Source of the DNA: a virus | Lineage: Duplodnaviria; Caudoviricetes | Virus record (IMG/VR): IMGVR_UViG_3300029288_006559 | Location: 1-64,000 of that record | Length of the DNA: 64,000 nt | Strand: one strand, 5' to 3' | In this document: positions 1-64,000 of the stretch, piece by piece | Layout: each line of letters starts with the position of its first letter | Position numbering within the stretch: the stretch's first letter is position 1 | The notes under the pieces: model-generated | Database searches by the model: none | Seen by the model: only the letters and a program-made list of their open reading frames with translations | Told to the model about the DNA's origin: nothing | Made by a program: the position numbers and the translations under genes

Positions 1-6
1 GATGAG

Positions 7-270
7 GTGCCTTTTTATGAGTTTGTTCTTTTAAGCTGTCTAACAGCAAGGAAATTTGATGCCTTTCCCAAAGCTATATTGCAGATACCTAAAGGAGAAG
101 ATAGGTATATCTATAAATTTATATTTGAAATCCCTTTAAGTGAAGAATTAACTAGGAAACACGGGGTAAAATCAGTACTTATTCAGGACCTTGGTTGTAG
201 AGGTTTAAGTTGGATTGTTAGTTGTACAATCAACGATCCGGAGATCTTTGAATTTATTAATAATTTATGA
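7..270 (+). CDS. hypothetical protein (possibly 5'-truncated)
   Basis: ORF at the window edge, no motif. Confidence 0.4.
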   Translation: MPFYEFVLLSCLTARKFDAFPKAILQIPKGEDRYIYKFIFEIPLSEELTRKHGVKSVLIQDLGCRGLSWIVSCTINDPEIFEFINNL

Positions 271-293
271 AAGGTAAGGTAATTATTAGTTAG

Positions 294-306
294 CGTGTAT
301 TATATT
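294..306 (+). promoter_or_regulatory. CGTGTAT+AT-rich putative phage promoter motif
   Basis: Intergenic copy of a motif seen at least 11 times on the + strand. Confidence 0.55.
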
Positions 307-427
307 TAATAGAAAGATAAATGCATACATCAATGTACATATTACAACCCACCTATTTTGTTTTATACCTTCTCTATCTATATTCGAAATTGATCAATTA
401 CATTACAATTTTTAAAGGGAAAAAAAC

Positions 428-787
428 ATGAAAACTATCGTTGTTTTTATCGGTTTGTTTATAGTTATTTTTTTATTAGTTGTTTTAGTTTCCTATACAA
501 TCGGAATTGGAGGCTTTGGTCTGACAAATGTTTTAGACGTTACAGTATCTAGAACTTATGTTGATGTTGGAGGAACTAAAGACGATCCTGAATCTTATTA
601 CGTTGTGGTAACTGACAAAGGATCTTTTGAAGTAGATAATGGTATTCTATTAGGTATTTGGAATGCAGATGATTTATTTGGTCAAATAAAAGAAGGACAT
701 AAATACAGAATTACGACTAAAGGGAAAAGATATCAAAATTGGTTTATGCAAGAATTACCTTATATAATTAAAGCAGATCCAATTTAA
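428..787 (+). CDS. membrane-anchored phage protein
   Basis: N-terminal TM helix followed by a beta-rich domain; RBS-like AAGGGA upstream. Confidence 0.7.
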   Translation: MKTIVVFIGLFIVIFLLVVLVSYTIGIGGFGLTNVLDVTVSRTYVDVGGTKDDPESYYVVVTDKGSFEVDNGILLGIWNADDLFGQIKEGHKYRITTKGKRYQNWFMQELPYIIKADPI

Positions 788-800
788 TTAGAAGAGTCAC

Positions 801-1412
801 ATGTTTGAAGCTTTCGCTAAATCCTATAAAGCAGAAGTAAAGGCTAATTTAGAGCTTATGGAGAAATATAAGCAAAAGGTTTTTTCTCCCGAAGAATTGG
901 AAAAATCTAAAAAAGATAAAATCTCTAAGCTTTTACGTTCTTTTTACATAGCTAATCTCGGGTTTGATCCTGAAGAGGAAAAATCCACTTCGGAGGCTTT
1001 AATTAAAATTGAATATAAAACTCCTAAATTCAAAGCTGATGATTTAAGAACTTTGTGGTATCATGCTGTAGATGCAAAGCAATGGGATAGTAAAGGAGTG
1101 TCTGGAAGAAATAAATCTAAGTTTACTCTATATAATCCGAAAGGAAAGCCATTTAGGGTTAAAGCTCGAATTGGTGCTTACGTTAAAGCAACTCCTGTGG
1201 GTATCTTTGTCTTGGCTTACGATGTAATTATTAATAACAGAGTTTATTTAAGAGAGTGTTTTATTAATATAAAACATGTTCGTTGGTTGGTGCATCCTTT
1301 TACGGCTTTAAATAAGATGAAGCCGGGGGATTGTAAATTAATCGAGGATGTAATTGGTTTGTCCGGTGAAAAAGCGGTACCTAGCATACGCTGCCAGAAA
1401 GCTATGCAATAG
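801..1412 (+). CDS. hypothetical protein
   Basis: 203-aa ORF in a co-oriented gene run. Confidence 0.65.
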   Translation: MFEAFAKSYKAEVKANLELMEKYKQKVFSPEELEKSKKDKISKLLRSFYIANLGFDPEEEKSTSEALIKIEYKTPKFKADDLRTLWYHAVDAKQWDSKGVSGRNKSKFTLYNPKGKPFRVKARIGAYVKATPVGIFVLAYDVIINNRVYLRECFINIKHVRWLVHPFTALNKMKPGDCKLIEDVIGLSGEKAVPSIRCQKAMQ

Positions 1413-1454
1413 ACAAAAGTATCTGGCCACCGGATTTTTATAAGGAGAGAAACA

Positions 1455-1580
1455 ATGCCTTGGTATATATGGGTTGCAATAGGGTGGATTGTTGTTATGG
1501 TTATTACTTTACTTCTTTTAGCTGGTGGTAGTTCTAGATATACAAAGAAGCAAAAGAGATACGAGGATAATCTATATTGA
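1455..1580 (+). CDS. small membrane protein (41 aa, not in ORF track)
   Basis: AAGGAG RBS; MPWYIWVAIGWIVVMVITLLLLAGG... single TM with basic tail. Confidence 0.65.
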   Translation: MPWYIWVAIGWIVVMVITLLLLAGGSSRYTKKQKRYEDNLY

Positions 1581-1696
1581 ATTTTTATATTGCATTTGCG
1601 CAAATTTATGCGTGCATTTGTAAAATTTACTGAGGAGATAGGATTTTGTAGTGTATTATAATGCATAATAGTTAAATAAGAAAAAGGAGACTAAAT

Positions 1697-1915
1697 ATGA
1701 AACATAAAGTAAAGATTGCATTGGCTATTGATAAAGAGGGTAATTGGAGTTGTGCGGGATGGGGAAATATAAACAACGGACCTCCGGACAATTCTGAAGA
1801 AGCAATGGATATTGCAGTAGATAGTTTACGTAGCGGAGAAAGAAGATATTTTGTAGAAGCTGAAATTGAATTACCTGTAGAGGAGGTAATTCAAGGTAAG
1901 GTTATAGATGCATAA
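1697..1915 (+). CDS. hypothetical protein
   Basis: AAGGAG RBS, 72 aa. Confidence 0.65.
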   Translation: MKHKVKIALAIDKEGNWSCAGWGNINNGPPDNSEEAMDIAVDSLRSGERRYFVEAEIELPVEEVIQGKVIDA

Positions 1916-2055
1916 AAAAATAAATAATATATACCCCAATTTTAGTTTTAACGTGTATAGTACAAACACTAGTGTTCGCCAAACCCCCTACAGTAATATA
2001 GAGATATTTTATCTTCGATTTCGATTTCGGTGCACGTCTATGAGGAATAGATAAG

Positions 2056-2250
2056 ATGAGACACCTACCTGAAGTTAATAATAGAATGATTCAAGATGCT
2101 GATGGTATAGAAAAGACTTTATTGTATCTCATTCGTAATATACAAGAAGAGCAGAATGCGGTTGCTTTTCTAAGCAAGGAACTTGGAAAACGTAATCAAC
2201 ACATACGACACCTTGAAGGAAAATTGCATGAAGCAAAAGGGAGGAGATAG
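2056..2250 (+). CDS. hypothetical coiled-coil protein
   Basis: ORF abutting the next gene. Confidence 0.55.
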   Translation: MRHLPEVNNRMIQDADGIEKTLLYLIRNIQEEQNAVAFLSKELGKRNQHIRHLEGKLHEAKGRR

Positions 2251-2472
2251 ATGACCAAGAAAGAGCTGGAGAAACTTAAGGTTATTCGATTTGTTTATCA
2301 AGTTGTCTATGATGAGTATAAGAGTGTGCTCAGAAGTAGAGCAAACTATGAAATGAAAAATACAAGAATAGCTTTCTATGAAGATAAGCTTAAAAGGTTT
2401 CAAAAGATAATAACAGATGATCTGAAAATGGACTTTATATTTACAAAACTAAAGAGTGAGGAGCGTAATTAA
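2251..2472 (+). CDS. hypothetical protein
   Basis: GGAGGAG RBS, coupled to neighbours. Confidence 0.6.
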   Translation: MTKKELEKLKVIRFVYQVVYDEYKSVLRSRANYEMKNTRIAFYEDKLKRFQKIITDDLKMDFIFTKLKSEERN

Positions 2473-2886
2473 ATGGATAATAATTTAATTGAACGATTTA
2501 AATCTGCCTGCAAATTAATGGCAGAGAAGATGCCGGAGAAGTTTAGATTTGTAATTGGTGCAGATGTATGGCAATTACAAGCAAAATTGAATGCCAATAC
2601 AGATATAATATATTTTAACGGACAAGATGCAGAATGTACCCAAGATAACATTGACACTCTTGCTTCCTTTTTACCAGAACCGAGAAGATTTTTGTTATGT
2701 GATTTGATTTGGGATTTGGATGTAGAGCACAATGTTTTTATCGGCAATATGATTGGATTCTATACAAAGACATTTTCTATGAATTGGAAATTTAAGTATT
2801 GCGAAAGTATGATAATGCAGAAAGAACCTTTAGAAGCAAAAATAGAAATATTTTGTATGGAGGCAGAAAGGCAGTTGGGAAAATGA
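2473..2886 (+). CDS. hypothetical protein
   Basis: GAGGAG RBS, coupled ORF. Confidence 0.6.
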   Translation: MDNNLIERFKSACKLMAEKMPEKFRFVIGADVWQLQAKLNANTDIIYFNGQDAECTQDNIDTLASFLPEPRRFLLCDLIWDLDVEHNVFIGNMIGFYTKTFSMNWKFKYCESMIMQKEPLEAKIEIFCMEAERQLGK

Positions 2887-3284
2887 AACCTTGTGATTGT
2901 AAGAGTGAAGATGACTGTAAGAAGCTAAGGGAATATGATAGTGCTGTTAAGAGAGCAAAAGAACTCGCTAAATTATTGAAAGAAGCCGTCGGTGGGAATT
3001 GGAAATGCAGCGTTTGGGAAAATCTAGGATGGCATTTTTCCTTACAATGTGGAACATTATTTCTATCTGAGCAAACTTATGGTTTTGAGAATAAGCACTC
3101 TTATTTAGTTCTTACCTCTTTGAATAAAGAAGATGTGGGCACAGGTCATCCTGAAGTTGGAGTTGTCACAGCTTACAATCCAATAACAGCTGTAAAGAAG
3201 GCGAGAAAGAATCTTGAAAATTACTTTAATAAAATTAATGAAATTATTTTATATAACAATAAGGAATTTAATAAAAATAATTAA
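2883..3284 (+). CDS. hypothetical protein
   Basis: ATGA overlap with the upstream stop favours a start at 2883 (MKPCDC...). Confidence 0.6.
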   Translation: MKPCDCKSEDDCKKLREYDSAVKRAKELAKLLKEAVGGNWKCSVWENLGWHFSLQCGTLFLSEQTYGFENKHSYLVLTSLNKEDVGTGHPEVGVVTAYNPITAVKKARKNLENYFNKINEIILYNNKEFNKNN

Positions 3285-3294
3285 GGAAAATAAA

Positions 3295-3669
3295 ATGAAT
3301 CTCAATAACTATGTAACTCTCGAACAAGCTAAGAAGATGAAAGAACTTGGATTTGAGCAGGACAAGACGGATTGTGTGTGGATAAGTTTCTATAATTCAC
3401 AACCAGACTTTGAAGGCTGGAATAATCTTCATTTAGAAACAAGAGAACGTCTTGAAGAAATTATAAGAATAACCGATAAAGTCGAATGGTATGCTGCTCC
3501 TAATGCTCAAGAGATTGAGTTGGAATATAATATGCCTACAAATTTATATGAAGATGGTAGATTAACAAGCACTGTTAATATTAGGGGAAATGAAGTATTC
3601 AGGGGGCAAGTTGTAGAAGCCCAGGCACGCGCAGATGCTTGGATTTGGGAAAGGGAAAAACAACTTTAA
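3295..3669 (+). CDS. hypothetical phage protein
   Basis: AAGGA RBS before MNLNNYVTLEQAKKMKELGF. Confidence 0.6.
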   Translation: MNLNNYVTLEQAKKMKELGFEQDKTDCVWISFYNSQPDFEGWNNLHLETRERLEEIIRITDKVEWYAAPNAQEIELEYNMPTNLYEDGRLTSTVNIRGNEVFRGQVVEAQARADAWIWEREKQL

Positions 3670-3705
3670 AGAATTTAATGAAAAATAAAAAGAAAGGATA
3701 AGATT

Positions 3706-4023
3706 ATGAGTTCTGTTCAAAAACCAGATGGATATATCTATTTTATACTAGGTGCTATTATACTTGCTGTTACTATTTTTGGTGCTGTTTACCAGGTAGA
3801 GCAGCAAAATTGCTTGCTTAAAATAGATTCTCTTACTGTAAGAACAGATACATTTGCCTTGCAACTAGAACAGCAAAATAAACGTATCGACACCGTGTAT
3901 ATTATTCTTAATAGTGAGGTTTTGAGAGAATTGAAGAACAATTCTAACACAATGGATAGTTTAGGTAATTCTATTCAAAGATTAAATATAAGGACAATTC
4001 CGCTGGTTAATTACCAGCCCTAA
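3706..4023 (+). CDS. membrane protein with coiled coil
   Basis: N-terminal TM segment. Confidence 0.55.
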   Translation: MSSVQKPDGYIYFILGAIILAVTIFGAVYQVEQQNCLLKIDSLTVRTDTFALQLEQQNKRIDTVYIILNSEVLRELKNNSNTMDSLGNSIQRLNIRTIPLVNYQP

Positions 4024-4045
4024 CAAATTTCTAGGAGAGTAAATT

Positions 4046-5203
4046 ATGTCTCACTTTACGGTAATGGTTATTGGAGATAATCCTGAAGAACAACTTCTTC
4101 CTTTTTGCGAAAATATTGAGAATCTTCCAAAAAGATATTTAAAATTTGAAGATGTTGAAGCTGAAGAATTAAAGAAATATGAAACGGGCAGTACTTTAGA
4201 GTTTTATGATGAATCAAACAGTAGCTGGGGAATGGAGGTTTCTTCTTTAGGTTGGGATGAACTCGAAAAAGCTTCTGAAGGAGATGAGTTTGAATTTAAT
4301 ATAGAAAAAACATATGCTGGGCAGTATTTTAGACGGGGTTCTAACTATAAATGTTATAAAACAGGAGGAAATCAATATCCTGATAAAGTCGTTTGGTTAA
4401 ACGTTTTAAAAGTTCTTCAAACAGATCATCCTGATAAAGATGTTTATTTTACAGGAACTATTTTAGTGAAAATAATTGCTCCTCCAAAAGAGGTTCCTTT
4501 TAAGCAAAAATATCCTACATTTGAAATTTATATGAAGGACTATTGCGGATATGAAAGTAGGGATAAGAAAAAAGGTAAATATGGTTATTGGCATAATCCT
4601 AATGCAAAATGGGATTGGTATCAATTAGGGGGTCGTTGGGTAGGATTCTTAAAAGCAAAAAAAGATGCTAAAACAAAAATTGTAGGTAGTAAGTCTCTAT
4701 TGATGAAAGAAGGAGCTAAGGAAGGTTATTTTGATAAATTGTTGTTGAAAGACATTGATATTGAAGGTATAAAAAAAGATGCTCAAGAAAAGGGCGCAAA
4801 AGCTTTTGACAAAGTTGTTGAGGTTGTAAAAGGTAGGTCTTTACCTACCTGGAAAGAGATAAGAGAAAAATATCCTGATGATATCGATAAAGCCAGAGAA
4901 GAATATAACTCCAACCCTGTTATTATAGATTTGAAAAAGGCTGATCTCTTACCTTTCTTTGGTGACCCCGTTGAACTATATAAAGGGTTTGATAGAGAAA
5001 AGTATTTGACTTCTGTAGCAAACAGTGTCCTTTCTACACACGCTATTTTAAAAGATGGTAAGTGGTACGAAAGAGGCGAAATGGGATGGTTCGGTTGTGT
5101 TTCCGATGAAAAAGACAAGGATATTTGGGATAAGGAAGTAATTAAACTCCTTGAGGGGTTACCTAAAAATACTTTAATATCTATTTATGACTGTCATATA
5201 TAA
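4046..5203 (+). CDS. conserved phage protein of unknown function
   Basis: MSHFTVMVIG...NPNAKWDWYQLGGRW...GEMGWFG...DCHI pattern, which I recognise from a recurrent phage family. Confidence 0.75.
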   Translation: MSHFTVMVIGDNPEEQLLPFCENIENLPKRYLKFEDVEAEELKKYETGSTLEFYDESNSSWGMEVSSLGWDELEKASEGDEFEFNIEKTYAGQYFRRGSNYKCYKTGGNQYPDKVVWLNVLKVLQTDHPDKDVYFTGTILVKIIAPPKEVPFKQKYPTFEIYMKDYCGYESRDKKKGKYGYWHNPNAKWDWYQLGGRWVGFLKAKKDAKTKIVGSKSLLMKEGAKEGYFDKLLLKDIDIEGIKKDAQEKGAKAFDKVVEVVKGRSLPTWKEIREKYPDDIDKAREEYNSNPVIIDLKKADLLPFFGDPVELYKGFDREKYLTSVANSVLSTHAILKDGKWYERGEMGWFGCVSDEKDKDIWDKEVIKLLEGLPKNTLISIYDCHI

Positions 5204-5218
5204 GAAAGGTTATAATAT

Positions 5219-5446
5219 ATGCCCGCTAAAGCAATACCGATTATTAAAATTAAAAAAGATCTTACCATTGTAATACCTATGCTTCCCAATTACATCAGGG
5301 TAGTAAGTGCAGGTAGTGCAAGTGAGAGCATAATTCCTATTCCTGTACAAGAGTTTCAGGATGCAGAACTTCAGAAATTAGGAAAAGCCTGGACTAACGC
5401 TTTAATAGAAAGTGCCCAAAAAAAGAGATTGCAAAAACATGGGTAA
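5219..5446 (+). CDS. hypothetical protein
   Basis: ORF with RBS. Confidence 0.55.
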   Translation: MPAKAIPIIKIKKDLTIVIPMLPNYIRVVSAGSASESIIPIPVQEFQDAELQKLGKAWTNALIESAQKKRLQKHG

Positions 5447-5663
5447 ACAGAAGACAGAAAGGCGCATACAGTTAGATTCTTATGTGTCGGTAGAAAAAGT
5501 TGTGTTAATACATACGGCTTCTTTTAAATGGAACATTACTCCTCAAACTTACAAAGAGGACAAGAAGGATATTATTTTAAAAATGGCAAAAGAACAAGCT
5601 ATGAAGCGTACTGTTATTCTTCGTGAAAACGGAAAACAATTATTTGGTAAAGGTATAATTTAA
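5439..5663 (+). CDS. hypothetical protein
   Basis: Coupled ORF, likely start MGKQ. Confidence 0.5.
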   Translation: MGKQKTERRIQLDSYVSVEKVVLIHTASFKWNITPQTYKEDKKDIILKMAKEQAMKRTVILRENGKQLFGKGII

Positions 5664-5720
5664 TTTAGTATTTATGATAATTATAGTAGTAGGTATATCT
5701 GTATAAAAAGGAGCGAAAAA

Positions 5721-6332
5721 ATGAAAACTACATTAATAACTTTTGGATTGATTATTTTATTATTAATAGGGGCTGCAGGATGCGCCGGATGTTATAGTGT
5801 TTCTATTTATAATAATATGGTAACAAAATCAGAGGGAGTAACTCAATCCTGGGCACAGGTTGAAAACCAATATCAGCGGAGAATAGATTTAATACCTAAC
5901 TTGGTAGAGGTTGTAAAAGGTTATGCTACACATGAAAAAACTGTATTTATAGAAGTTACTCAAGCTAGAGCATCTGTAGGTCAGATGAAAATGAATATTA
6001 CCAAAGAGGTTTTAGATGATCCACAGGCTTTTAAGAAGTATCAGGTGGCCCAAGATGGATTGGCTGGAGCACTTAGCAAACTCATGGTGATCCAGGAACA
6101 GTATCCTAATTTAAAAGCTAATGAGAATTTTATGGCATTGCAGTCTCAACTAGAGGGGACTGAAAACAGAATCACAGTGGCCAGAAACTCCTATAATATT
6201 ACAACACAGGACTATAATCAATACATAAAAGTGTTCCCTCATAACTTTATTGCAGGATTTGGTAACTTCAAAGAGAAAGTATACTTTGCTGCAGAAGAGG
6301 GCGCAGAAAAGGCTCCGAAAATTAAATTCTAA
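5721..6332 (+). CDS. lemA: LemA family membrane protein
   Basis: N-terminal TM; QYQRRIDLIPNLV, YPNLKANENF, LEGTENRI motifs. Confidence 0.95.
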   Translation: MKTTLITFGLIILLLIGAAGCAGCYSVSIYNNMVTKSEGVTQSWAQVENQYQRRIDLIPNLVEVVKGYATHEKTVFIEVTQARASVGQMKMNITKEVLDDPQAFKKYQVAQDGLAGALSKLMVIQEQYPNLKANENFMALQSQLEGTENRITVARNSYNITTQDYNQYIKVFPHNFIAGFGNFKEKVYFAAEEGAEKAPKIKF

Positions 6333-6347
6333 GGTGATAAGAACAAA

Positions 6348-6662
6348 ATGAGAGAAAAGAAAAATTGTTATTGTTGCGTATTTGCAAGATTTGAGTATTA
6401 TATGTCAGATATTGACTGGGATATAACAGGATGCAAAAAATGGGGCTTGTATGATGATGATGCGAGATTTGAGGGAAAGTGCGGGCTAGAAGGAAAAGAT
6501 TATAAAAAGAAAACAAAAATAGATTGGCTGATATATGATATAAAAAGATGGATATGGATTATATGGGATAATCTGCATTACAATCGAAAACATTGGAAAC
6601 CTGTACGTAACAGCAAAAAGCAATTAGAGCAGAGAACTATATCAAGAAAAACATCAAATTAA
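6348..6662 (+). CDS. hypothetical Cys/Trp-rich protein
   Basis: 104-aa ORF. Confidence 0.55.
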   Translation: MREKKNCYCCVFARFEYYMSDIDWDITGCKKWGLYDDDARFEGKCGLEGKDYKKKTKIDWLIYDIKRWIWIIWDNLHYNRKHWKPVRNSKKQLEQRTISRKTSN

Positions 6663-6671
6663 GGAGGTTTT

Positions 6672-6908
6672 ATGGAACTGTATATTACTATTTATTTTAT
6701 TATAGGGTTGATAGTGGGGGTTATCTATTATGATTTACATAGGCTTAATACAAATTTTGAAGAGTCAAGTTTAAGATTTATATCTTTTTTGATTTTTATT
6801 TTTTGGCCTATATTCCTACTTTATAACGTATTTGTATTTCTCATAATCTTTCTTGGGGAGCTTTTAAAGGATTTAATAGAAGCCTATAATAAACGTAGAT
6901 CTGCTTAA
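6672..6908 (+). CDS. small two-TM membrane protein
   Basis: AAGGAGG RBS; two hydrophobic segments. Confidence 0.65.
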   Translation: MELYITIYFIIGLIVGVIYYDLHRLNTNFEESSLRFISFLIFIFWPIFLLYNVFVFLIIFLGELLKDLIEAYNKRRSA

Positions 6909-6918
6909 GGAGACTTAA

Positions 6919-7116
6919 ATGAAAAACTTTTTTATGAGGCTATACTATTGGGCTTGGTATAAAATACATGGCAGACCACTTTATGAGTTTACCTGCGCCT
7001 GTGGTTACTCTGAAATATTTGATCAAAAAGACGTTGACTCTGTAAAAATTATTCATCCAAGATTAAGACATACAAAGCATTTAGAAACAAGGCATCATGC
7101 AGTTTCAAAAATTTAA
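6919..7116 (+). CDS. hypothetical protein
   Basis: AAGGAG RBS. Confidence 0.55.
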   Translation: MKNFFMRLYYWAWYKIHGRPLYEFTCACGYSEIFDQKDVDSVKIIHPRLRHTKHLETRHHAVSKI

Positions 7117-7126
7117 GGAGACCTAA

Positions 7127-8710
7127 ATGAAAAAACTTATTTTGTTATTTGTTTTATTGTCTACTTCTATCTTATGGAGCAAAATTCCTGTTCCTACATT
7201 TACTAACAATGCTATTAATGATTACGCCAACCTCATTGATGCTACAACAGAAGCTCAGCTTAATAGAATGCTTCTAGCTCATAAAGACTCTACTACTGTT
7301 GAAATTGTAGTTCTTACATACACCGATATAGAAAATGAGACAATAGATGAGTTTGCAAACAGAGTCTTCAATACTTGGAGAGTAGGAAATAAGAAGACTA
7401 ATAACGGAGCAATGTTTATATTGACTCTTAAACCTAATCGGAAGTATCGTACAGAAGTTGGGGGAGGATTGGAAGGTATTTTAACAGATGCTCTTACGAA
7501 AAGATATGCTGAGAAAATATTTAAACCTAAAGCTCAGGCTGGAGATGTTAGTGGAGGCGTTTTAGATCTTATTACTGCTTATATAAAAGAAACCTCCCCT
7601 GAATATGTTGCATTGAAAAAAGAAGAAGAGAAGCTTGCAGCAATTAAACGTGCCCAAGATAGGGAAGCTTTTAATGCTACTATGATTAGTATTGGAATTG
7701 TTTTGCTTTACATATTAGGGCTTGCTATAGTAATTGGTGGGCCTATATTTATTATCTATACTTTTTTACGTAGAGCTGAACTACGCAAGGAAGCCAGAGA
7801 AAAAGCTCGCTTTAATGTTTTGGCTTATCTCGTGTCTATTGAAAAGAAGTTGGCGGCTGCAGTTAAAATAGGTATTCCCAATGCCCAAGAGGTACTAGAG
7901 CAATTACTTTTATCTTATAAAAATTTTACTAAAGAAAATCCCCCAGGCGGAAAAAATGAAATAGACGAACAGAAGCATATTGATGTAATTAATAGAGTTA
8001 CTAAAAGCGTTATAAGTCACTATGATCTCTATGAAAGAGTTTGGAATGAATCTCTCAAAACAAGCTCAAGCGATTTTAAAGAGTTGTATGAGCGTATTCA
8101 ACTAGCTAGAAAGAGGTTAGAAACACTTTCTTCAGAAAATATATTTAATAAGAAAGACTTAAGTACTGATTTTAATAAAAAGGCGTCTAATTTAGAGTCT
8201 AAACTAGAGTCTTCGAGGGGTCTTTTTAAAAACTCTACCAGTATAACTAGTTTGGAAGCATCTTATGAGGAATTCAAAGAGATAAATGACGATTACACTT
8301 GGCTACTTTTTTGGGTAGAATCTATTATTACGAAAGCCGACAAATATATTGAGGCTAAACGTTGGGTTGAGAAGAATACAAAGAGGGTAGAGAAATATGC
8401 TAATGAGAATTCCTCTCATGTAAAAGTAGCAAAGAAGTTTGAAGAAGTTCAGAAAATGCAGAAAGCCCAGGTCGTTGATTATATAGGATTAGCTACAGCT
8501 ATGGGATTTTTGCTTAATATAATACCCCAAGAACGTAGGCAGGCAGAAGAACTAGACAGAGCAAGAAGGGATAGAGAAAGACGCAGGAGAGAGGAAGAAA
8601 ATTCTAGAAGATATTCCTCTTCAAGTAGTTATGGAAGTTCATCTTCTGGCGGAGGTTTTAGTTGTGGCGGAGGTAGCTCTTTTGGTGGGGGATCTTCAGG
8701 AAATTGGTAA
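7127..8710 (+). CDS. TPM-domain (YgcG/DUF477-like) membrane protein with long coiled coil
   Basis: Signal peptide; INDYANLI, W-x-VG-x4-NNG and EVGGGLEGILTD motifs; TM; C-terminal SFGGGSSGNW tail. Confidence 0.9.
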   Translation: MKKLILLFVLLSTSILWSKIPVPTFTNNAINDYANLIDATTEAQLNRMLLAHKDSTTVEIVVLTYTDIENETIDEFANRVFNTWRVGNKKTNNGAMFILTLKPNRKYRTEVGGGLEGILTDALTKRYAEKIFKPKAQAGDVSGGVLDLITAYIKETSPEYVALKKEEEKLAAIKRAQDREAFNATMISIGIVLLYILGLAIVIGGPIFIIYTFLRRAELRKEAREKARFNVLAYLVSIEKKLAAAVKIGIPNAQEVLEQLLLSYKNFTKENPPGGKNEIDEQKHIDVINRVTKSVISHYDLYERVWNESLKTSSSDFKELYERIQLARKRLETLSSENIFNKKDLSTDFNKKASNLESKLESSRGLFKNSTSITSLEASYEEFKEINDDYTWLLFWVESIITKADKYIEAKRWVEKNTKRVEKYANENSSHVKVAKKFEEVQKMQKAQVVDYIGLATAMGFLLNIIPQERRQAEELDRARRDRERRRREEENSRRYSSSSSYGSSSSGGGFSCGGGSSFGGGSSGNW

Positions 8711-8722
8711 TTTTAAGAGAGT

Positions 8723-8971
8723 ATGAAAAAGAAGAGTAATTCTAAGTTTTTTTGTAACAAAGAATGCGAATATTTTCCTTGCCATAAAGGTGTAGATTTA
8801 GATAATTTTTCTTGCTTATTTTGTTATTGTCCCTTATATTTATACGATTGTAAAGGAAATTTTAAAATAATTAACAACAAAAAGGACTGTAGTAATTGTG
8901 TTTTACCCCATACTTCATATGATTCTATAATCAATTTCTTGAAGAAAGCGGAGTATAGCTCAGTCAGGTAG
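8723..8971 (+). CDS. cysteine-rich small domain (zf-like) protein
   Basis: FFCNKECEYFPCH...CLFCYCPLY...KDCSNCVLPH. Confidence 0.8.
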   Translation: MKKKSNSKFFCNKECEYFPCHKGVDLDNFSCLFCYCPLYLYDCKGNFKIINNKKDCSNCVLPHTSYDSIINFLKKAEYSSVR

Positions 8972-9022
8972 AGTGCTTGGCCTGGGACCAAGAAGTCGGA
9001 GGTTCGAATCCCCCTACTCCGA
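8949..9022 (+). tRNA. tRNA-Pro(TGG), C33 variant, no encoded CCA
   Basis: Acceptor CGGAGTA/TACTCCG, D stem GCTC/GAGT, anticodon stem CTTGG/CCAAG with loop CCTGGGA, T loop TTCGAAT. Confidence 0.9.
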
Positions 9023-9039
9023 CGAGTATCGAAGTTACA

Positions 9040-9052
9040 CGTGTATATTAAG
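9040..9052 (+). promoter_or_regulatory. CGTGTAT motif upstream of the glycan locus
   Basis: Intergenic CGTGTATATTAAG. Confidence 0.55.
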
Positions 9053-9082
9053 TATAAGGTTTACTTTTTTTTTAATTTTTAA

Positions 9083-9364
9083 GTGAGTGTGTTTATGCAA
9101 AAACCAAAAGTAGGTAGTGTTATTATTTTAACCACAGAAATTGATCCACCAAACGGAATAACAAAAGGGAGCCTAGGAGTTGTTCTTTCGGTGGTGGAGG
9201 ATAAAAAGTCTTGGGGAATAAAAGAGCTTACTGTTGACTTTGGTTGTAAGAACGGTAAGTTATTGAAGTATAATATTGATGATATGTCTTATATACAGCC
9301 TTACGAGATGCCAAAAAAGGCTCCTAAAGATTCTATTGGTAAAGATGTAGCAGAAAAGATATAG
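9083..9364 (+). CDS. hypothetical protein (small beta-barrel-like)
   Basis: KVGSVIIL...GSLGVV pattern. Confidence 0.55.
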   Translation: MSVFMQKPKVGSVIILTTEIDPPNGITKGSLGVVLSVVEDKKSWGIKELTVDFGCKNGKLLKYNIDDMSYIQPYEMPKKAPKDSIGKDVAEKI

Positions 9365-9449
9365 TTGTTGCTCTAAGCGGTTTTTATTCGTCTAATCATA
9401 TCTATATCCGCGGTATTATGTTACGATGTTTAACTAAACAGATAGTAAC

Positions 9450-11924
9450 GTGGATAAAACAAAAGTTCTTCTTATCAGTGACTCCATTCAACGTCCTACT
9501 GGAGTTGCTATACAATCCCTTAAATTGTGTGAGGGTCTTTTAAAAACAGGTAAGTACCAAGTAATACAGATTGCAGGGGGGGACCGTTCTTCTCCTTCAG
9601 CTCCTATTTACTTCAAGGGAGTAAAACTTTATACTACTGAAAAGCCCTACGGTGATCCTCAATTACTTAGGTACATTATGGCAGCAGATAAGCCAGATAT
9701 TGTGATTGCTTTTTCTGATCCGAGATTTTTTACCTGGCTTTTTCAGATGGATAATGAAATAAGAGATAGAGCAAGGTTAGTTTTTTATCATACTTGGGAT
9801 AATTATCCTTTTCCGAAGTTTAACCTTCCCTGGTATGCTTCTTGTGATGAAGTAATCATGCTTTCTCACTTTTCTTACAATCTTATGCAGTCCAACGGTG
9901 TTAAGTGTAGGTGTATACCTCATGGAATGGACCCTACAGAATTTTATCCTCTTGACGAGGCGAGTGTTTCTAAAGCCCGACAAAACTTTATTGCTCAAAG
10001 TCATGCCAAGGGCCCCGTAAATTTTGTTATCTTTTGGAACAATAGAAATATTTACAGAAAGCGCCCAGGAGATGTTTTGTGGGCTTACAAATCTTTTTCA
10101 GAAAAGTATCCCGATTCAATGTTAGTTTTAAATACCGACATTGCAGATCGAGAGGGAATTGATTTGATGCACTTTATTGATGATCATCAAATTACTGCTC
10201 CCATTATTTTTAATCCCCAGAGAATTCCATCTCATCAATTAAATGTGTTATATAATATTTCTGATGTCACTGTTAATATAGCCCTCAATGAAGGTTTTGG
10301 ATTATGTGTCTTGCCTACTACTTCTATTTATACTGAAAATGGAATAAAAGAAATACAATATTTATCTTTACAAGATAGGGTATTGACTCATACAGGAAAT
10401 TATGAAAAAGTAACAAATATAATGCCTAGAGAAGCAGATGAAACAGTTATTGAAATTACACCTCGTTTTATTTCTATGCCTGTAACAATGTCTAAGAATG
10501 ATAAAGTTTTTGCTATAAAAGGAAAGACTTGTTTTCCTTCTCAAAAAAGACCCTGTTATCCTTATTGTAAAAAACAATTTCTCCCCCCAGGAAATTGTAA
10601 AAAGGTATTTGAAGATTATAAACCAGAATGGATTAATTCTACTGAATTAAAAAAAGGAGATATATTATTATTTCCTAAAGAAAAATTTATAGAAGAAAAC
10701 CCGGTAGAATTTGACTTAGCCGAATTTGGAGTATTTGATTATACTGAATCTTTTATACAACCTTATGGAAGTAGAGTAAAACAACTTCCCCGATATATTA
10801 TCGCTGATGAAGGATTATTTAGATTATTAGGTTATTATTTAGCTGAAGGATCTCATACTAATAATCAAATAGAATTTGCTTTTCATAAAAAAGAAAAATT
10901 TTATGGGGAAGACGTTATTTTTTTAATGCAAAAATATTTTGGATTAAACGATGCTATTGTTAGATATCATAATAATGTATTGTCTATTCGGTATACTAGT
11001 ATTATTTTGGTTGAATTTTTTACAAAATTACTTGGCGCAATAGGCCCGCAAAAAGAATTAAATTCTGTTTTATTTAATTCCCCGATTAATTTATTAAAAG
11101 AGCTTTTGAAAGGTTACTGGAGGGGGGATGGATGCTTTAGTGAAAATTCTTATTTGTTTAGCACTTCTTCTAAAAGATTAGCTTATCAAATATTTTTAAT
11201 TCTTCAACGATTTAATATTTTACCTTGTTTAAGAAAAAGTTTACATCAATCTGAAAAAGGTAATGCCTTAATGTATACTATTACTGGAGAAAGATCAGCA
11301 TTATATTATCTTGATGATAACAAACCTGAAGAAAATAATAGAAATGATATGTATTGGCAAGATGAAAATTATTTTTATGTTCCTATACGTAAAGTAAGAG
11401 AGTACCCTTATAGGGGATTGCTTTATGATATTACTGTGAATAATGATCATTCTTTTGCTGCAGAAGGAATGATTTTACATAATTGCGTGGCCGAATCACT
11501 GTGTGCAGGCACCCCTGTAATTGTTACAGAAACAGGAGGTATGATCGAGCAAGCAAGGGCGAAGATTCATCACTCAGCTGTAAGTTCTAAAACCGAGACA
11601 GATGGCAAAAGCTGTCCAGAGCATGATGAGATTATAGAATATGGTAGAGTTCTTCCTCCTGATGCAAGATCGATGTTCGGTACTATGGGGGCTCCTTATA
11701 TCTTTCAAGATATTGTAGATTCTTCTACTTTAGTGAAGGCTTTTGAGGAAGCTTATAAGAGAACTAAAGAAGGGGATTGGAAAAAAACTTTAGGACCTAT
11801 AGGAAGAGAACACATTATACAAAACTTTCACATTGATACCACTATTAAACTATGGGATGAATTGTTGCAAGAATTGATTAAAAAACCATCCTCTTATAAT
11901 CGGTGGTCTGTAACAACTATTTAG
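9450..11924 (+). CDS. GT4 (GT-B) glycosyltransferase with intein
   Basis: N-terminal LLISDS...TG; RKRP; EGFGL[intein]CVAESLCAGTPVI donor-binding motif. Confidence 0.9.
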   Translation: MDKTKVLLISDSIQRPTGVAIQSLKLCEGLLKTGKYQVIQIAGGDRSSPSAPIYFKGVKLYTTEKPYGDPQLLRYIMAADKPDIVIAFSDPRFFTWLFQMDNEIRDRARLVFYHTWDNYPFPKFNLPWYASCDEVIMLSHFSYNLMQSNGVKCRCIPHGMDPTEFYPLDEASVSKARQNFIAQSHAKGPVNFVIFWNNRNIYRKRPGDVLWAYKSFSEKYPDSMLVLNTDIADREGIDLMHFIDDHQITAPIIFNPQRIPSHQLNVLYNISDVTVNIALNEGFGLCVLPTTSIYTENGIKEIQYLSLQDRVLTHTGNYEKVTNIMPREADETVIEITPRFISMPVTMSKNDKVFAIKGKTCFPSQKRPCYPYCKKQFLPPGNCKKVFEDYKPEWINSTELKKGDILLFPKEKFIEENPVEFDLAEFGVFDYTESFIQPYGSRVKQLPRYIIADEGLFRLLGYYLAEGSHTNNQIEFAFHKKEKFYGEDVIFLMQKYFGLNDAIVRYHNNVLSIRYTSIILVEFFTKLLGAIGPQKELNSVLFNSPINLLKELLKGYWRGDGCFSENSYLFSTSSKRLAYQIFLILQRFNILPCLRKSLHQSEKGNALMYTITGERSALYYLDDNKPEENNRNDMYWQDENYFYVPIRKVREYPYRGLLYDITVNNDHSFAAEGMILHNCVAESLCAGTPVIVTETGGMIEQARAKIHHSAVSSKTETDGKSCPEHDEIIEYGRVLPPDARSMFGTMGAPYIFQDIVDSSTLVKAFEEAYKRTKEGDWKKTLGPIGREHIIQNFHIDTTIKLWDELLQELIKKPSSYNRWSVTTI
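10305..11483 (+). mobile_element. intein (393 aa) with LAGLIDADG homing endonuclease in GT4
   Basis: Starts CVLPTT, ends MILHN|C; LLGYYLAEGS and LLKGYWRGDG motifs. Confidence 0.92.
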
Positions 11925-11935
11925 GTAGAAAGAGA

Positions 11936-13141
11936 ATGAAACCCAACTTAATTGTTCAAGCTCCTGTTTTTAGCGTTAGTGGATACGGAGCGCATGCTCG
12001 TGACATTGTTCTAGGTCTTTACAATTCGGGAAAGTATAATATTAGTATTCTTCCAACTCAATGGGGAAGAACTTCTGTTTCCGATAAATTTTCCATTCAA
12101 GGAGCTGAAGTTATAGCTTCTTTGGTAAATAATAGGATCTCTCCACAAGCTGAATCTACATTTGTACATATTGGTTTACCTCCTGAAGTAAAGAAAATCA
12201 AAGGTAAAAAGGTTATATGCATTACTGCAGGAATTGAGAGCGACAGGCTTCCTACCGGATGGGCAGAATCATGCAATCAAAACCTTGATGCTTTAATCGT
12301 ACCCTCTTTCTTTATGAAAGATCTTTTTATAAGAAGTGGTGTAACAATTCCTGTATATGTTGTTGGGGAGGGGGCTGACACAACAATTTTCAATAATACT
12401 TCAAAACCTCCCTTGTTACCTTCTTCTCTAGACACAGAGTTTAATTTTTTAACAGCTGGTCAATGGATGCCCCACACAGCTATAACTGATAGAAAAGGAA
12501 TAGGAAGACTTATCAAGTGGTTTTGCGAGGTATTTGCCGATGATAAGAAAGTAGGTTTAGTTATAAAGACTATGTCTACTAATGTTTCTTCTTCAGATCG
12601 TTGGATTACAGAGAAAAGATTAAGGTCTCTTAAAGGAAACAAAATCTTGCCTCGTATTTATCTCGTTCATGGAGACATGACTGACCTAGAAATGTCTCGT
12701 CTTTACACAGATCCTCAAATACACGCTTTTGTTTCTTGTACTTCTGGTGAGGGTTTCGGAAGAACGTTACTTGAAGCTGCTGTATCCGACTTACCTACTC
12801 TAGCTACTGGTTGGTCTGGTCACATGGATTTTATGCATTCAGATCTTTCTACAATCTTTGAGTATGATCTTACACCTTTAACCCCAGAGAATTTTTGTCC
12901 CGGTCTTTTAGAACCCAGTATGCAATGGGCAATTCCGAAAGAAGTAGATGTAAAGCGTAAACTCAGGCGTTGTGTCGAGGGTTATTCTATTGCTAAAGAG
13001 AGAGCTATTAAATTAGGAGCACACTGTAGAGAAAAGTTTAGTAAAGAAAAAACAGATAAGGACTTGTTAGATGTATTTAGTGAAATTATTAAGCCTGTAT
13101 CTAATATAATTATACCCGGAGTTCAAATGGAGCAAATGTAA
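11936..13141 (+). CDS. GT4 glycosyltransferase
   Basis: SVSGYGAHAR, DRKG, GEGFGRTLLEAA motifs. Confidence 0.9.
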   Translation: MKPNLIVQAPVFSVSGYGAHARDIVLGLYNSGKYNISILPTQWGRTSVSDKFSIQGAEVIASLVNNRISPQAESTFVHIGLPPEVKKIKGKKVICITAGIESDRLPTGWAESCNQNLDALIVPSFFMKDLFIRSGVTIPVYVVGEGADTTIFNNTSKPPLLPSSLDTEFNFLTAGQWMPHTAITDRKGIGRLIKWFCEVFADDKKVGLVIKTMSTNVSSSDRWITEKRLRSLKGNKILPRIYLVHGDMTDLEMSRLYTDPQIHAFVSCTSGEGFGRTLLEAAVSDLPTLATGWSGHMDFMHSDLSTIFEYDLTPLTPENFCPGLLEPSMQWAIPKEVDVKRKLRRCVEGYSIAKERAIKLGAHCREKFSKEKTDKDLLDVFSEIIKPVSNIIIPGVQMEQM

Positions 13142-15105
13142 TGAGTAATGCAACACTTTGTATTATTATTCCTGTATATAATCAACTTTTCTATACAAAG
13201 AAAGTGTTAGAAAGTATAGAAAAGCATGAGCAACATTCTTACGATAAAATCGTAATTATTGTTGTAAATAATGCTTCGACAGACGGTACAAAAGAATGGT
13301 TATATCGAAAATGGTGTGGGGATGAAAGACTTGAGAATTATTCTAGCGGTATTATTAGATTAATATGTTCTATATCATTAGAAAAGTGTGTTATAAATAA
13401 TAAAGTAAATCTTGGATACGGACCTGCTATTAATGTTGCTTTAAAGGTTGTTTTAGAAGATAAATCTCTTCAAGATTCTGATATTCTTTTAATGAACAAC
13501 GATATGGAGTTGCTTCCTAATTGTATTGATAAATTAAAAGAAGCCTCTTACGAAGTTTTTGATGAAAAGAAAACAGGAATTGTAGGGGGTAAATTATTAT
13601 TTCCAGACGGGGTAATTCAACACGGAGGGGCTTTTTTAACTTCGTTTGGATGGGGGTGCCACAAGTTCGGAGGTGTTAGAGACGATCAAATAATTGTTGA
13701 TCAGAAAATAAATCCCCAAGAGTATGTTACAGGGGCTTTATTTTTTATAACTAATGAATGTTTCAAAAAAATAGGCTTGTTTGACGAGCGCTTTGCCCCA
13801 GCTTACTTCGAAGAAGTAGACTACTCTTTTAGAGCTCGAGATAACAATTATCAGATTATATATACCCCCTTTGCTAGAGCAATTCACTATGAGAATATTA
13901 CGTCGAAAGCTTTGAGTCCTTCAGGAAATGCTCCTTCAGAATTAAGTCATAAAAACCAAGTTAAGTTTTACCTGAAAAGAGAAGATATTCCTTATACTCC
14001 TACTTCTGAACACAAGCTTTTAATATGCTCCCAAATCCACGGGTTCTGGTCTTTTGCAACAGTAATGAAAAATTTTGCAAAAGGATTAGCTCGTAACGGT
14101 GTTGACATAGCCATTGCTCCTCAAGATTATCATACAGGTGAGAGTATCGATGATTGGGAAATTAAGCAAATGGTCGACAAACCCCACGATTGGTGGGATA
14201 GGGTAGTACTGAGGAGTGCTGAAGGAGATGATATGACTCAACTACCCCCTGGCAAGTTGAGAGTTGCACATACTACCGGAGAAAATAGTCGGATACCTCC
14301 TTCCTGGATATCTCAGTTGAATCATGTAGATAAAATTCTAACTACTTCTACATTTTTTAAGGGAGTGATGGAAAACAGTGGAGTAAAAACTCCTATCTAT
14401 GTTGTTCCCAATGCTGTAGATACTTCTATTTTTAATCTAGATGTAAAAAAATTACCTGTTGGAGACTTGCGAGGATTTAATTTTGTGTCTATGTTTCATT
14501 TTGGTACGCGTAAAGCCCCTGAAGTGTTATTAAAAGCTTTTGCTGAAGAGTTTGCCCCCGACGAAGATGTTAGTTTAACTATTCATAGTCTATCTATGCA
14601 ATACGTTATAGAAAATCAGTTAAAAATATCCTTAAAAGAATGGGTTTCTCGTATTTGCGGCCATAAACCTCACGCTCCTATCTATATTACTACCAGTCCT
14701 ATGCAGATGGGTGTTATTGGTTCTTTTTACAAAAACTTTGATGTATTTGTGTTACCGACAAGGTGTGAGGGGTTTGGGCTTCCGTTAGCCGAAGCCGCAG
14801 CCTGTGGGTTACCTAGTATTGTAACAGGTTACAGTGGAGTTCTAGATGTAGTTAACAACGATACAGGTTGGCTATTGGATTATGAATTAAAGCCTATGCC
14901 CTTACAAATAGTCCCTTATTTTAAGAACTACCTTGGAGGAGTTTGGGCCGAGCCTAATGTTGAACATTTAAAAACTTTAATGAGACATGTATTTAAGAAT
15001 AGGGAAGAAGTAAAAAAGAAGGGTAAATTAGCTTTTAATAATTCAAAGCAATTCTCTATCGATGAAGTTGGTAAGGTTGCAAAAAAAGCCATTTTTGAGG
15101 TATAA
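13141..15105 (+). CDS. GT2-GT4 bifunctional glycosyltransferase
   Basis: IIIPVYN, NNAS.DGT, LMNND, FEEVDY (GT2); RKAP, EGFGLPLAEAAACG (GT4). Confidence 0.9.
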   Translation: MSNATLCIIIPVYNQLFYTKKVLESIEKHEQHSYDKIVIIVVNNASTDGTKEWLYRKWCGDERLENYSSGIIRLICSISLEKCVINNKVNLGYGPAINVALKVVLEDKSLQDSDILLMNNDMELLPNCIDKLKEASYEVFDEKKTGIVGGKLLFPDGVIQHGGAFLTSFGWGCHKFGGVRDDQIIVDQKINPQEYVTGALFFITNECFKKIGLFDERFAPAYFEEVDYSFRARDNNYQIIYTPFARAIHYENITSKALSPSGNAPSELSHKNQVKFYLKREDIPYTPTSEHKLLICSQIHGFWSFATVMKNFAKGLARNGVDIAIAPQDYHTGESIDDWEIKQMVDKPHDWWDRVVLRSAEGDDMTQLPPGKLRVAHTTGENSRIPPSWISQLNHVDKILTTSTFFKGVMENSGVKTPIYVVPNAVDTSIFNLDVKKLPVGDLRGFNFVSMFHFGTRKAPEVLLKAFAEEFAPDEDVSLTIHSLSMQYVIENQLKISLKEWVSRICGHKPHAPIYITTSPMQMGVIGSFYKNFDVFVLPTRCEGFGLPLAEAAACGLPSIVTGYSGVLDVVNNDTGWLLDYELKPMPLQIVPYFKNYLGGVWAEPNVEHLKTLMRHVFKNREEVKKKGKLAFNNSKQFSIDEVGKVAKKAIFEV

Positions 15106-15108
15106 GTT

Positions 15109-15438
15109 ATGTCTTTGACTGCGTTAGAAAAATTTAAGCTTCTAAAAGCCGGTAAGCCCATTCTAGAGGATGAAGATACTCTAAAATCTGCCACTCAATC
15201 TGCTCCTCAAAAGCCAAAGAAAGCTATCGAGAGAATTGAGAGGTTTTCACTAAAAGAATCTCCTTTAGATCCAGACTCTTCAAATGAGGCAACAGGAGAG
15301 CCCCATCCTAAGAAACTAGGAGAGCCTTGTAATCATCCTAAAGATAGAATATCTTCTGCTTATAGTCCATTAGTTGGAACAGTTAAGGTGTGTTTAGATT
15401 GCGGAAGGCAAATCAATGACAAAGACCTTGTTTCCTAA
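15109..15438 (+). CDS. hypothetical protein with C-terminal Zn motif
   Basis: CNH...CLDCG. Confidence 0.55.
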   Translation: MSLTALEKFKLLKAGKPILEDEDTLKSATQSAPQKPKKAIERIERFSLKESPLDPDSSNEATGEPHPKKLGEPCNHPKDRISSAYSPLVGTVKVCLDCGRQINDKDLVS

Positions 15439-16372
15439 AGATTTAATTATTCACATCCTCCCAGACAATTTAATCGTTTGTGGCGGAGTAAAAGTTCATA
15501 TTCAACTTTCTGAATTAGAACAAGAACTAGGCTATGATAGTTTTGTTGCTTTTCCAGAAAGAGCGGTACCAACATGGTTTAAACATTCTGCTACTTGTAT
15601 TTCTTACGATGATGCTAAAGATTTTTTACGAGCTGTTAAAGGAACTTCCGTAAAAAGGATTATTATTGGCTGGGAAGATATAGATGTTTTAGATAACTTT
15701 GATGCAGATACTAGAATTGCTTATATACAAGGAGAGTCTTTAATAAAGCATTCTTACAAAGCTTTTGAAGATTTTCTTGTACATTCTAACGGGCGAATTT
15801 GGTACAGTAGTAAATGGAACCGTAATGCGAATAAAGCCCCTGACGGGTCTCTTGTAAGTCCTTATATAAATACAGATATTTTTTATCCTGCTCTATATAA
15901 AGGTTATTATGGAAAGTTTCAAGTGCTAGTTTTAACACGCAAGCACGGTAGAGACGAATGGCAAAAAGTTGCAAATTGTTTATCTCCTGATGTACTGAAA
16001 GAATTTAATGTTATTTTTCATGATAATACTTCTGAGGATGAATTTGCTTCTGTATTACGTAGTTCGGATATTTTCTTCAATCACTCTTCTCCGGAAGGTC
16101 TAGGACTGCCTTCTTTAGAAGCTATGGCAAGTCAAGTGCTAGTTATAGGTTATCCCGGCGGGGGAGGAACAGATTTTATGAGAGAAGGGGTAAATTGTCT
16201 TAGTTCAAGAACAGGAGATGCAAAATCCGTCGCTACTGTTTTAGAAGATATTGCCGAAAACGGCTTTCCTCATAATTCTATTCTTGGGAGAGGTTATGAA
16301 ACAGCTGTAGAGTTATATTCAAAAGTTCGAACTTTTAATCAATTGAAGGTTGCCCTAGATGCCATTGTTTGA
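15416..16372 (+). CDS. GT4 glycosyltransferase
   Basis: CGGVKV; EGLGLPSLEAMAS. Confidence 0.85.
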   Translation: MTKTLFPKDLIIHILPDNLIVCGGVKVHIQLSELEQELGYDSFVAFPERAVPTWFKHSATCISYDDAKDFLRAVKGTSVKRIIIGWEDIDVLDNFDADTRIAYIQGESLIKHSYKAFEDFLVHSNGRIWYSSKWNRNANKAPDGSLVSPYINTDIFYPALYKGYYGKFQVLVLTRKHGRDEWQKVANCLSPDVLKEFNVIFHDNTSEDEFASVLRSSDIFFNHSSPEGLGLPSLEAMASQVLVIGYPGGGGTDFMREGVNCLSSRTGDAKSVATVLEDIAENGFPHNSILGRGYETAVELYSKVRTFNQLKVALDAIV

Positions 16373-16673
16373 TTTTAGGTGTTCTAAATGCTCCCAAAGA
16401 GATAGAGATGTCTTACTAAAAGCATCCGAAGATATAGTTACTTATGTCCGGAAGTGCAGCGTTTGCGGTGCTCAGATGATAGCTTTGTTCCCGACTGCAT
16501 TACATACGAAAATAGACAAAGTAGTAGATAGTAAAGATAGAAGTAAGATTGTAACAGAAAAAAATAAGAAGTTAAAGAAGCTACACGCGGGTTATGAGCA
16601 TGAAGAACAAAATTTGAGAAAAAAAATAAATAAAAAGGTACAAGAAAAATTAGCTAAGGAGAACAAGATATGA
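16359..16673 (+). CDS. FmdB-like zinc-ribbon protein
   Basis: MPLFDFRCSKC...CSVCG. Confidence 0.75.
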   Translation: MPLFDFRCSKCSQRDRDVLLKASEDIVTYVRKCSVCGAQMIALFPTALHTKIDKVVDSKDRSKIVTEKNKKLKKLHAGYEHEEQNLRKKINKKVQEKLAKENKI

Positions 16674-16918
16674 GTAGCACATTAGTTTGCAGACCTTTGA
16701 ATGTTCCGGGGGTTATACTATCTAATCAATTAAAGTATATATTACAAAAGAGGTATCAAGAGAGTTATGGGAATAAATTTAGCACTATTATAGACATGTG
16801 TCTTACCGAAATGGATATTCCTTATATAGATGGACTTATTGCCGCCGGTATTGAAGATGCTGTTAAGGTGAAAGAAGAAATTTTGAAATTTAGAGCAGTA
16901 AGGTTAAACGAAGAGTAG
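16670..16918 (+). CDS. hypothetical protein
   Basis: AAGGAG RBS, coupled. Confidence 0.6.
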   Translation: MSSTLVCRPLNVPGVILSNQLKYILQKRYQESYGNKFSTIIDMCLTEMDIPYIDGLIAAGIEDAVKVKEEILKFRAVRLNEE

Positions 16919-16929
16919 TTAGTATTATA

Positions 16930-17664
16930 ATGAGTACATTATCTATATTAGGTATTTGTCAAGATGAAGGAGAAGTAATAGGAGCTTATCTTGAAAGTTG
17001 CTTACATCTCAAATCGGTCTTGCAAGAAGACTTGAAAGAAGTTATTCTTGTAGATGGTGGAAGTAAAGACCATACCATTGAAGTAATTAATTCATATAAA
17101 GATAGACTCCCTATTGTTCTTATTGAGCATTCCTTTGATAGTTTCGGCCAGCAGAAAAATAGGGGATTAGATATAGCTACCGGAGATTATATTTTTGGTC
17201 CGGACACCGACATGACCTGGACTACAAACTTTCCTGATATTTTCAAATCTGGTTTCTATGACGTAGAAGATTTTTGGAATTTTAGAATTATTTTTACAGC
17301 CGATGATGCTTATCATTATTTCTATAAATGGCCGACAAACGCTAATGTACGCCTTTGGAAAAGAGGCCCCAAATTCGTTACTAACTTTCATGAGCAACTG
17401 GAGGGGGCAAACAGAAAAGCCGCTCCTCTAGATATTAAGGTTCTTTTGTTTGAAAACAGTTTTCGTCAGAGTGACGAAGCTTTACTAAACAGAGGAAAGC
17501 GTTACCAGAAGTTCACAGCCGAATTATCCGCTGTAGGATTTGGACCTGGGCCTGAAGATAGGTATTTGAACGCCGCTCATTCTCCAGAATCAGAAAAAAA
17601 TTCAATTCCAATGGAATATATTCCTCTTATTTTACCAAGTACAAATTTTAGGAGAAAACAGTGA
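16930..17664 (+). CDS. GT2 glycosyltransferase
   Basis: LVDGGSKDHT, QKNRG, DTD, HEQL. Confidence 0.88.
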   Translation: MSTLSILGICQDEGEVIGAYLESCLHLKSVLQEDLKEVILVDGGSKDHTIEVINSYKDRLPIVLIEHSFDSFGQQKNRGLDIATGDYIFGPDTDMTWTTNFPDIFKSGFYDVEDFWNFRIIFTADDAYHYFYKWPTNANVRLWKRGPKFVTNFHEQLEGANRKAAPLDIKVLLFENSFRQSDEALLNRGKRYQKFTAELSAVGFGPGPEDRYLNAAHSPESEKNSIPMEYIPLILPSTNFRRKQ

Positions 17665-18437
17665 TATCCGTTGTAACAGCCTGTTTAAATGAAGAAGAGA
17701 TGCTTCCTATTTATTTTGCTAGTTTATCTAAATTACCTAAAGATAAGTTGAAGGAAATAATAATTGTTGATGGTGGAAGTAATGACAAAACAATATCCAT
17801 TATTGAAAAAGCTTCGAAGTTTTTACCTGTAACTCTTATCGTAAAAAATGATATTAAATATGTCGCTCAACAAAAGAACTATGGTATTGCTTTAGCTACA
17901 GGTAAGTATATTCTTCCCTTAGATGCTGATGAAACCATCGATAGTTTACTTATCGAAAAGCTAGAAAAGTTACCCTCGTATAATGTTGCTTGGCAATTCA
18001 TGAAATGGTATACTATTCAAGATGTTAATCATCATGCTTTAAATCACAAAGGATTTCCCTGTCACAAGATTTTTCAAAACAGTCTTGGTATTCGTTATAA
18101 CAGAAAAATTCACGATCATTTTGTTTACCCAAAAGAAGAGTATGACGGGGGAGCTCTGAGGGGGGCTACTGTTCCTTTAGGGATAGCCTTAAATATACAT
18201 GTATTTGATAATAGACTTCTTTCTTCTGATGAAGGTTTGGAAAAGAAGTTTAATATTTGGAAAGATAGAGGGATTTTAGACCAGAGTAAAGAGGAAGGTA
18301 TTCCTATTGAATCAAATTTTTGGCTTGCTTCAAAAAGAGAACATTTAGCGAATCCGTCGACAATTCTTGATTTTCCTAAAATTGTTAAGGAGTGCATTCA
18401 TTGGACACTAGAGGATATTGAAACGTGGAAAGTGTAG
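17661..18437 (+). CDS. GT2 glycosyltransferase
   Basis: NEEE, VDGGSNDKT, QKNYG, LDADE. Confidence 0.9.
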   Translation: MISVVTACLNEEEMLPIYFASLSKLPKDKLKEIIIVDGGSNDKTISIIEKASKFLPVTLIVKNDIKYVAQQKNYGIALATGKYILPLDADETIDSLLIEKLEKLPSYNVAWQFMKWYTIQDVNHHALNHKGFPCHKIFQNSLGIRYNRKIHDHFVYPKEEYDGGALRGATVPLGIALNIHVFDNRLLSSDEGLEKKFNIWKDRGILDQSKEEGIPIESNFWLASKREHLANPSTILDFPKIVKECIHWTLEDIETWKV

Positions 18438-19120
18438 ATATAGATATTATTCTTCCTACTTGTAATAGAGTAGCTGATTTAGAAGAATCTTTGTACAGCT
18501 TAAACGATACTATGAGTTCAGGCTGTAAGGCCCGTTATATTTTTCTTCTTGAAGAGAACGATAATTGTTCAATAGATCTCTGTAAATCTGTTAAAGGTTC
18601 TATAATTGTTTTAAATACAGAACATCTTCCACTCGTTAAATTTTTTTCAATGGGGGTAGAAAAGTGTTCTTCAAAGTACATACTTTTTTGGAATGATGAT
18701 ATTTTTATGTTATCCGATGAGTGGGATCTTTCGTTAAAAGAATCTCTTAAAAGTTGTGATTTTGCAGGTTTAAACCTTACACGAAGGGGGAGTCATACTG
18801 ACTATTCTCCCCATACGGTTTTTGGTATTCCTTATGCCTTGATCGGAGGAACAACCCAAAAATTTCTTAAAGAATTTGGATTTCTTGACACTCAATATAA
18901 TCTTTGGTATGCGGATCCCGATTTTGCTTTGCGTATGGTTATGGCGGGGAAGATTCAAAAATGGGCTAACATTCTCGTATATCATAAAGGAGGACCCCCT
19001 ACACCCTCTTATTCTATGTCTGCTGGAGTAGACGAAAAATTTTTCTACGAAAGGTGGAATCCTAAAAGTAAAGAATTACAGGAAGCTTATACAAAAATAA
19101 AACATTTATGGTTAACATAG
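18425..19120 (+). CDS. GT2-like glycosyltransferase
   Basis: IILPTCNR, WNDD, YADPDF. Confidence 0.8.
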   Translation: MESVDIDIILPTCNRVADLEESLYSLNDTMSSGCKARYIFLLEENDNCSIDLCKSVKGSIIVLNTEHLPLVKFFSMGVEKCSSKYILFWNDDIFMLSDEWDLSLKESLKSCDFAGLNLTRRGSHTDYSPHTVFGIPYALIGGTTQKFLKEFGFLDTQYNLWYADPDFALRMVMAGKIQKWANILVYHKGGPPTPSYSMSAGVDEKFFYERWNPKSKELQEAYTKIKHLWLT

Positions 19121-19143
19121 TTAAAAAAGTAAGGATAAGAAAA

Positions 19144-19827
19144 ATGCTTAGTCAACAATGGGTTAACAAAGTGACATCTGAAGAAGATGGTATTACAGTA
19201 ATTGGGAAAGATGTAGAAGGACCTCCCTCAAATGCTATTGTTGAGGTTAAAGATATAGCAGATCCTAATATTCCTTTTGACTCACGAAATTTTTTTACTA
19301 ATGCTATAGCTATCGAAAAGTTCATAAATAAGCACCATCCAAAAACAGTGTGTGAATTAGGGTCTATGTTAGGAGCTAGTGCTAGGTTTTGGGCGGAAAG
19401 GGTAGAAAGGGTAGTCGCCATCGATCATTGGGACTGGAAGAGATTTGAGACTCTTGGGCAATCTCCTGAAGATCCTCCAAAAGATCCTACGTGGCCATTT
19501 TTCTTTGAAAGATTTGTTTCTAATTGTTATAGAACTAATTTGCAAAATAAAATAGCTTTGCTGAGGGCAACTACAGTTGAAGCTGCTGAATATTTAAAAC
19601 AAAATAATTTACATTTTGACGTTGTCTATATCGATGCTGAACATGCTTCTGTTAGTGTAAAGAGAGACATTGATCTTTATCTTCCGTTAGCTGATACCTT
19701 ATGTGGAGATGATTGGGGCTGGATAAATGAACCTTACAATGTTCAAGGGGCAGTTAAAGAAAAAGCAGAACAATACGGATTTAATATTTGCGCTGAAGGT
19801 AATTTTTGGTATTTTGAGAAGAAGTAA
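19144..19827 (+). CDS. class I SAM methyltransferase (Methyltransf_24-like)
   Basis: ELGSMLGAS, IDHW, YIDAEH, CGDDW. Confidence 0.85.
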   Translation: MLSQQWVNKVTSEEDGITVIGKDVEGPPSNAIVEVKDIADPNIPFDSRNFFTNAIAIEKFINKHHPKTVCELGSMLGASARFWAERVERVVAIDHWDWKRFETLGQSPEDPPKDPTWPFFFERFVSNCYRTNLQNKIALLRATTVEAAEYLKQNNLHFDVVYIDAEHASVSVKRDIDLYLPLADTLCGDDWGWINEPYNVQGAVKEKAEQYGFNICAEGNFWYFEKK

Positions 19828-20531
19828 TGATTAAAATTGCCGTTATACATCCATCGTTTCAGAGAGCAGATCAATGTGCCGCTTGTTTTTCAAGGTGGCA
19901 AGCAGCCGCGGACGATCCATCTCAAATTGAGTATTTGATTGCCTTAGATGCTGTTGATCCTACTTTACATAAATACTTTGAAGCTTTTTCTTACAAACCT
20001 TCTTTTATGAGTGTTGGAAGATTTGTTATAGACGTAGGAGATTCTACAGATTGTGTAAAGGCTGGTTATAGGGTAAGTAAAAGTATTTCTCTTACGACGG
20101 AATTGTTATATCAAAATTCAGATGATGTTTATCCTTGCGAACATTGGGATACCTTATTACTAGAAGCTTTAAAGGGAGTGGATAATTTTGTTACACCGAA
20201 AGCTTTAGCTGTAAATGATGGTTTTTGGGATACTCCTACTTCTTTTGTTTACGCTATTGCTAATAGAGCTTTGTATAATAAACTAGGTTATTTGATCTAT
20301 CCAGAATACAGTTCAATGTATAGTGATAATGATTTTACTGAAGTTTGGAATAAGCTAGGATGTACTATACATGCTCCTCATATTCAGTTTTTACACAAAC
20401 ATTACAGTAAAGGAGGAACGCCTTTTGACGAAACATATGCTCGTAGGAATAATCATGCTGAATTAGATAAAGGGCTAAAGATTTTAAATGCTCGTAGGCA
20501 ACGTAATTTTGATTTAGGAGATATAAAATGA
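19827..20531 (+). CDS. GT2-like glycosyltransferase
   Basis: HPS..R, SDD, YSDNDF, HKH motifs. Confidence 0.75.
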   Translation: MIKIAVIHPSFQRADQCAACFSRWQAAADDPSQIEYLIALDAVDPTLHKYFEAFSYKPSFMSVGRFVIDVGDSTDCVKAGYRVSKSISLTTELLYQNSDDVYPCEHWDTLLLEALKGVDNFVTPKALAVNDGFWDTPTSFVYAIANRALYNKLGYLIYPEYSSMYSDNDFTEVWNKLGCTIHAPHIQFLHKHYSKGGTPFDETYARRNNHAELDKGLKILNARRQRNFDLGDIK

Positions 20532-21544
20532 GAATATTAATTACTGGTATTACAGGCTTTGTAGGTTCACATATGGCTGATTATATATTACGACAGGCTC
20601 CAGAGGCTAAAATTTTTGCTTCTCGTAGGTGGAGGAGTAGAGAAGAAAACATTAGGTGTCTTTTATTTGATCCGAGAGTAAAGTTTGTAGAAGCCGACCT
20701 ACTTGATAGAAGAAGTTTATCTCTTCTCATTGAGGTATCTAAACCTGACTATGTATTTCATTTTGCAGCTCAAAGCTTTCCAGGGGCAAGTTTTCGTATT
20801 CCTGTAGTTACTTTAACAAACAACGGAATAGGAACTGTTAATTTATTAGAAGAGATATTACAGGCACGTGATAAAGGAATTTGTGATCCAGTAATTGTTT
20901 CTGTTAGTAGTTCTGAAGTTTATGGGATGCCAACTCCCGACGAAGTTCCTATAAAAGAAACGAATCCTATCAGAGCAGCTAATCCTTATAGTATATCAAA
21001 AGTTACACAAGATTTAATGAGCCAGTATTATCAAAAAGCTTTTGGATTAAAAATAATTATTACTCGAATGTTTAGCCATGAAGGGGAGAGAAGAGGAAAG
21101 GACTTTGCATTATCTAGTTTTGCTCGTCAAGTAGCTCTTCATGAAACAACTTATTTTTGCAAGACATGTTCTACGAAGATAGACAAGTATAGTATAAGGG
21201 TAGGTAATTTAAACTCTGTTCGTACCTATGCTCATATTGATGACGCTGTAAGAGCGTATTGGCTAGCCGCTACTCAAGGTACAATAGGGGAGATTTACAA
21301 TATAGGTGGAAAACACACGTGTAAGGTTGGGGATGCTTTGAATAATATTATATCAAAGAGTGAAATTCCAAAAGAGAATTTTGAAATTATTGTTGATCCT
21401 GCTCTTGTTCGCCCAACAGATATTACCCTTCAAATTCCTGATTGGTCTAAGTTTAAAGAAGCTACCGGATGGGAGCCTATTAAAACTTTAGATGATATTA
21501 CTCAAGATTTATTGAATTATTGGAGAAGGGAAGTTTCAAAATGA
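20528..21544 (+). CDS. gmd: GDP-mannose 4,6-dehydratase-type extended SDR
   Basis: TGITGFVG, HFAAQS, SSSEVYG, PYSISK, GNLNSVR. Confidence 0.8.
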   Translation: MRILITGITGFVGSHMADYILRQAPEAKIFASRRWRSREENIRCLLFDPRVKFVEADLLDRRSLSLLIEVSKPDYVFHFAAQSFPGASFRIPVVTLTNNGIGTVNLLEEILQARDKGICDPVIVSVSSSEVYGMPTPDEVPIKETNPIRAANPYSISKVTQDLMSQYYQKAFGLKIIITRMFSHEGERRGKDFALSSFARQVALHETTYFCKTCSTKIDKYSIRVGNLNSVRTYAHIDDAVRAYWLAATQGTIGEIYNIGGKHTCKVGDALNNIISKSEIPKENFEIIVDPALVRPTDITLQIPDWSKFKEATGWEPIKTLDDITQDLLNYWRREVSK

Positions 21545-22533
21545 AAAAAATACTAGTATGTGGTGCTAATGGGTTTATGGGGAGGAATATTGTAGAATAT
21601 TTTAACAATATTCTAGATTATGAAGTATACGGGACTTATTGTTTAGGTAAACCTATTGAGCAAAGTGTGTTATCCGGGGATCGTTTACTTGGAGTTGATT
21701 TAACCAAGAAAGGGCATGTAGAAGATATTTTTAAGAGAGTAAATCCCGATATTGTCATACAAGCAGCTGCTGTTACTTCTGGATCTAAAGACATTACAGA
21801 ACGCCCTTATATTCATACAACCGATAACGCTGTAATGAATTCTTTGATCCTCAGAGCTTGTTATGAGCATTCCGTCAAACATTTCTTATTTCTTAGCTGC
21901 GGTGTGATGTACCAGCCGGGGGATGAACCTAGAAAAGAATCTGATTTTAATGAGCACGATGAACTACACAGAAATTATTTCGGTGTAGGGTGGACGAAAA
22001 TTTATATTGAAAAAATGTGTGAGTTTTATTCGCGCCTAGGGCGAACAAAGCATACTGTGATTCGTCATTCTAATACATATGGCCCTTACGATAAGTACGA
22101 CTTAGAGAAGTCCCATGTGTTTGGAGCCACTGTTAGAAAAGTTATGGATGCTAAAGATGGGGATACTATTACCGTATGGGGAAATGGAGAAGATACTGCA
22201 AGAGATTTAATCTATGTTGAGGATGTTACGAGGTTTATAGAAAATGCTATAGACTTACAACAATCTTCTTTTGAGCTTGTAAATGTCTCTTATGGAAGAG
22301 CTATTACAGTTAGAGAAATGGTAGAAGCTATAATTTTTCATTCTAATAAGGATTTAAAAATTAATTACGATACTTCAAAACCTTCTATCCCTACAAAGTT
22401 AGTACTTGATCGGGAGAAGGCTAGCAAGTTATTCAAATGGCATCCTAGAGTATCCTTTCAGGATGGTGTTTTTAGAACAATTAAGTGGTATAAAGATTAT
22501 TATGGAATAAAGAAATATGGATCTGAAACTTAA
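21541..22533 (+). CDS. GDP-fucose-synthase-like NDP-sugar epimerase (Tyr-less)
   Basis: GANGFMG, NTYGPYD, SHV, VWGNG; VGWTK at the YxxxK position. Confidence 0.8.
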   Translation: MKKILVCGANGFMGRNIVEYFNNILDYEVYGTYCLGKPIEQSVLSGDRLLGVDLTKKGHVEDIFKRVNPDIVIQAAAVTSGSKDITERPYIHTTDNAVMNSLILRACYEHSVKHFLFLSCGVMYQPGDEPRKESDFNEHDELHRNYFGVGWTKIYIEKMCEFYSRLGRTKHTVIRHSNTYGPYDKYDLEKSHVFGATVRKVMDAKDGDTITVWGNGEDTARDLIYVEDVTRFIENAIDLQQSSFELVNVSYGRAITVREMVEAIIFHSNKDLKINYDTSKPSIPTKLVLDREKASKLFKWHPRVSFQDGVFRTIKWYKDYYGIKKYGSET

Positions 22534-23278
22534 AGCAAAACAATTAAGAACCAAAATGCTTACGACCGCTTCTAATGTAGGAAGAGGGCATCTCGGAGGA
22601 GCTTTGTCTTGTACGGATATTTTGATAGCTCTTTATTATCAAGATTTTCTTAAAAACAATAATTTTGTTCTAAGTAAAGGGCATTCTGCTATTGCTCTTT
22701 ATACTATATTAAATGATTTAGGAAAACTCGCTCCTTACGATTTATCGTATTTTTGTCAAAACGGAAGCGTTTTGGCTGAACATCCTAGTATATTGATTCC
22801 AGGAGTAGTAGCTACTACAGGTTCTCTCGGGCACGGGTTAGGAATTGCAACAGGGATGGCGTTAGCTGATAAGTTAGCTGAAAATAATAGAAAAACTTAT
22901 GTACTCGTTGGAGATGGAGAGTGTAATGAAGGGTCTATTTGGGAAGCAGTTCAATTTGCAGCTGAGCAAGAACTAGGTAATCTTCATATGATTATAGATC
23001 GTAATGGATTGAGATCAACAGATGAAGATAGAAGATATGATTTACAAAATATTTTATCATCTTTTGGGTGGTTTACTACTATAGTAAATGGACATGATTA
23101 TAAAGATTTAACAGAAGCTTTTACGTATGTTCCTATTCCTCCTTTTAGGCGTCCTAGAGCTTATATTGCATACACAACAAAAGGTAAAGGTATTTCTTTT
23201 ATGGAAAATGATGTACGTTGGCATAATGGAGTACCAAAGGGAATTTTATTACAAAAAGCTTTGCAGGAGCTTTTATGA
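22517..23278 (+). CDS. transketolase N-terminal (ThDP-binding) subunit
   Basis: GHLGG, SKGHS, TGSLGHG, GDGECNEGSIWEA...DRN, TKGKG. Confidence 0.92.
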   Translation: MDLKLKAKQLRTKMLTTASNVGRGHLGGALSCTDILIALYYQDFLKNNNFVLSKGHSAIALYTILNDLGKLAPYDLSYFCQNGSVLAEHPSILIPGVVATTGSLGHGLGIATGMALADKLAENNRKTYVLVGDGECNEGSIWEAVQFAAEQELGNLHMIIDRNGLRSTDEDRRYDLQNILSSFGWFTTIVNGHDYKDLTEAFTYVPIPPFRRPRAYIAYTTKGKGISFMENDVRWHNGVPKGILLQKALQELL

Positions 23279-24198
23279 ACGACTTGAGAGATGAATTTTT
23301 TGATGAGCTGGTTTTTTTAGCAAAAAATAATTCAAACGTTATTCTTTTAACAGCTGATATGGGAGCTCAAGGTTTGGAGAAGTTTCAAAAAGAACTTCCA
23401 AAGCAATTTTTCAACGTAGGTATTTCTGAACAAAATTTGATAAGCGTTGCTGCTGGTCTTGCTTTAGCTGGAAAGAAAGTTTATGTGTACACTATTTCTG
23501 CTTTTCTTATTCAAAGGGCTTTAGACCAAATTAAAGTTGATCTCTGCGGAATGAATTTACCCGTAACACTAGTAGGTGTAGGCGGGGGAATTTCATATAC
23601 ATATGATGCTTTTACTCATCATATTCCTCAAGATATTGCTATTATGAACTCTCTTCCTAACATGACCATTCGTTGTCCTTATGATATCGAAACTACTCGT
23701 CAAAGTGTTCTTCTTACTTTCACAAGCAAATCTCCATGTTATATCAGACTTGAAAAGGGAGATTTGCTTAATCTAAGTGTTTTGTCTAAAATTGAAGGTA
23801 TAAATATTTTTTTGCGGGGTGACGCTTGTACTGTTATAACATACGGTCGTTTGATTCATAAAATTCTTCCTATTGCATGTCATACTACAATTACAGGGGG
23901 ATCTGTAGGTTGTATGGGAATAGAGAGAATAAAACCTTTTCCAGAAGAAGTTTTTATTGAACAAATTAAAAATGTTGAGCATTTAATTATTGTTGAAGAA
24001 CATTCTCGAATTGGTGGACTTGGTTCTATTATTAGTGAAATACTAGTGAGAAGAAATATATCAAAAAAAGTTTCTTTTTATAATCTTGAAGATAAGGTTT
24101 GTAACCTTTCTGGGGATGAAGATTTTATTTATTCGTATTATGGTTTAAACTTAAAAAAACTTCGAACAGATATTTTTGAGGAGGTAATAAAGAAATGA
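23275..24198 (+). CDS. transketolase C-terminal subunit
   Basis: NVGISEQN, RALDQI, THH, EEHSRIGGLG. Confidence 0.92.
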   Translation: MNDLRDEFFDELVFLAKNNSNVILLTADMGAQGLEKFQKELPKQFFNVGISEQNLISVAAGLALAGKKVYVYTISAFLIQRALDQIKVDLCGMNLPVTLVGVGGGISYTYDAFTHHIPQDIAIMNSLPNMTIRCPYDIETTRQSVLLTFTSKSPCYIRLEKGDLLNLSVLSKIEGINIFLRGDACTVITYGRLIHKILPIACHTTITGGSVGCMGIERIKPFPEEVFIEQIKNVEHLIIVEEHSRIGGLGSIISEILVRRNISKKVSFYNLEDKVCNLSGDEDFIYSYYGLNLKKLRTDIFEEVIKK

Positions 24199-24680
24199 AA
24201 ATTAATCTAGGATGTGGTATGAACAAGTTACCAGGATTTGTTAATATAGATGCAAATCCTTCTTTCGCACCCGATAGGATTGAAGATGTTCGTAATATTG
24301 TTTTTGCTCCCAATTCTATCGATGAAGTAGCTTTTTCTCATGTGTTAGAGCATCTTCCAAAATCATTTTATGAAGAGATATTAAAAAGAATTTATTCATG
24401 GTTAAAACCAGGGGCAAAACTCTATATATCTGTACCTGATTTACCTAAAGTATGTGAAGCATATTTAAGAACGAAAGATCCGTTTTTGCTTTTTTGGATA
24501 TATGGATCCGGGGAAGAGGATAGAATGTCTCATTGTTGGGGTTTCGATACAAACTCTTTACATACTCTTTTAACCCAAATTGGGTTTGCCTATACAGAGG
24601 ATTTTCCCGGTCTTGGGGGGGACTCTTCTTTTGTTTATGATGGAGTTCTTTTGTCTATAAACAGGATATATCAAAAGTGA
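24195..24680 (+). CDS. SAM-dependent methyltransferase (type 11-like)
   Basis: NLGCG, SHVLEH, LKPG...VPD. Confidence 0.88.
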   Translation: MKINLGCGMNKLPGFVNIDANPSFAPDRIEDVRNIVFAPNSIDEVAFSHVLEHLPKSFYEEILKRIYSWLKPGAKLYISVPDLPKVCEAYLRTKDPFLLFWIYGSGEEDRMSHCWGFDTNSLHTLLTQIGFAYTEDFPGLGGDSSFVYDGVLLSINRIYQK

Positions 24681-25399
24681 AAGACGTAAGCGTAATTGTT
24701 TCTTCAATTCGACCGGAGTATTGGGATAGGTTTTATAGATCTATTTCTAATTGTAAAGCGGATTTTGAAGTCATCTTTGTAGGACCAACTCCAGATGGAC
24801 CTCTTCCTAGATGTAGATATGTACAAACATCCGTAAAACCTTCACAATGTTGGCACATTGCTATTAGTCAAGCAGAATCAGATAGAATTTTTCTTATTGG
24901 AGATGATTTTTTCTTTTCAGAACATTTGCTTGACAAATTTCTTCAGCAAGTAAGTGAAGCAGGTGAGAATTTTATTGCAAGTTGTGAGATACGTTGTGGT
25001 GGGAAAGCAGTACCTGCACAACATTATTTCTTTGATTGGAGAAATAGTCTGGGACCTAAAGCCGTATATGGGGTTATGTTTAGTAAGAAATATTACTTTG
25101 AAGTAGGAGGATTTGATTCTTCATTTATTGCTTTATACATGGATTGGGATTTGATAGAAAGATTAAGAAGAATAGGTGCGAAGGAGATTTTTATTTCGGA
25201 TTGTTTTGTAGATGAATCTTGTGAAGTTAGATTAACCACAAGATTAAATGAAACTGATTTTGCTTATTTGCTCGATTGCTGGCTTGACGGCGATAAAATA
25301 CGTGAACAGAGGAAGCATCCTATAATACCTTTCACTGAAAAAGATATTTTAATACTTTCACAAGGACCTAAAAGTATTCCTGGAAGGGAATGGGTATAA
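24677..25399 (+). CDS. GT2-like glycosyltransferase
   Basis: VSVIVSSIR, IGDD, GGFD, YMDWD. Confidence 0.75.
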   Translation: MKDVSVIVSSIRPEYWDRFYRSISNCKADFEVIFVGPTPDGPLPRCRYVQTSVKPSQCWHIAISQAESDRIFLIGDDFFFSEHLLDKFLQQVSEAGENFIASCEIRCGGKAVPAQHYFFDWRNSLGPKAVYGVMFSKKYYFEVGGFDSSFIALYMDWDLIERLRRIGAKEIFISDCFVDESCEVRLTTRLNETDFAYLLDCWLDGDKIREQRKHPIIPFTEKDILILSQGPKSIPGREWV

Positions 25400-25402
25400 A
25401 TT

Positions 25403-26107
25403 ATGTCATGGACAGATTTTAAGGCTATTGAAACTTTTTGTAAGTTAAGAGATGAATTCAATATTAATTATTTTATAGAAACAGGAACCTTTAGAGCTCA
25501 AGGAGCTCGTGTAATGTCTTCTTTTTTTAAAGATGTATTTTCGTGTGAAATAAATTTGGATTATTGTATTGTAGCAAGAAAGAATACGGAAGATATTCCC
25601 AATGTTAGGATATTTTTAGAAGATAGTACTGTCTTTCTTAAAGCACTTTCTAGAATATTTTATGATCCTGTATTTTATTATTTAGATGCTCATTTCTACG
25701 ATTCTAAACTACCGAAGGAAGAGAGATTTACAATAAAAAGAGAATTAGAGGCTATAAAATCTTCAAAAAATTGTGTGATTGCTATTCACGATTTCGATAC
25801 GCGTAATGGTTTGGGTCATTTAGTATACGATGGTATTCCCCTCGATTTTGAAGTTGTAAAGGAAGGTTTAAGGAAAATTAATCCTGATTTTGTATTTTAT
25901 ACAAATTACAAAGAAGCTTGTAAAATTGTAATTCAAGACGATATAGCTACGGGTAAGCTTCCTCATCTAACGTTAACTTCTGATATGAAAGATTCTTTAG
26001 ACTTTATTTGGTCAGATCCTTTTAAAACATATAGGGGTATTTTATATTGTGTTCCTAAAGAATTAGATTTAACTAAATACGAATTACATAAGGTAGATTG
26101 GAAATGA
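25403..26107 (+). CDS. methyltransferase-like protein
   Basis: FIETGT, SCEI, YLDAH, IHDF. Confidence 0.7.
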   Translation: MSWTDFKAIETFCKLRDEFNINYFIETGTFRAQGARVMSSFFKDVFSCEINLDYCIVARKNTEDIPNVRIFLEDSTVFLKALSRIFYDPVFYYLDAHFYDSKLPKEERFTIKRELEAIKSSKNCVIAIHDFDTRNGLGHLVYDGIPLDFEVVKEGLRKINPDFVFYTNYKEACKIVIQDDIATGKLPHLTLTSDMKDSLDFIWSDPFKTYRGILYCVPKELDLTKYELHKVDWK

Positions 26108-26844
26108 AGATTAAACAAGCTATTGTAACAGGAGGGACACATGGCATCGGGTTGGCAATTGTAAAACAACTTGTAGAAGAAGGGTATTCTGTAATTACTG
26201 CATCTAGAAACGCCCCTAGTATAGAAATGAAAAATACTTTTCATTTCCCCACAGATTTTACTACTGAAAAAGGCATAAATCGTTTTATTGATTTTCTTTA
26301 TGACAATAATAATAATTATACTAAAGCGAGTGTATTGATAAATAACGTAGGCGGAGGAGGAAGATGGGGGAAAGAAAATACTTTGGCTACAGATGAATAT
26401 ATTTGGCAAGAGGTTTGGAATAAGAATTATCAAATTGCTCGTAAATTAACTCTTGCTGTGCTACCTTATATGAAACAAGAAAATTGGGGAAGAGTAATTA
26501 CGGTGTCTTCTATTTATGGAAAAGAGGCGGGAGGAAGACCTTGGTTTACCGTTGCTAAAGCAGCTGAGATTGCTTTAATGAAATCTTTTGCAAAATGTAA
26601 AGATCTTGTTAGACATGGTATTACATTTAATACCGTTTGTCCAGGAGCTATTTATATTCCAGGTACTGGATGGGACAATATGTCAGGCATAGATAAGATA
26701 GAATTCGAAGATTCATTACCTATAGGAAGAATGGGTAGTCCTGAAGAAGTGGCTAGTGTAGTGAAGTTTCTTTGTTCAAATGAAGCTTCTTTTGTTAACG
26801 GAGCTTGTATTACAGTGGATGGGGGAGAAAGTAGGAGTTTTTAG
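26104..26844 (+). CDS. classical SDR oxidoreductase (FxxxK variant)
   Basis: TGGTHGIG, NNVGG, WFTVAK, GRMG.PEE, VDGG. Confidence 0.88.
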   Translation: MKIKQAIVTGGTHGIGLAIVKQLVEEGYSVITASRNAPSIEMKNTFHFPTDFTTEKGINRFIDFLYDNNNNYTKASVLINNVGGGGRWGKENTLATDEYIWQEVWNKNYQIARKLTLAVLPYMKQENWGRVITVSSIYGKEAGGRPWFTVAKAAEIALMKSFAKCKDLVRHGITFNTVCPGAIYIPGTGWDNMSGIDKIEFEDSLPIGRMGSPEEVASVVKFLCSNEASFVNGACITVDGGESRSF

Positions 26845-26846
26845 GC

Positions 26847-27464
26847 ATGACAGATCATACAGTAGAATCTTTAAAAGCTTTTGAAGATAAGGTAATAAAA
26901 CACTTTGAAGCAGGCAAGATCCGAGGACCAGTACATTTATCTCGTGGTAATGAAGAGGCTTTAATTGAAATTTTTAAAGATATAGATTCAGATGACTGGG
27001 TATTTTCTACTTGGCGCAATCACTACCACGCCTTACTACATGGAATTTCAGAAGAGTGGTTAATGAAAGAAATTCTTGCTGGCAGAAGTATTAATATTAA
27101 CAATGCAGAACATCATTTCTACACTTCCGCAATTGTAGGAGGGATTATTCCAATTGCACTAGGGGTAGCAAAAGCTTTAAAGATAAAAGCAGTATCTAAC
27201 AAAGTTTGGTGCTTCATAGGAGATATGACTTATCGTACAGGTATTTTTACAGAGGTGAATAGATATGCCCGTAATTTTGAGTTGCCTATTAATTTCGTAG
27301 TTGAAGATAATAATTTTAGTACTAATACTCCTACAGATGAGTGTTGGAAACTCTCTCGTAATACCTTATTAGAAAACAAGGTCATAAGAGAAGGTAATCT
27401 TTATTATTATCAATACACTCGGCAATTTCCTCATGTAGGTATAGGAAAGTTTGTTCATTTCTAA
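26847..27464 (+). CDS. truncated pyruvate dehydrogenase E1 alpha-like ThDP enzyme
   Basis: GPVHLSRGNE, WRNHYH, SAIVGG, GD...EDNN. Confidence 0.85.
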   Translation: MTDHTVESLKAFEDKVIKHFEAGKIRGPVHLSRGNEEALIEIFKDIDSDDWVFSTWRNHYHALLHGISEEWLMKEILAGRSININNAEHHFYTSAIVGGIIPIALGVAKALKIKAVSNKVWCFIGDMTYRTGIFTEVNRYARNFELPINFVVEDNNFSTNTPTDECWKLSRNTLLENKVIREGNLYYYQYTRQFPHVGIGKFVHF

Positions 27465-27475
27465 GAGAGGTTATT

Positions 27476-28006
27476 ATGAAGTATTTCGATGAACTTGTGA
27501 GAGCTATGGATATGTTGGCTACACATCCTAAAGTTATTTTTTTAGGACAATCGGTTGTCTGGGATGGGCATGCTCTGTTTAAAACATTAAGAAACATTCC
27601 TATAGAGAAAAGGTTAGAAATGCCTGTAGCTGAAGACATGCAGATGGGATTTTCTACAGGATTAGCCTTAGAAGGATTTATTCCAGTATCTATTTTTCCA
27701 CGCTGGGATTTTCTACTCTTAGCTATGAACCAAATGGTGAATCACTTAGATAAAGTTCCTTTATTAGGCAGTATGACGCCTAAAGTTATTATTAGGACCT
27801 CTATTGGAAGTAAGAAACCTTTAAATCCAGGCTTGCAGCATTGTCAGGATTATACAGAAGCTGTTAAAAAAATGGTAACTACATTAGATGTTATTGATCT
27901 TACTGAACCAGAGCAGATTTATCCTTCTTACGAGAAAGCTTTAAATCGTCTTGATAGATGTTCGACGTTATTAGTAGAGCATATGGATTTTTATAATGAA
28001 AAATAG
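27476..28006 (+). CDS. truncated pyruvate dehydrogenase E1 beta-like subunit
   Basis: LGQSV, EMPVAE, AMNQMVN, QH; lacks the C-terminal domain. Confidence 0.85.
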   Translation: MKYFDELVRAMDMLATHPKVIFLGQSVVWDGHALFKTLRNIPIEKRLEMPVAEDMQMGFSTGLALEGFIPVSIFPRWDFLLLAMNQMVNHLDKVPLLGSMTPKVIIRTSIGSKKPLNPGLQHCQDYTEAVKKMVTTLDVIDLTEPEQIYPSYEKALNRLDRCSTLLVEHMDFYNEK

Positions 28007-28098
28007 GAGATAATAATGGGCTGGAGTAGAGAAAAAAAATTCGGAGTGGGTTAAGAAAAAATTCTAAGTTCTTATTTAAAGAAGAGAGGGTATGTGCA

Positions 28099-29094
28099 AT
28101 GATTCCGCAAAGAGTATTAGAATCTTTTACCGGTAAATATTGTTTAGTTACTGGGGGCACCGGCTTAATAGGTAGACAAGTTGTTGAGATCTTGTCAAAA
28201 GCTGGAGCCAATGTAGATGTTGTTTCTTTGGATTTTATTGATTTAGGTTTACCTAATGTAGAAACATATCGATGTGATCTTAGACAACCTGATGTTTGTC
28301 GAGATCTTGTTACTGGGTGTGATTACGTATTTCACTTGGCGGGTGTCAAGGGCTCTGTAGAAGTAACTAAATCAAAACCAGCTAGTTTTTTCGTTCCTTT
28401 GTTGCAGTTTAATACCAACGTTTTAGAAGCTTGCAAAGAGCTCAGAGTCGAAAAGGTGATATATACTAGTTCTATCGGAGCTTACGAAAGCGCAGAGGTG
28501 TTTGTAGAAGGAGATATTACGCAAGGACCTCCTATGGATCTTTTTCCCGGATGGGCCAAACGTATGGCGGAGCTGCAAATTCAAGCTTATAAAATACAAC
28601 ATGGTTTGAATAATTTTACAGTTGTTAGACCTTGCAACGTTTACGGACCGGGGGATAATTTTGATCCTGAAAATGCAATGTTTATACCTTCTCTTATGTC
28701 CAAAATTCATAGAGGAGATAACCCTGTTATGATCTGGGGAGATGGAACTGTTATTAGAGATTTTGCTTTTAGTAGAGATGTAGCTGAAGGAATTATTTTA
28801 GCTTTGTATTACCAACCCGATGTGCCTTATCTAAATTTAGGGAGTGGGGTGGGAGTTTCTGTAAAGGAGTTGGTAGAGACAATGAATAGAGTAGTTTCTT
28901 TTAATTATAAATTTGATATTACTAAACCTTCAGGATTTCCAAAAAGAGTTATGAATATTGAAAAAGCGATGAAGTTAATAGATTACAATCCTATAACTAC
29001 TCTTGAACAAGGATTGAGAGAAACATGGGAATGGTTTATAAAGAATGAAGAAGAATATAAACAAAGAAAAAATTATTTTTCTGAGGAGGAATAA
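28099..29094 (+). CDS. NAD-dependent NDP-sugar epimerase, Fcl-like (Tyr-less)
   Basis: TGGTGLIG, NVYGPGDNF, WGDG; PGWAK at the YxxxK position. Confidence 0.85.
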   Translation: MIPQRVLESFTGKYCLVTGGTGLIGRQVVEILSKAGANVDVVSLDFIDLGLPNVETYRCDLRQPDVCRDLVTGCDYVFHLAGVKGSVEVTKSKPASFFVPLLQFNTNVLEACKELRVEKVIYTSSIGAYESAEVFVEGDITQGPPMDLFPGWAKRMAELQIQAYKIQHGLNNFTVVRPCNVYGPGDNFDPENAMFIPSLMSKIHRGDNPVMIWGDGTVIRDFAFSRDVAEGIILALYYQPDVPYLNLGSGVGVSVKELVETMNRVVSFNYKFDITKPSGFPKRVMNIEKAMKLIDYNPITTLEQGLRETWEWFIKNEEEYKQRKNYFSEEE

Positions 29095-29097
29095 ATT

Positions 29098-29349
29098 ATG
29101 GAACCAGGAAAAAAGAGTTGGAAAGAATTTCAGGAAACAGGTTTGCTATGGTGGATTAATCGAATATTGCATACTTTTGGCTGGGCAATAACATTAGTTC
29201 AAATGGAAGACGGTACTGTTACAGAGGCTTATCCTGCAAGATGCAGATTTAGAGGTTTTGCATATGAGGATGAGGAAAAAGGTTTTAAGAGTGTATCTAA
29301 TTATATGGCTAGTGAAGCTGAGGAATTGAAGAAAGAAGCAAATTCTTAA
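29098..29349 (+). CDS. conserved phage hypothetical protein
   Basis: GAGGAGG RBS; GLLWWINRILHTFGWAI. Confidence 0.65.
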   Translation: MEPGKKSWKEFQETGLLWWINRILHTFGWAITLVQMEDGTVTEAYPARCRFRGFAYEDEEKGFKSVSNYMASEAEELKKEANS

Positions 29350-29360
29350 AAGGGAAAGTT

Positions 29361-29897
29361 ATGAAAATTATACCAACAAAATTTGAAAAGGCAAAGTTGA
29401 TTGAACTTCCTATATTTAGAGATTTTCGGGGAGATTACGTAGAAACTTATAATGAGAATTTTTATAAGGCTTTAGATGTACCTATGCCTTTTGTTCAGGA
29501 CAGTTTTTCTACATCCAGGAAAGATGTTTTAAGGGGGTTTCACGGGGATCCTTTAACATGGAAACTCATACAAGTAGTTTCAGGTGAAGTTTATGAGGTG
29601 ATAGTTGATTTGAATGAAAATAGTCCTACTTATCTAGAATGGGAAGCATTTATTATAGGAGAGAAAGATCGAAGACAGCTTCTAATCCCTCCAGGATTTG
29701 GTAATGCTATGTTGGCTTTAACGGATAATGTAGTTTATTACTATAAACAGACTACATATTATGGGCAGGCAAGACAATTTACTGTAAGATGGGATGATCC
29801 TACTTTGAAGGTTTTTTGGCCTATAGACAATCCCATATTATCAAAAAGGGATACTAAAGGGAAACAGGTTTATATTGGAGGAACAAAGCAAATATGA
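29361..29897 (+). CDS. rmlC: dTDP-4-dehydrorhamnose 3,5-epimerase (RmlC family)
   Basis: DFRG, VQDS.S.S, VLRGFH, IPPGFG, WDDP, LSKRD. Confidence 0.9.
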   Translation: MKIIPTKFEKAKLIELPIFRDFRGDYVETYNENFYKALDVPMPFVQDSFSTSRKDVLRGFHGDPLTWKLIQVVSGEVYEVIVDLNENSPTYLEWEAFIIGEKDRRQLLIPPGFGNAMLALTDNVVYYYKQTTYYGQARQFTVRWDDPTLKVFWPIDNPILSKRDTKGKQVYIGGTKQI

Positions 29898-30337
29898 GTA
29901 GTAGAGAATATTTACCTACGTTTGCGGAGCTTATCGATCGTCTTAGCATTGTTGTATTGAAGGAAGTTTTTGTTCCCGAAAATGCAGCTGCTTACAAAGA
30001 AGAACAAGAACTTATAATGCACGATATAGATGAGATTATTGAAACGCAATCGTGGACAGATCCTACAGACAAAAGGTGGCATATTAACGCTAAAATTATT
30101 CGTGCAATACTTATTTTGATGCTCACCAACCGGTATATCTGGGAAAACGAATCAAAAGCGCGGGCTGGAGGTGAAGATCAAGATAAACTTTTAAAGCTTA
30201 CGCATTCTATCAACGGTGTTCGAAACACTGCAAAGAATGTTATTGCTAAAGAACTTGGAGAGCGAGTTGATTTAAAAGTAGATTGTCTTGCGGAAGGGTT
30301 GGTAAAAGAATTTGGAAATTGGAATGTTTTTGAATAA
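29894..30337 (+). CDS. helical protein of glycan loci (DUF4254/DUF6165-like)
   Basis: ELIDRLSI..LK, N..IWENE..R, N..RN..KN.I. Confidence 0.6.
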   Translation: MSSREYLPTFAELIDRLSIVVLKEVFVPENAAAYKEEQELIMHDIDEIIETQSWTDPTDKRWHINAKIIRAILILMLTNRYIWENESKARAGGEDQDKLLKLTHSINGVRNTAKNVIAKELGERVDLKVDCLAEGLVKEFGNWNVFE

Positions 30338-30349
30338 GCATAGAATCTA

Positions 30350-30991
30350 ATGCTGACTGTTTTTTATACATATACTCAAACTTTAGGAAACGTTAAATAC
30401 GCTCCTTTAGATAGACCAACAGAAAGGAAGCTTCTCGCTGAATATGCAGTAGGTTCAGACAAAGCCTTTGAATTACTAGTTAATGCACACCTTCGCTTTG
30501 TTGTGTGGATGCTAAGGGATTATAAGATTCCTAATGATGTTGATATTATGGATGTCATTCAAGAAGCTAATATAGGCTTATTAGAAGGGATAAGAAGGTT
30601 TAAATTAACGTATAAGTGCAGGTTGTACACATATTGTTTTTACTGGATACGTTTCTATATCGGAAAAACTCTTACTTCTTTTGCAAAAATACATAAAGTA
30701 TTCGTTCCAATTCCGGAAGATGCTGAATATTTGCAAGATGAGGCAGAAGCACTACAAGCTGCTGATTATTATGAACAAACAGCAAGAGATATTGTTGAAC
30801 ATGCTCTAAGTTATTTAACAAAAAAAGAGAAAACAGTGTTAATTTTATTTTTTGGCCTTTCTTCTCCATACGAACCTAAAACCCTACAAGAAATTGGATC
30901 TATGATGCATATCAACTTAGAGCGCGTACGCCAAATAAAAGACAACGCGTTGAAAAAATTAAAGAAAGAAGATCTTGAAAATCTTATTTAA
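30350..30991 (+). CDS. sigma70-family RNA polymerase sigma factor (regions 2 and 4)
   Basis: AHLRFV, DVIQEANIGLL, TLQEIG...ERVRQI. Confidence 0.92.
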   Translation: MLTVFYTYTQTLGNVKYAPLDRPTERKLLAEYAVGSDKAFELLVNAHLRFVVWMLRDYKIPNDVDIMDVIQEANIGLLEGIRRFKLTYKCRLYTYCFYWIRFYIGKTLTSFAKIHKVFVPIPEDAEYLQDEAEALQAADYYEQTARDIVEHALSYLTKKEKTVLILFFGLSSPYEPKTLQEIGSMMHINLERVRQIKDNALKKLKKEDLENLI

Positions 30992-31003
30992 CGTGTATTA
31001 TAT
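30992..31003 (+). promoter_or_regulatory. CGTGTAT motif immediately after the sigma gene
   Basis: CGTGTATTATAT. Confidence 0.6.
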
Positions 31004-31009
31004 TGTAAG

Positions 31010-31098
31010 AGAGAGTGGACAATGCCGAGAATAAACGGTCAAAGACTACGAGGTATGTTCCTACATGTCTCGTTTATATAAGAAGCGCATTCTCTTTT
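31010..31098 (+). ncRNA. candidate structured RNA (multi-stem)
   Basis: AGAGAGTG/CATTCTCT closing stem enclosing hairpin ACGAGGTATGT-TCCT-ACATGTCTCGT. Confidence 0.35.
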
Positions 31099-31131
31099 AA
31101 TTTTATATAATCACTTTTTGGAGAAAATCGC

Positions 31132-31407
31132 ATGTCTGAGGCTATTTTACGTTGGTTTGGAGTTATTAAAAAGAGAAACGGGAAGATTGTCTTTACCTCT
31201 ACCCTTGTTAGAGATTGCCCTGAGCAAAAAGATTTTCTTAAGAGTGTTTTGAAGTTCGAAAAAGGAGACACTGTTTTAGAACTTTTACAAAGTAAAGTAT
31301 GGCAACCGAAAGATTTTGTGCATTATTGTAATGATGCTTATTTGAAAACTAAACCACAAAGAGATACTACGGTAAGAGTTCCTGTTTCTCAATACACAAG
31401 AGGGTAA
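31132..31407 (+). CDS. hypothetical protein
   Basis: GGAG RBS. Confidence 0.6.
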   Translation: MSEAILRWFGVIKKRNGKIVFTSTLVRDCPEQKDFLKSVLKFEKGDTVLELLQSKVWQPKDFVHYCNDAYLKTKPQRDTTVRVPVSQYTRG

Positions 31408-31425
31408 GTTTAAGGTACTTTTTGG

Positions 31426-31575
31426 TTGACATTAAAAGACGGACTTTATCGTGTGCACACTCCTTATCTTTGTGCTGGTTTTATAATTGAAAATGGAGAT
31501 ATCATTAGGTGTGCTCCTATTTTAAAAAATAAAATTGAATATTGGAAAACTATCGCCGTGTTTATCTGTACATAA
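31426..31575 (+). CDS. small phage protein (49 aa, TTG start, not in ORF track)
   Basis: LYRVHTPYLCAGFII...CAPIL; fills the gap exactly up to the tRNA. Confidence 0.55.
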   Translation: MTLKDGLYRVHTPYLCAGFIIENGDIIRCAPILKNKIEYWKTIAVFICT

Positions 31576-31576
31576 T

Positions 31577-31657
31577 GGCGGGGTGTGAGAAGATGGTATC
31601 TCAGCGGGCTCATAACCCGCCGCGTAAGCCTCGCAGGTTCAAGTCCTGCCCCCGCTA
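31577..31657 (+). tRNA. tRNA-Met(CAT), initiator-like, long variable region
   Basis: GGCGGGG/CCCCGCT acceptor; GCGGG-CTCATAA-CCCGC anticodon arm; GCAGG-TTCAAGT-CCTGC T arm. Confidence 0.9.
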
Positions 31658-31707
31658 CTGAAGAATAGAAAAAGGAAATTATTGTAAAAACTAAAACAGG
31701 TAGAAAA

Positions 31708-32454
31708 ATGTCGAGATATATTGAAAATCCAAAGACTCGAGGCAGCGGAATTATTTGTTGCATTCCCCAAATAGGTATTTGCCCTATGGGGTGTGAAGAT
31801 TGTTTTTTTCAATCCGGAAGAAGCTACCTTGAACCACTAGAGCAAAATTTACCTAATATGCCAGATCCAGATACTGTTGGAGATATTAGTATTGTTCGTG
31901 TAAATGACGGGAACGATAGTAATAATAAACAAGAAGCTGTTATTCTAGCTACTGAAGTATATTCAAGAAAATTTTATAATACTTCTATACCTAAAAATTT
32001 AGAGAAATTTGACGCTCCTGTTGTATTAACTGTTAATCCGGGAACGTTGACAGATACTGCTGCTTGTATGCTTCACGATATACCTAAAAACCTGATGTTT
32101 GTTAGGTTTAGAGCTAACATGTGGAATCAAGGCATCTGTCAAGATGTAGTTAAATGGTATTCTGAACGTTCTGTTCCTATTGTAATGACTTTTATGGCAT
32201 ATTATAATGAAAAATCTATTCCGGAACAATGGAAAGATTGTTATACTTATAGGAAAAGAACTTTAAATTCTTATTGGGCAATTACAACCTCTGCTTGGGA
32301 AGTTTTTATGTCTCGTTACAAATATAATAAATGGGTGTATTCTTGTGGGAAAATAGAAGGAGAAAAAGGAGTGACAGGGTGCAGATTTTGCGGTAATTGC
32401 TTAAGAGAATATTTTGCTACTTTAGAGAGGTTAGAACCTTTCAAAGGAGAGTAA
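31708..32454 (+). CDS. divergent radical SAM-like protein
   Basis: CPMGCEDC (CxxxCxxC) near the N-terminus; C-terminal CRFCGNC. Confidence 0.65.
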   Translation: MSRYIENPKTRGSGIICCIPQIGICPMGCEDCFFQSGRSYLEPLEQNLPNMPDPDTVGDISIVRVNDGNDSNNKQEAVILATEVYSRKFYNTSIPKNLEKFDAPVVLTVNPGTLTDTAACMLHDIPKNLMFVRFRANMWNQGICQDVVKWYSERSVPIVMTFMAYYNEKSIPEQWKDCYTYRKRTLNSYWAITTSAWEVFMSRYKYNKWVYSCGKIEGEKGVTGCRFCGNCLREYFATLERLEPFKGE

Positions 32455-32455
32455 T

Positions 32456-32845
32456 ATGAAAGTTTGGTATTATTCTTGTAATGTTGTTCAAAATAAAGCT
32501 ACTCTTTTTTTAGACGAAATGCCTTGGTATATTAGGTTTACAGAATGGCTTTTTGATGGTATTTTAAGCCACGATTCGATTCCTTCTATTCCCTTACCCA
32601 ATTGGTTTCCAAAAGTTAGGGATAAAAGCTGTCCTGATAAACTTTATACTTTAAAAGAGTGGTATGGGGATTTAGATGATTTATATTGTTATTTTGTTTG
32701 TACCCGTATTTTAATTTGGACTCAGACTCATCCGAAAAGAAAATCTTATGAGTTTAGTTTGACTTACGAAGAATTAAAAAGAAAGCTATATACTTACGAT
32801 CCTAAATATTTTGATATGTGTGAACGAGAAGTGGAAGAAGAGTGA
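32456..32845 (+). CDS. hypothetical protein
   Basis: AAGGAG RBS. Confidence 0.6.
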   Translation: MKVWYYSCNVVQNKATLFLDEMPWYIRFTEWLFDGILSHDSIPSIPLPNWFPKVRDKSCPDKLYTLKEWYGDLDDLYCYFVCTRILIWTQTHPKRKSYEFSLTYEELKRKLYTYDPKYFDMCEREVEEE

Positions 32846-32867
32846 GAAAAACGAAAGGAAAAGTTAG

Positions 32868-35042
32868 GTGACAAAAGCCACAGGTGTAGTTGAAGAAGTT
32901 GTTAAGGAAAAAAATTATTTAGATGAATTATCGAATTTTATTTTTACAAGTAAATATGCACGTTATAATGAGAAGTTACAAAGAAGAGAGACATGGGGGG
33001 AGGCTATAAAGCGTGTAGAAAATATGCACTTAAAACATTTTTCTTATTTAAGTGAAGAAGATAAAGTAGAGATGAGCAAGGCTTTTGATCTTGTTAGAGA
33101 GAGAAAAGTAGTGCCTTCAATGAGAACCATACAGTTTGGTGGTAAAGCTGTAGAGGCTCATAATGAAAGGGCGTTCAATTGCGGTGCCTGTTATGTGGAT
33201 TCCATCAGATCTTTTGCGGAAGTATTTTTTGTTTTATTGTGCGGGACAGGAGATAGTATTGGAGTATTTAAAAGGTATATAGACAGATTACCAGATTTAG
33301 TCGATGCTTCTGATAAGGCCGGAATTGTTTTAAATTACGTTGTTGAAGACACTATAGAAGGTTGGGCAGATTCTGTTGAAGCATTATTAATGTGTTATCT
33401 TCGTAATACTCCTCTTACAGGGAGGAAAATAGTATTTGACTATTCTCATATAAGATCAAAAGGAGCTCCTTTAAAGACAGGAGGAGGTAAAGCCCCTGGT
33501 TATAAAGGATTGAAACAAGAGCACTTAAAAATTAAAGAATTGTTAGATCATATTATTGAAAAGCAGCATCAAAAGCGTTTGAATAGCGTTAATGTTTACG
33601 ATATTGTTATGCATTGCGCAGAGGCAGTACTTTCTGGGGGTATACGAAGATCAGCTACAAGCGTTCTTTTTGACAAAGACGATCAAGGTATGCTTAATGC
33701 TAAGACATACTTTAAGGTGACAAAAAGAGGAGGATTTGAATTTGATGAAAAGAAAAAGTTATGGGAGGGATGGGTATATGTTGACGATCTCCTATATAAG
33801 GGTATGAAACACGAGGTTGAAATACCTTATGGGAAAGAAGATGGTGAGTATAAGTTGTTGCAAGAACAAAAACTTATCTCTTGGTTAAGAGTATACCCCC
33901 ATAGAGCGCGTAGTAATAATAGTATTTTATTGATTAGAGAAACTGTTACTAGAGAAGAATTTAAAAAGATTTTTGATGCTACTCGTCAGCAAGGAGAGCC
34001 TGGCTTTGTATTCGGAGTAGAGGATTCTCTATTTAATCCATGTTTCGAAATTCAATTTTTACCTACTACAAAGGATGGAAGAACAGGACATCAATTTTGT
34101 AATTTAACATCTCAAAACGGAGCTTTGATAGATTCAGCAGAAGATTTTTATAAGTGTGCTAAAGCAGCTGCAATTATAGGTACTCTACAGGCTGCATACA
34201 CTGATTATCCTTATCTTTCTAATACAACAAAAGAGTTAACAGAAGAGGAAGCTTTATTGGGAGTATCTATTACAGGAATTATGGATAATCCAGATATATT
34301 TTTAAATCCTCTTTATTTGGAAACTGCTGCTAATATTGTGAAGAGTACAAACGAAGTTTGGTCAAAAAAATTAGGTATTAATCCTGCAGCTAGAACTACC
34401 TGTATCAAACCTGAAGGAACGAGTTCTTTAGTATTGAAAAGTGCTTCGGGGGCGCATCCCCACGAGGCTTTAAAATATATAAGAAGAGTTCAAGTTAATA
34501 AACTCGATCCGGTATATAAGTTTTTTAAAAAACATAATCCGCATATGTGCGAAGAGAGTGTCTGGAGTGCGCACAAGACCGACGATGTAATAGCTTTTCC
34601 TGTTGCTGTTTCCGAAAAAGTTATGGTAAAATCTGAATTAACTGCTTTACAACATTTAGAAATTATCAAACTTTTACAGCAACATTGGGTTATTCCAGGT
34701 ACGACGGAATACAATAAAAGACCTATAACGCACAATGTTAGTTGCACTGTTTTAGTTGGTGAAGATGAATGGGGGATCGTTATGAATTATCTTTATGATA
34801 ATAGAAATTATTTTGCTGCTGTTGCTTTACTTCCTAAAACTCGTGGAAAGATTTTTCCTCAACTACCTTTGGAAGAAATTACAGGTTCTTCTGAAGATCA
34901 AACTTTATGGACAAATATTATATCGAAATTTGCGCATGTAGATTATACAGAGTTGAGAGAAGAAGAGGATGCAACTTCTTTACAGCAAGAACTTGTATGT
35001 GCTGGTGGTCAATGTGAAATGCCTATTTTGAGTAACGCGTAA
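32868..35042 (+). CDS. nrdJ: class II (AdoCbl-dependent) ribonucleotide reductase, RTPR-like
   Basis: KYAR...RRETW, FNC, GGIRRSA, NPCFE, CNL, TTCIKPEGT, C-terminal CAGGQC; no R2 subunit nearby. Confidence 0.9.
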   Translation: MTKATGVVEEVVKEKNYLDELSNFIFTSKYARYNEKLQRRETWGEAIKRVENMHLKHFSYLSEEDKVEMSKAFDLVRERKVVPSMRTIQFGGKAVEAHNERAFNCGACYVDSIRSFAEVFFVLLCGTGDSIGVFKRYIDRLPDLVDASDKAGIVLNYVVEDTIEGWADSVEALLMCYLRNTPLTGRKIVFDYSHIRSKGAPLKTGGGKAPGYKGLKQEHLKIKELLDHIIEKQHQKRLNSVNVYDIVMHCAEAVLSGGIRRSATSVLFDKDDQGMLNAKTYFKVTKRGGFEFDEKKKLWEGWVYVDDLLYKGMKHEVEIPYGKEDGEYKLLQEQKLISWLRVYPHRARSNNSILLIRETVTREEFKKIFDATRQQGEPGFVFGVEDSLFNPCFEIQFLPTTKDGRTGHQFCNLTSQNGALIDSAEDFYKCAKAAAIIGTLQAAYTDYPYLSNTTKELTEEEALLGVSITGIMDNPDIFLNPLYLETAANIVKSTNEVWSKKLGINPAARTTCIKPEGTSSLVLKSASGAHPHEALKYIRRVQVNKLDPVYKFFKKHNPHMCEESVWSAHKTDDVIAFPVAVSEKVMVKSELTALQHLEIIKLLQQHWVIPGTTEYNKRPITHNVSCTVLVGEDEWGIVMNYLYDNRNYFAAVALLPKTRGKIFPQLPLEEITGSSEDQTLWTNIISKFAHVDYTELREEEDATSLQQELVCAGGQCEMPILSNA

Positions 35043-35044
35043 TT

Positions 35045-35284
35045 ATGGATACGAATCTACTTTCTACATTACCTCTTGGAGCTTCACAAGAGTTTATAGA
35101 TGGAATAAATAAGTGTTCTATTCCTGTGACGAATGAAGTAAGGCAACTGTTTAATGGGTTCACAGTTATATTAGATAATACATTTCCTCTTACATTAAAA
35201 GATGGAACTATTGTGGATGCAGTAATGTTAGGAGCTAACAGCTCAAGATGTTATTTTATAAGAGAAAAAAATGAGCTTATTTGA
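35045..35284 (+). CDS. hypothetical protein
   Basis: Coupled ORF. Confidence 0.5.
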   Translation: MDTNLLSTLPLGASQEFIDGINKCSIPVTNEVRQLFNGFTVILDNTFPLTLKDGTIVDAVMLGANSSRCYFIREKNELI

Positions 35285-35720
35285 ATTATATAGTAAAGTG
35301 GAGTATGAAGGTAAAATGGATGGGGAAGTTCTACCTCTTTGTAATGCTTTAAATGCTTTACCATTTATAAAAACTGTTAATAGTTGCTGTGGCCATGGCA
35401 GCGGCCCTCTTCGTATCTTTTTTACAGTTGGTGAAAGGAAAGAAGGACTGTTTTTTCTTACAAGATGTGTTGATTGCAGATATTGGAAGTATGGCTATTT
35501 ATGGAAATTAGAGTTAAGCGCTGGCGATGCTTGGGATGGAAAGAACCTACCTATAACTTATGTGTTGAGCAGCGGAGTTATTGTAGGAGATTTAGCTTAT
35601 GAACAAGCCCAATCTTTAATAAAAAATATGAATTTGCATATTAATCATAAGAGTTTTATGCAAGGATATGATTTAGAACTATCTAATTTTAAAGTAAGAA
35701 GAGTAATAGGAGAGAAGTAG
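35271..35720 (+). CDS. TYW3-like fold protein
   Basis: MDGEVLPLCNALN...TVNSCCGH resembles the Tyw3 D-x-x-I...IN...T-x-SSC-x-GR N-terminus. Confidence 0.45.
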   Translation: MSLFELYSKVEYEGKMDGEVLPLCNALNALPFIKTVNSCCGHGSGPLRIFFTVGERKEGLFFLTRCVDCRYWKYGYLWKLELSAGDAWDGKNLPITYVLSSGVIVGDLAYEQAQSLIKNMNLHINHKSFMQGYDLELSNFKVRRVIGEK

Positions 35721-35723
35721 AAT

Positions 35724-36389
35724 ATGACGCAAATAGAGCAAGTTCAGATTCCTATTTTATTACCTAAAAGAGGTAAAGGACATCAAGAAGTAATGGCTTC
35801 TTTTTCTGTTCTTACTTCTAAACCCATAGATCCTCTTACATTTATTCCTATTATAAATACATACGCTAATAAAACGTGTATTATAGTAGATACTGTAGAT
35901 ATGAGTAAACGTTTTTTAAAAACTTTATCATTAGATGATGTGTTCATAAGCATATCTTTTGCATATATGTTAGACAGAGTTTCATCTCAGTTATCTCCTA
36001 CGTTCTTTTCTTTACCTTGTTTCTATGAACGTAGTGTAGGGTTTTCAGATAAAAATAGTATTGCCATAGGAGTTAAGCTACCCATGCAGGCATTTCTAGG
36101 GAAACCTATTTCTTCATCTTTGACTGTTAAAATTGAACATCCTTCAAATGTCTTTTTTGAAGATATTGTGGATAGGGTGTATAAAACTTTAGGGGCTGTT
36201 TTATGCCCTGCGGTTGAGACAAAATCTTTAGATCAAAATCCTTGCTATACTCCCGAAGAAACTTTAAAAAAACTTCGGGGTGTATTCAAAGAGAAGAAAT
36301 TAGGAAAAGGAGGTTCTTTGCAGGTAGAAACTATGGATCTTTATCATATGTATAAATTAACATATACAACATCATGGAAAAACAATTAA
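35724..36389 (+). CDS. degenerate FolE2 (GTP cyclohydrolase IB)-like T-fold protein
   Basis: Colinear similarity to 44962..45897 without the CPCS, AHNQR and ESIH motifs. Confidence 0.6.
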   Translation: MTQIEQVQIPILLPKRGKGHQEVMASFSVLTSKPIDPLTFIPIINTYANKTCIIVDTVDMSKRFLKTLSLDDVFISISFAYMLDRVSSQLSPTFFSLPCFYERSVGFSDKNSIAIGVKLPMQAFLGKPISSSLTVKIEHPSNVFFEDIVDRVYKTLGAVLCPAVETKSLDQNPCYTPEETLKKLRGVFKEKKLGKGGSLQVETMDLYHMYKLTYTTSWKNN

Positions 36390-37174
36390 TGACATACGAT
36401 AAAGCTATTTTAAAATTTGGAACTGAGGCTAAGACTCCTAAAATGTCTTTAGGCGGATTATTGCTTTCTAGTGATGGTATATTCTATTCTTTACAAGGAG
36501 AAGGTCCTTCTATAGGACGGCCTGCTATTTTTATTCGTTTACATATGTGTAATTTACAATGTGATTGGACAAAGGCCGGTGGTGGAAGGTGTGATACATT
36601 CTATACCTGGGACAAAGATACCAAAGAATACTGGACATCTCATTTTTTTATGTCTTTTGAAGATATTTTAAAAGAGATTAAAAAATATTCCTGTAAAAGA
36701 ATTGTATTTACAGGAGGAGAGCCTCTGATTCAACAAAAACAAATTTTAGAATTTACGCAAGCATATCTTGATTCAGAGTATATTGTCGAAATAGAAACTA
36801 ATGGTACTATTGCTCCTTCTCGAGAGGTTCTTGCTGATCTTTCCCCCTTTTGTTTAAATTGTTCTCCAAAACTATCCTCAGCGGGAATGGAAAAGAAAGA
36901 TAGAATTAAGCCAGAAGTTTTACAGATTATAAATAACTATGAATCTTCTATTTTTAAATTCGTTGTGACCAGTATTGAAGATTTGGCGGAAATAGAAACC
37001 CTCGTGCAGGAACTTAAGCTACGATCAGACAAGATTGTTATAATGCCAGAAGGGGTAGATGTACAAACATTAACTAAGAGAATGCAAGAGCTAGCTGGCG
37101 TAGTAAAATTAAGGGGGTGGGCTATGATTCCCAGACTACAGATTTTTATTTGGGGGAATAAGAGAGGAGTGTAG
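36374..37174 (+). CDS. queE: 7-carboxy-7-deazaguanine synthase (radical SAM)
   Basis: IFYSLQGEG, CNLQC...CDT, TGGEP, IETNGT, SPKL, KFVV, PRLQ. Confidence 0.93.
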   Translation: MEKQLMTYDKAILKFGTEAKTPKMSLGGLLLSSDGIFYSLQGEGPSIGRPAIFIRLHMCNLQCDWTKAGGGRCDTFYTWDKDTKEYWTSHFFMSFEDILKEIKKYSCKRIVFTGGEPLIQQKQILEFTQAYLDSEYIVEIETNGTIAPSREVLADLSPFCLNCSPKLSSAGMEKKDRIKPEVLQIINNYESSIFKFVVTSIEDLAEIETLVQELKLRSDKIVIMPEGVDVQTLTKRMQELAGVVKLRGWAMIPRLQIFIWGNKRGV

Positions 37175-37175
37175 G

Positions 37176-37538
37176 ATGAATTTAGAGGAGGTTCGGCGAC
37201 AAGTTATTAGTGAATTAGATGCTACTTCCGGGGAGCAGGGGCAGGCACATGTTTTAGCCGCCGATGTCGTTCTTACTGCTTTACAAAGACTTGGTTACCG
37301 TATAGTTCCTGCTATGATTAGAGTAGAAGGTAGTGCTATTACAGATTTTCAGAGAGCTATTGCTCAACAATGTGCTTTAGTAAACATTACTTGCAATAAA
37401 CTACACACTTCTTTAGATGGTAAGAAAAGACCGTGCGGTAATCAAATGACTTACCAAGTAGAGGAACAAGATATAAACGGAGCTTCTATAATTCAACTTT
37501 TAATAGCAGATGGGTGGGTTATTATTCCACCTCAGTAG
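37176..37538 (+). CDS. hypothetical protein
   Basis: GAGGAG RBS. Confidence 0.6.
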   Translation: MNLEEVRRQVISELDATSGEQGQAHVLAADVVLTALQRLGYRIVPAMIRVEGSAITDFQRAIAQQCALVNITCNKLHTSLDGKKRPCGNQMTYQVEEQDINGASIIQLLIADGWVIIPPQ

Positions 37539-37548
37539 GAAACTAAAC

Positions 37549-37866
37549 ATGAAAGAGAAAATGTTATCTAAATTATATGAGTGGGCTGAAAGGTTTATTT
37601 TATGGTATGATAGTCGTGTTTACTTGACACATGAAGTAGCTCCATTTTCTTCTACGATGATCGTTACTGTTCCTTGTAAAGGCCAAGTAAAAGCTGGAGA
37701 GTTAGTTGCATATATCTCTGAAGAAGATGGCTCTGGATATTGCATTCCTTGTGGACTAGATAAATCTTTACATCCAATAGGTGTAGCCGTTTCTTCTTCT
37801 GATACAGCTGGCAATATAAACTTACAATTATCTGTAGGTTTTGTTATGCCTTCTAAGTCTAAATGA
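37549..37866 (+). CDS. hypothetical protein (weak cement/decoration-like pattern)
   Basis: VKAGELV...PIGVAVSSS.TAG. Confidence 0.4.
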   Translation: MKEKMLSKLYEWAERFILWYDSRVYLTHEVAPFSSTMIVTVPCKGQVKAGELVAYISEEDGSGYCIPCGLDKSLHPIGVAVSSSDTAGNINLQLSVGFVMPSKSK

Positions 37867-37901
37867 TTTATATACATTTACAAACTGATTGTATGTAATC
37901 T

Positions 37902-40550
37902 ATGTCTATTTCTTTAAAAGAAGTTAATATTTCTTTTACACCTTTTTGGTGTACCCTTTCTTACTCTCCTACTCCTTCACCAAACTTTTCTCGTGAGCTG
38001 TTAATAGCATTTCAGCAATTAGAACAAGAATTAGATGATGCACTAAAGTTTCATACAGAAGGATATTATTTTTCTCCCCAGTATCAGAGCGGGGGGTGGG
38101 ATGGATATACTCATCTCTATCATTTGAAAACACATCGGTTCAGGGCGGGAATGCTTTTAAAGGTGTTAGAGTTTTTAGAAGTTAAAAGCATCGGCGGAAC
38201 TGTATTTAATTTCCCCGATCCGCAAACTTTTTGCCAAAATAGTAATACCTATACTTTACGCCCTTATCAACTAAAAGCAGCACAAGATGTTTGTAAAAGA
38301 CGGTTTGGGATTTTACAAGCTCCTCCTCGAGCTGGTAAGACAAACATAATTATTGCTATTACAGATTCAGAAAGACGGTTTCCCGCCATATTGTTCTGCA
38401 GGAGTTTAGATTTAGCTTATCAAACTGTAGAAAGATTTAGAAACTTTTTACCATCTGTTTCCGTAGGTTTGGTTGGAGACGGTAAGTGCGATATTCAAGA
38501 TATTACAATTATGACAGTGCAAAGCGCTTTTGAGGCTTTTAATCAGCGTCCGAAAAATTTCGATGTAGCAGAAACTGATAAAGCCTTAGTGCGAGATGTA
38601 GAAAAAGCTTCTGTAAGAAAACTTATTACCGATGCGGAGATTGTTTTCTACGATGAGTGTTTTCCAAAAGGTACATTAGTTCATACTGATGTAGATACAG
38701 TAGTTCCTATAGAAGCAATTTATGAAAATCAAGATATTACTCATGTTCTTTCATATAATAAAGAAACACGAACATTAGAAAGAAAGAGAATTCTTAAAAA
38801 AACGAAGAGAGAAATTTCTAAGGATAGACTGTTTTTAGTAGAAACGTCTTTACATAAAGGAGGAAAAAAATATAAAGTTAGGTGTACTGATACTCATAAG
38901 TTTTGGACAAACAATAGAGGGTATGTAGAAGCAAAAGATTTGTGTTGTAATGATAGTTTAAAAGTGTTAACTACCGGGAATATTCAAACAACTTCTTCTT
39001 ATTATCATGTACCTGTTTTTTGCAAGAGGTGTGGTACACGTTTGAGTAGTTATAAAAAGCTAAAACAGCATAATTACAAATGTCATACGAAAGAAGGGCA
39101 GAGAAAAACGCAGGAACATGCACGTAAAATGTGTATGGAAAGGGAAAAGAACCGAACCTGGAGAAAAAATTTAAAATTAATGGGGTTAAGACGAAGAGGT
39201 AAAAATAATACTGTTTTTAGACATCCTGATACTATTAAAAAGATTAGAGAAACTCACCGTCGACTTTTTAGGAATATGCCGAAAAAAGAACAGTTAATGC
39301 AAATTAAGAGGTTTATGAATGCTCCGATACATAAAAGAAATAAGATTAATCGTCCAGAAAAAACTATTATTTCTTTTAAATTTAAAGGGCTTGAATATAC
39401 TGCAAAAGGTTATCATAATGATAGAAAAGAAACTGCTATAGAATTAATATTAGGTGGTAGAGAAAGATATAAGTTTCCTGATTTTACTTATAAAAAAAGA
39501 AAAAAAGTTATAGAGGTAGCAGATTTTGAATATTGGCATACACGAAAAGAAATGAACAAAGTTAAATACGCTTATAAAAAAGCAGGTTGGGATTGTCTTG
39601 TTTTAAATGCAAAGCAGGTTGTCGAGTTTCCAGATAAGATAAAGCGTAAAATTGTAAAATTTTTGTACAATCATAATGTTTCTCCTATTAAGGTAGGTTA
39701 TTCTAAAATAGGCTTTTATAAACCTACCGTTACTGTTTATAATCTAGAAATAGAAGATAATCATAATTATTTTGCTAACGGATTTCTTGTAAGTAATTGC
39801 CACCACTCTTCTGCAAAAACGAGTAGGTATATACTTGATAGATGCAAAAACGCAGTAATGCGTATCGGTGTAAGTGCTACTCCTTTTGAAGGGGATTCTT
39901 CTGATTGGTTGGTAGAAGAATCTATTGGGCCAGTTATTCATAAGATATCTTACTCTGAGCTTGTAAAAGAGGGGTATATTTTACGCCCTTACATTTATAT
40001 GTATAAACTTCCTCCAATGAATTTAAAGGGGGATGCATATCGGACTGTTTACAAGAAAGCAGTAACTCATAATGATTATCTTACTGGTTTAATAAAGAAA
40101 ATAGTAGATACGTTAACTTCTCAAGGTAATTCCGTCGTTGTGCAAACAGAGTTCATTGAACATACAAAACTTCTTGCTGAAGTTACCGGTGGAGTAATGC
40201 TTACCGGTCAGGAACGAGACATGTCTGTGCGTACAGATGTATTGCAAAGGTTGCGCAGTAAAGAAATACTTTGTGTTGTATCTACTCTTTTTGAAGAAGG
40301 TTTAGATGTTGCTTCCCTTGATTATACAATTAATGTGGCGGGGGGTTTAAGTAATATTGGAACATTGCAAAGAATGCGTTCATTAACAGCGTCTGAAGGA
40401 AAGGAAACCTGTGGTATTATTGATTTTTATCATCAATGCGAATATCTTGAAAGACATAGCAAGATAAGAAGAGATATTTACACTTCTGAGGAGGAATTTG
40501 TTTTTGAGATGAGAGATGTAAGTAAGTTAAAATTAGAGGAGATAGAATAA
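37902..40550 (+). CDS. SF2 (UvsW/ResIII-like) helicase with intein
   Basis: LRPYQ, PPRAGKT, DE[intein]CHH, GVSATP, EEGLDV, QRMR. Confidence 0.9.
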   Translation: MSISLKEVNISFTPFWCTLSYSPTPSPNFSRELLIAFQQLEQELDDALKFHTEGYYFSPQYQSGGWDGYTHLYHLKTHRFRAGMLLKVLEFLEVKSIGGTVFNFPDPQTFCQNSNTYTLRPYQLKAAQDVCKRRFGILQAPPRAGKTNIIIAITDSERRFPAILFCRSLDLAYQTVERFRNFLPSVSVGLVGDGKCDIQDITIMTVQSAFEAFNQRPKNFDVAETDKALVRDVEKASVRKLITDAEIVFYDECFPKGTLVHTDVDTVVPIEAIYENQDITHVLSYNKETRTLERKRILKKTKREISKDRLFLVETSLHKGGKKYKVRCTDTHKFWTNNRGYVEAKDLCCNDSLKVLTTGNIQTTSSYYHVPVFCKRCGTRLSSYKKLKQHNYKCHTKEGQRKTQEHARKMCMEREKNRTWRKNLKLMGLRRRGKNNTVFRHPDTIKKIRETHRRLFRNMPKKEQLMQIKRFMNAPIHKRNKINRPEKTIISFKFKGLEYTAKGYHNDRKETAIELILGGRERYKFPDFTYKKRKKVIEVADFEYWHTRKEMNKVKYAYKKAGWDCLVLNAKQVVEFPDKIKRKIVKFLYNHNVSPIKVGYSKIGFYKPTVTVYNLEIEDNHNYFANGFLVSNCHHSSAKTSRYILDRCKNAVMRIGVSATPFEGDSSDWLVEESIGPVIHKISYSELVKEGYILRPYIYMYKLPPMNLKGDAYRTVYKKAVTHNDYLTGLIKKIVDTLTSQGNSVVVQTEFIEHTKLLAEVTGGVMLTGQERDMSVRTDVLQRLRSKEILCVVSTLFEEGLDVASLDYTINVAGGLSNIGTLQRMRSLTASEGKETCGIIDFYHQCEYLERHSKIRRDIYTSEEEFVFEMRDVSKLKLEEIE
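38658..39797 (+). mobile_element. intein (380 aa) in the helicase DECH box, with C2H2 finger and Vsr/PD-(D/E)XK-like endonuclease
   Basis: Starts CFPKGT, ends FLVSN|C; CKRC...HNYKCH; FPDF...VIEV...YWH. Confidence 0.88.
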
Positions 40551-41104
40551 TGGGAATGTACACAAGTATAGTTCATCCTATAAGCGGTAAAGAAATACAA
40601 ATAAAAACAGGAGATGACGCTCTTGGGTGTTATCACATAGGGGATAAGGTTTGTACACATGTTCACCCCCGTGATTTTGGTAGCGGGTGTTGCTTTGACG
40701 GTGCATATTTAGGAATTGCCCTTCTTGATAATAAGCAATACAAGACAGAAGAGTATTGGGTAGTTATTAAAGATAGTATTGTATATTCTGTTATTTTAAG
40801 AAACTCTTGTTTGGAAGTCTATGAAGATAGGGAGAGTATAATAAAACGTTTGAGAATCAAATGTGGTTATAGGTGGTATTGGTATACCCCACGCGCTATG
40901 ATTTTGTTTTACACTCGTGTGTTCTTTAGCTTCTTTAAGTTTTGGTTTGAGAACAGAAAATTTGAAAGGGCAATAGCTCGTCTTACTCCGGAAGAGCAAC
41001 TCTGTTGGAGACTAGCACGTCCTTTGATGAAGCAGTTAAATTATGATAGTATTAGTAAGAAAGTGCTTCGTGTAAAAGGGATAAAAGAAAAGAAGCGGAA
41101 ATAA
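40550..41104 (+). CDS. hypothetical protein
   Basis: GAGGAG RBS, coupled. Confidence 0.6.
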   Translation: MGMYTSIVHPISGKEIQIKTGDDALGCYHIGDKVCTHVHPRDFGSGCCFDGAYLGIALLDNKQYKTEEYWVVIKDSIVYSVILRNSCLEVYEDRESIIKRLRIKCGYRWYWYTPRAMILFYTRVFFSFFKFWFENRKFERAIARLTPEEQLCWRLARPLMKQLNYDSISKKVLRVKGIKEKKRK

Positions 41105-41524
41105 ATGCCTGTCGGTAAACATACTATAGGTTCTTCAAAAGCTACTAACGAATGGAGCAATAAAGATTTATTAATTTATTTTTCTCAAAGGCTCCAGCAA
41201 AGCGTTGGTTATGGTCTTAAGTTAGAAAGCGATGTAGAATGGGCTGCTTTTTTAGGTAGGATCAAGGGCTTTCGTAATAAATTGCATTTGAATTCATTGC
41301 AATATAAAGATTTTATTGATAAAGTATTTGATAACTTTTTTGTGAGTAATGAATATATACCTGTATTCGGCTCTATTGTTAGTGAACGTGTATATAATAT
41401 TATTAAGAAGTATTGTAGTTCTACTCGTCTAATGTATAGTGATTTTGATGAGGTAAAGAAAGAGCTATACTCTAATAATTTATTATTTAAAAAACTATTG
41501 GAGAGAGACGTTCATGTCCGTTAA
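41105..41524 (+). CDS. hypothetical protein, possible helicase-loader partner
   Basis: Sits directly upstream of the DnaC-like ATPase. Confidence 0.5.
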   Translation: MPVGKHTIGSSKATNEWSNKDLLIYFSQRLQQSVGYGLKLESDVEWAAFLGRIKGFRNKLHLNSLQYKDFIDKVFDNFFVSNEYIPVFGSIVSERVYNIIKKYCSSTRLMYSDFDEVKKELYSNNLLFKKLLERDVHVR

Positions 41525-42278
41525 CGGCCGTGTTTTTGTTACTTCTGATGATATTCGTAAGATAAAAGAAGCAACCATAGGTGTTGTTTGTAAGAACAAG
41601 TGTGGGGGAACCGGTTCTATAGTCTCTAAAAACGTTATAAGAGATTGTGAGTGTCTATTAGAGTTTCAAGCTCAATTAGCTTATCTTTGTGCAGGCATTC
41701 CAAAGAAATATTGGAATTTTACTTTTGATGATCTTCTTCCAGCCTTTCAAAAATCTAATACTATTGCGCTTAAAATAATTAGTAATTATTTTGAAAGAAT
41801 TCCTGAAATGATTTTCGATGGTGTGGGTTTATATATTCAAGGAAAAAGCGGTTTGGCAAAAAGTGCGTTGGCCTCTTTGATTTTAAAAGAAGCCAAGTTA
41901 TTAACTTACGACTGTTACTGTATTAGGATGTCTCAGCTAACAAAATTAGTCTTCGAAAGCTTGAATGATCCCGACAAAAGAGATATGTTAAAGTGGTTAA
42001 AGGATGATGTTCAGCTTTTAGTTATTGATGAAATAGATAAAGATTATAGAATTCAGAGCACCGACGGATTTGCGGGCAATCAAATAAACGAATTCTTTGG
42101 AGATGTTTATAATTCTAAAAAAGCTTTAATTGTAACATCTAATCTGTCTAAAAAGGATCTATCAAAAGTACATGCTTTAAACGTTGTCGATCGTTTGTCT
42201 GAACTTGTTGATGTTGTATTAGTAGGCGAAAGTTATCGTAATCAAGAGGATGCACTGAAAAAAATTATAGGTGAGTAG
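41514..42278 (+). CDS. DnaC/IstB-like helicase loader ATPase
   Basis: N-terminal Cys motif, AGIPKKY, GKSGLAKS, LLVIDE, VTSN, GESYR. Confidence 0.88.
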   Translation: MSVNGRVFVTSDDIRKIKEATIGVVCKNKCGGTGSIVSKNVIRDCECLLEFQAQLAYLCAGIPKKYWNFTFDDLLPAFQKSNTIALKIISNYFERIPEMIFDGVGLYIQGKSGLAKSALASLILKEAKLLTYDCYCIRMSQLTKLVFESLNDPDKRDMLKWLKDDVQLLVIDEIDKDYRIQSTDGFAGNQINEFFGDVYNSKKALIVTSNLSKKDLSKVHALNVVDRLSELVDVVLVGESYRNQEDALKKIIGE

Positions 42279-42573
42279 AATGTTATCCGCTTATACATTC
42301 GGGGATTCTAAGGCAGCTCGAATACTCTGTGAAATTTTAGATAAAAGAAATAAGAAAACCAGACATAATGTTTGTCGTCAGATAACTAAGTTTACAGAAA
42401 TTCTTAACTCTATAGCAACAATAAGTAATCAAGAACATAAGGTGAAGTTAGCCCTTATGTTGCTCAACTATTATTTACATTTTTTTGATAATGTTTCGTG
42501 CATAGCTTCTGATTTTGAACTTTTATCTTTTTATAAAAATATTCTTAAGATGAAGTATCGACAAATAGTATAG
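42271..42573 (+). CDS. hypothetical protein
   Basis: Coupled ORF. Confidence 0.5.
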   Translation: MSRMLSAYTFGDSKAARILCEILDKRNKKTRHNVCRQITKFTEILNSIATISNQEHKVKLALMLLNYYLHFFDNVSCIASDFELLSFYKNILKMKYRQIV

Positions 42574-42588
42574 AAGGAGTTTAATACG

Positions 42589-42762
42589 GTGGAGAAAGTA
42601 AAAGATGATTTTGATAGACTTTCAAAAGAACTTTATAAATATATGAAAAAACAAGGATGGGAGCTATTAGTGCTTTCCTCCCCCTTTGTTGTTCAAAATG
42701 TTAGCGACAAAAAGTATAATTTTGATCTCGTGTTTAAGTTTACGGGTAAGAAAATAAAGTAA
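42589..42762 (+). CDS. small hypothetical protein (57 aa, not in ORF track)
   Basis: GAAGGAG RBS, GTG start, stop abuts the next ATG. Confidence 0.55.
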   Translation: MEKVKDDFDRLSKELYKYMKKQGWELLVLSSPFVVQNVSDKKYNFDLVFKFTGKKIK

Positions 42763-42948
42763 ATGAACAATGTAAAATCTATTCTTAAAACGATAGATAG
42801 AGAAATAAGGATACGACAGGGGAGTGCTAGGTGGTTTCGTAAGCACGAACCGTTGAATATTACTGTTTATAAGGTGAGCGAGCTTCATCAACATAGTGTC
42901 ACTGTCTTAAAATACCTAAAACAACAGATAAAAGAATTAAGTGAATAA
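42763..42948 (+). CDS. hypothetical protein
   Basis: Coupled ORF. Confidence 0.5.
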   Translation: MNNVKSILKTIDREIRIRQGSARWFRKHEPLNITVYKVSELHQHSVTVLKYLKQQIKELSE

Positions 42949-44257
42949 TATAAAATTCTTTGATGCAGATATAGAAGCTTATGTAATAGCGTCGTTGTTA
43001 AACGATCCTACGAATTGGAAAAACATTCCAGAAAATTGGTTTCGTGAACCCATATCTCAGAAAGCTTATTCTGAATTAAAAAAATGCCTTGCTCCTCCAT
43101 ATACTACTTTTCCTACAATAGATATTTTAATGAGTACTGTTGAGGATCCTGAGACTAAATTATTTCTAAGAGAATTATCGCACATAAAAACAGATCCCCG
43201 TACCGCCGCTTTTAGAAAAAACGAACTCTTTGAAATGTACGCCACCCGAAGAGTAGATGAGATTATTAGAAGAATACCTACTTCTTTATCTCAAAAGAAA
43301 ATAGATACCCTAGTACAAGAAACAATTCGTGAATTTGCTGAATTGCAAAACCCTTTATTGTATGGTAATAGAGAAAGAGGGTTTATTTATGATCGTGCGC
43401 AAGACAGGTGGGATTACTATAAAGATATAGAAAGCGATCCTACGAAAAGAGAGGGAATTCCTTTTCATATTAATGAATTAGATAAGCATACGAGGGGGGG
43501 CATTAGAAAACCTCATATCTTTTTGCTTTATGCCGCTACCGGAGGGTTTAAGAGTAGGGTTAAAGCAAATTTAGCCTATAATTTTTCTTTTTTAGGCCAT
43601 CAAGATGTTATGGTAATTACTCTTGAAATTCCAAATAATGACTATGAAAGAATTATCGATAGCCGTCACGGGTTGCTGGATTTTAATAATATAGTAGCTG
43701 GAGATTTAGGGCCGGATAAAGATAGGTATTTTGATGCCCTGAGTAATATTATGGTGGCTAAACCTTCTTTATACATTGTTGATATTCCTGATAGATCTAC
43801 CTCAGCCGACGTAATTGCAGAGCTTAATTTATACCGTGCAGAATTCGGAAAGTACCCTGATATTGTTGTTTTAGATTATGTTAATGAAATGGAACCTGTA
43901 GGAGAGTGGCAAGGTACTAGTGATAAATACAAGACGCTCGGCGTAGAACTACGCAGGATTTGCCGTACACACAACATAGCTTTAATTACAAGTATGCAAG
44001 AAAACAGGGAAGGGGCAAAAAAGAAGGATAAAGAAAAGTCGGGACTTGAAAATGTGGGGGAAAGTCATTATTTTTCTAATGTGTGTCATTTAGTTATTCA
44101 CTTATATCAAGATGAGGCTGATGTTGTGGAAAATGCTTTACATTGGAGCATAAAGAAAAACAGGTATGGGCCGAAAGATTTGAGCTTTATTACTTATGCT
44201 AACGCAGCTTTGAACTATGTCGGAGATAGACAATTGCATATAGGAGATTCTGTATAA
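42941..44257 (+). CDS. dnaB: DnaB-like replicative helicase
   Basis: LDKHTRGG, AATGGFKS, ITLE, VVLDY, MQENR, KKNRYG. Confidence 0.88.
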   Translation: MNNIKFFDADIEAYVIASLLNDPTNWKNIPENWFREPISQKAYSELKKCLAPPYTTFPTIDILMSTVEDPETKLFLRELSHIKTDPRTAAFRKNELFEMYATRRVDEIIRRIPTSLSQKKIDTLVQETIREFAELQNPLLYGNRERGFIYDRAQDRWDYYKDIESDPTKREGIPFHINELDKHTRGGIRKPHIFLLYAATGGFKSRVKANLAYNFSFLGHQDVMVITLEIPNNDYERIIDSRHGLLDFNNIVAGDLGPDKDRYFDALSNIMVAKPSLYIVDIPDRSTSADVIAELNLYRAEFGKYPDIVVLDYVNEMEPVGEWQGTSDKYKTLGVELRRICRTHNIALITSMQENREGAKKKDKEKSGLENVGESHYFSNVCHLVIHLYQDEADVVENALHWSIKKNRYGPKDLSFITYANAALNYVGDRQLHIGDSV

Positions 44258-44403
44258 TGGATAATTGGTTTTTTGCTCTTCTTATTGTTTTAGTTTTCGC
44301 TGGAATGTTTTCTATTATTTACTTTCCCTACCTGACTCATAAGAAAAGAGTAGATGAAATTATTAAAAATATAAAATCAACTAAAAGAACAATGTACTTT
44401 TAA
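44257..44403 (+). CDS. small membrane protein (48 aa, not in ORF track)
   Basis: AGGAG RBS; TAATG coupling; single TM. Confidence 0.55.
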   Translation: MDNWFFALLIVLVFAGMFSIIYFPYLTHKKRVDEIIKNIKSTKRTMYF

Positions 44404-44407
44404 TAAT

Positions 44408-44947
44408 ATGTCTAGGCAATCTAGAGTTCAACAAACATTAAATCATTACGGGATCTATTTTGAAGCAGATCCTGCAAAATTATCTGAGTGGTTATATCTT
44501 TGTCCTTTCCACGATGACCATGACGTTGGTAGCGCGTTTTTTAATGATACTAAAGAATGTTATCATTGTTTTAGTTGCGGGGAAGGGGGTAGTTTAGCAG
44601 AATTTATAGCTAAAATAGAAGGGTGTACAACAGCAGATGCTGCTATTCTATTAGATAATAATTTTAAAAAACCTGGAACATATGATTTAGAAGCTACTCA
44701 ACGTTTTCTTTCTTGTAAACTTGATTCTTCTCCATCTTCTGTTACATATCAGCGATTAGTCGAAGGGGTTGTTACAAGATTACTCCAAAAGAGTTCCGTA
44801 AATGTTACATCTTTGCGTAATGCTATAGCCTTTGGAACATGGGCTATGTCTTTTAAAGATGATAATTTGAATAAAAAGTCAAAACAAGTACTTACTCTTT
44901 ACGATGAGTTTTACGATAAGTACATTACAACCAATTGTTTTAAATAA
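44408..44947 (+). CDS. CHC2 zinc-finger protein (primase zinc-binding domain)
   Basis: CPFHDD...YHCFSCGEGG. Confidence 0.85.
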   Translation: MSRQSRVQQTLNHYGIYFEADPAKLSEWLYLCPFHDDHDVGSAFFNDTKECYHCFSCGEGGSLAEFIAKIEGCTTADAAILLDNNFKKPGTYDLEATQRFLSCKLDSSPSSVTYQRLVEGVVTRLLQKSSVNVTSLRNAIAFGTWAMSFKDDNLNKKSKQVLTLYDEFYDKYITTNCFK

Positions 44948-44961
44948 AGAAAGGTTTTTAC

Positions 44962-45897
44962 ATGTCAGAACTTCCAGATATTCAAAATCAAAAAGACGAG
45001 CGTGGTATCGCTATTGATAGAGTTGGTGTAACAGGAATTATATTTCCGACCAAAGTAAGGGTTAAAAGAACGAAGATGGATCAATCTCTTCTTACTCTTC
45101 AACAGGAAACCGCTGCTAAGGTAGATTTATACGTTGGACTTCCTCACGATTATAGAGGAGCTAACCTTTCAAGATTTATGCAATGTTTGCTTTACTTCCA
45201 CCTCCAAGGAGCTGGATGTTTATCTATTGATACATTGCCTGAGCTTTTAAAAAAACTTCAAGAAGAAATGAAAAGTGAAGATGCTTATGCAAGGATAGAA
45301 TTTAATTACTTTGCAAACAAACTTTCTCCTGTAACAGAACTTTCTGCTCCTCAGGCTTACAAGTGTGCGTTTACGGGGATAATGAAAAAGGATGTGTATA
45401 GATTTATCTTGGAAGTGAATGTAATCGCTGCCTCTTTATGTCCTTGCAGTAAAGAGATGAGCCTGTTAGAGAATTTAACTGAAATTGTTAAGGAAAAGGA
45501 TACAGCGACAATCATAGGTGAAGGGGGGCCTCCAATGCTAGCAGGAAAGTCCTTACTCTCCCAGGTTGGTATGGGAGCCCATAATCAACGTTCTTTAATA
45601 CGTGTACAATTAACGTCGAAAGATAATCAAATAATATGGATAGAAGATGTTATTGACGCTATTGAAAAATCAGCTTCTGCTCCTACATACCCTGTATTGA
45701 AAAGGCCAGATGAAAAGTTTGTGACTGAACAAGCATATAACAATGCTAAGTTTAGTGAAGATATTTTAAGAGATTTGCAAAAGAATATAGAAGCTTTACC
45801 TAATGTAGACTCTTGGTCTTTAAAGGTAGAGAACGAAGAGTCTATACATCCTTATAATGTTACATGTTATCAAAATTCTGATAATTGGAATCATTGA
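44962..45897 (+). CDS. folE2: GTP cyclohydrolase I type B
   Basis: LPDIQ, IDRVGV, LCPCSK, AHNQRS, LKRPDEK.VTE.AY.N.KFSED, EESIH. Confidence 0.95.
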   Translation: MSELPDIQNQKDERGIAIDRVGVTGIIFPTKVRVKRTKMDQSLLTLQQETAAKVDLYVGLPHDYRGANLSRFMQCLLYFHLQGAGCLSIDTLPELLKKLQEEMKSEDAYARIEFNYFANKLSPVTELSAPQAYKCAFTGIMKKDVYRFILEVNVIAASLCPCSKEMSLLENLTEIVKEKDTATIIGEGGPPMLAGKSLLSQVGMGAHNQRSLIRVQLTSKDNQIIWIEDVIDAIEKSASAPTYPVLKRPDEKFVTEQAYNNAKFSEDILRDLQKNIEALPNVDSWSLKVENEESIHPYNVTCYQNSDNWNH

Positions 45898-45929
45898 TTT
45901 TATTGATGTTTTTTATGTAAAAAAACCAG

Positions 45930-45958
45930 TTGCTTTTATGTACATATAATTGCATATT
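45930..45958 (+). promoter_or_regulatory. host sigma70-type (early) promoter
   Basis: TTGCTT-N17-CATATT; twin copy at 48523. Confidence 0.65.
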
Positions 45959-45997
45959 GTAGTGTGGTAAGAAAGGTAAAATATATCAATCAAATAT

Positions 45998-46873
45998 ATG
46001 GAGGTATTTATGAATCCCACTAACAATGTTTTACATCACCCCAGAATGCGAAATCGCTGTACCGACAAATCTATTGTCGATTTTCCTGTTATAACTCATC
46101 CACTGCGTATTATAGATGAAAAACAGGAAAAGTTAATTAAAGGTGATAGAGGTGTTTGTGTTGTAAGAAGTGATACTAAAGAAGTTATTTGCCGCGGTAG
46201 TTCCGAGTATCAACTTGTTCCTCATATTCAAATTCTTTCTTCTATAGAAGCTATGTTCGAGGCAAATAATTTGGAATATCAGATATTTGATATTCATACC
46301 GGCGGTACGAAGGGAAATAGGATGTACGTGGATTATATTTTACCCGCACATAAGTTCGATATAGATGGAGACAAATATACTCCCTTTGTTCAAGTACAGA
46401 ATAGTTATGATAAACTTATTTTGTTCGGACTTGTTACAGGTGTTTATCGAACGGCGTGTACAAACGGTTTATTGCTTGGCCTGCGTGATACACAATTTAT
46501 GACAAAGAAACATTTAGGCGAAAATATTTCTTTGAAGGACATTTCTTGGGATATAGATGGTTGGATTCAGAATCTTGGAATTGCACGCGCTCAAATTGCG
46601 AATCTTTTGAAGAAAAAACTATCCAAGACTACTTATGAAGATATATTAAAGAGGGTTTTGAATAAAGAAAAAGATCAAAAGAAGTTTGAAGAAGAAAAGC
46701 TCTACAAGATGTATAGCAAAGAATTTGGTGATAATCAATATGCTTTATTCAATGCTCTGACACATTATGCAACTCATACATTGGATGATGTCGAATTTTG
46801 TAAAAATCATGACAAAGCAAGAGCTATTCAATTAGGTATATCTAAGGTTTTATTGCAGCCGGTTCAAAATTGA
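45998..46873 (+). CDS. DUF932-like phage protein
   Basis: VVRSDT...YQLVPH, NSYD, YRTACTNG, LFNALTHY. Confidence 0.8.
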   Translation: MEVFMNPTNNVLHHPRMRNRCTDKSIVDFPVITHPLRIIDEKQEKLIKGDRGVCVVRSDTKEVICRGSSEYQLVPHIQILSSIEAMFEANNLEYQIFDIHTGGTKGNRMYVDYILPAHKFDIDGDKYTPFVQVQNSYDKLILFGLVTGVYRTACTNGLLLGLRDTQFMTKKHLGENISLKDISWDIDGWIQNLGIARAQIANLLKKKLSKTTYEDILKRVLNKEKDQKKFEEEKLYKMYSKEFGDNQYALFNALTHYATHTLDDVEFCKNHDKARAIQLGISKVLLQPVQN

Positions 46874-46885
46874 CATTGAATAACG

Positions 46886-46915
46886 AAAGCCCTCACTAAG
46901 AGGGCTTTCTATTTT
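46886..46915 (+). terminator. intrinsic terminator
   Basis: AAAGCCCTC-ACTAA-GAGGGCTTT followed by a T-rich tail. Confidence 0.75.
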
Positions 46916-46999
46916 ATATATCTATATAAGGAGAATAAATATGGAAGCAAAACAAATTGAAAAGGACTGACAGTTAATTGATTAGAAAAGGAGCGGAGT

Positions 47000-47971
47000 A
47001 TGAGTGACATCTCAGTAGAAATTGATAAATTAGCTGAACAATGTTGTGAAAAAATGACTTGGAGTGCCAGAACAGAATATTTTCGTTATCAGAAGCGGGT
47101 GCGAGAAGAAGGTAAATGTATTAAGAAAAGATATGAGGTGGGTAATTATTATTATAAAGGTAAACGGCGTGGGCAATTGCGCGATGTATATGAAGTAAAG
47201 GGAGATCTTTTTAATCAATTATGGAAAAAATTATACCCTTACGCAATTACATCAATTATGAATTCTGGTATTGCTAAAGACAGGGACGATGCAGAGTGTA
47301 TTGCATCTGATATGAAAGCTCAAGCTTTTTATGTTCTGCGATCTTTCGGATCCGTTGTTCGTGGCAAGAAGCGTAATCAGAAATTTTCAGGTGTGTTTCG
47401 TACTATTGTAATAAATGTTCTTCAGACCACCGCAAGACGTAGGGGTAGAGTTTCAAAACATAAAATTGAAGAACATAAAATTACAGAATATAGATGTCCT
47501 GAATGTGGTAGTGAACTATATCAGCATCCAAATCTAGCATTTAAAGATATTTTAATTTGTCCTCATTGTGATAATAAAGAATTTTCAAAGTTCGGGAAAG
47601 GTTATAGTACTCGTATTTTATTTGATGCTGTTAGTATCAATTCTCCTGTTAATAGCGATGAAAACGGGAATGGAATGACTTTAGAGGATAAGATTCCCAG
47701 CAGTTCTATTGTAAACAATTTTCCCTTGATAATAGATGTCCCCGATAAATTTCAATCATACATTTTTGATTTATTAAAAGGGAAATCTATAGTTGACGTA
47801 GCAAAACAGAATGGGTACCGGACGAAGGAAAGAATTGCAAAGTTTAGGTCTGATTTGCAAGAAGCAATGGGGCCTGTTTTGCAAGAATATTTTCCGAAAA
47901 AATTACATTATGATGAAAAAAAAGAAATGTGGAAAGTAATAAAATCTATTAAAAAGGAGAAACATATATGA
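47000..47971 (+). CDS. divergent sigma-factor-like protein with zinc-ribbon insert
   Basis: Region-2-like helices, CPECG...CPHC, SINSPV...TLEDKI, C-terminal HTH (GKSIVDVAK). Confidence 0.5.
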   Translation: MSDISVEIDKLAEQCCEKMTWSARTEYFRYQKRVREEGKCIKKRYEVGNYYYKGKRRGQLRDVYEVKGDLFNQLWKKLYPYAITSIMNSGIAKDRDDAECIASDMKAQAFYVLRSFGSVVRGKKRNQKFSGVFRTIVINVLQTTARRRGRVSKHKIEEHKITEYRCPECGSELYQHPNLAFKDILICPHCDNKEFSKFGKGYSTRILFDAVSINSPVNSDENGNGMTLEDKIPSSSIVNNFPLIIDVPDKFQSYIFDLLKGKSIVDVAKQNGYRTKERIAKFRSDLQEAMGPVLQEYFPKKLHYDEKKEMWKVIKSIKKEKHI

Positions 47972-48411
47972 AAAACTTAATTGTTTTTATAATTGCAATA
48001 ATTACTTTGTCCGGCTGCTTTGGTCCTGCAGCTGATATTATTTTGCAAAAAGATGATTTATTTACCCAACCATTGAAAAAGGTTCTAATCAAGGTTGAAA
48101 GTCTTTCGGTGGCAGATAAACTTCAAACAGAAGAAGAACTGGTTGAAGAATTTAAGACGGTATTAATAGATGCCAGTGCAGATCACGAGCTTTTTCCACT
48201 GACTGAGGATTATTCTTTAACATACAGAGATAGTGTTTTAAAGGCTCAAAATTTCGATGGTATTCTTGAAATACGCCCTTATGGGAATATTATCCTATAT
48301 GATATACAAGGACGTAAACTTGTAGTAGCGGGTAATTTAAAGTCAGAAAAATTTCCAGATGCTTACTATCTCGTGATGTGGCTACAAGGACTTGGTTTTA
48401 CAGAAGGTTAG
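47968..48411 (+). CDS. lipoprotein
   Basis: Lipobox LSGC after a hydrophobic signal. Confidence 0.7.
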   Translation: MKNLIVFIIAIITLSGCFGPAADIILQKDDLFTQPLKKVLIKVESLSVADKLQTEEELVEEFKTVLIDASADHELFPLTEDYSLTYRDSVLKAQNFDGILEIRPYGNIILYDIQGRKLVVAGNLKSEKFPDAYYLVMWLQGLGFTEG

Positions 48412-48522
48412 AGGAATTTCTTTCAGAAGAAGGTGAGTTGTTAGCGTAACCATGCGTGTATAATAATAGATAGAAAGATGTATTTATAGTGTATTATCCC
48501 TTGATTTTATTGGTTAAAAATG

Positions 48523-48551
48523 TTGCTTTTTTGGGTAAATATGGACATATT
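48523..48551 (+). promoter_or_regulatory. host sigma70-type (early) promoter
   Basis: TTGCTT-N17-CATATT. Confidence 0.65.
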
Positions 48552-48602
48552 ATATTATGGTAAGAAAGCACATAATCCAAACAATAATAAAGGAATGAAT
48601 CT

Positions 48603-49364
48603 ATGACAAATAAATCTGTTGATCGTATAAAAAAAGAGGCTCAAAAAGAAGCCGCTGCTGAAATTGCAGAGGAATTGAGAAACTCCCCTAAGTATTTATT
48701 TCCTGATCCTAATGCTCCTAAAATTGATGAGCAAACGAAACAACCTATTATTTTTGCAAAAGACGCAGAGATAGGTAAAGATTATCTTACTGTAGGTTTT
48801 TATTATAAAGTAACCCTTTTGAAAAAGTATGGAGATGAAACTCATGTGTCTAGCGTTCAAATCCAAACAGAAGGAGAATATAAGCCCATAAATGTTGCGG
48901 GAGGTACCGAACTTATTGAGTATAAAGAAGAGTTTCATAAACCACGCGTAGTAACTACACTAGATTCTGATGAAGACACAACCCCCCCTACCAATTCCAA
49001 GGAGAAACACAAAATGCCAAAAACAAGCAAGCCACCTAAGGCTTCTGAGCAACCTCAACCTAAAATGAGCGATATCATTGTTCCTATGCTAGCAGCTGCA
49101 AAATATACAGCTACTGAGATTGCAGATGCTGTTATAGAAAAGTTCCCTGAAAAGAAAAGTGAACGCGATAAGTTAATCAGTCAAATTGCAGGTCCTCGTT
49201 TGTATAATCTGTTAAAGGATACTACAAAGTGGCAAAACGGAAAAAAACCGGGGTTGAGGGGCGCTGAATCTACACCCCCTTCAAAAAAAGATTCCAAGAA
49301 GAAGCCTGCTAAAAAAGAAACCCCCAGCGAAGTTCCCGAGAATACAGCTGAAGTTTCTAAATAA
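48603..49364 (+). CDS. putative DNA-binding protein (HTH-like domain plus Lys-rich tail)
   Basis: KYTATEIADAV domain, duplicated in the next gene. Confidence 0.6.
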   Translation: MTNKSVDRIKKEAQKEAAAEIAEELRNSPKYLFPDPNAPKIDEQTKQPIIFAKDAEIGKDYLTVGFYYKVTLLKKYGDETHVSSVQIQTEGEYKPINVAGGTELIEYKEEFHKPRVVTTLDSDEDTTPPTNSKEKHKMPKTSKPPKASEQPQPKMSDIIVPMLAAAKYTATEIADAVIEKFPEKKSERDKLISQIAGPRLYNLLKDTTKWQNGKKPGLRGAESTPPSKKDSKKKPAKKETPSEVPENTAEVSK

Positions 49365-49385
49365 AAATTGTTCGCTTACCAGTAG

Positions 49386-49420
49386 AGCCCTTTATTTTAG
49401 TATAAAGGGCTTATATTTTT
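49386..49420 (+). terminator. intrinsic terminator
   Basis: AGCCCTTTAT-N6-ATAAAGGGCT followed by a T-rich tail. Confidence 0.7.
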
Positions 49421-49436
49421 CTTTACAAGGATTATT

Positions 49437-49673
49437 ATGTCAAAAGCTAACAAGTGTCGTAAAATGAGTCACATTATTCTTCCTATGTTAGCTGAAGGTA
49501 TTTATACTTCAGCACAAATAGCCGATGCTGTTATAAAAAAGTTTCCAGAACAGAAATCTCGAAGAGACGCACTTATTTCTCAGATTGAAGGACCGCGCAC
49601 TTATTATATTATTCATCGCAAGGATCTCTGGCAGGGCAGGAAGAAACCAGGAGTAAAAGTTACTAGAAAATAA
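49437..49673 (+). CDS. paralogue of the HTH-like domain of 48603..49364
   Basis: KMSHIILPML...IADAVIKKFPE...LISQIEGPR. Confidence 0.7.
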   Translation: MSKANKCRKMSHIILPMLAEGIYTSAQIADAVIKKFPEQKSRRDALISQIEGPRTYYIIHRKDLWQGRKKPGVKVTRK

Positions 49674-49684
49674 CGGAGAGACGC

Positions 49685-50692
49685 ATGAAAAATAGTGCAG
49701 ACACGTCTATTGAAGACTTTGGAGCAGATATTCCTACTAAGAGAATTAATGGAGAGAGTAGTGCATGTAGAGAAGCTACACCTGTTCCTGTAGAGACTGA
49801 TAATAAGTCTTTTACATTTCTTAGACAATGGGCCAAGGTAGGAGACGACGCTTATTTACCTGTCGGAGAATGCCTTCACCTTTTACCTTCAGGACTTTAC
49901 GATTATAATATAACAACTCAAGGTATTGTTTTCAATAAAAAACAGATTAATACCGATACTCTTATTAACTTTCCAGATAGCGTATCCGAAAATGTACTGC
50001 AAGAAATAGATAGATTTTGGTTAGCGGGGGATGCATTTTCTAAGTATGGTTTTTTACAACGTAGGGGCTACATTCTTTATGGAGGACAGGGAGGGGGAAA
50101 GAGTTGCATTGTTCAGCAGATTATCGAAGGTATTGTAAAAAAGAATGGATTAGCTTTTATTGGTAATAATAATCCAGAAACTTTTGGGCATGTTTTACAT
50201 ACTTTGCGTATTATTGAACCTACTCGTCCGATTGTTTGTATATTTGAGGATATAGATGCTATAGTTCAACATTACGGAGAAGCCTCATTGCTATCCCTCT
50301 TAGATGGAGAAATTCAAGTTAGTAACGTTTTAAATATAGCTACTACAAATTACCCTGAAAGGTTAGACCCCCGTATTGTCGCTCGTCCACGTAGGTTTGA
50401 CAGAATTATTAAGATAAATATGCCAGAAGCTCGTATTAGAAAGATATATTTAGAGCATAAATTAATAGGGGCTACTTCTGAGGAAATAGATTTATGGACA
50501 GAAGCTACCGATAATTTTTCTTTTGCCGCTCTAGCCGATTTAGTTATTAGTGTAAAATGTTTAGGAAACAATTTCGAAGACACTGTTGCTACTTTAAAGA
50601 AATTGCAAACAAAGAAAGTATCTTCTGCGGAATTCGACAAAGTTACAGTTGGCTTCGGTGATAGAGATAATGGGAAACTGTCGAGAGGATAG
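49685..50692 (+). CDS. AAA+ ATPase (BCS1-like)
   Basis: RRGYILYGGQGGGKS, IFEDID, TTNYPERLD, RPRRFD. Confidence 0.9.
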   Translation: MKNSADTSIEDFGADIPTKRINGESSACREATPVPVETDNKSFTFLRQWAKVGDDAYLPVGECLHLLPSGLYDYNITTQGIVFNKKQINTDTLINFPDSVSENVLQEIDRFWLAGDAFSKYGFLQRRGYILYGGQGGGKSCIVQQIIEGIVKKNGLAFIGNNNPETFGHVLHTLRIIEPTRPIVCIFEDIDAIVQHYGEASLLSLLDGEIQVSNVLNIATTNYPERLDPRIVARPRRFDRIIKINMPEARIRKIYLEHKLIGATSEEIDLWTEATDNFSFAALADLVISVKCLGNNFEDTVATLKKLQTKKVSSAEFDKVTVGFGDRDNGKLSRG

Positions 50693-50743
50693 GTTTTGAT
50701 TTAGGTGGTTGTAAGGTAACAATTAATAATAAAGGTAACTAAT

Positions 50744-52429
50744 ATGAAAAAAGCTATTATTATTCTTTCTGGAGGGATGGACTCCGCAGTACTATTAGCT
50801 AAGGTTTTAAAAGAGGAGTATGAAGTAGAAACCTTAAGCTTTGACTATGGTTCTAAACACAACGATGAAGAGTATAAACACGCATTAATGCTTTGCGAAT
50901 ATTATAAGGTTAAAAATCAGAGAATTGCTCTTCCGTTTGTGAATGACCTATTCAAATCTGACTTACTAAAAAGCGGTGGAGATATTCCCGAAGGGCACTA
51001 TGAAGATGAGAGTATGCAACGTACTGTAGTGCCAAATCGTAATGCTATTATGCTTTCCATAGCAGTAGGCTATGCTGAATCTGTTGGAGCTGGAGTTGTA
51101 TTTTATGGCCCTCATGCAGGAGACCACGCAATATACGATGATTGTCGCGATACTTTTGTAATACCTTTTGATAAAGCTATGCAAGCTGCTTCTGGAGGTA
51201 AAGTTGTAATAAAGGCTCCTTTTTTAGCATTGACAAAACGCGATATAGGTTTGATTGGAAAAGAGCTTGATGTTCCTTTTGAGAAGACCTATTCTTGTTA
51301 CAAGGGCGGAGAAAAGCATTGCGGGAAATGTGTAGCGAAAGATACAGAAATTCTTATGGGGGATTATAGTAAAAAATTAATTCAAGATATTGTAGTTGGG
51401 GATATTATTTTAAGCTACGACAAGAAAAAGAAATTAATTATTCCTAACAAAGTTGTGCAGGTACATTCTAACGGAAAGCAGGTTATTTATAATGCTAAGT
51501 TTGGAAGAAACATTCTTAGGTGTACTGATTCTCATAAGATTGCAAGATACACTAGTAGCAAAAATGTAGAGTTTGCTGTAGCAAAGAAGTTTTCTTCTTA
51601 TAAGCATTCAAACGCTTTTGTTGTTCCTTTTTGGAAAGATTTAACGCCTGTTGATTTAAAAGCATTCTGGACAGGGTGGTTATCCGGAGTTGTTGACGGA
51701 GACGGAAGTTTTGCGTCGCCGAAGAGCTACCCCAGAGAAAGATTTTTAGGAGTTCCTGTCAAGGAGGTAATTTTTGCAAAATTGATAAAAGAAAACGTAA
51801 AAAAATATTTTAATATAGATATGAGATTTGTAGATCATAAATCCTCCAGTATTGTTAAAGCACATAGTAAAATGATAAACGTTTGTTGTAGCATTACAAG
51901 AGATGTAAAAGCAGTTGAGAATCAGATTAAGTCATATGAAAAGACACTTGATTTTTGGAAAGGGTGGTTAAGAGGTATAATTGATACCGATGGGGGTATA
52001 GATAGATTTTCCTATAGAATTTATCAAAGCAAGCCTGTGATAGTGGCTAAGATTCGTCGAGCATTAAAGCAGTTAAATTTACCTTTTACTGAATATGTCC
52101 AGACAAAAGAAGATCATAATAGTAATTCCAAAAATAAATTACATGCTAATTACGATGCATATACTTTTGTTCTTTCTAGTGGGCATTTAACTAATGTAAT
52201 GACGGGTAATATTAAAACATTTAAGTATAAAGAGTTTAGTTTCTTATTAAAATTTTTAACTCGTCCCGTCTTTGATTCCTTAAAGGTAATAGGGGAAGAC
52301 GATACTTATGATTTAACAACAGAAATAGGTAATTACTTTGCTGATGGCTTCCTAATTCACAATTGTGGCACGTGTACAGAACGAAAAGAAGCTTTAGCAG
52401 GGTTTGATCCAACACAATACCTTGCGTAG
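50744..52429 (+). CDS. queC: 7-cyano-7-deazaguanine synthase with intein
   Basis: LSGGMDS, FDYG, VPNRN, DCR, SCY...HCGK[intein]CGTC..R. Confidence 0.95.
   Translation: MKKAIIILSGGMDSAVLLAKVLKEEYEVETLSFDYGSKHNDEEYKHALMLCEYYKVKNQRIALPFVNDLFKSDLLKSGGDIPEGHYEDESMQRTVVPNRNAIMLSIAVGYAESVGAGVVFYGPHAGDHAIYDDCRDTFVIPFDKAMQAASGGKVVIKAPFLALTKRDIGLIGKELDVPFEKTYSCYKGGEKHCGKCVAKDTEILMGDYSKKLIQDIVVGDIILSYDKKKKLIIPNKVVQVHSNGKQVIYNAKFGRNILRCTDSHKIARYTSSKNVEFAVAKKFSSYKHSNAFVVPFWKDLTPVDLKAFWTGWLSGVVDGDGSFASPKSYPRERFLGVPVKEVIFAKLIKENVKKYFNIDMRFVDHKSSSIVKAHSKMINVCCSITRDVKAVENQIKSYEKTLDFWKGWLRGIIDTDGGIDRFSYRIYQSKPVIVAKIRRALKQLNLPFTEYVQTKEDHNSNSKNKLHANYDAYTFVLSSGHLTNVMTGNIKTFKYKEFSFLLKFLTRPVFDSLKVIGEDDTYDLTTEIGNYFADGFLIHNCGTCTERKEALAGFDPTQYLA
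51329..52363 (+). mobile_element. intein (345 aa) with LAGLIDADG endonuclease in QueC
   Basis: Starts CVAKDT, ends FLIHN|C; WLSGVVDGDG and WLRGIIDTDG. Confidence 0.93.
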
Positions 52430-52433
52430 ATTT

Positions 52434-52736
52434 ATGGAACCTCTTATTATTTGTTTTCACGGAACGAATAGAGAAGCTGCTACTATTATTGAAAAGCAAG
52501 GGTTTAAGAAGGGAACTTATTTTGCTCGATCTTTAGCAGATGCTGTTGAGTTCAGTAGAGGGAACCACATCTTTGAGGTTGTTTTTAAAAAGGTAAAAGT
52601 TCCTCTTAGTTGGCAGTTTTTAGTACAAAAAAGAGTTTTACCTAGTATGATAGTACGTCATTATGTATTTAATAGAAAGTTTATAAGAGAGAATGAAAAG
52701 TTAAGAAAGAAAGTATTTAAGTCTAATATAATATAA
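52434..52736 (+). CDS. small ADP-ribosyltransferase-fold protein
   Basis: FHGT...I...GF...GTYFA...A..F. Confidence 0.55.
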   Translation: MEPLIICFHGTNREAATIIEKQGFKKGTYFARSLADAVEFSRGNHIFEVVFKKVKVPLSWQFLVQKRVLPSMIVRHYVFNRKFIRENEKLRKKVFKSNII

Positions 52737-52745
52737 AGGTGAAAT

Positions 52746-53792
52746 ATGGAAACTGTAGCGACAATAGAAACAATTTCTGATATTAAGACACATCCAAATG
52801 CTGACTTACTCGAGTTAGCTACTGTGTGCGGTTTTCAAACAGTGGTTAGAAAGGGCGAGTTCAAGGTCGGGGATAAATGTGTTTATGTTAAATCCGATAG
52901 TATATTGAAAGAACATCCTGAGTTTGAATTTCTTCGTAATAAGCAATTTCGTATTCGTATGAATGTGAAACTACGTGGAGAGGTTTCCAACGGAATAGCT
53001 TTTCCTGTGAACATTCTTGAGAAGTTTTCCTGGTCAAAAGAACTTTCTTATCTTAGAAAATTTCCTGATTCAGAGGAGCGTTCCGCAGAGTTTATTGATG
53101 GTGCAGACGTTTCAGAAATTATAGGAGCGTCTCATTACGAAAAACCTATCAATCCTCATTTAGTAGGATTAATAAAAGGTAACTTTCCTGCTTATATACC
53201 GAGAACAGATGAAACCCGTTTGCAAGGTTGTAGAGGTATTTTAGAAGAACTGAGAGGAAGAGATGTGTATATTACATTAAAATGCGACGGTACTTCTTCT
53301 ACTTTTGTTAACAGGAACGGGGAAATAGATGTTTGTTCTCGTAAGCTGTCTGTAAAGCTTGATGATGAAGCAAGTATTTATAACCAAATAGCAAAAAAAT
53401 ATGATCTTGTTAGTAAATTAAAAACATTAGGTAATTACGGGATTCAAGGAGAGATATGCGGTGGGGGAATACAGAAGAACCCTATGGGATTGAAAGAACA
53501 CAAGCTCTTTGTATTTAATATCTGGTATGTTGATAGACAGGAATATATGAATTATTATGATATGGTAAGTTTGTGCGAGAACCTTGAATTAGAAACAGTT
53601 CCTCTTATTAAAATAGTTCCAAACTTTAATATGTCTTTTGAAGAACTTGTCGAACTATCCAGAGGCGTATATAAAGATACTACCAATCCTATAGAGGGAA
53701 TAGTAATTCGTCCCGTTGTAGAAGCGTATAGTGAGAGGCTTCACGGTAGAATGTCTGTTAAGGTAATAAATCCCGATTATAAGGATGAGTAA
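52746..53792 (+). CDS. ATP-dependent RNA ligase (DRB0094/Rnl5 family)
   Basis: HPNAD.LE OB domain, KLRG..S.G, IPRTDE.R.Q, LKCDGTS, QGE, EGIV, KVIN. Confidence 0.9.
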   Translation: METVATIETISDIKTHPNADLLELATVCGFQTVVRKGEFKVGDKCVYVKSDSILKEHPEFEFLRNKQFRIRMNVKLRGEVSNGIAFPVNILEKFSWSKELSYLRKFPDSEERSAEFIDGADVSEIIGASHYEKPINPHLVGLIKGNFPAYIPRTDETRLQGCRGILEELRGRDVYITLKCDGTSSTFVNRNGEIDVCSRKLSVKLDDEASIYNQIAKKYDLVSKLKTLGNYGIQGEICGGGIQKNPMGLKEHKLFVFNIWYVDRQEYMNYYDMVSLCENLELETVPLIKIVPNFNMSFEELVELSRGVYKDTTNPIEGIVIRPVVEAYSERLHGRMSVKVINPDYKDE

Positions 53793-53822
53793 TTAACAAA
53801 ATTTAGTTAAGGAAAAAATAGA

Positions 53823-54638
53823 ATGAGAATTGCACACGAAGCTCCTCTTTCTCTTATGAAATATGTTAAACAAGTTACTGACTATGATTATGCCCTAGCC
53901 TCTTTGTTTGATAATGTTTCAGGATATTATGAATATTTTAAGCAATCAAAAAAAGAGGGGCGTAAGATCCTTCTAGACAATGGTGTCTTCGAAGAAGGCG
54001 TTGCGATGAAAGATAAAGATTATGTTAATTGGATTAAAGATCTCCAACCAGATGAGTATATAGTTCCTGATGTAATGGGAGATATGCATAGAACTGTGGT
54101 TAACTTTCAAAAATGGTTATTAGAGTATCAGGATCTTCCAGGAAAGAAAATAGGGGTAGTTCATGGATATACTATAGAAGAGTTTATAGAATGTTATAAG
54201 TACATGTCTACATATGCTGATAAAATAGCTATAAATTTTTCTCAATCTTTTTATCAAGAAATTTATCCTCAACAACAAGGTATGAGTAAAGAAATAAAGC
54301 AAGCACAAGGAAGATTGTGGATTACGGGGCATTTACATTCTCTAGGTATTTGGAACGCAGAAAAACCACATCACTTGTTAGGAGCTTCTGTTCCTAGCGA
54401 ATTTAGTGCGTATGTAGAAAGACACCCTTCATTTGTATACAAGTCTATAGAATCTATTGATACAAGTAACCCCATTGTATATGCTATAGTAAAAGGAAGA
54501 TATCCCAAACATATAAGTGGGGTTGTAACAAAAGAAACTACTAAGGTAAAGGATTTGATAACTACTCCTTACTCTGATAAGCTTTTGATAGACGTTATAG
54601 CTAATGTTATTCAATTTAGAACACAAAATAACCTCTAA
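53823..54638 (+). CDS. DpdA-like / TGT-fold deazaguanine DNA transglycosylase
   Basis: ILLDNGVFE, VPDV, GVVHG, HHLLG, SIDTS; queC/queE/folE2 context. Confidence 0.7.
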   Translation: MRIAHEAPLSLMKYVKQVTDYDYALASLFDNVSGYYEYFKQSKKEGRKILLDNGVFEEGVAMKDKDYVNWIKDLQPDEYIVPDVMGDMHRTVVNFQKWLLEYQDLPGKKIGVVHGYTIEEFIECYKYMSTYADKIAINFSQSFYQEIYPQQQGMSKEIKQAQGRLWITGHLHSLGIWNAEKPHHLLGASVPSEFSAYVERHPSFVYKSIESIDTSNPIVYAIVKGRYPKHISGVVTKETTKVKDLITTPYSDKLLIDVIANVIQFRTQNNL

Positions 54639-54641
54639 TAA

Positions 54642-55202
54642 ATGCAAATTGAAGATCTTTCTACTTGTAAAAAGAAATATTTCATAATATACGCAGACCC
54701 TCCTTGGTCGTATAAAAGAAAAGGAGGGCCAAAACATATTGGTACTGCACACCAAACATACAAATCAACTATGTCTGATGAAGAAATTTATAATCTTCCT
54801 ATCAAACATATTGCTGCAAAAAATGCTATTTTGTTTTTATGGATTACTTTTCCTAAATTAAAAGAAGGTCTTATTACACTTGAGAAGTGGGGTTTTGAAT
54901 ATAAGACAGTAGGATTTGTGTGGGTAAAAGTAAACAAAAAACAATGGACATTGTTTTGGGGTTCAGGTCATTATACTCGGGCTAATGCTGAAGTATGTTT
55001 AATAGGAATAAAAGGGCATCCTAAAATAAAGAGACATGATGTACATTCTGTTGTAATTGATCGTAATGTAAAACATTCCCGAAAACCTGTTGTAGTAAGA
55101 GAAAGAATTGTCAAACTTTGCGGTAACTTATCCCGTATAGAATTATTTGCAACCCAAGAGGTAGAAAAATGGGATTGCTTCGGAAATGAGATTGAAAAAT
55201 GA
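54642..55202 (+). CDS. MT-A70 family adenine methyltransferase
   Basis: IIYADPPW, LFLW, WGFEY, WVK, HSRKP, IELFA. Confidence 0.93.
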   Translation: MQIEDLSTCKKKYFIIYADPPWSYKRKGGPKHIGTAHQTYKSTMSDEEIYNLPIKHIAAKNAILFLWITFPKLKEGLITLEKWGFEYKTVGFVWVKVNKKQWTLFWGSGHYTRANAEVCLIGIKGHPKIKRHDVHSVVIDRNVKHSRKPVVVRERIVKLCGNLSRIELFATQEVEKWDCFGNEIEK

Positions 55203-58200
55203 TACAAGAACGACCTAAAGATTGTCAAGGATGTGATCTTTGTGCAACACGGAAAAAAGTAGTTCAATCTGTTTTCCCAGATAACGTAGAAGTAATTTTA
55301 GTAGGAGAAGCACCTGGTTGCTTCCCCGCAGGTACCTTTGTGTACACCCCTACTGGAATTGTGGAAATTCAAAATTTGCAGGAAGGGGATGTTGTTTTAT
55401 CTTCTCAAGGGACTCCACAAATAGTAAAAAAGTGTTTTAAAAGAGAATCTAAGTCTTTAGTAAATTTGAAATTATACGGAGGGTATTCTCTAACTGCTAC
55501 TTGCAATCACTCTATTTTAGTTGTACCTCATAAAAGTTGTGATTTTAACGGACATGGTAATCATTGTTATCCTTGTTACACTAAAGTGTGTAAGTATAGT
55601 TATTATAATGGTTATAAAAAAGTTTGGAAAAAAACAGAAAATATAACTTTAAATGATTGGGTAATTATTCCTAAGATAAAATCTATTGTTAAGGAGCATT
55701 GTTTTGATTTAAAAGAATTTTGTGAAGAGAAAACAAATAGAGGTATTCCTGATGAAATATTACTAGACGCAGATTTAGCGTATGTATTAGGTTGGTACAT
55801 GGCAGAAGGATGTTTGTTATATAAGCCTAATGTAAAAAATCAACAAATTGCTTATGGCATATCTTTTTGTTTAGGAAAAAATGATATTAAATATGTTAAA
55901 AAGATTAGAGAAATTCTTTTTACAAAATTTAAAATATCTTCAAAATATAATGCGCAAACTTTTTGTTTACATTTTCATTCAAAAAAAGTAGCTCAGTGGA
56001 TAGAATCTTTGTTTGGGGAAAGAGTTAAAGCTCCATATAAGAGAATTCCGAAAGTGTTTTTTACTTCTAGTTTTGATGTAAAAGCCTCTTTTTTATTTGG
56101 TTGGTATTTGGGAGATGGTAATCATCCCACGAAAGATAGTAGGCCTTATTCTATAAGTAGTTCTTCTAAGTTTGCTATTTATGATGCTTCTATTTTATTT
56201 CTTAGTTTAGGTGTTTTGCCTACTATAAGAGTTGAAGAAGTAGTAGGGAAGATGACACCTAAAAAAATTAAATTTAATTTTGATATATATCGTATTTGTA
56301 TTAAAAATGCAGATATAGTGAAACTTAAATGGAATCTTCCTACACATAATAGAGTTCAAAGGCGCGTTTTTTGGGAAGACGAAGATAATTTTTATATAAA
56401 AATATGTAAAATTCAAAAAGTTCAAAAGATTACTACTGTTTATAATATTGAAACCGAAGATAATACTTATTGTACTCCTGTAATTGTTCATAATAGCGAA
56501 GAAGACAGGTTAGGTGTTCCATTTGTTGGAAGAGCAGGTCAACTCCTTGATAGGGTTTTAAAAGAAGTACAGATTGATAGAAAAGAAATTGGTATTACTA
56601 ATGTAGTAGGGTGTCGCCCTCCTGAAAATGCTAAACCTACTGTTAAGCAAGCTAAAGCGTGTTGGCCGTTTGTTGATAAAGAGTTAAGACAAATAAAACC
56701 GAAGCTTTTAGTTCCTATGGGGGATACCGCTATGAATAAAATTATTCCTGGAATGGGTAGAATTACCAAGATTCGAGGCCAGATATTTCATAGCGATGAA
56801 TATAATTGTACTGTTATACCTACTTTACATCCATCTTATGTTTTGAGAAACGAAATAGAGCTTCTGCCTCAAATTAGAGAAGACCTACGTAAAGTTTACG
56901 CTTTTATGCAAGGAACTTTAGACCAAAGCCGCTCACCTGTAGAGTATTGTTCTGTAGAAACGCAAAAACAGTTTGATTGGCTTATGGAACAACTTAATGA
57001 ACAACCAGAATGGGCTTGTGATGCTGAAACTACAGGATATGATTGGCAAAAAGATGAAGTTTTTATGGTTTCTTTTTCTTGGCAAGAAAATACCGCAGTA
57101 TTTATAGATTTTAGAAATGAATTTTTTGTAAAAAATCAGGATTACGTTTGGAAAAAATTGGGAGAAGCTTTTGCTAATAGTAGTAAGAAAATTTTTCATA
57201 ATGGTTCTTTTGATATAGAATTTTTTATGATGAAAGGATGTTATGTAAATAATTACTATTTTGATACTTTATTAGCTCACCATCTTGTAAATGAAAATGA
57301 TTTTCACGGATTAGAAGTTCTCGCTGCACAGTATACTGATATGGCAGGATATGAGTTACCTTTATTGCAGTATGTAAAACAGAATAAAATTGCAAATTAT
57401 TCTGAGATCCCAAAAGATATTTTATATACCTACTCTCCTGCGGATGCAGATGTTACTTTTCGTTGTTATAAAAAGCTTTTACCTCTTATATACGAACAAG
57501 GTCTTGATAGAGTGATGTTTACTATTACTATGCCAGCTCAGATTTTATTGATAATGACAGAGTTTTGGGGAGTATCTATTGATGTTCCTTACTTGAAGAG
57601 AACACTTGTTAAGTATAATCAAATGATCAAAGAACAAGAAGACATTATACAAACTACTCCTCAAGTAATTGAATATGAGCAAGAAAAAAAAGATAAAATT
57701 TGGACGGAGTTTAGAAAAAAATATAATAACAGTTCTAGTACTGTAAAGAATAGATTTCCTACATTTGATTCATATGTTCAATCTCGGAAGGCAGATGATT
57801 TAGATTATTCTTTTAATCCTAATTCTCATTTACAATTAAAAGAATTGCTAATTGGTAGAATGAAGCTTCCTATTATTAAGTATACTAAAAAAGGAAAAAA
57901 AGCAACTACGAATCCTAGTTTAGATGCTGAAGTATTAGAAGTTTATGCTACGAAATACAAGCACAAGTTTTGCGTTGCTTTATCCCGTGTGAGTACTTTA
58001 AATCATCTTAAAAGCACTTTTTTAGATGGTATTAAAGAAAGGCTAGATGGAAGTAACAAAGTTCACACAGATTATAGGGTTTGGGGAACAAAAACAGGGC
58101 GTATTTCTTCTAAGGATCCTAATCTAAATAATATTCCTAGGACAGGTACTGCAGATGATATTAAAGATATCTTTTGTGCCGACCCAGGGGAGTGGATGTT

Positions 58201-59029
58201 AGAAATAGACGGATCACAAATGGAATTCCGAACATGGATTAATTATTCTGAAGATCCGCAAGCTATTCGTGATTTGAAAACAGGTATTGATATTCATAAA
58301 CTTATGGCCGCAGCGGGGAAAGGTGTTGCCATTCCTCGTGGGGATATTACTTATGAGCAGTTTAAAGAGTTAGTTAAAGATGTTAAAAAAGACGAGAGAC
58401 AAAATGCTAAATTAGTAGTATTTGGAATTATGTATGGGCGTGGTGCAGAAAGCGTAGCAGAACAACTAGGTATTAGTAAGAGAGATGCACAGCATATAAT
58501 TAATCAGTTCTTTTCACGATATCCTAAAGCAAAAATGTGGTTACTACGTCAGCATACAAAAGCTAGAACTCAAGGATATGTTGAAAATTTGTTTGGTAGG
58601 AGAAGAAGATTACCTAATATTAATTCTAAAGATCAAGGTTTAAGGGCAGACGCTGAGAGACAAGCACAGAATAGTCCCATCCAAGGAGGAGCTTCCGATA
58701 TAGTTATGCGGGCGGGTATAAGAATCGCCCAATGGATGTGGGAAAATAATATAAAAGCCAGGATGGTATTGACTGTATACGATTCTTTGATATTTACTAT
58801 AGCGGATGAACATCTGGAGCAAGTAGCCAAAAAAGTTTATCACGAAATGAGTAATCCTCCTGAAGATGTGCGAATCGTAGTGCCTATTGAAGCTGAAATG
58901 AAAATAGGCAAAAATTGGGGGTCTTTACTTGAAGTAAACCCAGAAAAAGAAGCGTGGGAAAGCGTGTATAATAAGATAAAAGAATATATAATATTAACCG
59001 GACAAAAGAAAAAATTAACTGTAGAATAA
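55199..59029 (+). CDS. polA: family A DNA polymerase with N-terminal family-4 uracil-DNA glycosylase domain (SPO1-like) and intein
   Basis: CQGCDLC, GEAPG, CRPPEN, HPS (UDG); DAETTG, HNGSFD, YSPADA (exo); TGRISS, DGSQMEFR, KLVVFGIMYG, NSPIQG, VYDS. Confidence 0.93.
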   Translation: MIQERPKDCQGCDLCATRKKVVQSVFPDNVEVILVGEAPGCFPAGTFVYTPTGIVEIQNLQEGDVVLSSQGTPQIVKKCFKRESKSLVNLKLYGGYSLTATCNHSILVVPHKSCDFNGHGNHCYPCYTKVCKYSYYNGYKKVWKKTENITLNDWVIIPKIKSIVKEHCFDLKEFCEEKTNRGIPDEILLDADLAYVLGWYMAEGCLLYKPNVKNQQIAYGISFCLGKNDIKYVKKIREILFTKFKISSKYNAQTFCLHFHSKKVAQWIESLFGERVKAPYKRIPKVFFTSSFDVKASFLFGWYLGDGNHPTKDSRPYSISSSSKFAIYDASILFLSLGVLPTIRVEEVVGKMTPKKIKFNFDIYRICIKNADIVKLKWNLPTHNRVQRRVFWEDEDNFYIKICKIQKVQKITTVYNIETEDNTYCTPVIVHNSEEDRLGVPFVGRAGQLLDRVLKEVQIDRKEIGITNVVGCRPPENAKPTVKQAKACWPFVDKELRQIKPKLLVPMGDTAMNKIIPGMGRITKIRGQIFHSDEYNCTVIPTLHPSYVLRNEIELLPQIREDLRKVYAFMQGTLDQSRSPVEYCSVETQKQFDWLMEQLNEQPEWACDAETTGYDWQKDEVFMVSFSWQENTAVFIDFRNEFFVKNQDYVWKKLGEAFANSSKKIFHNGSFDIEFFMMKGCYVNNYYFDTLLAHHLVNENDFHGLEVLAAQYTDMAGYELPLLQYVKQNKIANYSEIPKDILYTYSPADADVTFRCYKKLLPLIYEQGLDRVMFTITMPAQILLIMTEFWGVSIDVPYLKRTLVKYNQMIKEQEDIIQTTPQVIEYEQEKKDKIWTEFRKKYNNSSSTVKNRFPTFDSYVQSRKADDLDYSFNPNSHLQLKELLIGRMKLPIIKYTKKGKKATTNPSLDAEVLEVYATKYKHKFCVALSRVSTLNHLKSTFLDGIKERLDGSNKVHTDYRVWGTKTGRISSKDPNLNNIPRTGTADDIKDIFCADPGEWMLEIDGSQMEFRTWINYSEDPQAIRDLKTGIDIHKLMAAAGKGVAIPRGDITYEQFKELVKDVKKDERQNAKLVVFGIMYGRGAESVAEQLGISKRDAQHIINQFFSRYPKAKMWLLRQHTKARTQGYVENLFGRRRRLPNINSKDQGLRADAERQAQNSPIQGGASDIVMRAGIRIAQWMWENNIKARMVLTVYDSLIFTIADEHLEQVAKKVYHEMSNPPEDVRIVVPIEAEMKIGKNWGSLLEVNPEKEAWESVYNKIKEYIILTGQKKKLTVE
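55319..56494 (+). mobile_element. intein (392 aa) with LAGLIDADG endonuclease in the UDG domain
   Basis: GEAPG|CFPAGT...VIVHN|SEED; LGWYMAEG and FGWYLGDG. Confidence 0.93.
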
Positions 59030-59044
59030 CGGAGTGTTTTATTT

Positions 59045-59401
59045 ATGGCTTACGATCGTAAAAAAGCAGAAGAACTTGTAAAAAAGGTTCTTGACAAACT
59101 TGATAAAAGTAATGCTGTTTATAAAGATGCTTATGTTTTGAATGATATTGCGAGAGAAACAGACGAAGAGCTCCTCGATATTATTGGTTGGCCTTTGATG
59201 GAAGTATTACGTCTTCAAGAAACTCTACAAAAGGTAATCTATTCAGCTGATAATATTTATTGGGAAAAATTTCTAAAGAATCAAAAGTTCGAGTTCTTGC
59301 AAATATTGCTTCATAGGATTGCTCAAGAACTTGGTAAGAGAGAAAGAGCAACAGAACAAGAACTCGTTACCTTACAAAGAGAGTTATTAGGTGCTGTATA
59401 G
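59045..59401 (+). CDS. hypothetical helical protein
   Basis: GGAG RBS. Confidence 0.6.
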   Translation: MAYDRKKAEELVKKVLDKLDKSNAVYKDAYVLNDIARETDEELLDIIGWPLMEVLRLQETLQKVIYSADNIYWEKFLKNQKFEFLQILLHRIAQELGKRERATEQELVTLQRELLGAV

Positions 59402-59898
59402 TGGATACTTTGCAAAAGCAAATACTTTACGATGTAGAGTGGCAGATTCTTCGTACTCAACTACTTTCTAAGAATAATTATACAGGTGGCTGGGCTTCTA
59501 CTTCTGGGGCTTCTATAAATCTTGAACGATTGAATAATTATTTAGGAGGAAATCCCAATCTTGTCAAAGTTTGGAGAGTGTTGAATCTTTTAGATGCTGT
59601 AAGGATGGGGTATAGTGGTCAGCAAAGAATAGGTTCTCCCCAAGATAAGTTAGTAAAGAGACAAAGGGATAAGCTAAGTAAGATATACAAAAAAATGTCT
59701 TCTATTTATACGTTTGAGATACCTTCTGAAGAAGAAACAATATCTGATATAAGAGAAGCTTCTGGAAGTGATTTACGTGATGTTTATAAAGATCTGTATA
59801 ATAGGTGGGATAAACATAGAAATTCTTTATATAGAAGTGAATTGAAACATTTTTTAGATCTTATTGAGAAATACAGACCAGAGATTATTAATTGTTAA
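59401..59898 (+). CDS. hypothetical protein
   Basis: Coupled 165-aa ORF. Confidence 0.6.
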   Translation: MDTLQKQILYDVEWQILRTQLLSKNNYTGGWASTSGASINLERLNNYLGGNPNLVKVWRVLNLLDAVRMGYSGQQRIGSPQDKLVKRQRDKLSKIYKKMSSIYTFEIPSEEETISDIREASGSDLRDVYKDLYNRWDKHRNSLYRSELKHFLDLIEKYRPEIINC

Positions 59899-59931
59899 AT
59901 TTTTGTATTGTTTCTACTGCTTTTTAATTAA

Positions 59932-61668
<1,737 letters not shown>

Positions 61669-61688
61669 TTCGCGTGTATATTATTAAT

Positions 61689-61752
61689 GTGGTATTTGTT
61701 TAATATAATGCCACCTCCTTTCTGACCCCCGTTTTTCTCGACGGGGGTTTTT
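61689..61752 (+). ncRNA. candidate small RNA with an anti-Shine-Dalgarno sequence
   Basis: Lies between the promoter motif at 61673 and a terminator; contains CACCTCCTTTCT. Confidence 0.35.
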
Positions 61753-61759
61753 ATTTTTT
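61725..61759 (+). terminator. intrinsic terminator after groEL
   Basis: ACCCCCGT-N8-ACGGGGGT followed by TTTTATTTTTT. Confidence 0.85.
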
Positions 61760-61778
61760 GCGTGTATTATATTAATGT

Positions 61779-61976
61779 ATGGATGCTATAAATTTGATAG
61801 GCCTTTCTGCTCGTGGAGAGTTTACCTCTTACAGTAATCGTTTCTTTTATGGAACAATTGCTAAAATTATCGGTGACAATATTACAATAAAAGGGAGTGT
61901 CGGAAAAGGTAAGTACAAAAAAATAAAATACTATGCATTTAATAAAAACAAAGTGAGGATATATAAAAATGGATGA
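61779..61976 (+). CDS. small basic hypothetical protein
   Basis: Directly after the CGTGTAT motif at 61761; possibly leaderless. Confidence 0.55.
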   Translation: MDAINLIGLSARGEFTSYSNRFFYGTIAKIIGDNITIKGSVGKGKYKKIKYYAFNKNKVRIYKNG

Positions 61977-62421
61977 TATAAATAACTACAGACAAAACCA
62001 TCCTGAATTAATTGTTAGAGACCTTTCTAAATTAGTTGATCCTGAAATCGTAAGGCATGTATTGAAATATAGAGGGGTAAATAAATGGTTGAGGGTAAGA
62101 AGGCTTTTGATTACCTTAAAACATAATTGGAAAGCCCGTTTAAATTTACTGAAACTTGCAAGGCAAGATGCGAAAGAAAAAAGAGATTGGAGAGCTTATC
62201 ACCGTCTTGGTGGTTATATGGAAGCTTTAGCTGATTGTAGGCAGCAGGTTAGAGCTTTGTGCCATTCTCCAAGAGATGTGGATTTTTCTACATCCCCAAA
62301 AGATTTTGGTGAAATTTGTGAATTACCTTCTGACTTTCCTTTCCGCCCTCATAAAAGATGGTTTTGGAGACATGATGGTTTGAAAGTAAAAGATAATGTA
62401 GTAGAAGGAGTTAGACAATGA
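61969..62421 (+). CDS. hypothetical protein
   Basis: Coupled ORF. Confidence 0.6.
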   Translation: MDDINNYRQNHPELIVRDLSKLVDPEIVRHVLKYRGVNKWLRVRRLLITLKHNWKARLNLLKLARQDAKEKRDWRAYHRLGGYMEALADCRQQVRALCHSPRDVDFSTSPKDFGEICELPSDFPFRPHKRWFWRHDGLKVKDNVVEGVRQ

Positions 62422-62990
62422 AAAAAGAACTAGACGAAGCGCTTTGTAAAAAATACCCAGAAATCTTTTGTGATAGAAATAAATCCCCCCAAGAGACCCT
62501 AATGTGCTTCGGGTTTGAGTGCGGAGACGGGTGGTACTATCTTATAGATAGTCTATGTGCTATGATTCAATGGAGTATTAACGGATCTAAAAAGCAGGCT
62601 GTGCGGGATGAAACGTTTAATAAAATGTTACTTGCTCTAAGAGCTGGGGATGATGTTCTTTTTAAAGAATATTATAGCTTTATAGAAGATCAAAAACGAT
62701 TGGAAAAATTAAAGGCTGAGACTCTAGCAAGGCCTGAAAGAGAAATCAAACCTGCCCATCAGGTTGTTGCTGTACAGGTAAAAGAAAAATTTGGAGGTTT
62801 AAGGTTTTATGTAAATAGTGCTAGTGTTGAAATTTACGCTATGCTAAATTTTGCAGAGCATTTATCTTACAGCATTTGCGAATTCTGTGGGAGTATGAAG
62901 AATATAAAACATTCCAAAGGATGGATTATAACAGCTTGTCAGGAATGTATTGATACACATGAAAATTTAAAAACCCGGATATGGGAGTAA
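62418..62990 (+). CDS. conserved phage protein with Zn motif
   Basis: GFECGDGW...QVKEKFGGLRFY...CEFCG. Confidence 0.75.
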   Translation: MKKELDEALCKKYPEIFCDRNKSPQETLMCFGFECGDGWYYLIDSLCAMIQWSINGSKKQAVRDETFNKMLLALRAGDDVLFKEYYSFIEDQKRLEKLKAETLARPEREIKPAHQVVAVQVKEKFGGLRFYVNSASVEIYAMLNFAEHLSYSICEFCGSMKNIKHSKGWIITACQECIDTHENLKTRIWE

Positions 62991-63772
62991 TGAATTTACA
63001 AGATATTATAGATAATTATAACGAGACTATTGAATACTTAACTCAACTATCTGCTTGGTACAATCATTCTCTTCAAATTTCCCCAGACATTCTTGATTAT
63101 TTGACCCAAAGGGGACTAACAAAAGAAACGATTGAACTCTTTCAGCTAGGTTATTCTCCTACGACAAAAACTACTTTATCTTTTTTAGAGTTAAATGAAC
63201 TTTCTGTTGACTCCTTTATCAGTACAGGTAATTTTCATTCTACTTCAGGTCTTATATTCGATAAATTTCAAAATAGAGTTGTATTTCCTATTTTTGATTT
63301 ACTAGGAGGGGTTGTAGGTTTTAGCGGTAGAACTTTGGAAAAGAACGTAACTACAAAGAAATATATAAATAGCCCCTCGAGTTTTGCCTATAAAAAATCT
63401 TTATCCTTGTACGGTCTGTATCAGTCTATTAATCAAATACAGTCTTACGATTTTGCAGTAGTTGTAGAGGGGAACATGGATGTATGTAAAGGATTTCAAG
63501 AAGGAGTTGACAATATTGTAGCCCCCTGCGGTACGGCTTTAAGACCAGAGCATTTGTTAATTCTTAAACACTTTACTTCTAATATTGTATGTTGTTTTGA
63601 TAGCGATACTGCAGGACAAAAGGCTGCTGTGAAAGCTCGACAACTGTGCAAAGACAATGATTGTAGTTTTTGGTCTATTTCTTTATCTGGTGCAAAAGAC
63701 CCAGATGAGTATATTGGTAAATATGGTGGAGAAGCTTTTAAAGATATTATTAATGAAGTTTTAAAAACATAA
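62981..63772 (+). CDS. dnaG: DnaG-type primase catalytic (Toprim) core lacking the zinc-binding domain
   Basis: YLTQRG, LGYSP, FQNRVVFPI, GFSGR, KYINSP, VEGNMD, CFDSDTAG, KDPDE. Confidence 0.9.
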   Translation: MGVMNLQDIIDNYNETIEYLTQLSAWYNHSLQISPDILDYLTQRGLTKETIELFQLGYSPTTKTTLSFLELNELSVDSFISTGNFHSTSGLIFDKFQNRVVFPIFDLLGGVVGFSGRTLEKNVTTKKYINSPSSFAYKKSLSLYGLYQSINQIQSYDFAVVVEGNMDVCKGFQEGVDNIVAPCGTALRPEHLLILKHFTSNIVCCFDSDTAGQKAAVKARQLCKDNDCSFWSISLSGAKDPDEYIGKYGGEAFKDIINEVLKT

Positions 63773-64000
63773 TGGAGAAAGATATGGATAAAAAGAAAAA
63801 CGTTCCTGTTGTTATTATAAACAATGGAAAAGAAGGTACGATCGAGGTACATAGATATAATTGGAGATTCAAACTATTTGGACCAGGGCCGAAAACTTTT
63901 CTCAGTTGCTGTTTTGCATCAGATGGAAAAGGTAAGGAATATGCTATTAACTATGCTAAACAACAGCTTTTTGGTAAGAGAGAGATTGTAGAGTATACTA
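63772..64000 (+). CDS. hypothetical protein (runs off the window)
   Basis: TAATG-coupled open frame MEKDMDKKKN... Confidence 0.5.
   Translation, partial: MEKDMDKKKNVPVVIINNGKEGTIEVHRYNWRFKLFGPGPKTFLSCCFASDGKGKEYAINYAKQQLFGKREIVEYT

What the first reader, a model, noticed from the sequence alone, without database searches (positions are those of the whole stretch)
9450..30337. Phage-encoded ~21 kb pathway for building and transferring an unusual (branched or higher-carbon) glycan
Seen: a contiguous, largely translationally coupled locus with 9 glycosyltransferase-like genes (3 GT4, 1 GT2-GT4 fusion, 5 GT2-like), 3 methyltransferase-like genes, a Gmd-type dehydratase, 2 Fcl-like enzymes, RmlC, an SDR and two split ThDP enzymes. 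It is interleaved with typical phage ORFs (FmdB ribbon, 16670, 29098) and flanked by the phage promoter motif, so it looks like a native phage module and not a recently captured host island. Established: ThDP enzymes in sugar clusters add C2 units to NDP-4-keto sugars (YerE for yersiniose; the PDH-E1-like AviB1/AviB2 for eurekanate). Inference: the phage makes its own exotic methylated, C-branched sugar and assembles an oligosaccharide on virion proteins, DNA or the host surface. No nucleotidyltransferase, flippase, Wzy or undecaprenyl-phosphate initiating transferase is visible and the GTs look soluble, which favours a cytoplasmic acceptor (capsid proteins or DNA) over O-antigen.
Basis: partly seen in the sequence, partly recalled or inferred. 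Interest (0 to 1): 0.88.

Follow-up and report, generated by a model that had tools for sequence, protein, structure and literature searches.

The report
Phage operon for tailored heptose glycan
An uncultured large phage devotes about 21 kb, in one gap-free operon, to soluble enzymes that most likely turn a host seven-carbon activated sugar into an unusual deoxy, carbon-branched, methylated sugar and build a glycan from it. The sugar-making core is an uncharacterised module that also occurs in very abundant ocean bacteria and in many other phages.

Summary
Positions 9450-30337 carry 26 co-directional, mostly overlapping genes. These are 3 GT4 (one split by an intein), a GT2-GT4 fusion, 3 clear and 2 probable GT2-like genes, 3 methyltransferase-like genes, a 4,6-dehydratase, two Fcl-like SDRs, an RmlC-like epimerase, a classical SDR, a split transketolase and a miniature E1 alpha/beta pair.

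The record is a phage, held at 134 kb and about 73% complete. A diverged syntenic relative has the cluster at the same place, so it is native to the lineage.

What changes:
- The dehydratase matches the Campylobacter GDP-manno-heptose 4,6-dehydratase twice as well as Gmd.
- Cellular copies of the module sit beside GmhA, HddA and HddC. Phage copies lack these genes, so the phage probably starts from host GDP-heptose, not GDP-mannose.
- The core module is widespread in SAR11, SAR202, Prochlorococcus, CPR bacteria and archaea, and in at least 14 viral contigs. No member is characterised.
- Both Fcl-like proteins and the SDR lack the catalytic tyrosine, and this loss is conserved across the family.

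The held 134 kb encodes no initiating transferase, flippase, polymerase, ABC exporter, nucleotidyltransferase or pyrimidine hydroxymethylase. The acceptor is unresolved: virion proteins lead, the host envelope is a close second, and DNA is unlikely. This scan has found the same kind of cluster before on other phage DNA.

The parts
9365..9449 (+). Leader region with a degenerate copy of the phage -10-like motif (GCGGTATTATG). It is the likely start of the operon.
9450..11924 (+). GT4 glycosyltransferase interrupted by an intein with a LAGLIDADG endonuclease
   Evidence: Pfam. The intein-less homologue L015:16-1017 aligns on both sides of the insert.
10305..11483 (+). Intein, aa 286-678 (Cys1 ... 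HN / Cys+1), inserted inside the EX7E catalytic motif: EGFGL|CV..HN|CVAES
11903..13141 (+). GT4-like glycosyltransferase (weak Pfam hit; 52% identical to the homologue in the relative)
13141..15105 (+). Two-domain GT2 (N-terminal) plus GT4 (C-terminal) glycosyltransferase
15109..15438 (+). 109-aa protein of unknown function, low complexity, with a C-terminal CxxC
15416..16372 (+). GT4 glycosyltransferase
16359..16673 (+). Zn-ribbon (FmdB-like) small protein with a Lys-rich tail. It is conserved in the relative at 42% identity.
16670..16918 (+). 82-aa protein of unknown function
16930..17664 (+). GT2 glycosyltransferase
17661..18437 (+). GT2 glycosyltransferase
18425..19120 (+). GT2-like (borderline Pfam score)
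19108..19827 (+). Methyltransferase (Methyltransf_24; CmcI/TylF-like class)
19827..20531 (+). Probable GT-A/GT2-like protein (a lead only)
   Evidence: No Pfam hit.
20528..21544 (+). NDP-sugar 4,6-dehydratase, closest to GDP-D-glycero-D-manno-heptose 4,6-dehydratase. SSSEVYG and YSISK are intact.
21520..22533 (+). Fcl-like extended SDR 'B'. It has an NAD(P) motif, but VGWTK stands in place of YxxxK.
22517..23278 (+). Split transketolase, N-terminal (PP-domain) half, with GDG...N intact
23275..24198 (+). Split transketolase, Pyr plus C-terminal domain half
24195..24680 (+). Small class I methyltransferase (Methyltransf_23/11)
24677..25399 (+). GT-A-type glycosyltransferase-like protein that travels with the sugar module. 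It is a candidate transferase for the special sugar.
25403..26107 (+). Protein with a class I SAM-methyltransferase fold (no Pfam hit). It is paired with the SDR in other loci.
26098..26844 (+). Classical SDR (FabG-like) with FTVAK in place of YxxxK
26847..27464 (+). Miniature E1-alpha-like ThDP PP-domain subunit (205 aa; GDM-x27-NN)
27476..28006 (+). Miniature E1-beta-like Pyr-domain subunit (176 aa). It has no C-terminal domain, and the cofactor-activating Glu is present.
28099..29094 (+). Fcl-like extended SDR 'A' with PGWAK in place of YxxxK. It is 54-55% identical to SAR11 and SAR202 copies.
29098..29349 (+). 83-aa protein of unknown function, conserved in the relative
29361..29897 (+). 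RmlC-like cupin C3/C5 epimerase
29894..30337 (+). 147-aa four-helix protein of a virus-dominated family. It usually sits next to the dehydratase. Function unknown.
30350..30991 (+). Sigma-70-family factor. It is the last gene of the same gap-free transcription unit, and it also follows the cluster in the relative.

Best explanation
The locus is a lineage-conserved phage operon in two blocks.

Tailoring block (19108-30337). [quoted passage not shown]
- The 4,6-dehydratase makes the GDP-4-keto-6-deoxy intermediate.
- The RmlC-like cupin epimerises C3 and/or C5.
- The miniature E1 alpha/beta ThDP enzyme, with the adjacent SDR, and/or the split transketolase add a two-carbon unit to the keto sugar. 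This is inferred by analogy with YerE/YerF and AviB1/B2.
- The two Tyr-less Fcl-like proteins and three methyltransferases finish the tailoring.

Transferase block (9450-19120, plus 19827 and 24677). Soluble GT4 and GT2 enzymes then assemble an oligo- or polysaccharide in the cytoplasm.

The phage encodes no sugar activation and no export machinery. It therefore depends on the host nucleotide-sugar pool. It either glycosylates a cytoplasmic target, with virion proteins the leading candidate, or hands the product to host machinery.

Shown: the gene content, the homologies, the conservation and the absences. Inferred: the substrate, the order of steps, the branching chemistry and the acceptor.
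For: - Inventory and tight coupling of the genes.
- The dehydratase scores 199.8 bits (E 5.5e-58) against the C. jejuni GDP-heptose 4,6-dehydratase 7US5, against about 100 bits for Gmd structures. The alignment is full length and SSSEVYG is identical.
- The RmlC-like protein matches C. jejuni GDP-heptose 3- and 3,5-epimerases as well as it matches dTDP RmlC.
- In a Dehalococcoidia locus (L087) the gene order is Wzt, HddC-like, GmhA, mini-E1 alpha, mini-E1 beta, dehydratase, HddA-like, NUDIX, Fcl, RmlC, Fcl.
- Among 67 cellular loci, HddA-like genes occur in 32, GmhA in 19 and HddC in 18. Among 81 viral loci each occurs in 0-1, and none occurs in this genome.
- Of 14 viral loci with a dehydratase of the module's type (40% or more identical), 10 hold E1 alpha, 12 hold Fcl-A, 9 hold RmlC, 12 hold the 147-aa protein and 6 hold the transketolase.
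- The ThDP motifs are intact: GDM-x27-NN, the Glu of the Pyr domain, and GDG...N in the transketolase.
- Precedents exist for ThDP branching of NDP-4-keto sugars followed by side-chain reduction (PMC9306805, PMC4753412).
- Native to the phage: synteny with G001 and a viral-only dehydratase clade with 100/100 support.
- No transmembrane proteins in the locus. No Bac_transf, MraY/WecA-type transferase, Wzy_C or real ABC exporter.
Against: - The phage has no GmhA, HddA or HddC, so heptose use requires a host that makes GDP-heptose. The host is unknown.
- Rmd, an enzyme of the GDP-mannose pathway, is the second-best structural match (163.9 bits).
- Both Fcl-like proteins and the SDR lack the catalytic Tyr, so the assumed reductions may not happen as drawn.
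- The mini-E1 is far smaller than AviB1/B2-type E1 pairs, and no member of its family has been assayed.
- The transketolase could simply supply sedoheptulose 7-phosphate.
- The cluster lies among early and replication genes, not next to structural genes as in mycobacteriophages.
- 27% of the genome is not held.
- A six-helix membrane protein lies next to a GT2-methyltransferase fusion elsewhere in the genome. An envelope route therefore stays open.
Confidence: 0.5

Rival explanations
1. Host-envelope remodelling. The soluble phage GTs build a new polymer containing the tailored sugar on the host's undecaprenyl carrier. The host's own initiating transferase and ABC (Wzm/Wzt) exporter place it on the cell surface. 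This would block superinfection or change receptor display.
For: - Cellular homologues of the module sit in surface-polysaccharide loci with Wzt/ABC exporters and GT2s.
- ABC-dependent O-polysaccharides are assembled entirely in the cytoplasm by soluble GT4, GT2 and fused GTs, and are often capped by methylation (established knowledge).
- The pelagimyophage literature favours this role for phage LPS genes (PMC7029224).
- The operon carries an early-type, sigma-70-like -10 motif.
- A membrane protein lies next to a GT2-methyltransferase fusion elsewhere in the genome.
Against: - No initiating, export or ligase gene occurs in 134 kb.
- A lytic phage has little time to resurface a cell.
- It needs precise compatibility with the host exporter.
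- There is no direct evidence.
Confidence: 0.3
2. DNA hypermodification. The glycan is attached to modified bases in the phage DNA.
For: - The GTs are soluble.
- Phage GTs can hypermodify DNA with diverse glycans (Pyle et al. 2024, as cited in PMC12619734).
Against: - No thymidylate-synthase-family hydroxymethylase occurs in the held genome.
- Earlier notes assign this phage a DpdA3 7-deazaguanine system, which is not known to be glycosylated.
- Nine or more GTs and a branched-sugar pathway far exceed known DNA-glycosylation systems.
Confidence: 0.05
3. The ThDP enzymes do not branch the sugar. The split transketolase tops up sedoheptulose 7-phosphate for heptose synthesis, and the mini-E1 makes a non-sugar substituent or precursor. 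The product would be an unbranched 6-deoxy-heptose of Campylobacter type.
For: - The N-half scores best against genuine transketolases, including the catalytically verified split enzyme 6YAK.
- Heptoses derive from sedoheptulose 7-phosphate (PMC10680097).
- Split transketolases in SAR11 hypervariable regions have no known function (10.1101/672428).
Against: - The phage lacks GmhA, HddA and HddC, so extra sedoheptulose 7-phosphate would help only through host enzymes.
- The mini-E1 pair is embedded between GmhA and the dehydratase, or next to Fcl/RmlC, in cellular loci.
- Relatives add a YerE-like ALS-family enzyme, a PanB-like enzyme and an AKR next to the transketolase. This matches the keto-acid-donor branching scheme of PMC9306805.
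- In the alignment to the verified split enzyme, 'ATHAG' aligns to 'GVGGG', so one His is missing.
Confidence: 0.25
4. The cluster is a recently captured bacterial island, or the contig is cellular.
For: - Homologous modules exist in many bacteria.
Against: - The record encodes PolA, DnaB, RNR, GroEL, RecA and RNA ligase, nearly all genes lie on one strand, and it holds several inteins.
- GC content is uniform.
- The syntenic relative has the cluster at the same site.
- The dehydratase lies on a long viral-only branch.
- Best identity to cellular copies is 57% or less.
Confidence: 0.03

Closest known systems
Campylobacter jejuni capsular GDP-heptose modification pathways (GmhA/HddA/GmhB/HddC, then C4,6-dehydratase, C3/C5-epimerases and C4-reductases; PMC10680097; PDB 7US5, 8DAK, 7M14)
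   Same: The dehydratase is the closest solved relative of that enzyme (199.8 bits). The RmlC-like epimerase matches the heptose epimerases. Fcl-family partners are present. Cellular versions of the module carry GmhA, HddA and HddC.
   Different: The phage has no GDP-heptose synthesis genes. The two Fcl-like proteins lack the catalytic Tyr. Two ThDP enzyme pairs and three methyltransferases are added. Nothing here has been assayed.
ThDP-dependent acyl-branching of NDP-4-keto sugars: YerE/YerF (yersiniose), ErwE/ErwF (erwiniose), AviB1/AviB2 and Pau11/Pau12 with the reductase Pau7 (PMC9306805, PMC4753412)
   Same: A ThDP enzyme sits in a cluster with a 4,6-dehydratase and an adjacent oxidoreductase. 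The architecture is E1 alpha/beta-like, as in AviB1/B2. Relatives of this phage also carry a YerE-like ALS-family enzyme, an AKR and a keto-acid-modifying enzyme (PanB).
   Different: The E1 pair is cut down to bare PP and Pyr domains (205 and 176 aa). The substrate is GDP-linked and probably a heptose, not a CDP/dTDP 3,6-dideoxyhexose. The adjacent SDR has Phe in place of Tyr. This phage itself lacks the YerE-like enzyme.
'LPS gene clusters' of T4-like cyanophages and pelagimyophages (PMC7029224)
   Same: These are large blocks of glycosyltransferase and sugar-nucleotide genes in lytic phages of aquatic bacteria. Their function is untested. The genes are homologous to host hypervariable surface-glycan islands.
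   Different: Here the cluster is a single 21-kb operon placed among early and replication genes and ending in the phage sigma factor, not in the tail-fibre hypervariable region. It is conserved in position in a diverged relative.
Virion glycosylation in mycobacteriophages (Freeman et al. 2023, as summarised in PMC12619734)
   Same: Phage-encoded soluble GTs and methyltransferases that could decorate capsid or tail proteins.
   Different: Those systems have 2-4 GTs next to structural genes and use host sugar nucleotides without tailoring. Here at least 9 GT-like genes and a complete tailoring pathway lie far from any recognised structural gene.
Split transketolase of Carboxydothermus hydrogenoformans (PDB 6YAK/6YAJ)
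   Same: The same two-gene architecture. Both halves give the best PDB hit to it (155 and 122 bits).
   Different: The context is a glycan operon, not central metabolism. One His of the 'ATHAG' segment aligns to Gly.

Membership tests
GDP-heptose modification pathway (C. jejuni type) | An extended-SDR 4,6-dehydratase specific for GDP-manno-heptose, with Ser/Glu and YxxxK | tested here: met
   7US5 is the best match, at twice the score of Gmd. SSSEVYG and YSISK are present, and Tyr is invariant in 54 homologues. Substrate specificity itself cannot be tested here.
GDP-heptose modification pathway (C. jejuni type) | An RmlC-fold C3/C5 epimerase | tested here: met
   PF00908 at 156.9 bits. PDB hits 8DAK, 8DCL and 7M14 score about the same as dTDP RmlC.
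GDP-heptose modification pathway (C. jejuni type) | An Fcl-family C4 reductase with a Ser-Tyr-Lys triad | tested here: not met
   PGWAK and VGWTK stand at the YxxxK position. The same replacement (P, A, V or G) recurs in viral and cellular homologues.
GDP-heptose modification pathway (C. jejuni type) | GmhA, HddA, GmhB and HddC to make GDP-heptose | tested here: not met
   None occurs in the held 134 kb. They are present beside the module in cellular loci.
ThDP acyl-branching systems (YerE/YerF; AviB1/AviB2) | A ThDP enzyme with an intact cofactor-binding motif and activating Glu | tested here: met
   GDM-x27-NN, with G125, D126 and M127 invariant in 16 sequences. PVAED is present in the beta-like subunit.
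ThDP acyl-branching systems (YerE/YerF; AviB1/AviB2) | Full-size E1 alpha/beta (about 330 aa each) or an ALS-like flavoenzyme architecture | tested here: not met
   The subunits are 205 and 176 aa. The alpha-like subunit matches only profile positions 5-171 of 300, and the beta-like subunit lacks Transketolase_C. The ALS-like enzyme is absent here but present in relatives.
ThDP acyl-branching systems (YerE/YerF; AviB1/AviB2) | Carboligation of a 2-oxo acid onto an NDP-4-keto sugar | not testable with these tools
   Needs an enzyme assay.
Transketolase (split type) | PP, Pyr and C-terminal domains with GDG...N | tested here: met
Transketolase (split type) | A full set of substrate-phosphate-binding residues | tested here: inconclusive
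   Arg5 and the Arg of 'YIRL' align with the verified enzyme. 'ATHAG' aligns to 'GVGGG'. This was read from one pairwise alignment only.
Bacterial O-antigen/capsule gene cluster | An initiating phosphoglycosyl transferase, a flippase or ABC exporter, and a polymerase or ligase | tested here: not met
   PF02397, PF00953 and PF04932 give no match. PF00005 gives only an 18.9-bit sub-threshold hit. There are no transmembrane proteins in the locus. The genome is 73% complete.
Phage virion-glycosylation system (mycobacteriophage type) | GT genes placed among capsid and tail genes, and a glycan shown on virion proteins | tested here: not met
   The locus lies between tRNA-Pro and the sigma factor, upstream of the replication genes. 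The presence of a glycan cannot be tested.
Phage DNA glycosylation | A hydroxymethyl-pyrimidine-forming ThyA homologue plus a DNA glycosyltransferase | tested here: not met
   No PF00303 match.

The most novel reading that the evidence does not exclude
The conserved core is the dehydratase, the RmlC-like epimerase, two Tyr-less 'GW(A/T)K' Fcl-like proteins, a Phe-for-Tyr SDR, the miniature E1 alpha/beta pair and the split transketolase. Together these would make an undescribed class of carbon-branched 6-deoxy-heptose by chemistry that differs from YerE and AviB. The sugar would be a major surface component of SAR11, SAR202 and Prochlorococcus. Phages such as this one would make it from host GDP-heptose to coat their own virions, so the particle would mimic or mask itself with a host-like glycan.
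Probability: 0.25. Interest if true: 0.85.

Novelty: new variant of a known kind. Interest (0 to 1): 0.62.

Why it matters
Large glycan gene blocks in aquatic phages are usually counted as 'LPS auxiliary genes', or even as central-metabolism genes: 'pyruvate dehydrogenase', 'transketolase', and in relatives 'acetolactate synthase' and 'panB'. No one has tested what they do.

This locus shows that these genes belong to one coherent, conserved sugar-tailoring module. [quoted passage not shown] Phage copies have dropped the sugar-activation steps and so depend on the host's GDP-heptose.

The module holds enzyme forms with no characterised member. These are a bare two-domain E1-type ThDP enzyme (more than 5,000 homologues) and SDRs that have all lost the catalytic tyrosine. 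It is therefore a concrete entry point to new carbohydrate chemistry.

It also makes two questions testable: what phage glycans are for, and how phages and hosts contest the cell-surface glycan that phages use as a receptor.

Tried and rejected
- Nucleotide search of the phage collection with 20528-24198 found no match.
- Searches of viral contigs with the sigma factor and the upstream TPM protein found no relatives. The relative was found through the dehydratase instead.
The contexts of the closest mini-E1 homologues, for example the 87% identical P0005, could not be read.
- The 147-aa protein folds as a confident four-helix bundle (pLDDT 80) with no PDB match. The atlas gives only virus-dominated unnamed clusters. 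Its function is left open.
- Pfam at E up to 0.5 gave nothing for 15109, 16670, 19827, 25403 and 29098, or for the six-helix membrane protein.
- The promoter and terminator consensus scan of the locus gave counts equal to shuffles. It gives no evidence for internal signals.
- The PHROG scan of ten large late-region proteins did not reveal the major capsid protein. No candidate acceptor could be examined.
- A GDP-mannose/Gmd reading was considered and ranked below heptose.
- A phosphonate or ComDE-type split decarboxylase was considered for the 205 + 176 aa pair. It was rejected because the domain order is PP then Pyr, as in E1, transketolase and DXS.
- Freeman et al. 2023 could not be opened. 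It is cited only through PMC12619734.

Full report
**What is there**

The window is the first 64 kb of a single 134,292-bp IMG/VR virus record, linear, with a CheckV completeness of 73%. Nearly all coding capacity lies on the + strand. GC content is even at 0.32-0.38 across the window, including the locus.

The record encodes RNR, helicases, DnaB, a PolA-type polymerase, RNA ligase, GroEL, RecA and several inteins. Earlier notes of this scan place a portal and a prohead protease further on, and assign the phage a DpdA3 7-deazaguanine DNA-modification system. I did not recheck those notes. The contig is a phage.

Between tRNA-Pro (8949-9023) and tRNA-Met (31577-31658), 26 + strand ORFs run from 9450 to 30337. 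They are joined by overlaps or by gaps of 12 nt or less. The one exception is a 92-nt gap at 28007-28098. The sigma-70-family gene follows 12 nt later. A consensus scan finds no more promoter-like or terminator-like sites inside the locus than in shuffled sequence.

- GT4 at 9450, 11903 and 15416.
- A GT2-GT4 fusion at 13141.
- GT2 at 16930, 17661 and 18425 (the last borderline).
- A GT-A-like protein at 24677. Its family keeps an invariant DD and GG.D..F.
- A further GT2-like lead at 19827.
- Methyltransferases at 19108 and 24195. A third, at 25403, is recognisable only by fold: pLDDT 80, and all top Foldseek hits are class I SAM methyltransferases.
- A 4,6-dehydratase, two Fcl-like extended SDRs, an RmlC-like cupin, a FabG-like SDR, a split transketolase and a split E1-like pair.

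By a simple hydropathy scan, no locus protein has a transmembrane segment.

**Which sugar**

Pfam's GDP_Man_Dehyd model is generic, and NCBIfam gives no equivalog. Against solved structures, the dehydratase scores 199.8 bits (E 5.5e-58, full length, identical SSSEVYG, YxxxK present) with the C. jejuni GDP-D-glycero-D-manno-heptose 4,6-dehydratase. It scores 163.9 bits with the Rmd reductase. True Gmd enzymes score only about 85-100 bits. The RmlC-like protein matches the C. jejuni GDP-heptose 3- and 3,5-epimerases as well as it matches dTDP RmlC.

The neighbourhoods of cellular homologues are the stronger argument. A Dehalococcoidia locus reads Wzt, HddC-like, GmhA, mini-E1 alpha, mini-E1 beta, dehydratase, HddA-like kinase, NUDIX, Fcl, RmlC, Fcl. 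For these three genes the best NCBIfam model is the heptose enzyme by a wide margin, although each score lies below the equivalog cut-off.

Across 67 cellular loci fetched through the mini-E1 alpha subunit, HddA-like genes occur in 32, GmhA in 19 and HddC in 18. Across 81 viral loci each occurs in 0-1. None occurs in this genome.

The most economical reading is that the module tailors GDP-manno-heptose and that phage copies live off the host pool. GDP-mannose remains possible; I put the odds at about 70:30.

**The module is conserved and widespread**

The mini-E1 alpha subunit has 5,592 database relatives at E up to 1e-5. They are about 58% identical over the whole 195-215 aa, and all carry only automatic names. 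Invariant residues include GDM, STNTPT and a C-terminal PH.G.G.

Genome scans find the mini-E1 pair in SAR11 (including an isolate genome), SAR202/Dehalococcoidia, Prochlorococcus, SAR116, CPR bacteria, Omnitrophota and archaea.

Of 33 cellular loci of 18 kb or more:
- all have the beta partner;
- 22 have Fcl-A;
- 20 have the dehydratase;
- 17 have Fcl-B;
- 14 have RmlC;
- 9 have the transketolase N-half (8 have the C-half);
- 8 have the SDR.

Of 14 viral contigs whose dehydratase is 40% or more identical:
- 10 have E1 alpha;
- 12 have Fcl-A;
- 9 have RmlC;
- 6 have the transketolase;
- 12 have the 147-aa helical protein, which is otherwise nearly virus-specific.

The literature has noticed 'incomplete transketolases' in a SAR11 hypervariable region without explaining them (10.1101/672428).

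**The cluster is native to the phage**

The contig behind L015 (62.6 kb) is a syntenic relative. It carries GT4, GT4, GT2-GT4, GT4, the Zn-ribbon protein, GT2, the dehydratase (74%), Fcl-B (68%), the transketolase halves, the 24677-like protein, E1 alpha and beta (51% and 55%), Fcl and RmlC (79%). These are followed by the sigma factor (45%), helicase, DnaB, PolA and GroEL in the same order as here.

It differs by gains and losses:
- it has no intein;
- it has an extra aldo-keto reductase, a PanB that passes the equivalog cut-off, and an ALS/YerE-like ThDP enzyme;
- a TnpB gene lies between the two halves of the 83-aa gene.

In a maximum-likelihood tree, this phage's dehydratase sits in a viral-only clade of nine on a long branch with 100/100 support. 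That clade is sister to a SAR11-rich clade. The cluster is therefore old in phages and not a recent capture.

**How it probably works**

Established chemistry offers a template. A 4,6-dehydratase makes an NDP-4-keto-6-deoxy sugar. A ThDP enzyme (YerE, ErwE or the E1-like AviB1/B2 and Pau11/12) adds the acyl anion from a 2-oxo acid to C4. A reductase (YerF, or the AKR Pau7) reduces the side chain (PMC9306805; PMC4753412).

Here the E1-like pair has intact cofactor motifs. It is cut down to the PP and Pyr domains and lacks the beta C-terminal domain. No E2 or E3 was seen among the proteins I scanned, but I did not search the genome for them. It therefore looks like a stand-alone carboligase, and it lies directly after an SDR. 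The split transketolase could add a glycolaldehyde unit, or it could merely supply sedoheptulose 7-phosphate.

The relatives' PanB + YerE-like + AKR trio fits the scheme in which a functionalised keto acid serves as donor. This phase of the argument is inference.

**An oddity that cautions against drawing a standard pathway**

Three of the four SDR-fold proteins lack the catalytic tyrosine:
- Fcl-A reads PGWAK;
- Fcl-B reads VGWTK;
- the classical SDR reads FTVAK.

All three keep their dinucleotide-binding glycine motifs. The loss is a family trait. Orthologues in viral and cellular loci read P/A/G-GWAK, V-G/A-W-T/M-K and F-x-x-x-K, while the dehydratase keeps Tyr in 54 of 54 homologues. An earlier first-reader note on another genome pointed to this feature, and I tested it here. 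These proteins either use another acid/base residue or do something other than simple ketoreduction.

**The acceptor**

The held genome has no NTP_transferase, SIS/GmhA, Bac_transf, WecA/MraY-type transferase or Wzy_C/ligase. Its only ABC_tran match is an 18.9-bit sub-threshold hit. The enzymes are soluble, so assembly is cytoplasmic.

There is no ThyA-family hydroxymethylase, which makes DNA glycosylation of the known kind unlikely.

Virion proteins and the host envelope, through host carrier and exporter, cannot be separated by sequence. For the envelope route:
- bacterial homologues sit with ABC exporters;
- a six-helix membrane protein lies next to a GT2-methyltransferase fusion at 116386-118971;
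- a further GT2 lies at 132432-133487.

For the virion route:
- the machinery is complete and soluble, with nine or more transferases;
- the precedents are mycobacteriophages and giant viruses.

I rate virion about 45%, envelope about 30-35%, DNA about 5% and other about 15%.

**In passing**

The first GT4 carries a 393-aa intein with a LAGLIDADG endonuclease, exactly inside its EX7E catalytic motif. The relative's gene reads straight through the same site.

**Novelty**

Phage glycan clusters and ThDP sugar branching are both known kinds. This is an unusually large, operonic, lineage-conserved version, built on a module that nobody has characterised.

This scan has reported the same kind of phage heptose or branched-sugar island on other DNA. 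Those are AI notes and I do not count them as evidence.

No step needed referral.

Noticed in passing
window 10305-11483: A 393-aa intein with a LAGLIDADG homing endonuclease sits inside the EX7E catalytic motif of a GT4 glycosyltransferase, which is an unusual host protein for an intein. The homologue in the relative (L015:16-1017) lacks it.
   Followed up: yes
window 21520-22533, 26098-26844, 28099-29094: Three SDR-fold proteins read VGWTK, FTVAK and PGWAK where YxxxK should be. The loss of the catalytic Tyr is conserved in orthologues from SAR11, SAR202, archaea and phages, and a Trp is conserved next to it.
   Followed up: yes
L003:12386-14971 (genome 116386-118971): The only multi-helix membrane protein of the held genome (388 aa, no Pfam or PHROG hit) lies directly upstream of a GT2 plus methyltransferase fusion (417 aa). 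This may be a second, membrane-linked glycan function.
   Followed up: partly
L004:8432-9487 (genome 132432-133487): Another GT2 glycosyltransferase lies far from the main locus.
   Followed up: no
L015:13397-17082: The closest relative carries an aldo-keto reductase, a PanB that passes NCBI's equivalog cut-off, and an acetolactate-synthase/YerE-like ThDP enzyme just before its split transketolase. This phage lacks all three.
   Followed up: partly
L015:4391-5712: In the relative, a TnpB/IS605 OrfB-like gene (Cas12f1-like TNB domain) lies between two fragments homologous to the 83-aa gene 29098-29349, as if it had inserted into that gene.
   Followed up: no
L002:2392-6849 (genome 86392-90849): A 1485-aa protein carries two intein/LAGLIDADG insertions. 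With the GT4 intein, and the QueC intein noted by an earlier agent, this phage is rich in inteins.
   Followed up: no
window 295, 1651, 30993, 35876, 48489, 61762; genome 116409: A recurrent intergenic motif, (C/A)GTGTATTAT(A), resembles an extended -10. At two sites it lies just after a terminator-like hairpin. One copy directly follows the sigma-factor stop codon.
   Followed up: partly
L097:13522-15180: A 'Pelagibacteraceae' single-cell contig carries the sugar module right next to a Cpn60/GroEL gene, as the phages of this lineage do. The contig may belong to a phage that was infecting the sorted cell.
   Followed up: no
window 30350-30991: The phage sigma-70-family factor is the last gene of the glycan operon, both here and in the relative. 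Glycan genes and the presumed late-transcription switch are therefore co-transcribed.
   Followed up: partly
window 7127-8971: Just upstream of the locus lie a 527-aa TPM-domain protein with two hydrophobic segments and a small Cys-rich zf-like protein. I could not link either to the locus.
   Followed up: no

What the first reader, a model, noticed from the sequence alone, without database searches (positions are those of the whole stretch)
22517..28006. Two different split ThDP carboligase pairs in one sugar locus
Seen: a transketolase N/C pair (253+307 aa) and a minimal PDH-E1 alpha/beta pair (205+176 aa; beta lacks its C-terminal domain), with no E2/E3 genes and an SDR directly upstream of the E1 pair. 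Inference: neither pair serves central metabolism. One could transfer a hydroxyacetyl unit from a ketose phosphate and the other an acetyl unit from pyruvate, onto NDP-keto-sugars, with the SDR acting on the side chain. Sequential action could give a doubly extended C8-C10 sugar.
Basis: partly seen in the sequence, partly recalled or inferred. Interest (0 to 1): 0.75.

Follow-up and report, generated by a model that had tools for sequence, protein, structure and literature searches.

The report
Phage sugar-tailoring thiamine enzyme pairs
An uncultured large phage carries, inside its sugar-building gene cluster, two different two-piece thiamine-dependent enzymes that are not copies of the cell's central-metabolism enzymes. 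Both belong to widespread, untested families that probably add two-carbon pieces to activated sugars.

Summary
A split transketolase-like pair (253+307 aa) and a minimal E1 alpha/beta pair (205+176 aa) lie in one co-directional sugar operon of a 134-kb phage record, which has no E2 or lipoyl gene.

Neither pair is housekeeping.
- The mini-E1 is a separate, deep clade with more than 5,500 homologues. It is sometimes fused into one ~400-aa protein, as in cyanophages S-SM2 and P-TIM68.
- It travels with an RmlC-type epimerase and nucleotide-sugar dehydratase/reductase genes in phages and in bacteria of many phyla.
- The TK-like pair belongs to a subfamily that keeps the cofactor and catalytic residues. 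It has Gly at two phosphate-binding positions of true transketolases and Lys at a third.
- 62 of 65 loci holding this subfamily also hold nucleotide-sugar genes.
- Both pairs recur together in 17 of those 65 loci.

The proposed chemistry matches known precedent from Streptomyces antibiotics: E1-type "alpha-KADH2" acetyl branching and split-TK hydroxyacetyl transfer. It is inferred here, not shown.

- The upstream SDR tracks the TK pair, not the E1 pair, and lacks the catalytic tyrosine.
- Nothing indicates sequential action on one sugar.

Verdict: new variants of a known kind, moderately interesting.

The parts
20528..21544 (+). Extended SDR, nucleotide-sugar 4,6-dehydratase-like. Probable maker of the 4-keto sugar.
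   Evidence: PF16363 E 2.3e-65. The NCBIfam best hit is dTDP-glucose 4,6-dehydratase at 134 bits, below its cut-off; Gmd, LegB and GalE score similarly, so the nucleotide is unresolved. Homologues in 29 of 103 E1-centred loci.
21520..22533 (+). Extended SDR, GDP-fucose-synthase-like epimerase/reductase. Overlaps the TK-N start.
   Evidence: PF01370 E 5.1e-38; NF047922 at 123 bits, below cut-off. An extended SDR is the most common named gene directly upstream of TK-N, level with B12-radical-SAM (12 of 88 each).
22517..23278 (+). TK-like N subunit (ThDP diphosphate-binding, PP domain).
   Evidence: PF00456. Best solved relative is the split TK of Carboxydothermus hydrogenoformans, 6YAK, E 1.9e-44. 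It keeps GDGE...D161-x-N163 and His25, His56, His89, His236; H25 and H236 are at least 95% conserved in 100 family members.
23275..24198 (+). TK-like C subunit (pyrimidine-binding domain + C-terminal domain).
   Evidence: PF02779 + PF02780; 6YAJ E 2.1e-34. R5, E52, D111 and H115 are kept. G30 replaces Ser386, G103 replaces His469 and K161 replaces Arg528 (yeast numbering). Among the 120 best homologues, Gly at the His469 position is invariant (120/120), Gly at the Ser386 position is in 109, and Lys at the Arg528 position is in 98, with Arg in the other 22.
24195..24680 (+). Short methyltransferase-like protein (161 aa).
   Evidence: PF13489 E 5.9e-9, matching only profile positions 70-162 of 164. 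One homologue in the related loci (L055).
24677..25399 (+). GT2-like protein (240 aa).
   Evidence: Weak PF10111 / EpsD matches. A homologue (k24) lies between the E1 pair and the TK pair in the closest related phage contigs, L105 and L111.
25403..26107 (+). Protein of unknown function (234 aa).
   Evidence: No Pfam, NCBIfam or PHROG hit. No homologue in the related loci.
26098..26844 (+). Atypical classical SDR (FabG-like fold) that travels with the TK-like pair.
   Evidence: PF13561 / PF00106. Phe150 sits where the catalytic Tyr of YxxxK should be. The GGGGRWG and RPWF motifs are conserved across the family. Homologues lie beside TK pairs in L002, L004 and L007 and in 10 of 65 TK-centred loci.
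26847..27464 (+). Mini-E1 alpha (PP domain only, 205 aa).
   Evidence: PF00676, profile positions 5-171 of 300. ThDP/Mg motif G125-D126-M127...E153-D154-N155, and a C-terminal P195-H196-x-G-x-G motif that is invariant. More than 5,500 homologues of 194-230 aa. Own clade, SH-aLRT 100, stem length 3.4.
27476..28006 (+). Mini-E1 beta (Pyr domain only, 176 aa).
   Evidence: Weak PF02779 match and no PF02780. The cofactor-activating Glu53 and His122 (the position of the catalytic beta-His, by the alignment to 1ik6) are invariant. Present in 92 of 103 alpha-centred loci. Natural alpha-beta fusions exist.
28099..29094 (+). Extended SDR, GDP-fucose-synthase-like. Core partner of the mini-E1 module.
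   Evidence: PF01370 E 1.6e-44; NF047922 at 147 bits, below cut-off. Homologues in 83 of 103 E1-centred loci.
29361..29897 (+). RmlC-type cupin (NDP-4-keto-6-deoxy-sugar 3,5-epimerase). Core partner of the mini-E1 module.
   Evidence: PF00908 E 5.1e-46. TIGR01221 at 142 bits against a cut-off of 156. Homologues in 82 of 103 loci, and usually directly upstream of E1 alpha in viral loci.
29894..30337 (+). Conserved 147-aa protein of unknown function (DUF4254 / DUF6165-like).
   Evidence: Homologues in 38 of 103 E1-centred loci and 14 of 65 TK-centred loci. About 50 positions are at least 95% conserved. The nearest Atlas clusters are almost all viral.

Best explanation
Both pairs are dedicated nucleotide-sugar tailoring enzymes of the phage's glycan cassette, not central-metabolism enzymes.

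Shown:
- Each pair keeps a complete ThDP site.
- Each belongs to its own widespread family, and that family is embedded in nucleotide-sugar loci of phages and bacteria.
- Mini-E1 alpha and beta belong together as one enzyme.

Inferred, by analogy with the alpha-KADH2 and split-TK branching enzymes of antibiotic pathways:
1. The locus's 4,6-dehydratase and RmlC-type epimerase make an NDP-4-keto-6-deoxy sugar from a host sugar nucleotide.
2. The mini-E1 decarboxylates pyruvate (or a similar 2-oxo acid) on ThDP and adds the C2 acyl unit to the sugar's keto carbon. This gives a C-acetyl branch and a tertiary alcohol.
3. With no E2-binding domain and no E2, the ThDP-bound unit is passed to a carbon acceptor rather than to lipoamide.
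4. The TK-like pair forms dihydroxyethyl-ThDP from a ketol donor. That donor is probably not a sugar phosphate, and hydroxypyruvate is a candidate. The pair then transfers the hydroxyacetyl unit to a keto or aldehyde sugar.
5. Its travelling partner, the atypical SDR (an aldo-keto reductase in other loci), then processes the new carbonyl.

The two modules are separable and may act on different sugars.
For: Mini-E1:
- ThDP/Mg motif, beta Glu53 and beta His122 are invariant in the family.
- More than 5,500 homologues and 112 clusters at E<1e-30.
- Monophyletic and far from both housekeeping and full-length sugar-locus E1 alpha.
- Genomes that carry it also carry full-length E1 alpha.
- Natural alpha-beta fusions of about 400 aa: P0271, P0316, P0360, phrog_34187 and cyanophage S-SM2 SSM2_198.
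- Alpha-beta complex model: score 0.88, best of 3 controls 0.00. The mark was reached by 58 of 80 solved complexes and 2 of 110 mismatched pairs. Runs agree in 100% of contacts, and partner pLDDT is at least 92. The pass may reflect memory of solved E1 tetramers.
- Co-occurrence across 103 loci: beta 92, GFS-like SDR 83, RmlC cupin 82.
- No E2 or lipoyl gene in the record.

TK-like pair:
- TK catalytic His residues and Glu are kept. The phosphate-site residues are changed family-wide.
- Its clade is separate from the TK and DXS of the same genomes.
- 62 of 65 loci hold nucleotide-sugar genes, and a reductase lies directly downstream in 11 of 88.
- In the window it is translationally coupled to the dehydratase and an SDR.

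Both pairs together:
- E1 alpha occurs in 17 of 65 TK-centred loci.
- The closest related phage contigs, L105 and L111, hold the same gene set in a different order.

Precedent: PMC12247030, PMC4753412 and PMC9306805.
Against: - No activity, substrate or product is known for either family. The chemistry rests on analogy and neighbourhood.
- Mini-E1 lacks the alpha C-terminal third that holds a catalytic His in full-length E1. The conserved P-H-x-G-x-G tail as its replacement is conjecture.
- About a quarter of loci, and cyanophage S-SM2, carry heptose-activation genes (GmhA-like SIS, GHMP kinase, HddC, HldE parts) next to these enzymes. An APH-kinase::mini-E1 alpha fusion also exists. Both are compatible with action at the sugar-phosphate level.
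- Some loci hold a YerE-type ThDP enzyme as well, so the ketone-branching role could belong to that enzyme instead.
- The travelling SDR lacks the catalytic Tyr.
- Trees used the quick method, with few housekeeping comparators and no AviB, Pau, KbDH or Mih sequences.
Confidence: 0.55

Rival explanations
1. Precursor-building role. The TK-like pair, and possibly the mini-E1, act on sugar phosphates before nucleotide activation. They would build sedoheptulose-7-P or a higher ketose phosphate such as octulose-8-P. A GmhA-like isomerase, a kinase, a phosphatase and a nucleotidyltransferase would then turn it into an NDP-heptose or NDP-octose. By my recollection this parallels the transaldolase-initiated lincosamide octose route; that was not looked up here.
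For: - Heptose-activation genes lie in the same loci: GHMP kinase 16 of 65, HddC 13 of 65, SIS 6 of 65 for TK-centred loci.
- Some bacterial E1 loci (SAR202/Chloroflexota) have the order HddC-SIS-E1 alpha-E1 beta-SDR-GHMP kinase; others have SIS-SDR-GHMP kinase-E1 alpha-E1 beta.
- S-SM2 has phosphoheptose isomerase and HldE-like genes around the fused mini-E1.
- An APH-kinase::mini-E1 alpha fusion exists.
- The best solved relative of the TK pair is a true split transketolase.
Against: - The subfamily lacks His469 and Ser386, which hold the substrate phosphate in true TKs.
- The held part of this phage has no isomerase, kinase, phosphatase or nucleotidyltransferase to use such a product.
- Most loci lack them too.
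- A pyruvate-derived 1-deoxy-ketose could not be isomerised to an aldose.
- Bacterial hosts of the pair already have a full TK.
Confidence: 0.2
2. The mini-E1 is a non-branching ThDP enzyme. It could be a DXS-like chain extender that adds C2 to a sugar aldehyde (for example an NDP-hexodialdose). Or it could be a plain 2-oxo-acid decarboxylase supplying an aldehyde or side-chain building block.
For: - It keeps only the two cofactor domains, as minimal decarboxylases do.
- Weak DXP_synthase_N matches.
- A DegT aminotransferase lies directly downstream in several bacterial loci. That fits transamination of a new ketone or aldehyde.
- YerE-type enzymes co-occur in some loci.
Against: - The tightest partners are the RmlC cupin and 4-keto-sugar SDRs (82-83 of 103 loci), which points to a 4-keto acceptor.
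- All characterised or proposed sugar-pathway E1-type enzymes branch ketones.
- Transamination of the acetyl branch is itself known, in kibdelomycin.
Confidence: 0.15
3. First reader's specific version. Both pairs act one after the other on the same NDP-keto sugar, giving a doubly extended or doubly branched C8-C10 sugar, with the upstream SDR reducing the E1-installed side chain.
For: - The pairs recur together in 17 of 65 TK-centred loci and 4 bacterial E1-centred loci.
- The whole set is kept, in a different order, in L105 and L111.
Against: - Each pair mostly occurs alone.
- The SDR tracks the TK pair and lacks the catalytic Tyr.
- The window has at least seven glycosyltransferase-like genes, so several different sugars are likely.
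Confidence: 0.07
4. Housekeeping or auxiliary central-metabolism genes: a pentose-phosphate transketolase and a PDH E1 that boost host metabolism during infection.
For: Pfam names. TK and E1 catalytic cores are kept.
Against: - All scores are far below the curated NCBIfam cut-offs: 204 against 488, 113 against 488, 94 against 394.
- Separate clades.
- Truncated E1 with no E2-binding domain and no E2.
- Altered phosphate site.
- Sugar-operon context.
Confidence: 0.03

Closest known systems
alpha-KADH2 sugar-branching enzymes (E1 alpha/beta type): AviB1/AviB2 (avilamycin), Pau11/Pau12 (paulomycin), the aldgamycin and kosinostatin enzymes, and KbDH-alpha/beta (kibdelomycin, tested in vitro). Sources: PMC12247030, PMC4753412.
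   Same: - Two-subunit E1-type ThDP enzyme with no E2.
- Sits among deoxysugar genes (4,6-dehydratase, epimerase, reductases).
- Expected pyruvate donor and keto-sugar acceptor.
   Different: - Here alpha has 205 aa and beta 176 aa. The alpha C-terminal third and the whole beta C-terminal domain are missing.
- It forms its own deep clade, apart even from the full-length E1 pairs (about 330 + 350 aa) found in related sugar loci.
- It is sometimes fused into one chain.
- It is found in phages and in environmental bacteria of many phyla, not in actinomycete antibiotic clusters.
- It was not compared directly with AviB, Pau or KbDH sequences, because none were available through the tools.
Split-gene transketolases proposed to transfer a hydroxyacetyl unit to a keto sugar in miharamycin and amipurimycin biosynthesis (PMC12247030, section 2.3).
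   Same: - Separate N and C genes.
- Placed directly after keto-sugar-forming oxidoreductases.
- TK catalytic histidines are kept, which fits a ketol donor.
   Different: - The review lists 13 such genes, all from Streptomycetes and none characterised.
- Here the subfamily has thousands of members (2,505 hits at E<=1e-5) in phages and uncultured bacteria.
- It has a defined Gly / Gly / Lys-or-Arg signature at the TK phosphate site.
- Sequence relationship to the Streptomyces genes was not tested.
Canonical split transketolase (Carboxydothermus hydrogenoformans, PDB 6YAK / 6YAJ).
   Same: Best solved relative of both subunits (E 1.9e-44 and 2.1e-34). Same domain split, ThDP motif, catalytic His residues and Glu.
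   Different: In the printed alignment the Carboxydothermus enzyme has Ser, His and Arg where the phage protein has Gly30, Gly103 and Lys161. The context here is a nucleotide-sugar operon, not the pentose-phosphate pathway.
YerE-type (acetolactate-synthase-fold) sugar-branching enzymes: YerE, ErwE, MygE (PMC9306805).
   Same: Same proposed overall reaction: ThDP-mediated acyl addition to an NDP-4-keto-deoxysugar, followed by side-chain reduction.
   Different: - Different fold: one chain of about 560 aa with three domains.
- A YerE-like gene is absent from the window. It lies directly upstream of the TK-like pair in 6 of 88 related TK pairs.
Cyanophage S-SM2 SSM2_198 and its P-TIM68 homologue ('transketolase central region-containing protein'; phrog_34187, unknown function).
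   Same: Same mini-E1 family (43% identity to alpha). Lies in a phage heptose / nucleotide-sugar cluster.
   Different: Alpha and beta are fused into one 402-aa protein. Its neighbours include heptose-activation genes that the window lacks. The annotation gives no function.

Membership tests
Housekeeping 2-oxo-acid dehydrogenase E1 (heterotetrameric alpha2beta2; PDH, BCKDH, acetoin DH) | Alpha PP domain with a GDG-X(25-30)-N ThDP/Mg motif | tested here: met
   G125-D126-M127...E153-D154-N155. It aligns to the motif of human E1 alpha and is invariant in the family.
Housekeeping 2-oxo-acid dehydrogenase E1 (heterotetrameric alpha2beta2; PDH, BCKDH, acetoin DH) | Beta Pyr domain with the cofactor-activating Glu | tested here: met
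   Glu53 in PVAEDMQMG aligns with the conserved Glu of E1 beta structures and is invariant.
Housekeeping 2-oxo-acid dehydrogenase E1 (heterotetrameric alpha2beta2; PDH, BCKDH, acetoin DH) | Full-length alpha (about 320-370 aa), including the C-terminal region with the regulatory loops and catalytic His | tested here: not met
   205 aa. Covers profile positions 5-171 of 300 and human residues 45-209 of 365. The family median is 210 aa.
Housekeeping 2-oxo-acid dehydrogenase E1 (heterotetrameric alpha2beta2; PDH, BCKDH, acetoin DH) | Beta C-terminal domain (PF02780), which docks E2 | tested here: not met
   No PF02780 match. 176 aa; the family median is 181 aa.
Housekeeping 2-oxo-acid dehydrogenase E1 (heterotetrameric alpha2beta2; PDH, BCKDH, acetoin DH) | E2 (lipoyl acyltransferase) partner encoded | tested here: not met
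   PF00198 and PF00364 are absent from the 134-kb record. The record is about 73% complete.
Housekeeping 2-oxo-acid dehydrogenase E1 (heterotetrameric alpha2beta2; PDH, BCKDH, acetoin DH) | Reaches the curated family score and groups with housekeeping E1 alpha | tested here: not met
   TIGR03182 scores 93.6 bits against a cut-off of 393.85. It is a separate clade, SH-aLRT 100.
Sugar-branching alpha-KADH2 (AviB1/B2, Pau11/12, KbDH-alpha/beta) | Two-subunit E1-type enzyme inside a deoxysugar gene set with a 4-keto-sugar maker | tested here: met
   4,6-dehydratase-like SDR, RmlC cupin and GFS-like SDRs lie in the operon and in 82-92 of 103 related loci.
Sugar-branching alpha-KADH2 (AviB1/B2, Pau11/12, KbDH-alpha/beta) | Sequence kinship with the characterised members | not tested
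   No AviB, Pau or KbDH sequence could be obtained through the tools. The only proxy is full-length E1 pairs from related sugar loci, and they form a different clade.
Sugar-branching alpha-KADH2 (AviB1/B2, Pau11/12, KbDH-alpha/beta) | Pyruvate-dependent C2 addition to a keto sugar | not testable with these tools
   Needs an enzyme assay.
Transketolase (EC 2.2.1.1), including canonical split TK | ThDP motif, catalytic His pair (yeast His30 / His263) and Glu418 | tested here: met
   H25, H236, GDGE...D-x-N and E52.
Transketolase (EC 2.2.1.1), including canonical split TK | Substrate-phosphate site: Arg359, Ser386, His469, Arg528 (yeast numbering, from my own knowledge of TK structures) | tested here: not met
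   R5 is kept; Gly30, Gly103 and Lys161 occupy the other three positions. Gly at the His469 position is in 120 of 120 homologues.
Transketolase (EC 2.2.1.1), including canonical split TK | Reaches the curated family score and groups with the TK of the same genomes | tested here: not met
   NF004559 scores 204 and 113 bits against a cut-off of 488. The TK-like clade is separate from TK and DXS (SH-aLRT 84; the window lies inside a clade with support 97). Canonical split TKs were not in the tree.
Split-gene sugar-branching TK (miharamycin / amipurimycin type) | Split N/C genes next to a keto-sugar-forming oxidoreductase in a sugar pathway | tested here: met
   Overlapping genes: dehydratase, SDR, TK-N, TK-C. 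62 of 65 loci have nucleotide-sugar genes.
Split-gene sugar-branching TK (miharamycin / amipurimycin type) | Sequence kinship with the Streptomyces genes; hydroxyacetyl transfer to a ketone | not tested
The activity is unproven even for the Streptomyces enzymes.

The most novel reading that the evidence does not exclude
The mini-E1 would be a minimal two-domain ThDP carboligase: about 380 aa in two chains, or one fused chain. It would be the commonest sugar C-branching enzyme in nature, shared between aquatic bacteria and their phages, cultured cyanophages included. Together with a phosphate-independent transketolase-like enzyme, it would let phages build C-branched or chain-extended sugars that no structure database yet lists. 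In this phage the two would modify one sugar in turn.
Probability: 0.2. Interest if true: 0.75.

Novelty: new variant of a known kind. Interest (0 to 1): 0.55.

Why it matters
- ThDP enzymes that put carbon branches on sugars are known from a few Yersinia-type O-antigens and from actinomycete antibiotics. The split-TK class is reported as 13 uncharacterised Streptomyces genes, and the E1 class as about 120 clusters (PMC12247030).
- This locus shows that both classes, in stripped-down or altered forms, are common in phage and environmental bacterial glycan loci. If the inference holds, unusual branched or extended sugars are widespread on aquatic bacteria or their phages, where they could affect phage-host recognition.
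- The mini-E1 would also be a compact carboligase scaffold of interest for biocatalysis of tertiary alcohols.
- Cultured cyanophages (S-SM2, P-TIM68) that carry the fused form make the question testable.

Tried and rejected
Contexts came from the search for related loci instead.
- Megablast of 12 kb against GenBank phages found nothing.
- The search for related loci with TK-C as a single protein found nothing in viral contigs. It worked with an alignment.
- Literature searches for a TK or E1 pair in O-antigen or heptose loci gave nothing relevant. Two search calls failed on term syntax.
- Krug et al. 2024 and Romo et al. 2019 are not held. The precedent is therefore cited from the review only.
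- tblastn of the neighbour families against the whole phage record found no SIS isomerase, GHMP kinase, nucleotidyltransferase or HAD phosphatase. The idea that the phage builds its own NDP-heptose was dropped for this record, which is incomplete.
- Rejected, housekeeping or AMG role: see the rival explanations.
- Rejected, the mini-E1 as a decayed remnant: family-wide invariant catalytic residues and thousands of homologues of the same length argue against it.
- Rejected, the TK-like pair as a DXS: the N subunit keeps the TK His set, and the C subunit has Gly where DXS has Arg.
- TK-C hits in GenBank 'phage' records are at most 33% identical and come mostly from unannotated faecal or Listeria contigs. 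They were not used.

Full report
**Setting.** The window is the first 64 kb of a 134,292-base IMG/VR virus record, about 73% complete by CheckV. Nearly all of its long ORFs, and every gene assigned here, are on the + strand. The window encodes phage replication genes: a DnaB-like helicase, a PolA-type polymerase, class II RNR, a sigma factor, RNA ligase and GroEL. From about 9450 to 30337 lies a run of glycosyltransferases, methyltransferases and nucleotide-sugar enzymes.

**Observation.**
- TK-N (253 aa) matches PF00456.
- TK-C (307 aa) matches PF02779 + PF02780.
- The E1 alpha-like protein (205 aa) matches PF00676, but only profile positions 5-171 of 300.
- The E1 beta-like protein (176 aa) gives a weak PF02779 match and no PF02780.

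So beta lacks its C-terminal domain, as stated, and alpha lacks its C-terminal third as well. No E2 or lipoyl domain is in the record. The classical SDR ends 3 nt before E1 alpha.

**The mini-E1 is a large family of its own.**
- A protein search gave more than 5,500 hits. The 120 best are all 193-233 aa long and 54-87% identical.
- An exhaustive search of 50%-identity representatives gave 112 clusters at E<1e-30.
- Related loci were recovered from 23 bacterial genomes: SAR202/Chloroflexota, Pelagibacteraceae, SAR116, Gammaproteobacteria, Methylopumilus, Flavobacteriaceae, Actinomycetota, Verrucomicrobiota and Desulfosudaceae. A further 179 viral contigs matched, of which 80 were fetched.
- In a tree, all 53 mini-alpha sequences form one clade (SH-aLRT 100, stem 3.4 substitutions per site). 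It is separate from four housekeeping E1 alpha sequences of the same bacterial genomes, and from ten full-length (about 330 aa) E1 alpha proteins found in related sugar loci. Bacterial and viral rows are intermixed.
- Bacterial genomes with the mini form also have full-length E1 alpha scoring 200-350 bits against PF00676. Their mini copies score 40-65 bits.

**The mini-E1 looks catalytically whole.**
- The ThDP/Mg motif G125-D126-M127...E153-D154-N155 is invariant in the family, as is a series of alpha residues (H30, N35, E36, W56, R57, H59, Y60, H61).
- Beta Glu53 (the cofactor activator) and beta His122 are also invariant. By the alignment to PDB 1ik6, His122 sits at the place of the catalytic beta-His.
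- A C-terminal alpha motif, P195-H196-x-G-x-G, is invariant too. Whether it substitutes for the missing alpha C-terminal His is conjecture.

**Alpha and beta belong together.**
- Beta is present in 92 of 103 alpha-centred loci.
- The two genes are adjacent in 21 of 21 bacterial loci. In 62 of 68 viral loci they are separated, by a median of 4.6 kb.
- Natural fusions of about 400 aa exist: E1_dh followed by Transket_pyr in P0271, P0316 and P0360.
- A single PHROG of unknown function, phrog_34187 (405 positions), covers alpha at positions 4-200 and beta at 237-402.
- A complex model scored 0.88, with the best of 3 controls at 0.00. The mark was reached by 58 of 80 solved complexes and 2 of 110 mismatched pairs. 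The runs agree in 100% of contacts, and the partner's pLDDT is at least 92. Because E1 tetramers are solved, this pass may only reflect likeness to them.

**What travels with the mini-E1.** Counts are out of 103 loci.
- GDP-fucose-synthase-like extended SDR (window 28099-29094): 83.
- RmlC-type cupin (29361-29897): 82.
- The 147-aa protein (29894-30337): 38.
- 4,6-dehydratase-like SDR: 29.
- TK pair: only 4.
- The classical SDR: only 3.

Bacterial loci read GmhA-like SIS, SDR, GHMP kinase, E1 alpha, E1 beta, DegT aminotransferase, often with an HddC-like nucleotidyltransferase. Viral loci add radical-SAM enzymes, 2OG oxygenases, a carbamoyltransferase, HldE-like parts and GT7/LamG proteins.

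The cultured cyanophages S-SM2 and P-TIM68 carry the fused form. In S-SM2 it is SSM2_198, annotated 'transketolase central region-containing protein'. It lies among nucleotide-sugar epimerases, heptose kinase/adenylyltransferase, phosphoheptose isomerase and a capsule gene.

The held part of the present phage has none of the activation genes. It would have to start from a host sugar nucleotide.

**The TK-like pair.**
- Its best solved relatives are the two chains of the split transketolase of Carboxydothermus hydrogenoformans (6YAK E 1.9e-44; 6YAJ E 2.1e-34).
- The N subunit keeps the ThDP motif and the TK histidines. H25 and H236 are at least 95% conserved in 100 family members.
- The C subunit keeps R5, E52, D111 and H115.
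- In the printed alignment it has Gly30, Gly103 and Lys161 where the Carboxydothermus enzyme has Ser, His and Arg. From my own knowledge of TK structures, these are yeast Ser386, His469 and Arg528, which hold the substrate phosphate.
- Among the 120 best homologues, Gly at the His469 position is invariant. Gly at the Ser386 position occurs in 109, and Lys at the Arg528 position in 98, with Arg in the rest.
- The full-length TKs of genomes that also carry the pair have His and Arg there, and DXS has Arg at the His469 column.
- Those genomes hold a 669-688-aa TK and a DXS besides the pair.
- In a tree, all 40 sampled TK-like C subunits, the window's copy and the genomic copies from sugar loci fall in one group (SH-aLRT 84). 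The window lies inside a clade with support 97. The group is apart from TK and DXS.
- Canonical split TKs could not be added to the tree. That comparison rests on the pairwise alignment alone.

**Context of the TK-like subfamily.** 65 loci of at least 10 kb hold both subunits (37 viral, 28 metagenomic). Of these, 62 hold nucleotide-sugar genes.

| Neighbour | Loci (of 65) |
|---|---|
| Extended SDR | 46 |
| B12-radical SAM | 27 |
| RmlC cupin | 22 |
| E1 alpha-like | 17 |
| GHMP kinase | 16 |
| Aldo-keto reductase | 14 |
| HddC | 13 |
| The atypical classical SDR | 10 |
| YerE/ALS-type ThDP enzyme | 7 |

- Directly upstream of TK-N, the commonest named genes are an extended SDR and a B12-radical-SAM enzyme (12 of 88 each). 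A YerE-like gene is there in 6.
- Directly downstream of TK-C, an aldo-keto reductase (6) or the atypical SDR (5) recurs.
- In the window the pair overlaps the preceding SDR and follows the dehydratase.

**The two pairs together.**
- The E1 partner of the TK pair is either the mini form (alpha about 210 aa, beta about 185 aa) or a full-length pair (about 330 + 350 aa).
- The closest related phage contigs, L105 and L111 (TK-C 49% identical), carry this order: E1 alpha, E1 beta, GT (like 24677), SDR, TK-N, TK-C, one gene, atypical SDR, SDR, cupin, SDR. That is the window's gene set in another order.
- Four bacterial E1-centred loci (L002, L004, L007, L023; Chloroflexota and Gammaproteobacteria) have the TK pair a few genes away. 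In three of them the atypical SDR lies beside the TK pair.
- So 'two ThDP pairs in one sugar locus' is a recurring arrangement, but each pair is more often found alone.

**The SDR.** It is FabG-like in fold, but Phe150 occupies the catalytic Tyr of YxxxK. The family conserves unusual GGGGRWG and RPWF motifs. It is tied to the TK pair, not to E1.

**Comparison with what is known.** A 2025 review (PMC12247030) lists three ThDP enzyme classes that branch keto sugars.
- YerE-like decarboxylase-fold enzymes (see also PMC9306805).
- E1-type 'alpha-KADH2' pairs: aldgamycin, avilamycin AviB1/B2, paulomycin Pau11/12 and kibdelomycin KbDH-alpha/beta, the last tested in vitro. They use pyruvate only and make C2 branches at C3 or C4. 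About 120 clusters are known (see also PMC4753412).
- Split-gene TKs proposed to transfer a hydroxyacetyl unit in miharamycin and amipurimycin biosynthesis. There are 13 genes, all from Streptomycetes, and none is characterised.

Four things are new here:
- a truncated, sometimes fused E1 form with its own clade;
- a TK-like subfamily with a defined change at the phosphate site;
- their abundance in phages and in uncultured bacteria of many phyla;
- their recurrent co-occurrence.

**Limits.**
- No activity is shown.
- The trees are quick searches with few comparators.
- No AviB, Pau, KbDH or Mih sequences were available.
- The record is incomplete.
- The frequent neighbourhood of heptose-activation genes keeps a sugar-phosphate-level role open as a rival.

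**Verdict.** These are new variants of a known kind, of moderate interest.

Noticed in passing
window 26098-26844: The FabG-like SDR has Phe150 at the catalytic Tyr position (N-S-F-K instead of N-S-Y-K). Its family conserves the unusual motifs NNVGGGGRWG and GGRPWF. It may not be an ordinary ketoreductase.
   Followed up: partly
window 29894-30337: A 147-aa protein with about 50 near-invariant positions travels with the mini-E1 and TK modules (38 of 103 and 14 of 65 loci). Only faint DUF4254 / DUF6165 likeness, and the nearest Atlas clusters are almost all viral. Function unknown.
   Followed up: partly
L292:8992-10200 (Synechococcus phage S-SM2, SSM2_198): A cultured cyanophage carries a fused alpha-beta mini-E1 (402 aa) inside a heptose / nucleotide-sugar cluster. 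Prochlorococcus phage P-TIM68 has one too. These are ready experimental systems.
   Followed up: partly
L238:5110-6798 and five other loci: A YerE/acetolactate-synthase-type ThDP enzyme lies directly upstream of the TK-like pair, followed by an aldo-keto reductase and a 253-aa unknown protein. Some loci (L110, L150) thus hold three ThDP enzyme classes at once.
   Followed up: partly
L063:8573-9982 and many viral loci: A 469-aa protein with no Pfam or NCBIfam hit occurs in 71 of 103 mini-E1 loci, often two or three copies per locus. It commonly lies between E1 alpha and E1 beta.
   Followed up: no
proteins P0275, P0272, P0357: Some mini-E1 alpha homologues carry an intein (P0275). P0272 has a LAGLIDADG-type domain in an extra N-terminal region. 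P0357 is fused to an APH-type kinase domain.
   Followed up: no
window 9450-11924: The 824-aa glycosyltransferase matches a GT PHROG at residues 5-288. At 451-717 it matches families typical of intein / homing-endonuclease inserts, so it may be an intein-bearing GT.
   Followed up: no
window 55199-59029: The 1,276-aa DNA polymerase has polymerase matches from residue 439 on. Its N-terminal part (39-313) gives endonuclease- and RNR-intein-like matches, so it may carry an intein.
   Followed up: no
window 24195-24680: The 161-aa methyltransferase-like protein matches only the second half of the methyltransferase profiles (positions 70-162 of 164). It is either a very short form or a truncated gene.
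   Followed up: no
viral loci L025-L104: In phages, E1 alpha and E1 beta are usually split apart by about 4.6 kb of other sugar genes (62 of 68 loci). In bacteria they are always adjacent (21 of 21).
   Followed up: yes

What the first reader, a model, noticed from the sequence alone, without database searches (positions are those of the whole stretch)
35724..36389. Apparently catalytically dead FolE2 paralogue coupled to queE
Seen: colinear matches to the intact FolE2. VFISISFAYMLDRVS aligns with AYARIEFNYFANKLS, VFFEDIVDRVYKTLGAVLCP with IWIEDVIDAIEKSASAPTYP, NPCYTPEETLKKL with NAKFSEDILRDL, and SLQVETMDLYHMY with SLKVENEESIHPY. The metal and substrate motifs CPCS, HNQR and ESIH are deleted or altered. 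The gene overlaps the queE start, the position where queD (also T-fold) often lies. Inference: a scaffold or heteromeric subunit of FolE2, or a neofunctionalised T-fold protein standing in for QueD.
Basis: partly seen in the sequence, partly recalled or inferred. Interest (0 to 1): 0.7.

Follow-up and report, generated by a model that had tools for sequence, protein, structure and literature searches.

The report
FolE2-derived T-fold protein coupled to QueE
An uncultured large phage that replaces the guanine in its DNA with a 7-deazaguanine carries, just before its queE gene, a conserved copy-like relative of GTP cyclohydrolase FolE2 that has lost the enzyme's metal site; it is probably an undescribed fifth part of that DNA-modification pathway.

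Summary
ORF 35724-36389 (221 aa) has no Pfam, NCBIfam or PHROG hit. It is nevertheless a true FolE2 (GTP cyclohydrolase IB) homologue: profile-profile probability 98.3%, E 1e-14; AlphaFold pLDDT 92.6; Z 22.8 to solved FolE2 over 219 of 221 residues. All three FolE2 metal ligands, the essential second Cys and the His of ESIH are deleted or replaced, so it is not a cyclohydrolase.

It is not a decaying remnant. About 44 clusters at 50% identity exist, all 170-322 aa. I found none in cultured phages, one-per-species prokaryote genomes or UniProt viral structure models. The family has its own near-invariant polar residues. Strain variants carry mostly synonymous changes and no indels.

In all six distinct contexts recovered the gene lies directly upstream of queE. 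Every sufficiently complete record also encodes intact FolE2, canonical QueD (CxxxHGH), QueC and a DpdA3-type DNA transglycosylase. The "QueD stand-in" reading is therefore not supported. The FolE2-heteromer reading could not be tested.

My best reading is a neofunctionalised T-fold protein that binds a pterin or deazapurine intermediate and works at or next to the QueE step. Its chemistry is unknown.

The scan also flagged this stretch from an overlapping window of the same genome; no note on other DNA describes this family.

The parts
35724..36389 (+). FolE2-derived bimodular T-fold protein (221 aa), member of an unnamed virus-only family; lacks the FolE2 metal site
35709..35715 (+). AGGAGAG ribosome-binding site of the T-fold gene; the upstream ORF's stop TAG is at 35718-35720
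   Evidence: Relatives' contigs diverge from the window exactly at the ATG 35724 (table 7).
36374..37174 (+). QueE-like radical SAM enzyme (7-carboxy-7-deazaguanine synthase); likely true start is ATG 36389; cluster motif Cx3Cx9C
   Evidence: phrog_2076 E 6.5e-58; below NCBIfam QueE cut-offs; Pfam Radical_SAM; start codon
37176..37538 (+). Small protein (120 aa) with conserved C-terminal GWVIIP, directly after queE here and in relatives G001 and G002; function unknown; possibly part of the module
   Evidence: no Pfam or PHROG hit
44962..45897 (+). Intact FolE2 (GTP cyclohydrolase IB) with CPCS, HNQR, RPDE and ESIH motifs
   Evidence: PF02649 E 1.8e-73; NCBIfam NF010200 224.9 bits, over its cut-off of 215
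50744..52429 (+). QueC (preQ0 synthase) interrupted by an intein (Hint + LAGLIDADG)
53823..54638 (+). DpdA3-type DNA guanine transglycosylase
   Evidence: [quoted passage not shown] These three are the DpdA3 phages of PMC10516641. phrog_19058 E 2e-46.

Best explanation
The gene encodes a minimal bimodular T-fold protein that descends from GTP cyclohydrolase IB (FolE2). It has lost the FolE2 transition-metal site and the other cyclohydrolase residues, so it does not open GTP. It is kept under purifying selection as a fifth, dedicated component of a DpdA3-type 7-deazaguanine DNA-modification gene set (FolE2, QueD, QueE, QueC, DpdA3) in a deep clade of uncultured large phages from landfill, wastewater and groundwater. 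It is co-translated with QueE. It retains acidic residues shared with FolE2 (Glu146/Asp147, Asp168, Glu/Asp179, Asp205) and has family-specific basic and aromatic residues (Arg16, Lys18, Arg85, Tyr207, Tyr210). From this I infer that it still binds a guanine-derived ring (pterin or 7-deazapurine), perhaps with a phosphate or carboxylate group, at subunit interfaces as other T-fold proteins do. The mechanism I commit to, as inference: it binds QueE's labile substrate 6-carboxy-tetrahydropterin (CPH4) or its product CDG and hands it to or takes it from QueE. That would raise flux through the slow radical-SAM step, which matters because DpdA3 phages replace all genomic G. Shown: homology, fold, loss of catalytic residues, conservation, gene order and pathway co-occurrence. 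Inferred: ligand, partner and effect. I put the general claim (a functional, non-cyclohydrolase deazaguanine-pathway component) at about 0.6 and the specific hand-over mechanism at about 0.3.
For: Homology and fold: hhalign probability 98.3%, E 1.2e-14; HMM against PDB, 2r5r E 5.8e-11; AF2 pLDDT 92.6, two beta-beta-alpha-alpha-beta-beta modules; Z 22.8, rmsd 2.9 A, 219 of 221 residues aligned to FolE2 8tcc/8g6c, against Z about 15 for uricases; ESM Atlas nearest clusters are all PF02649. Loss of cyclohydrolase residues: with residue roles taken from PMC11573665. Conservation: 44 clusters at 50% identity, E down to 1e-42; Glu146 and Pro162 in 40 of 40, Asp205 39, Asp147 38, Arg16 37, Tyr207 37, Arg85 36 plus 4 Lys. 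Strain variants show 5 synonymous and 2 non-synonymous changes and no indels. Gene order: directly upstream of queE in the window, L004, L005, G001, G003 and G002/G004, at 24-66% identity. In this phage two ORFs are inserted between the RNR gene and the T-fold gene, while the T-fold/queE junction stays tight. Pathway co-occurrence: FolE2, QueC and DpdA3-like genes in every record, QueD in all but a 9%-complete fragment.
Against: No precedent is known to me for a T-fold accessory of QueE. The family-bearing records all belong to one syntenic phage clade (RNR, T-fold, QueE, small protein, helicase). Adjacency and co-occurrence may therefore reflect inherited gene order rather than function. No T-fold/QueE fusion exists among 1.84 billion representatives. 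No ligand docking or multimer modelling could be done. The strongly conserved polar set looks as much like a catalytic site as a binding site.
Confidence: 0.55

Rival explanations
1. Tailoring enzyme. The protein is a new cofactor-free or Mg-dependent T-fold enzyme that converts CDG, ADG or preQ0 (free or in DNA) into a different 7-deazaguanine. It would thereby set the final base that DpdA3 puts in this clade's DNA.
For: Each characterised DpdA3 phage has a distinct extra enzyme that sets the final base. One of these, DpdL, is a paralogue of a pathway T-fold enzyme (QueD) with an altered catalytic motif (PMC10516641). The family has a dense set of near-invariant Asp, Glu, Arg and Tyr residues. 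No QueF, Gat-QueC or other known tailoring gene was found. T-fold enzymes without a transition metal do exist (QueF, QueF-L, FolB, uricase) and match the model's single modules at Z about 10.
Against: The gene sits with queE, not with queC or dpdA3. The only conserved Cys (Cys99) is Ser or Val in 3 of 40 members and aligns with a non-catalytic FolE2 Cys, which argues against QueF-type thioimide chemistry. No cofactor motif is recognisable. No reaction can be proposed from sequence.
Confidence: 0.25
2. Pseudoenzyme partner of FolE2. The protein co-assembles with the phage FolE2 into a mixed T-fold barrel, or caps it, and regulates or stabilises GTP cyclohydrolase activity.
For: It keeps the full FolE2 T-fold core that forms the barrel interfaces. 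FolE2 rather than FolE is present in all five family-bearing records. Four further family members share an exact contig length with a FolE2 homologue: 83275, 71832, 12203 and 14425.
Against: It is co-translated with queE, while folE2 lies 8.6 kb away here. It lacks the Glu that FolE2 donates in trans to a neighbour's metal site (Glu251 column is variable). It also lacks FolE2's extra N-terminal segment and helices. Co-occurrence is confounded by common descent. The family profile scores short cellular FolE2 higher than the phage's own FolE2, so a recent in-phage duplication is not indicated.
Confidence: 0.12
3. Stand-in for QueD: makes CPH4 from dihydroneopterin triphosphate.
Against: Canonical QueD with CxxxHGH is present in this genome and in relatives. 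The family has no His triad for zinc. There is no PF01242 hit. Structural similarity to QueD/PTPS is only at single-module level, Z 6-7.
Confidence: 0.03
4. Function unrelated to deazaguanine (other nucleotide or pterin binding, regulation, or counter-defence). The position next to queE is inherited synteny only.
For: All contexts come from one syntenic clade, where the RNR gene is also the usual upstream neighbour. The ESM Atlas shows FolE2-fold domains fused to HTH regulators in Myxococcota, so the fold can serve as a sensor.
Against: The junction with queE, from a few bases of overlap to a 40-nt gap, persists down to 24% identity, while other genes are inserted or rearranged around it. T-fold proteins bind purines and pterins, which are the chemistry of this pathway.
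Confidence: 0.1

Closest known systems
FolE2 / GTP cyclohydrolase IB (PF02649; PDB 2r5r, 3d2o, 5k95, 8g6c)
   Same: Same bimodular T-fold, colinear over the whole length (Z 22.8; hhalign 98.3%). Shared Glu-Asp at the start of the first helix of module 2, the Tyr-Pro turn, Asp of RPD, an acidic residue at the ESIH Glu position, and the C-terminal Trp.
   Different: It lacks the about 20-residue N-terminal segment, the GxxMSRF motif, and the CPCS and HNQR motifs with the loop between them. The RPDE Glu, the His of ESIH and the extra helices are also gone. It is 221 aa against 257-311 aa. It is not detected by the Pfam or NCBIfam models. It cannot bind the catalytic metal as FolE2 does.
DpdL (QueD paralogue, proposed CDG decarboxylase of Cellulophaga phage phiST; PMC10516641)
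   Same: A paralogue of a preQ0-pathway T-fold enzyme with an altered catalytic motif, found in DpdA3-type phage deazaguanine clusters. Function predicted, not shown.
   Different: DpdL derives from QueD, is unimodular, keeps the zinc-binding His residues and occurs in phages without QueC. This family derives from FolE2, is bimodular, has lost the metal ligands and occurs together with QueC.
QueF / QueF-L (T-fold nitrile reductase / amidinotransferase acting on preQ0)
   Same: T-fold proteins of deazaguanine metabolism that need no transition metal. Single modules superpose at Z about 10 (QueF-L) and 7.8 (QueF).
   Different: No QueF motif. No PF14489 hit. The conserved Cys is not invariant and lies in a different strand. 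Similarity is at fold level only.
QueD2 (low-zinc paralogue of QueD, Acinetobacter; PMC9894224)
   Same: An example of a T-fold paralogue kept beside the canonical enzyme in queuosine precursor synthesis.
   Different: QueD2 keeps QueD chemistry and its metal site. Here the metal site is gone and the parent enzyme is FolE2.

Membership tests
FolE2 / GTP cyclohydrolase IB (EC 3.5.4.16) | Bimodular T-fold, colinear with solved FolE2 | tested here: met
   AF2 pLDDT 92.6. Z 22.8, 219 of 221 residues aligned. hhalign probability 98.3%.
FolE2 / GTP cyclohydrolase IB (EC 3.5.4.16) | Passes the curated family models (Pfam PF02649, NCBIfam NF010200) | tested here: not met
   No hit at E 0.1 in Pfam or E 0.01 in NCBIfam. 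The six-frame PF02649 search of the genome finds only 44971-45861.
FolE2 / GTP cyclohydrolase IB (EC 3.5.4.16) | Metal ligands Cys (CPCS), His (HNQR) and Glu (RPDE), i.e. Cys154/His166/Glu208 of B. pseudomallei (PMC11573665) | tested here: not met
   The Cys is deleted and the His column has no conserved residue. The Glu column is Lys, Arg or other residues.
FolE2 / GTP cyclohydrolase IB (EC 3.5.4.16) | Second Cys of CPCS, and Glu and His of ESIH (proposed base and conserved His) | tested here: not met
   The Cys is deleted. The Glu is replaced by Asp205 (39 of 40). The His column is mostly Asn.
FolE2 / GTP cyclohydrolase IB (EC 3.5.4.16) | GTP cyclohydrolase activity | not testable with these tools
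   Needs an enzyme assay or complementation of an E. coli folE mutant.
QueD / PTPS (PF01242) | Unimodular T-fold with a zinc His triad and the CxxxHGH motif | tested here: not met
   No PF01242 hit. No such motif in the alignment. The genome's real QueD, with CFSPHGH, is at 77601-78050.
QueF / QueF-L | Invariant catalytic Cys forming a thioimide, and the QueF motif (for QueF) | tested here: inconclusive
   No PF14489 hit in the genome. Cys99 is present in 37 of 40 members, Ser or Val in 3. Fold match is to a single module only, Z about 8-10.
DpdL | QueD paralogue with LxxxHRHxF | tested here: not met
   Different parent family and no such motif.
DpdA3-type phage 7-deazaguanine DNA-modification system (context, not the protein itself) | DpdA3 transglycosylase plus the FolE/FolE2, QueD and QueE core | tested here: met
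   The same set is found in relatives.

The most novel reading that the evidence does not exclude
The family is a new enzyme that evolved from GTP cyclohydrolase IB by losing its metal site. It would catalyse an undescribed step on a pterin or 7-deazapurine, giving this phage clade a 7-deazaguanine base not yet seen in DNA or a new way to feed QueE.
Probability: 0.3. Interest if true: 0.8.

Novelty: new variant of a known kind. Interest (0 to 1): 0.58.

Why it matters
Phage 7-deazaguanine DNA modifications are an active field, and each new accessory gene found so far (DpdL, DpdM, DpdN) has pointed to a new base or new chemistry. This family belongs to no curated protein family, and I found it in no cultured phage. 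It is nevertheless conserved in a widespread clade of large environmental phages whose DpdA3 type of transglycosylase is linked to complete replacement of G.

The family gives a concrete, testable candidate for a fifth pathway function. It is also a clean example of a T-fold enzyme that shed its metal site yet stayed under selection. If it proves to be only a helper or a silent subunit, the finding is of modest, specialist interest.

Tried and rejected
Direct family scans of the target found nothing:
- Pfam, NCBIfam and PHROGs gave no hit.
- The only Pfam line, SPV1_VP10 at E 0.0094 and below its cut-off, was rejected as chance.

Searches for the family in other collections:
- tblastn of the target and three divergent members against 50,697 GenBank phage records found no match.
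- Foldseek against BFVD viral models found nothing at E <= 0.001.
- A scan of GTDB representative genomes found none.
- IMG/VR scans with A1, P0172, P0028 and P0023 found none.
- The first DNA pattern (EDxxDHxQK) gave 6 chance hits only.
- The metagenome scan gave only two short contigs.

Other attempts:
- Thirteen loci with more distant QueE genes (33-40% identity) carry neither the family nor FolE2 nearby. Two of those QueE genes also have an expanded cluster loop. The T-fold protein is therefore not a general QueE companion and is not tied to that loop.
Most of the roughly 44 clusters could therefore not be placed in context, and exact contig-length matches were used as a weak substitute.
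- The papers of Sankaran 2009 and Paranagama 2017 are not held. The role of Ng Glu216 as the ring-anchoring residue rests on my memory.
- The pI of family members ranges from 5.2 to 9.3 and is not informative about DNA binding.
- No RNA holder was listed among sequencing runs.
- I considered the 323-aa protein at 47000-47971 as a DpdA candidate. I rejected it because it looks like a zinc-ribbon/HTH regulator.
- I considered whether the phage FolE2 is an MptA-type enzyme. I rejected this because it passes the FolE2 equivalog cut-off and not the MptA one.

Full report
**What is there.** The window is the first 64 kb of a 134,292-bp IMG/VR virus record, estimated 73% complete by CheckV. ORF 35724-36389 (+) encodes 221 aa. 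It is preceded by an AGGAGAG ribosome-binding site. It ends in a TAA that overlaps the start of a QueE-like radical-SAM gene. Pfam, NCBIfam and PHROGs do not recognise the protein.

**Is it really FolE2-like?** The window holds an intact FolE2 at 44962-45897. It scores PF02649 E 1.8e-73 and passes the NCBIfam FolE2 equivalog cut-off. The evidence for homology builds up as follows:
- The target has relatives: 6 at 51-66% identity, and 44 clusters at 50% identity in a library of 1.84 billion representatives. All are 170-322 aa, and none is fused to QueE or anything recognisable.
- A 40-sequence alignment (A2) against a 26-sequence FolE2 alignment (A4) gives hhalign probability 98.3%, E 1.2e-14, colinear over the full length.
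- As an HMM, A2 hits the solved FolE2 proteins 2r5r (E 5.8e-11) and 3d2o (E 2.2e-6). It also hits all 120 FolE2 homologues tested.
- AlphaFold2 with A2 gives pLDDT 92.6 and pTM 0.88, with two beta-beta-alpha-alpha-beta-beta modules.
- VIA-align gives Z 22.8, rmsd 2.9 A, 219 of 221 residues aligned to FolE2 (8tcc, 8g6c). Uricases score Z about 15 and unimodular T-folds (FolB, QueF-L, GCH-I) about 10.
- An earlier shallow model already gave Foldseek E 1.7e-9 and Z 18.9 to 2r5r.
- The ESM Atlas neighbours are all PF02649 clusters.

The T-fold and the FolE2 ancestry are therefore established.

**Is it catalytically dead?** PMC11573665 gives the FolE2 site for B. pseudomallei:
- metal ligands Cys154 and His166, plus Glu208 from the adjacent barrel;
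- a conserved, S-nitrosylated Cys156;
- Glu250 as the proposed base;
- a conserved His253.

By motif and spacing these correspond to Cys160, His207, Glu251, Cys162, Glu293 and His296 of the phage FolE2. The numbering of 3d2o confirms His159, Glu201 and Glu216 for N. gonorrhoeae.

I mapped FolE2 near-invariant columns onto the family:
- Only 5 of 58 are kept: Pro10, Phe79, Glu146, Asp147 and Asp168.
- There are a few conservative swaps: Lys35 to Arg16, Lys120 to Arg85, Asp267 to Glu/Asp179, and Glu293 to Asp205.
- The N-terminal D-Q-D-R segment, GxxMSRF, CPCS and HNQR have no conserved counterpart. Their residues are deleted or fall in variable columns.
- The Glu251 column is variable.

GTP cyclohydrolase activity can be excluded with good confidence. 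"Dead" is correct only in that sense.

**Is it a remnant?** No. Across sequences as low as 22-25% identical, the following are kept:
- Glu146 and Pro162 in 40 of 40;
- Asp205 in 39, Pro120 in 39, Asp147 in 38, Gly19 in 38, Arg16 in 37, Cys99 in 37, Tyr207 in 37;
- Arg85 in 36 with 4 Lys, and Asp150 in 36 with 4 Glu.

The phage recurs in landfill, wastewater, groundwater and sediment metagenomes from many studies. A strain variant, laid from runs of two studies, has 7 substitutions in the gene. Five are synonymous and two (A163V, Q200R) fall in variable columns. There are no indels. The same variant changes queE's first ATG (36374) to CTG. queE therefore most likely starts at ATG 36389, giving a TAATG stop-start overlap.

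**Context.** I recovered the family gene in these contexts:

| Context | Identity to target | Junction with queE |
|---|---|---|
| Window | - | 1- or 16-nt overlap |
| L004 | 66% | 2-nt gap |
| L005 | 38% | overlap |
| G001 (71.9 kb) | 32% | 22-nt gap |
| G003 (44.9 kb) | 25% | 15-nt gap |
| G002, about the same as G004 (about 130 kb) | 24% | 40-nt gap |

In every case queE follows directly. The usual order is sigma factor, class II RNR, T-fold, QueE, a small protein ending in GWVIIP, then a UvsW-like helicase. In this window two extra ORFs (79 and 149 aa) sit between the RNR gene and the T-fold gene, yet the T-fold/queE junction is unchanged.

All these records belong to one deeply diverged syntenic clade: about 44 shared genes at 27-58% identity between G000 and G001. 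The contexts are therefore not fully independent.

**The pathway around it.**
- The genome encodes FolE2 and QueE.
- QueC is interrupted by an intein.
- A canonical QueD with CFSPHGH lies at 77601-78050, outside the window.
- At 53823-54638 there is a protein 42%, 38% and 24% identical to the DNA guanine transglycosylases of Flavobacterium phage immuto, Campylobacter phage CP220 and Cellulophaga phage phiST.
- These are the DpdA3 subfamily, which PMC10516641 links to complete replacement of G.
- No QueF or Pfam-type TGT is present.
- G001, G002/G004 and G003 also have FolE2, QueC and a DpdA3-like gene. QueD is present in all but the 9%-complete fragment G003.
- Four further family members share an exact contig length with a FolE2 homologue.

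The T-fold protein is thus an addition to a complete preQ0 pathway, not a replacement for one of its enzymes. This removes the QueD stand-in idea.

**What it probably does.** T-fold proteins bind purines and pterins at subunit interfaces (PMC5699537). The family keeps acidic positions it shares with FolE2 and adds conserved Arg, Lys and Tyr residues. Its stop-start coupling to queE is the most stable feature of its neighbourhood.

I therefore read it as a ligand-binding T-fold protein of the deazaguanine pathway that acts at or next to the QueE step. The most likely role is handling CPH4 or CDG for QueE.

The main rival is a tailoring enzyme that sets the final base, by analogy with DpdL, a QueD paralogue with an altered motif. 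A QueF-like thioimide mechanism is unlikely, because the only conserved Cys is Ser or Val in 3 of 40 members and aligns with a non-catalytic FolE2 Cys.

A FolE2 pseudo-subunit remains possible but could not be tested. It is not favoured by the gene's position or by the loss of the trans-acting Glu.

**Novelty.** I found no paper describing a FolE2-like paralogue beside queE. The family is absent from the searched collections of cultured phages, one-per-species prokaryote genomes and UniProt viral structure models. It is a new, unnamed family within a known superfamily and a known type of system. I class it as a new variant of a known kind.

**Limits.**
- No multimer modelling or model coordinates were available.
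- The two key FolE2 structure papers are not held.

Noticed in passing
window 50744-52429: QueC is interrupted after about residue 198 by an intein (Hint plus LAGLIDADG homing-endonuclease domains). The relatives' QueC genes (238-300 aa frames) lack it.
   Followed up: partly
window 37902-40550: The UvsW-like helicase (882 aa) carries an intein of about 370 aa. The G001 homologue is 485 aa without it.
   Followed up: partly
window 36374-37174; L025 10701-11459; L038 1553-2302; L041 101-850: The QueE of this clade has an expanded radical-SAM cluster motif instead of the usual Cx3Cx2C: Cx3Cx9C here and in L041, Cx3Cx7C in G001, Cx3Cx6C in G002. It scores below all NCBIfam QueE cut-offs.
   Followed up: partly
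window 37176-37538: A small protein ending in GWVIIP follows queE here and in G001 and G002. It has no family hit and may belong to the same module.
   Followed up: no
window 35045-35720: Two ORFs (79 and 149 aa) lie between the RNR gene and the T-fold gene only in this phage. The 149-aa one, flagged elsewhere as 'TYW3-like', has no Pfam, NCBIfam or PHROG hit. It is absent from the same position in G001, G002 and G003.
   Followed up: partly
window 54642-55202: An MT-A70 family adenine methyltransferase (PF05063, E 6e-30) starts 4 nt after the DpdA3 gene, so a second DNA modification is likely.
   Followed up: no
window 28099-29897: A nucleotide-sugar epimerase and a dTDP-4-dehydrorhamnose 3,5-epimerase-like gene lie just upstream of the phage sigma factor (30350-30991).
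   Followed up: no
protein P0053: A FolE2 82% identical to the phage's is labelled as coming from a Methanogenium MAG (20.8-kb contig). This is probably a mis-binned viral contig, but it could hint at the host.
   Followed up: no
window 55199-59029: The family A DNA polymerase is 1276 aa. Only residues from about 430 on match (about 30%) the polymerases of SPO1-like Bacillus phages. The phage has no close cultured relative.
   Followed up: no
ESM Atlas: A cluster of 201 Myxococcota proteins fuses a FolE2-fold domain to HTH domains. This suggests the fold is also used as a ligand sensor.
   Followed up: no
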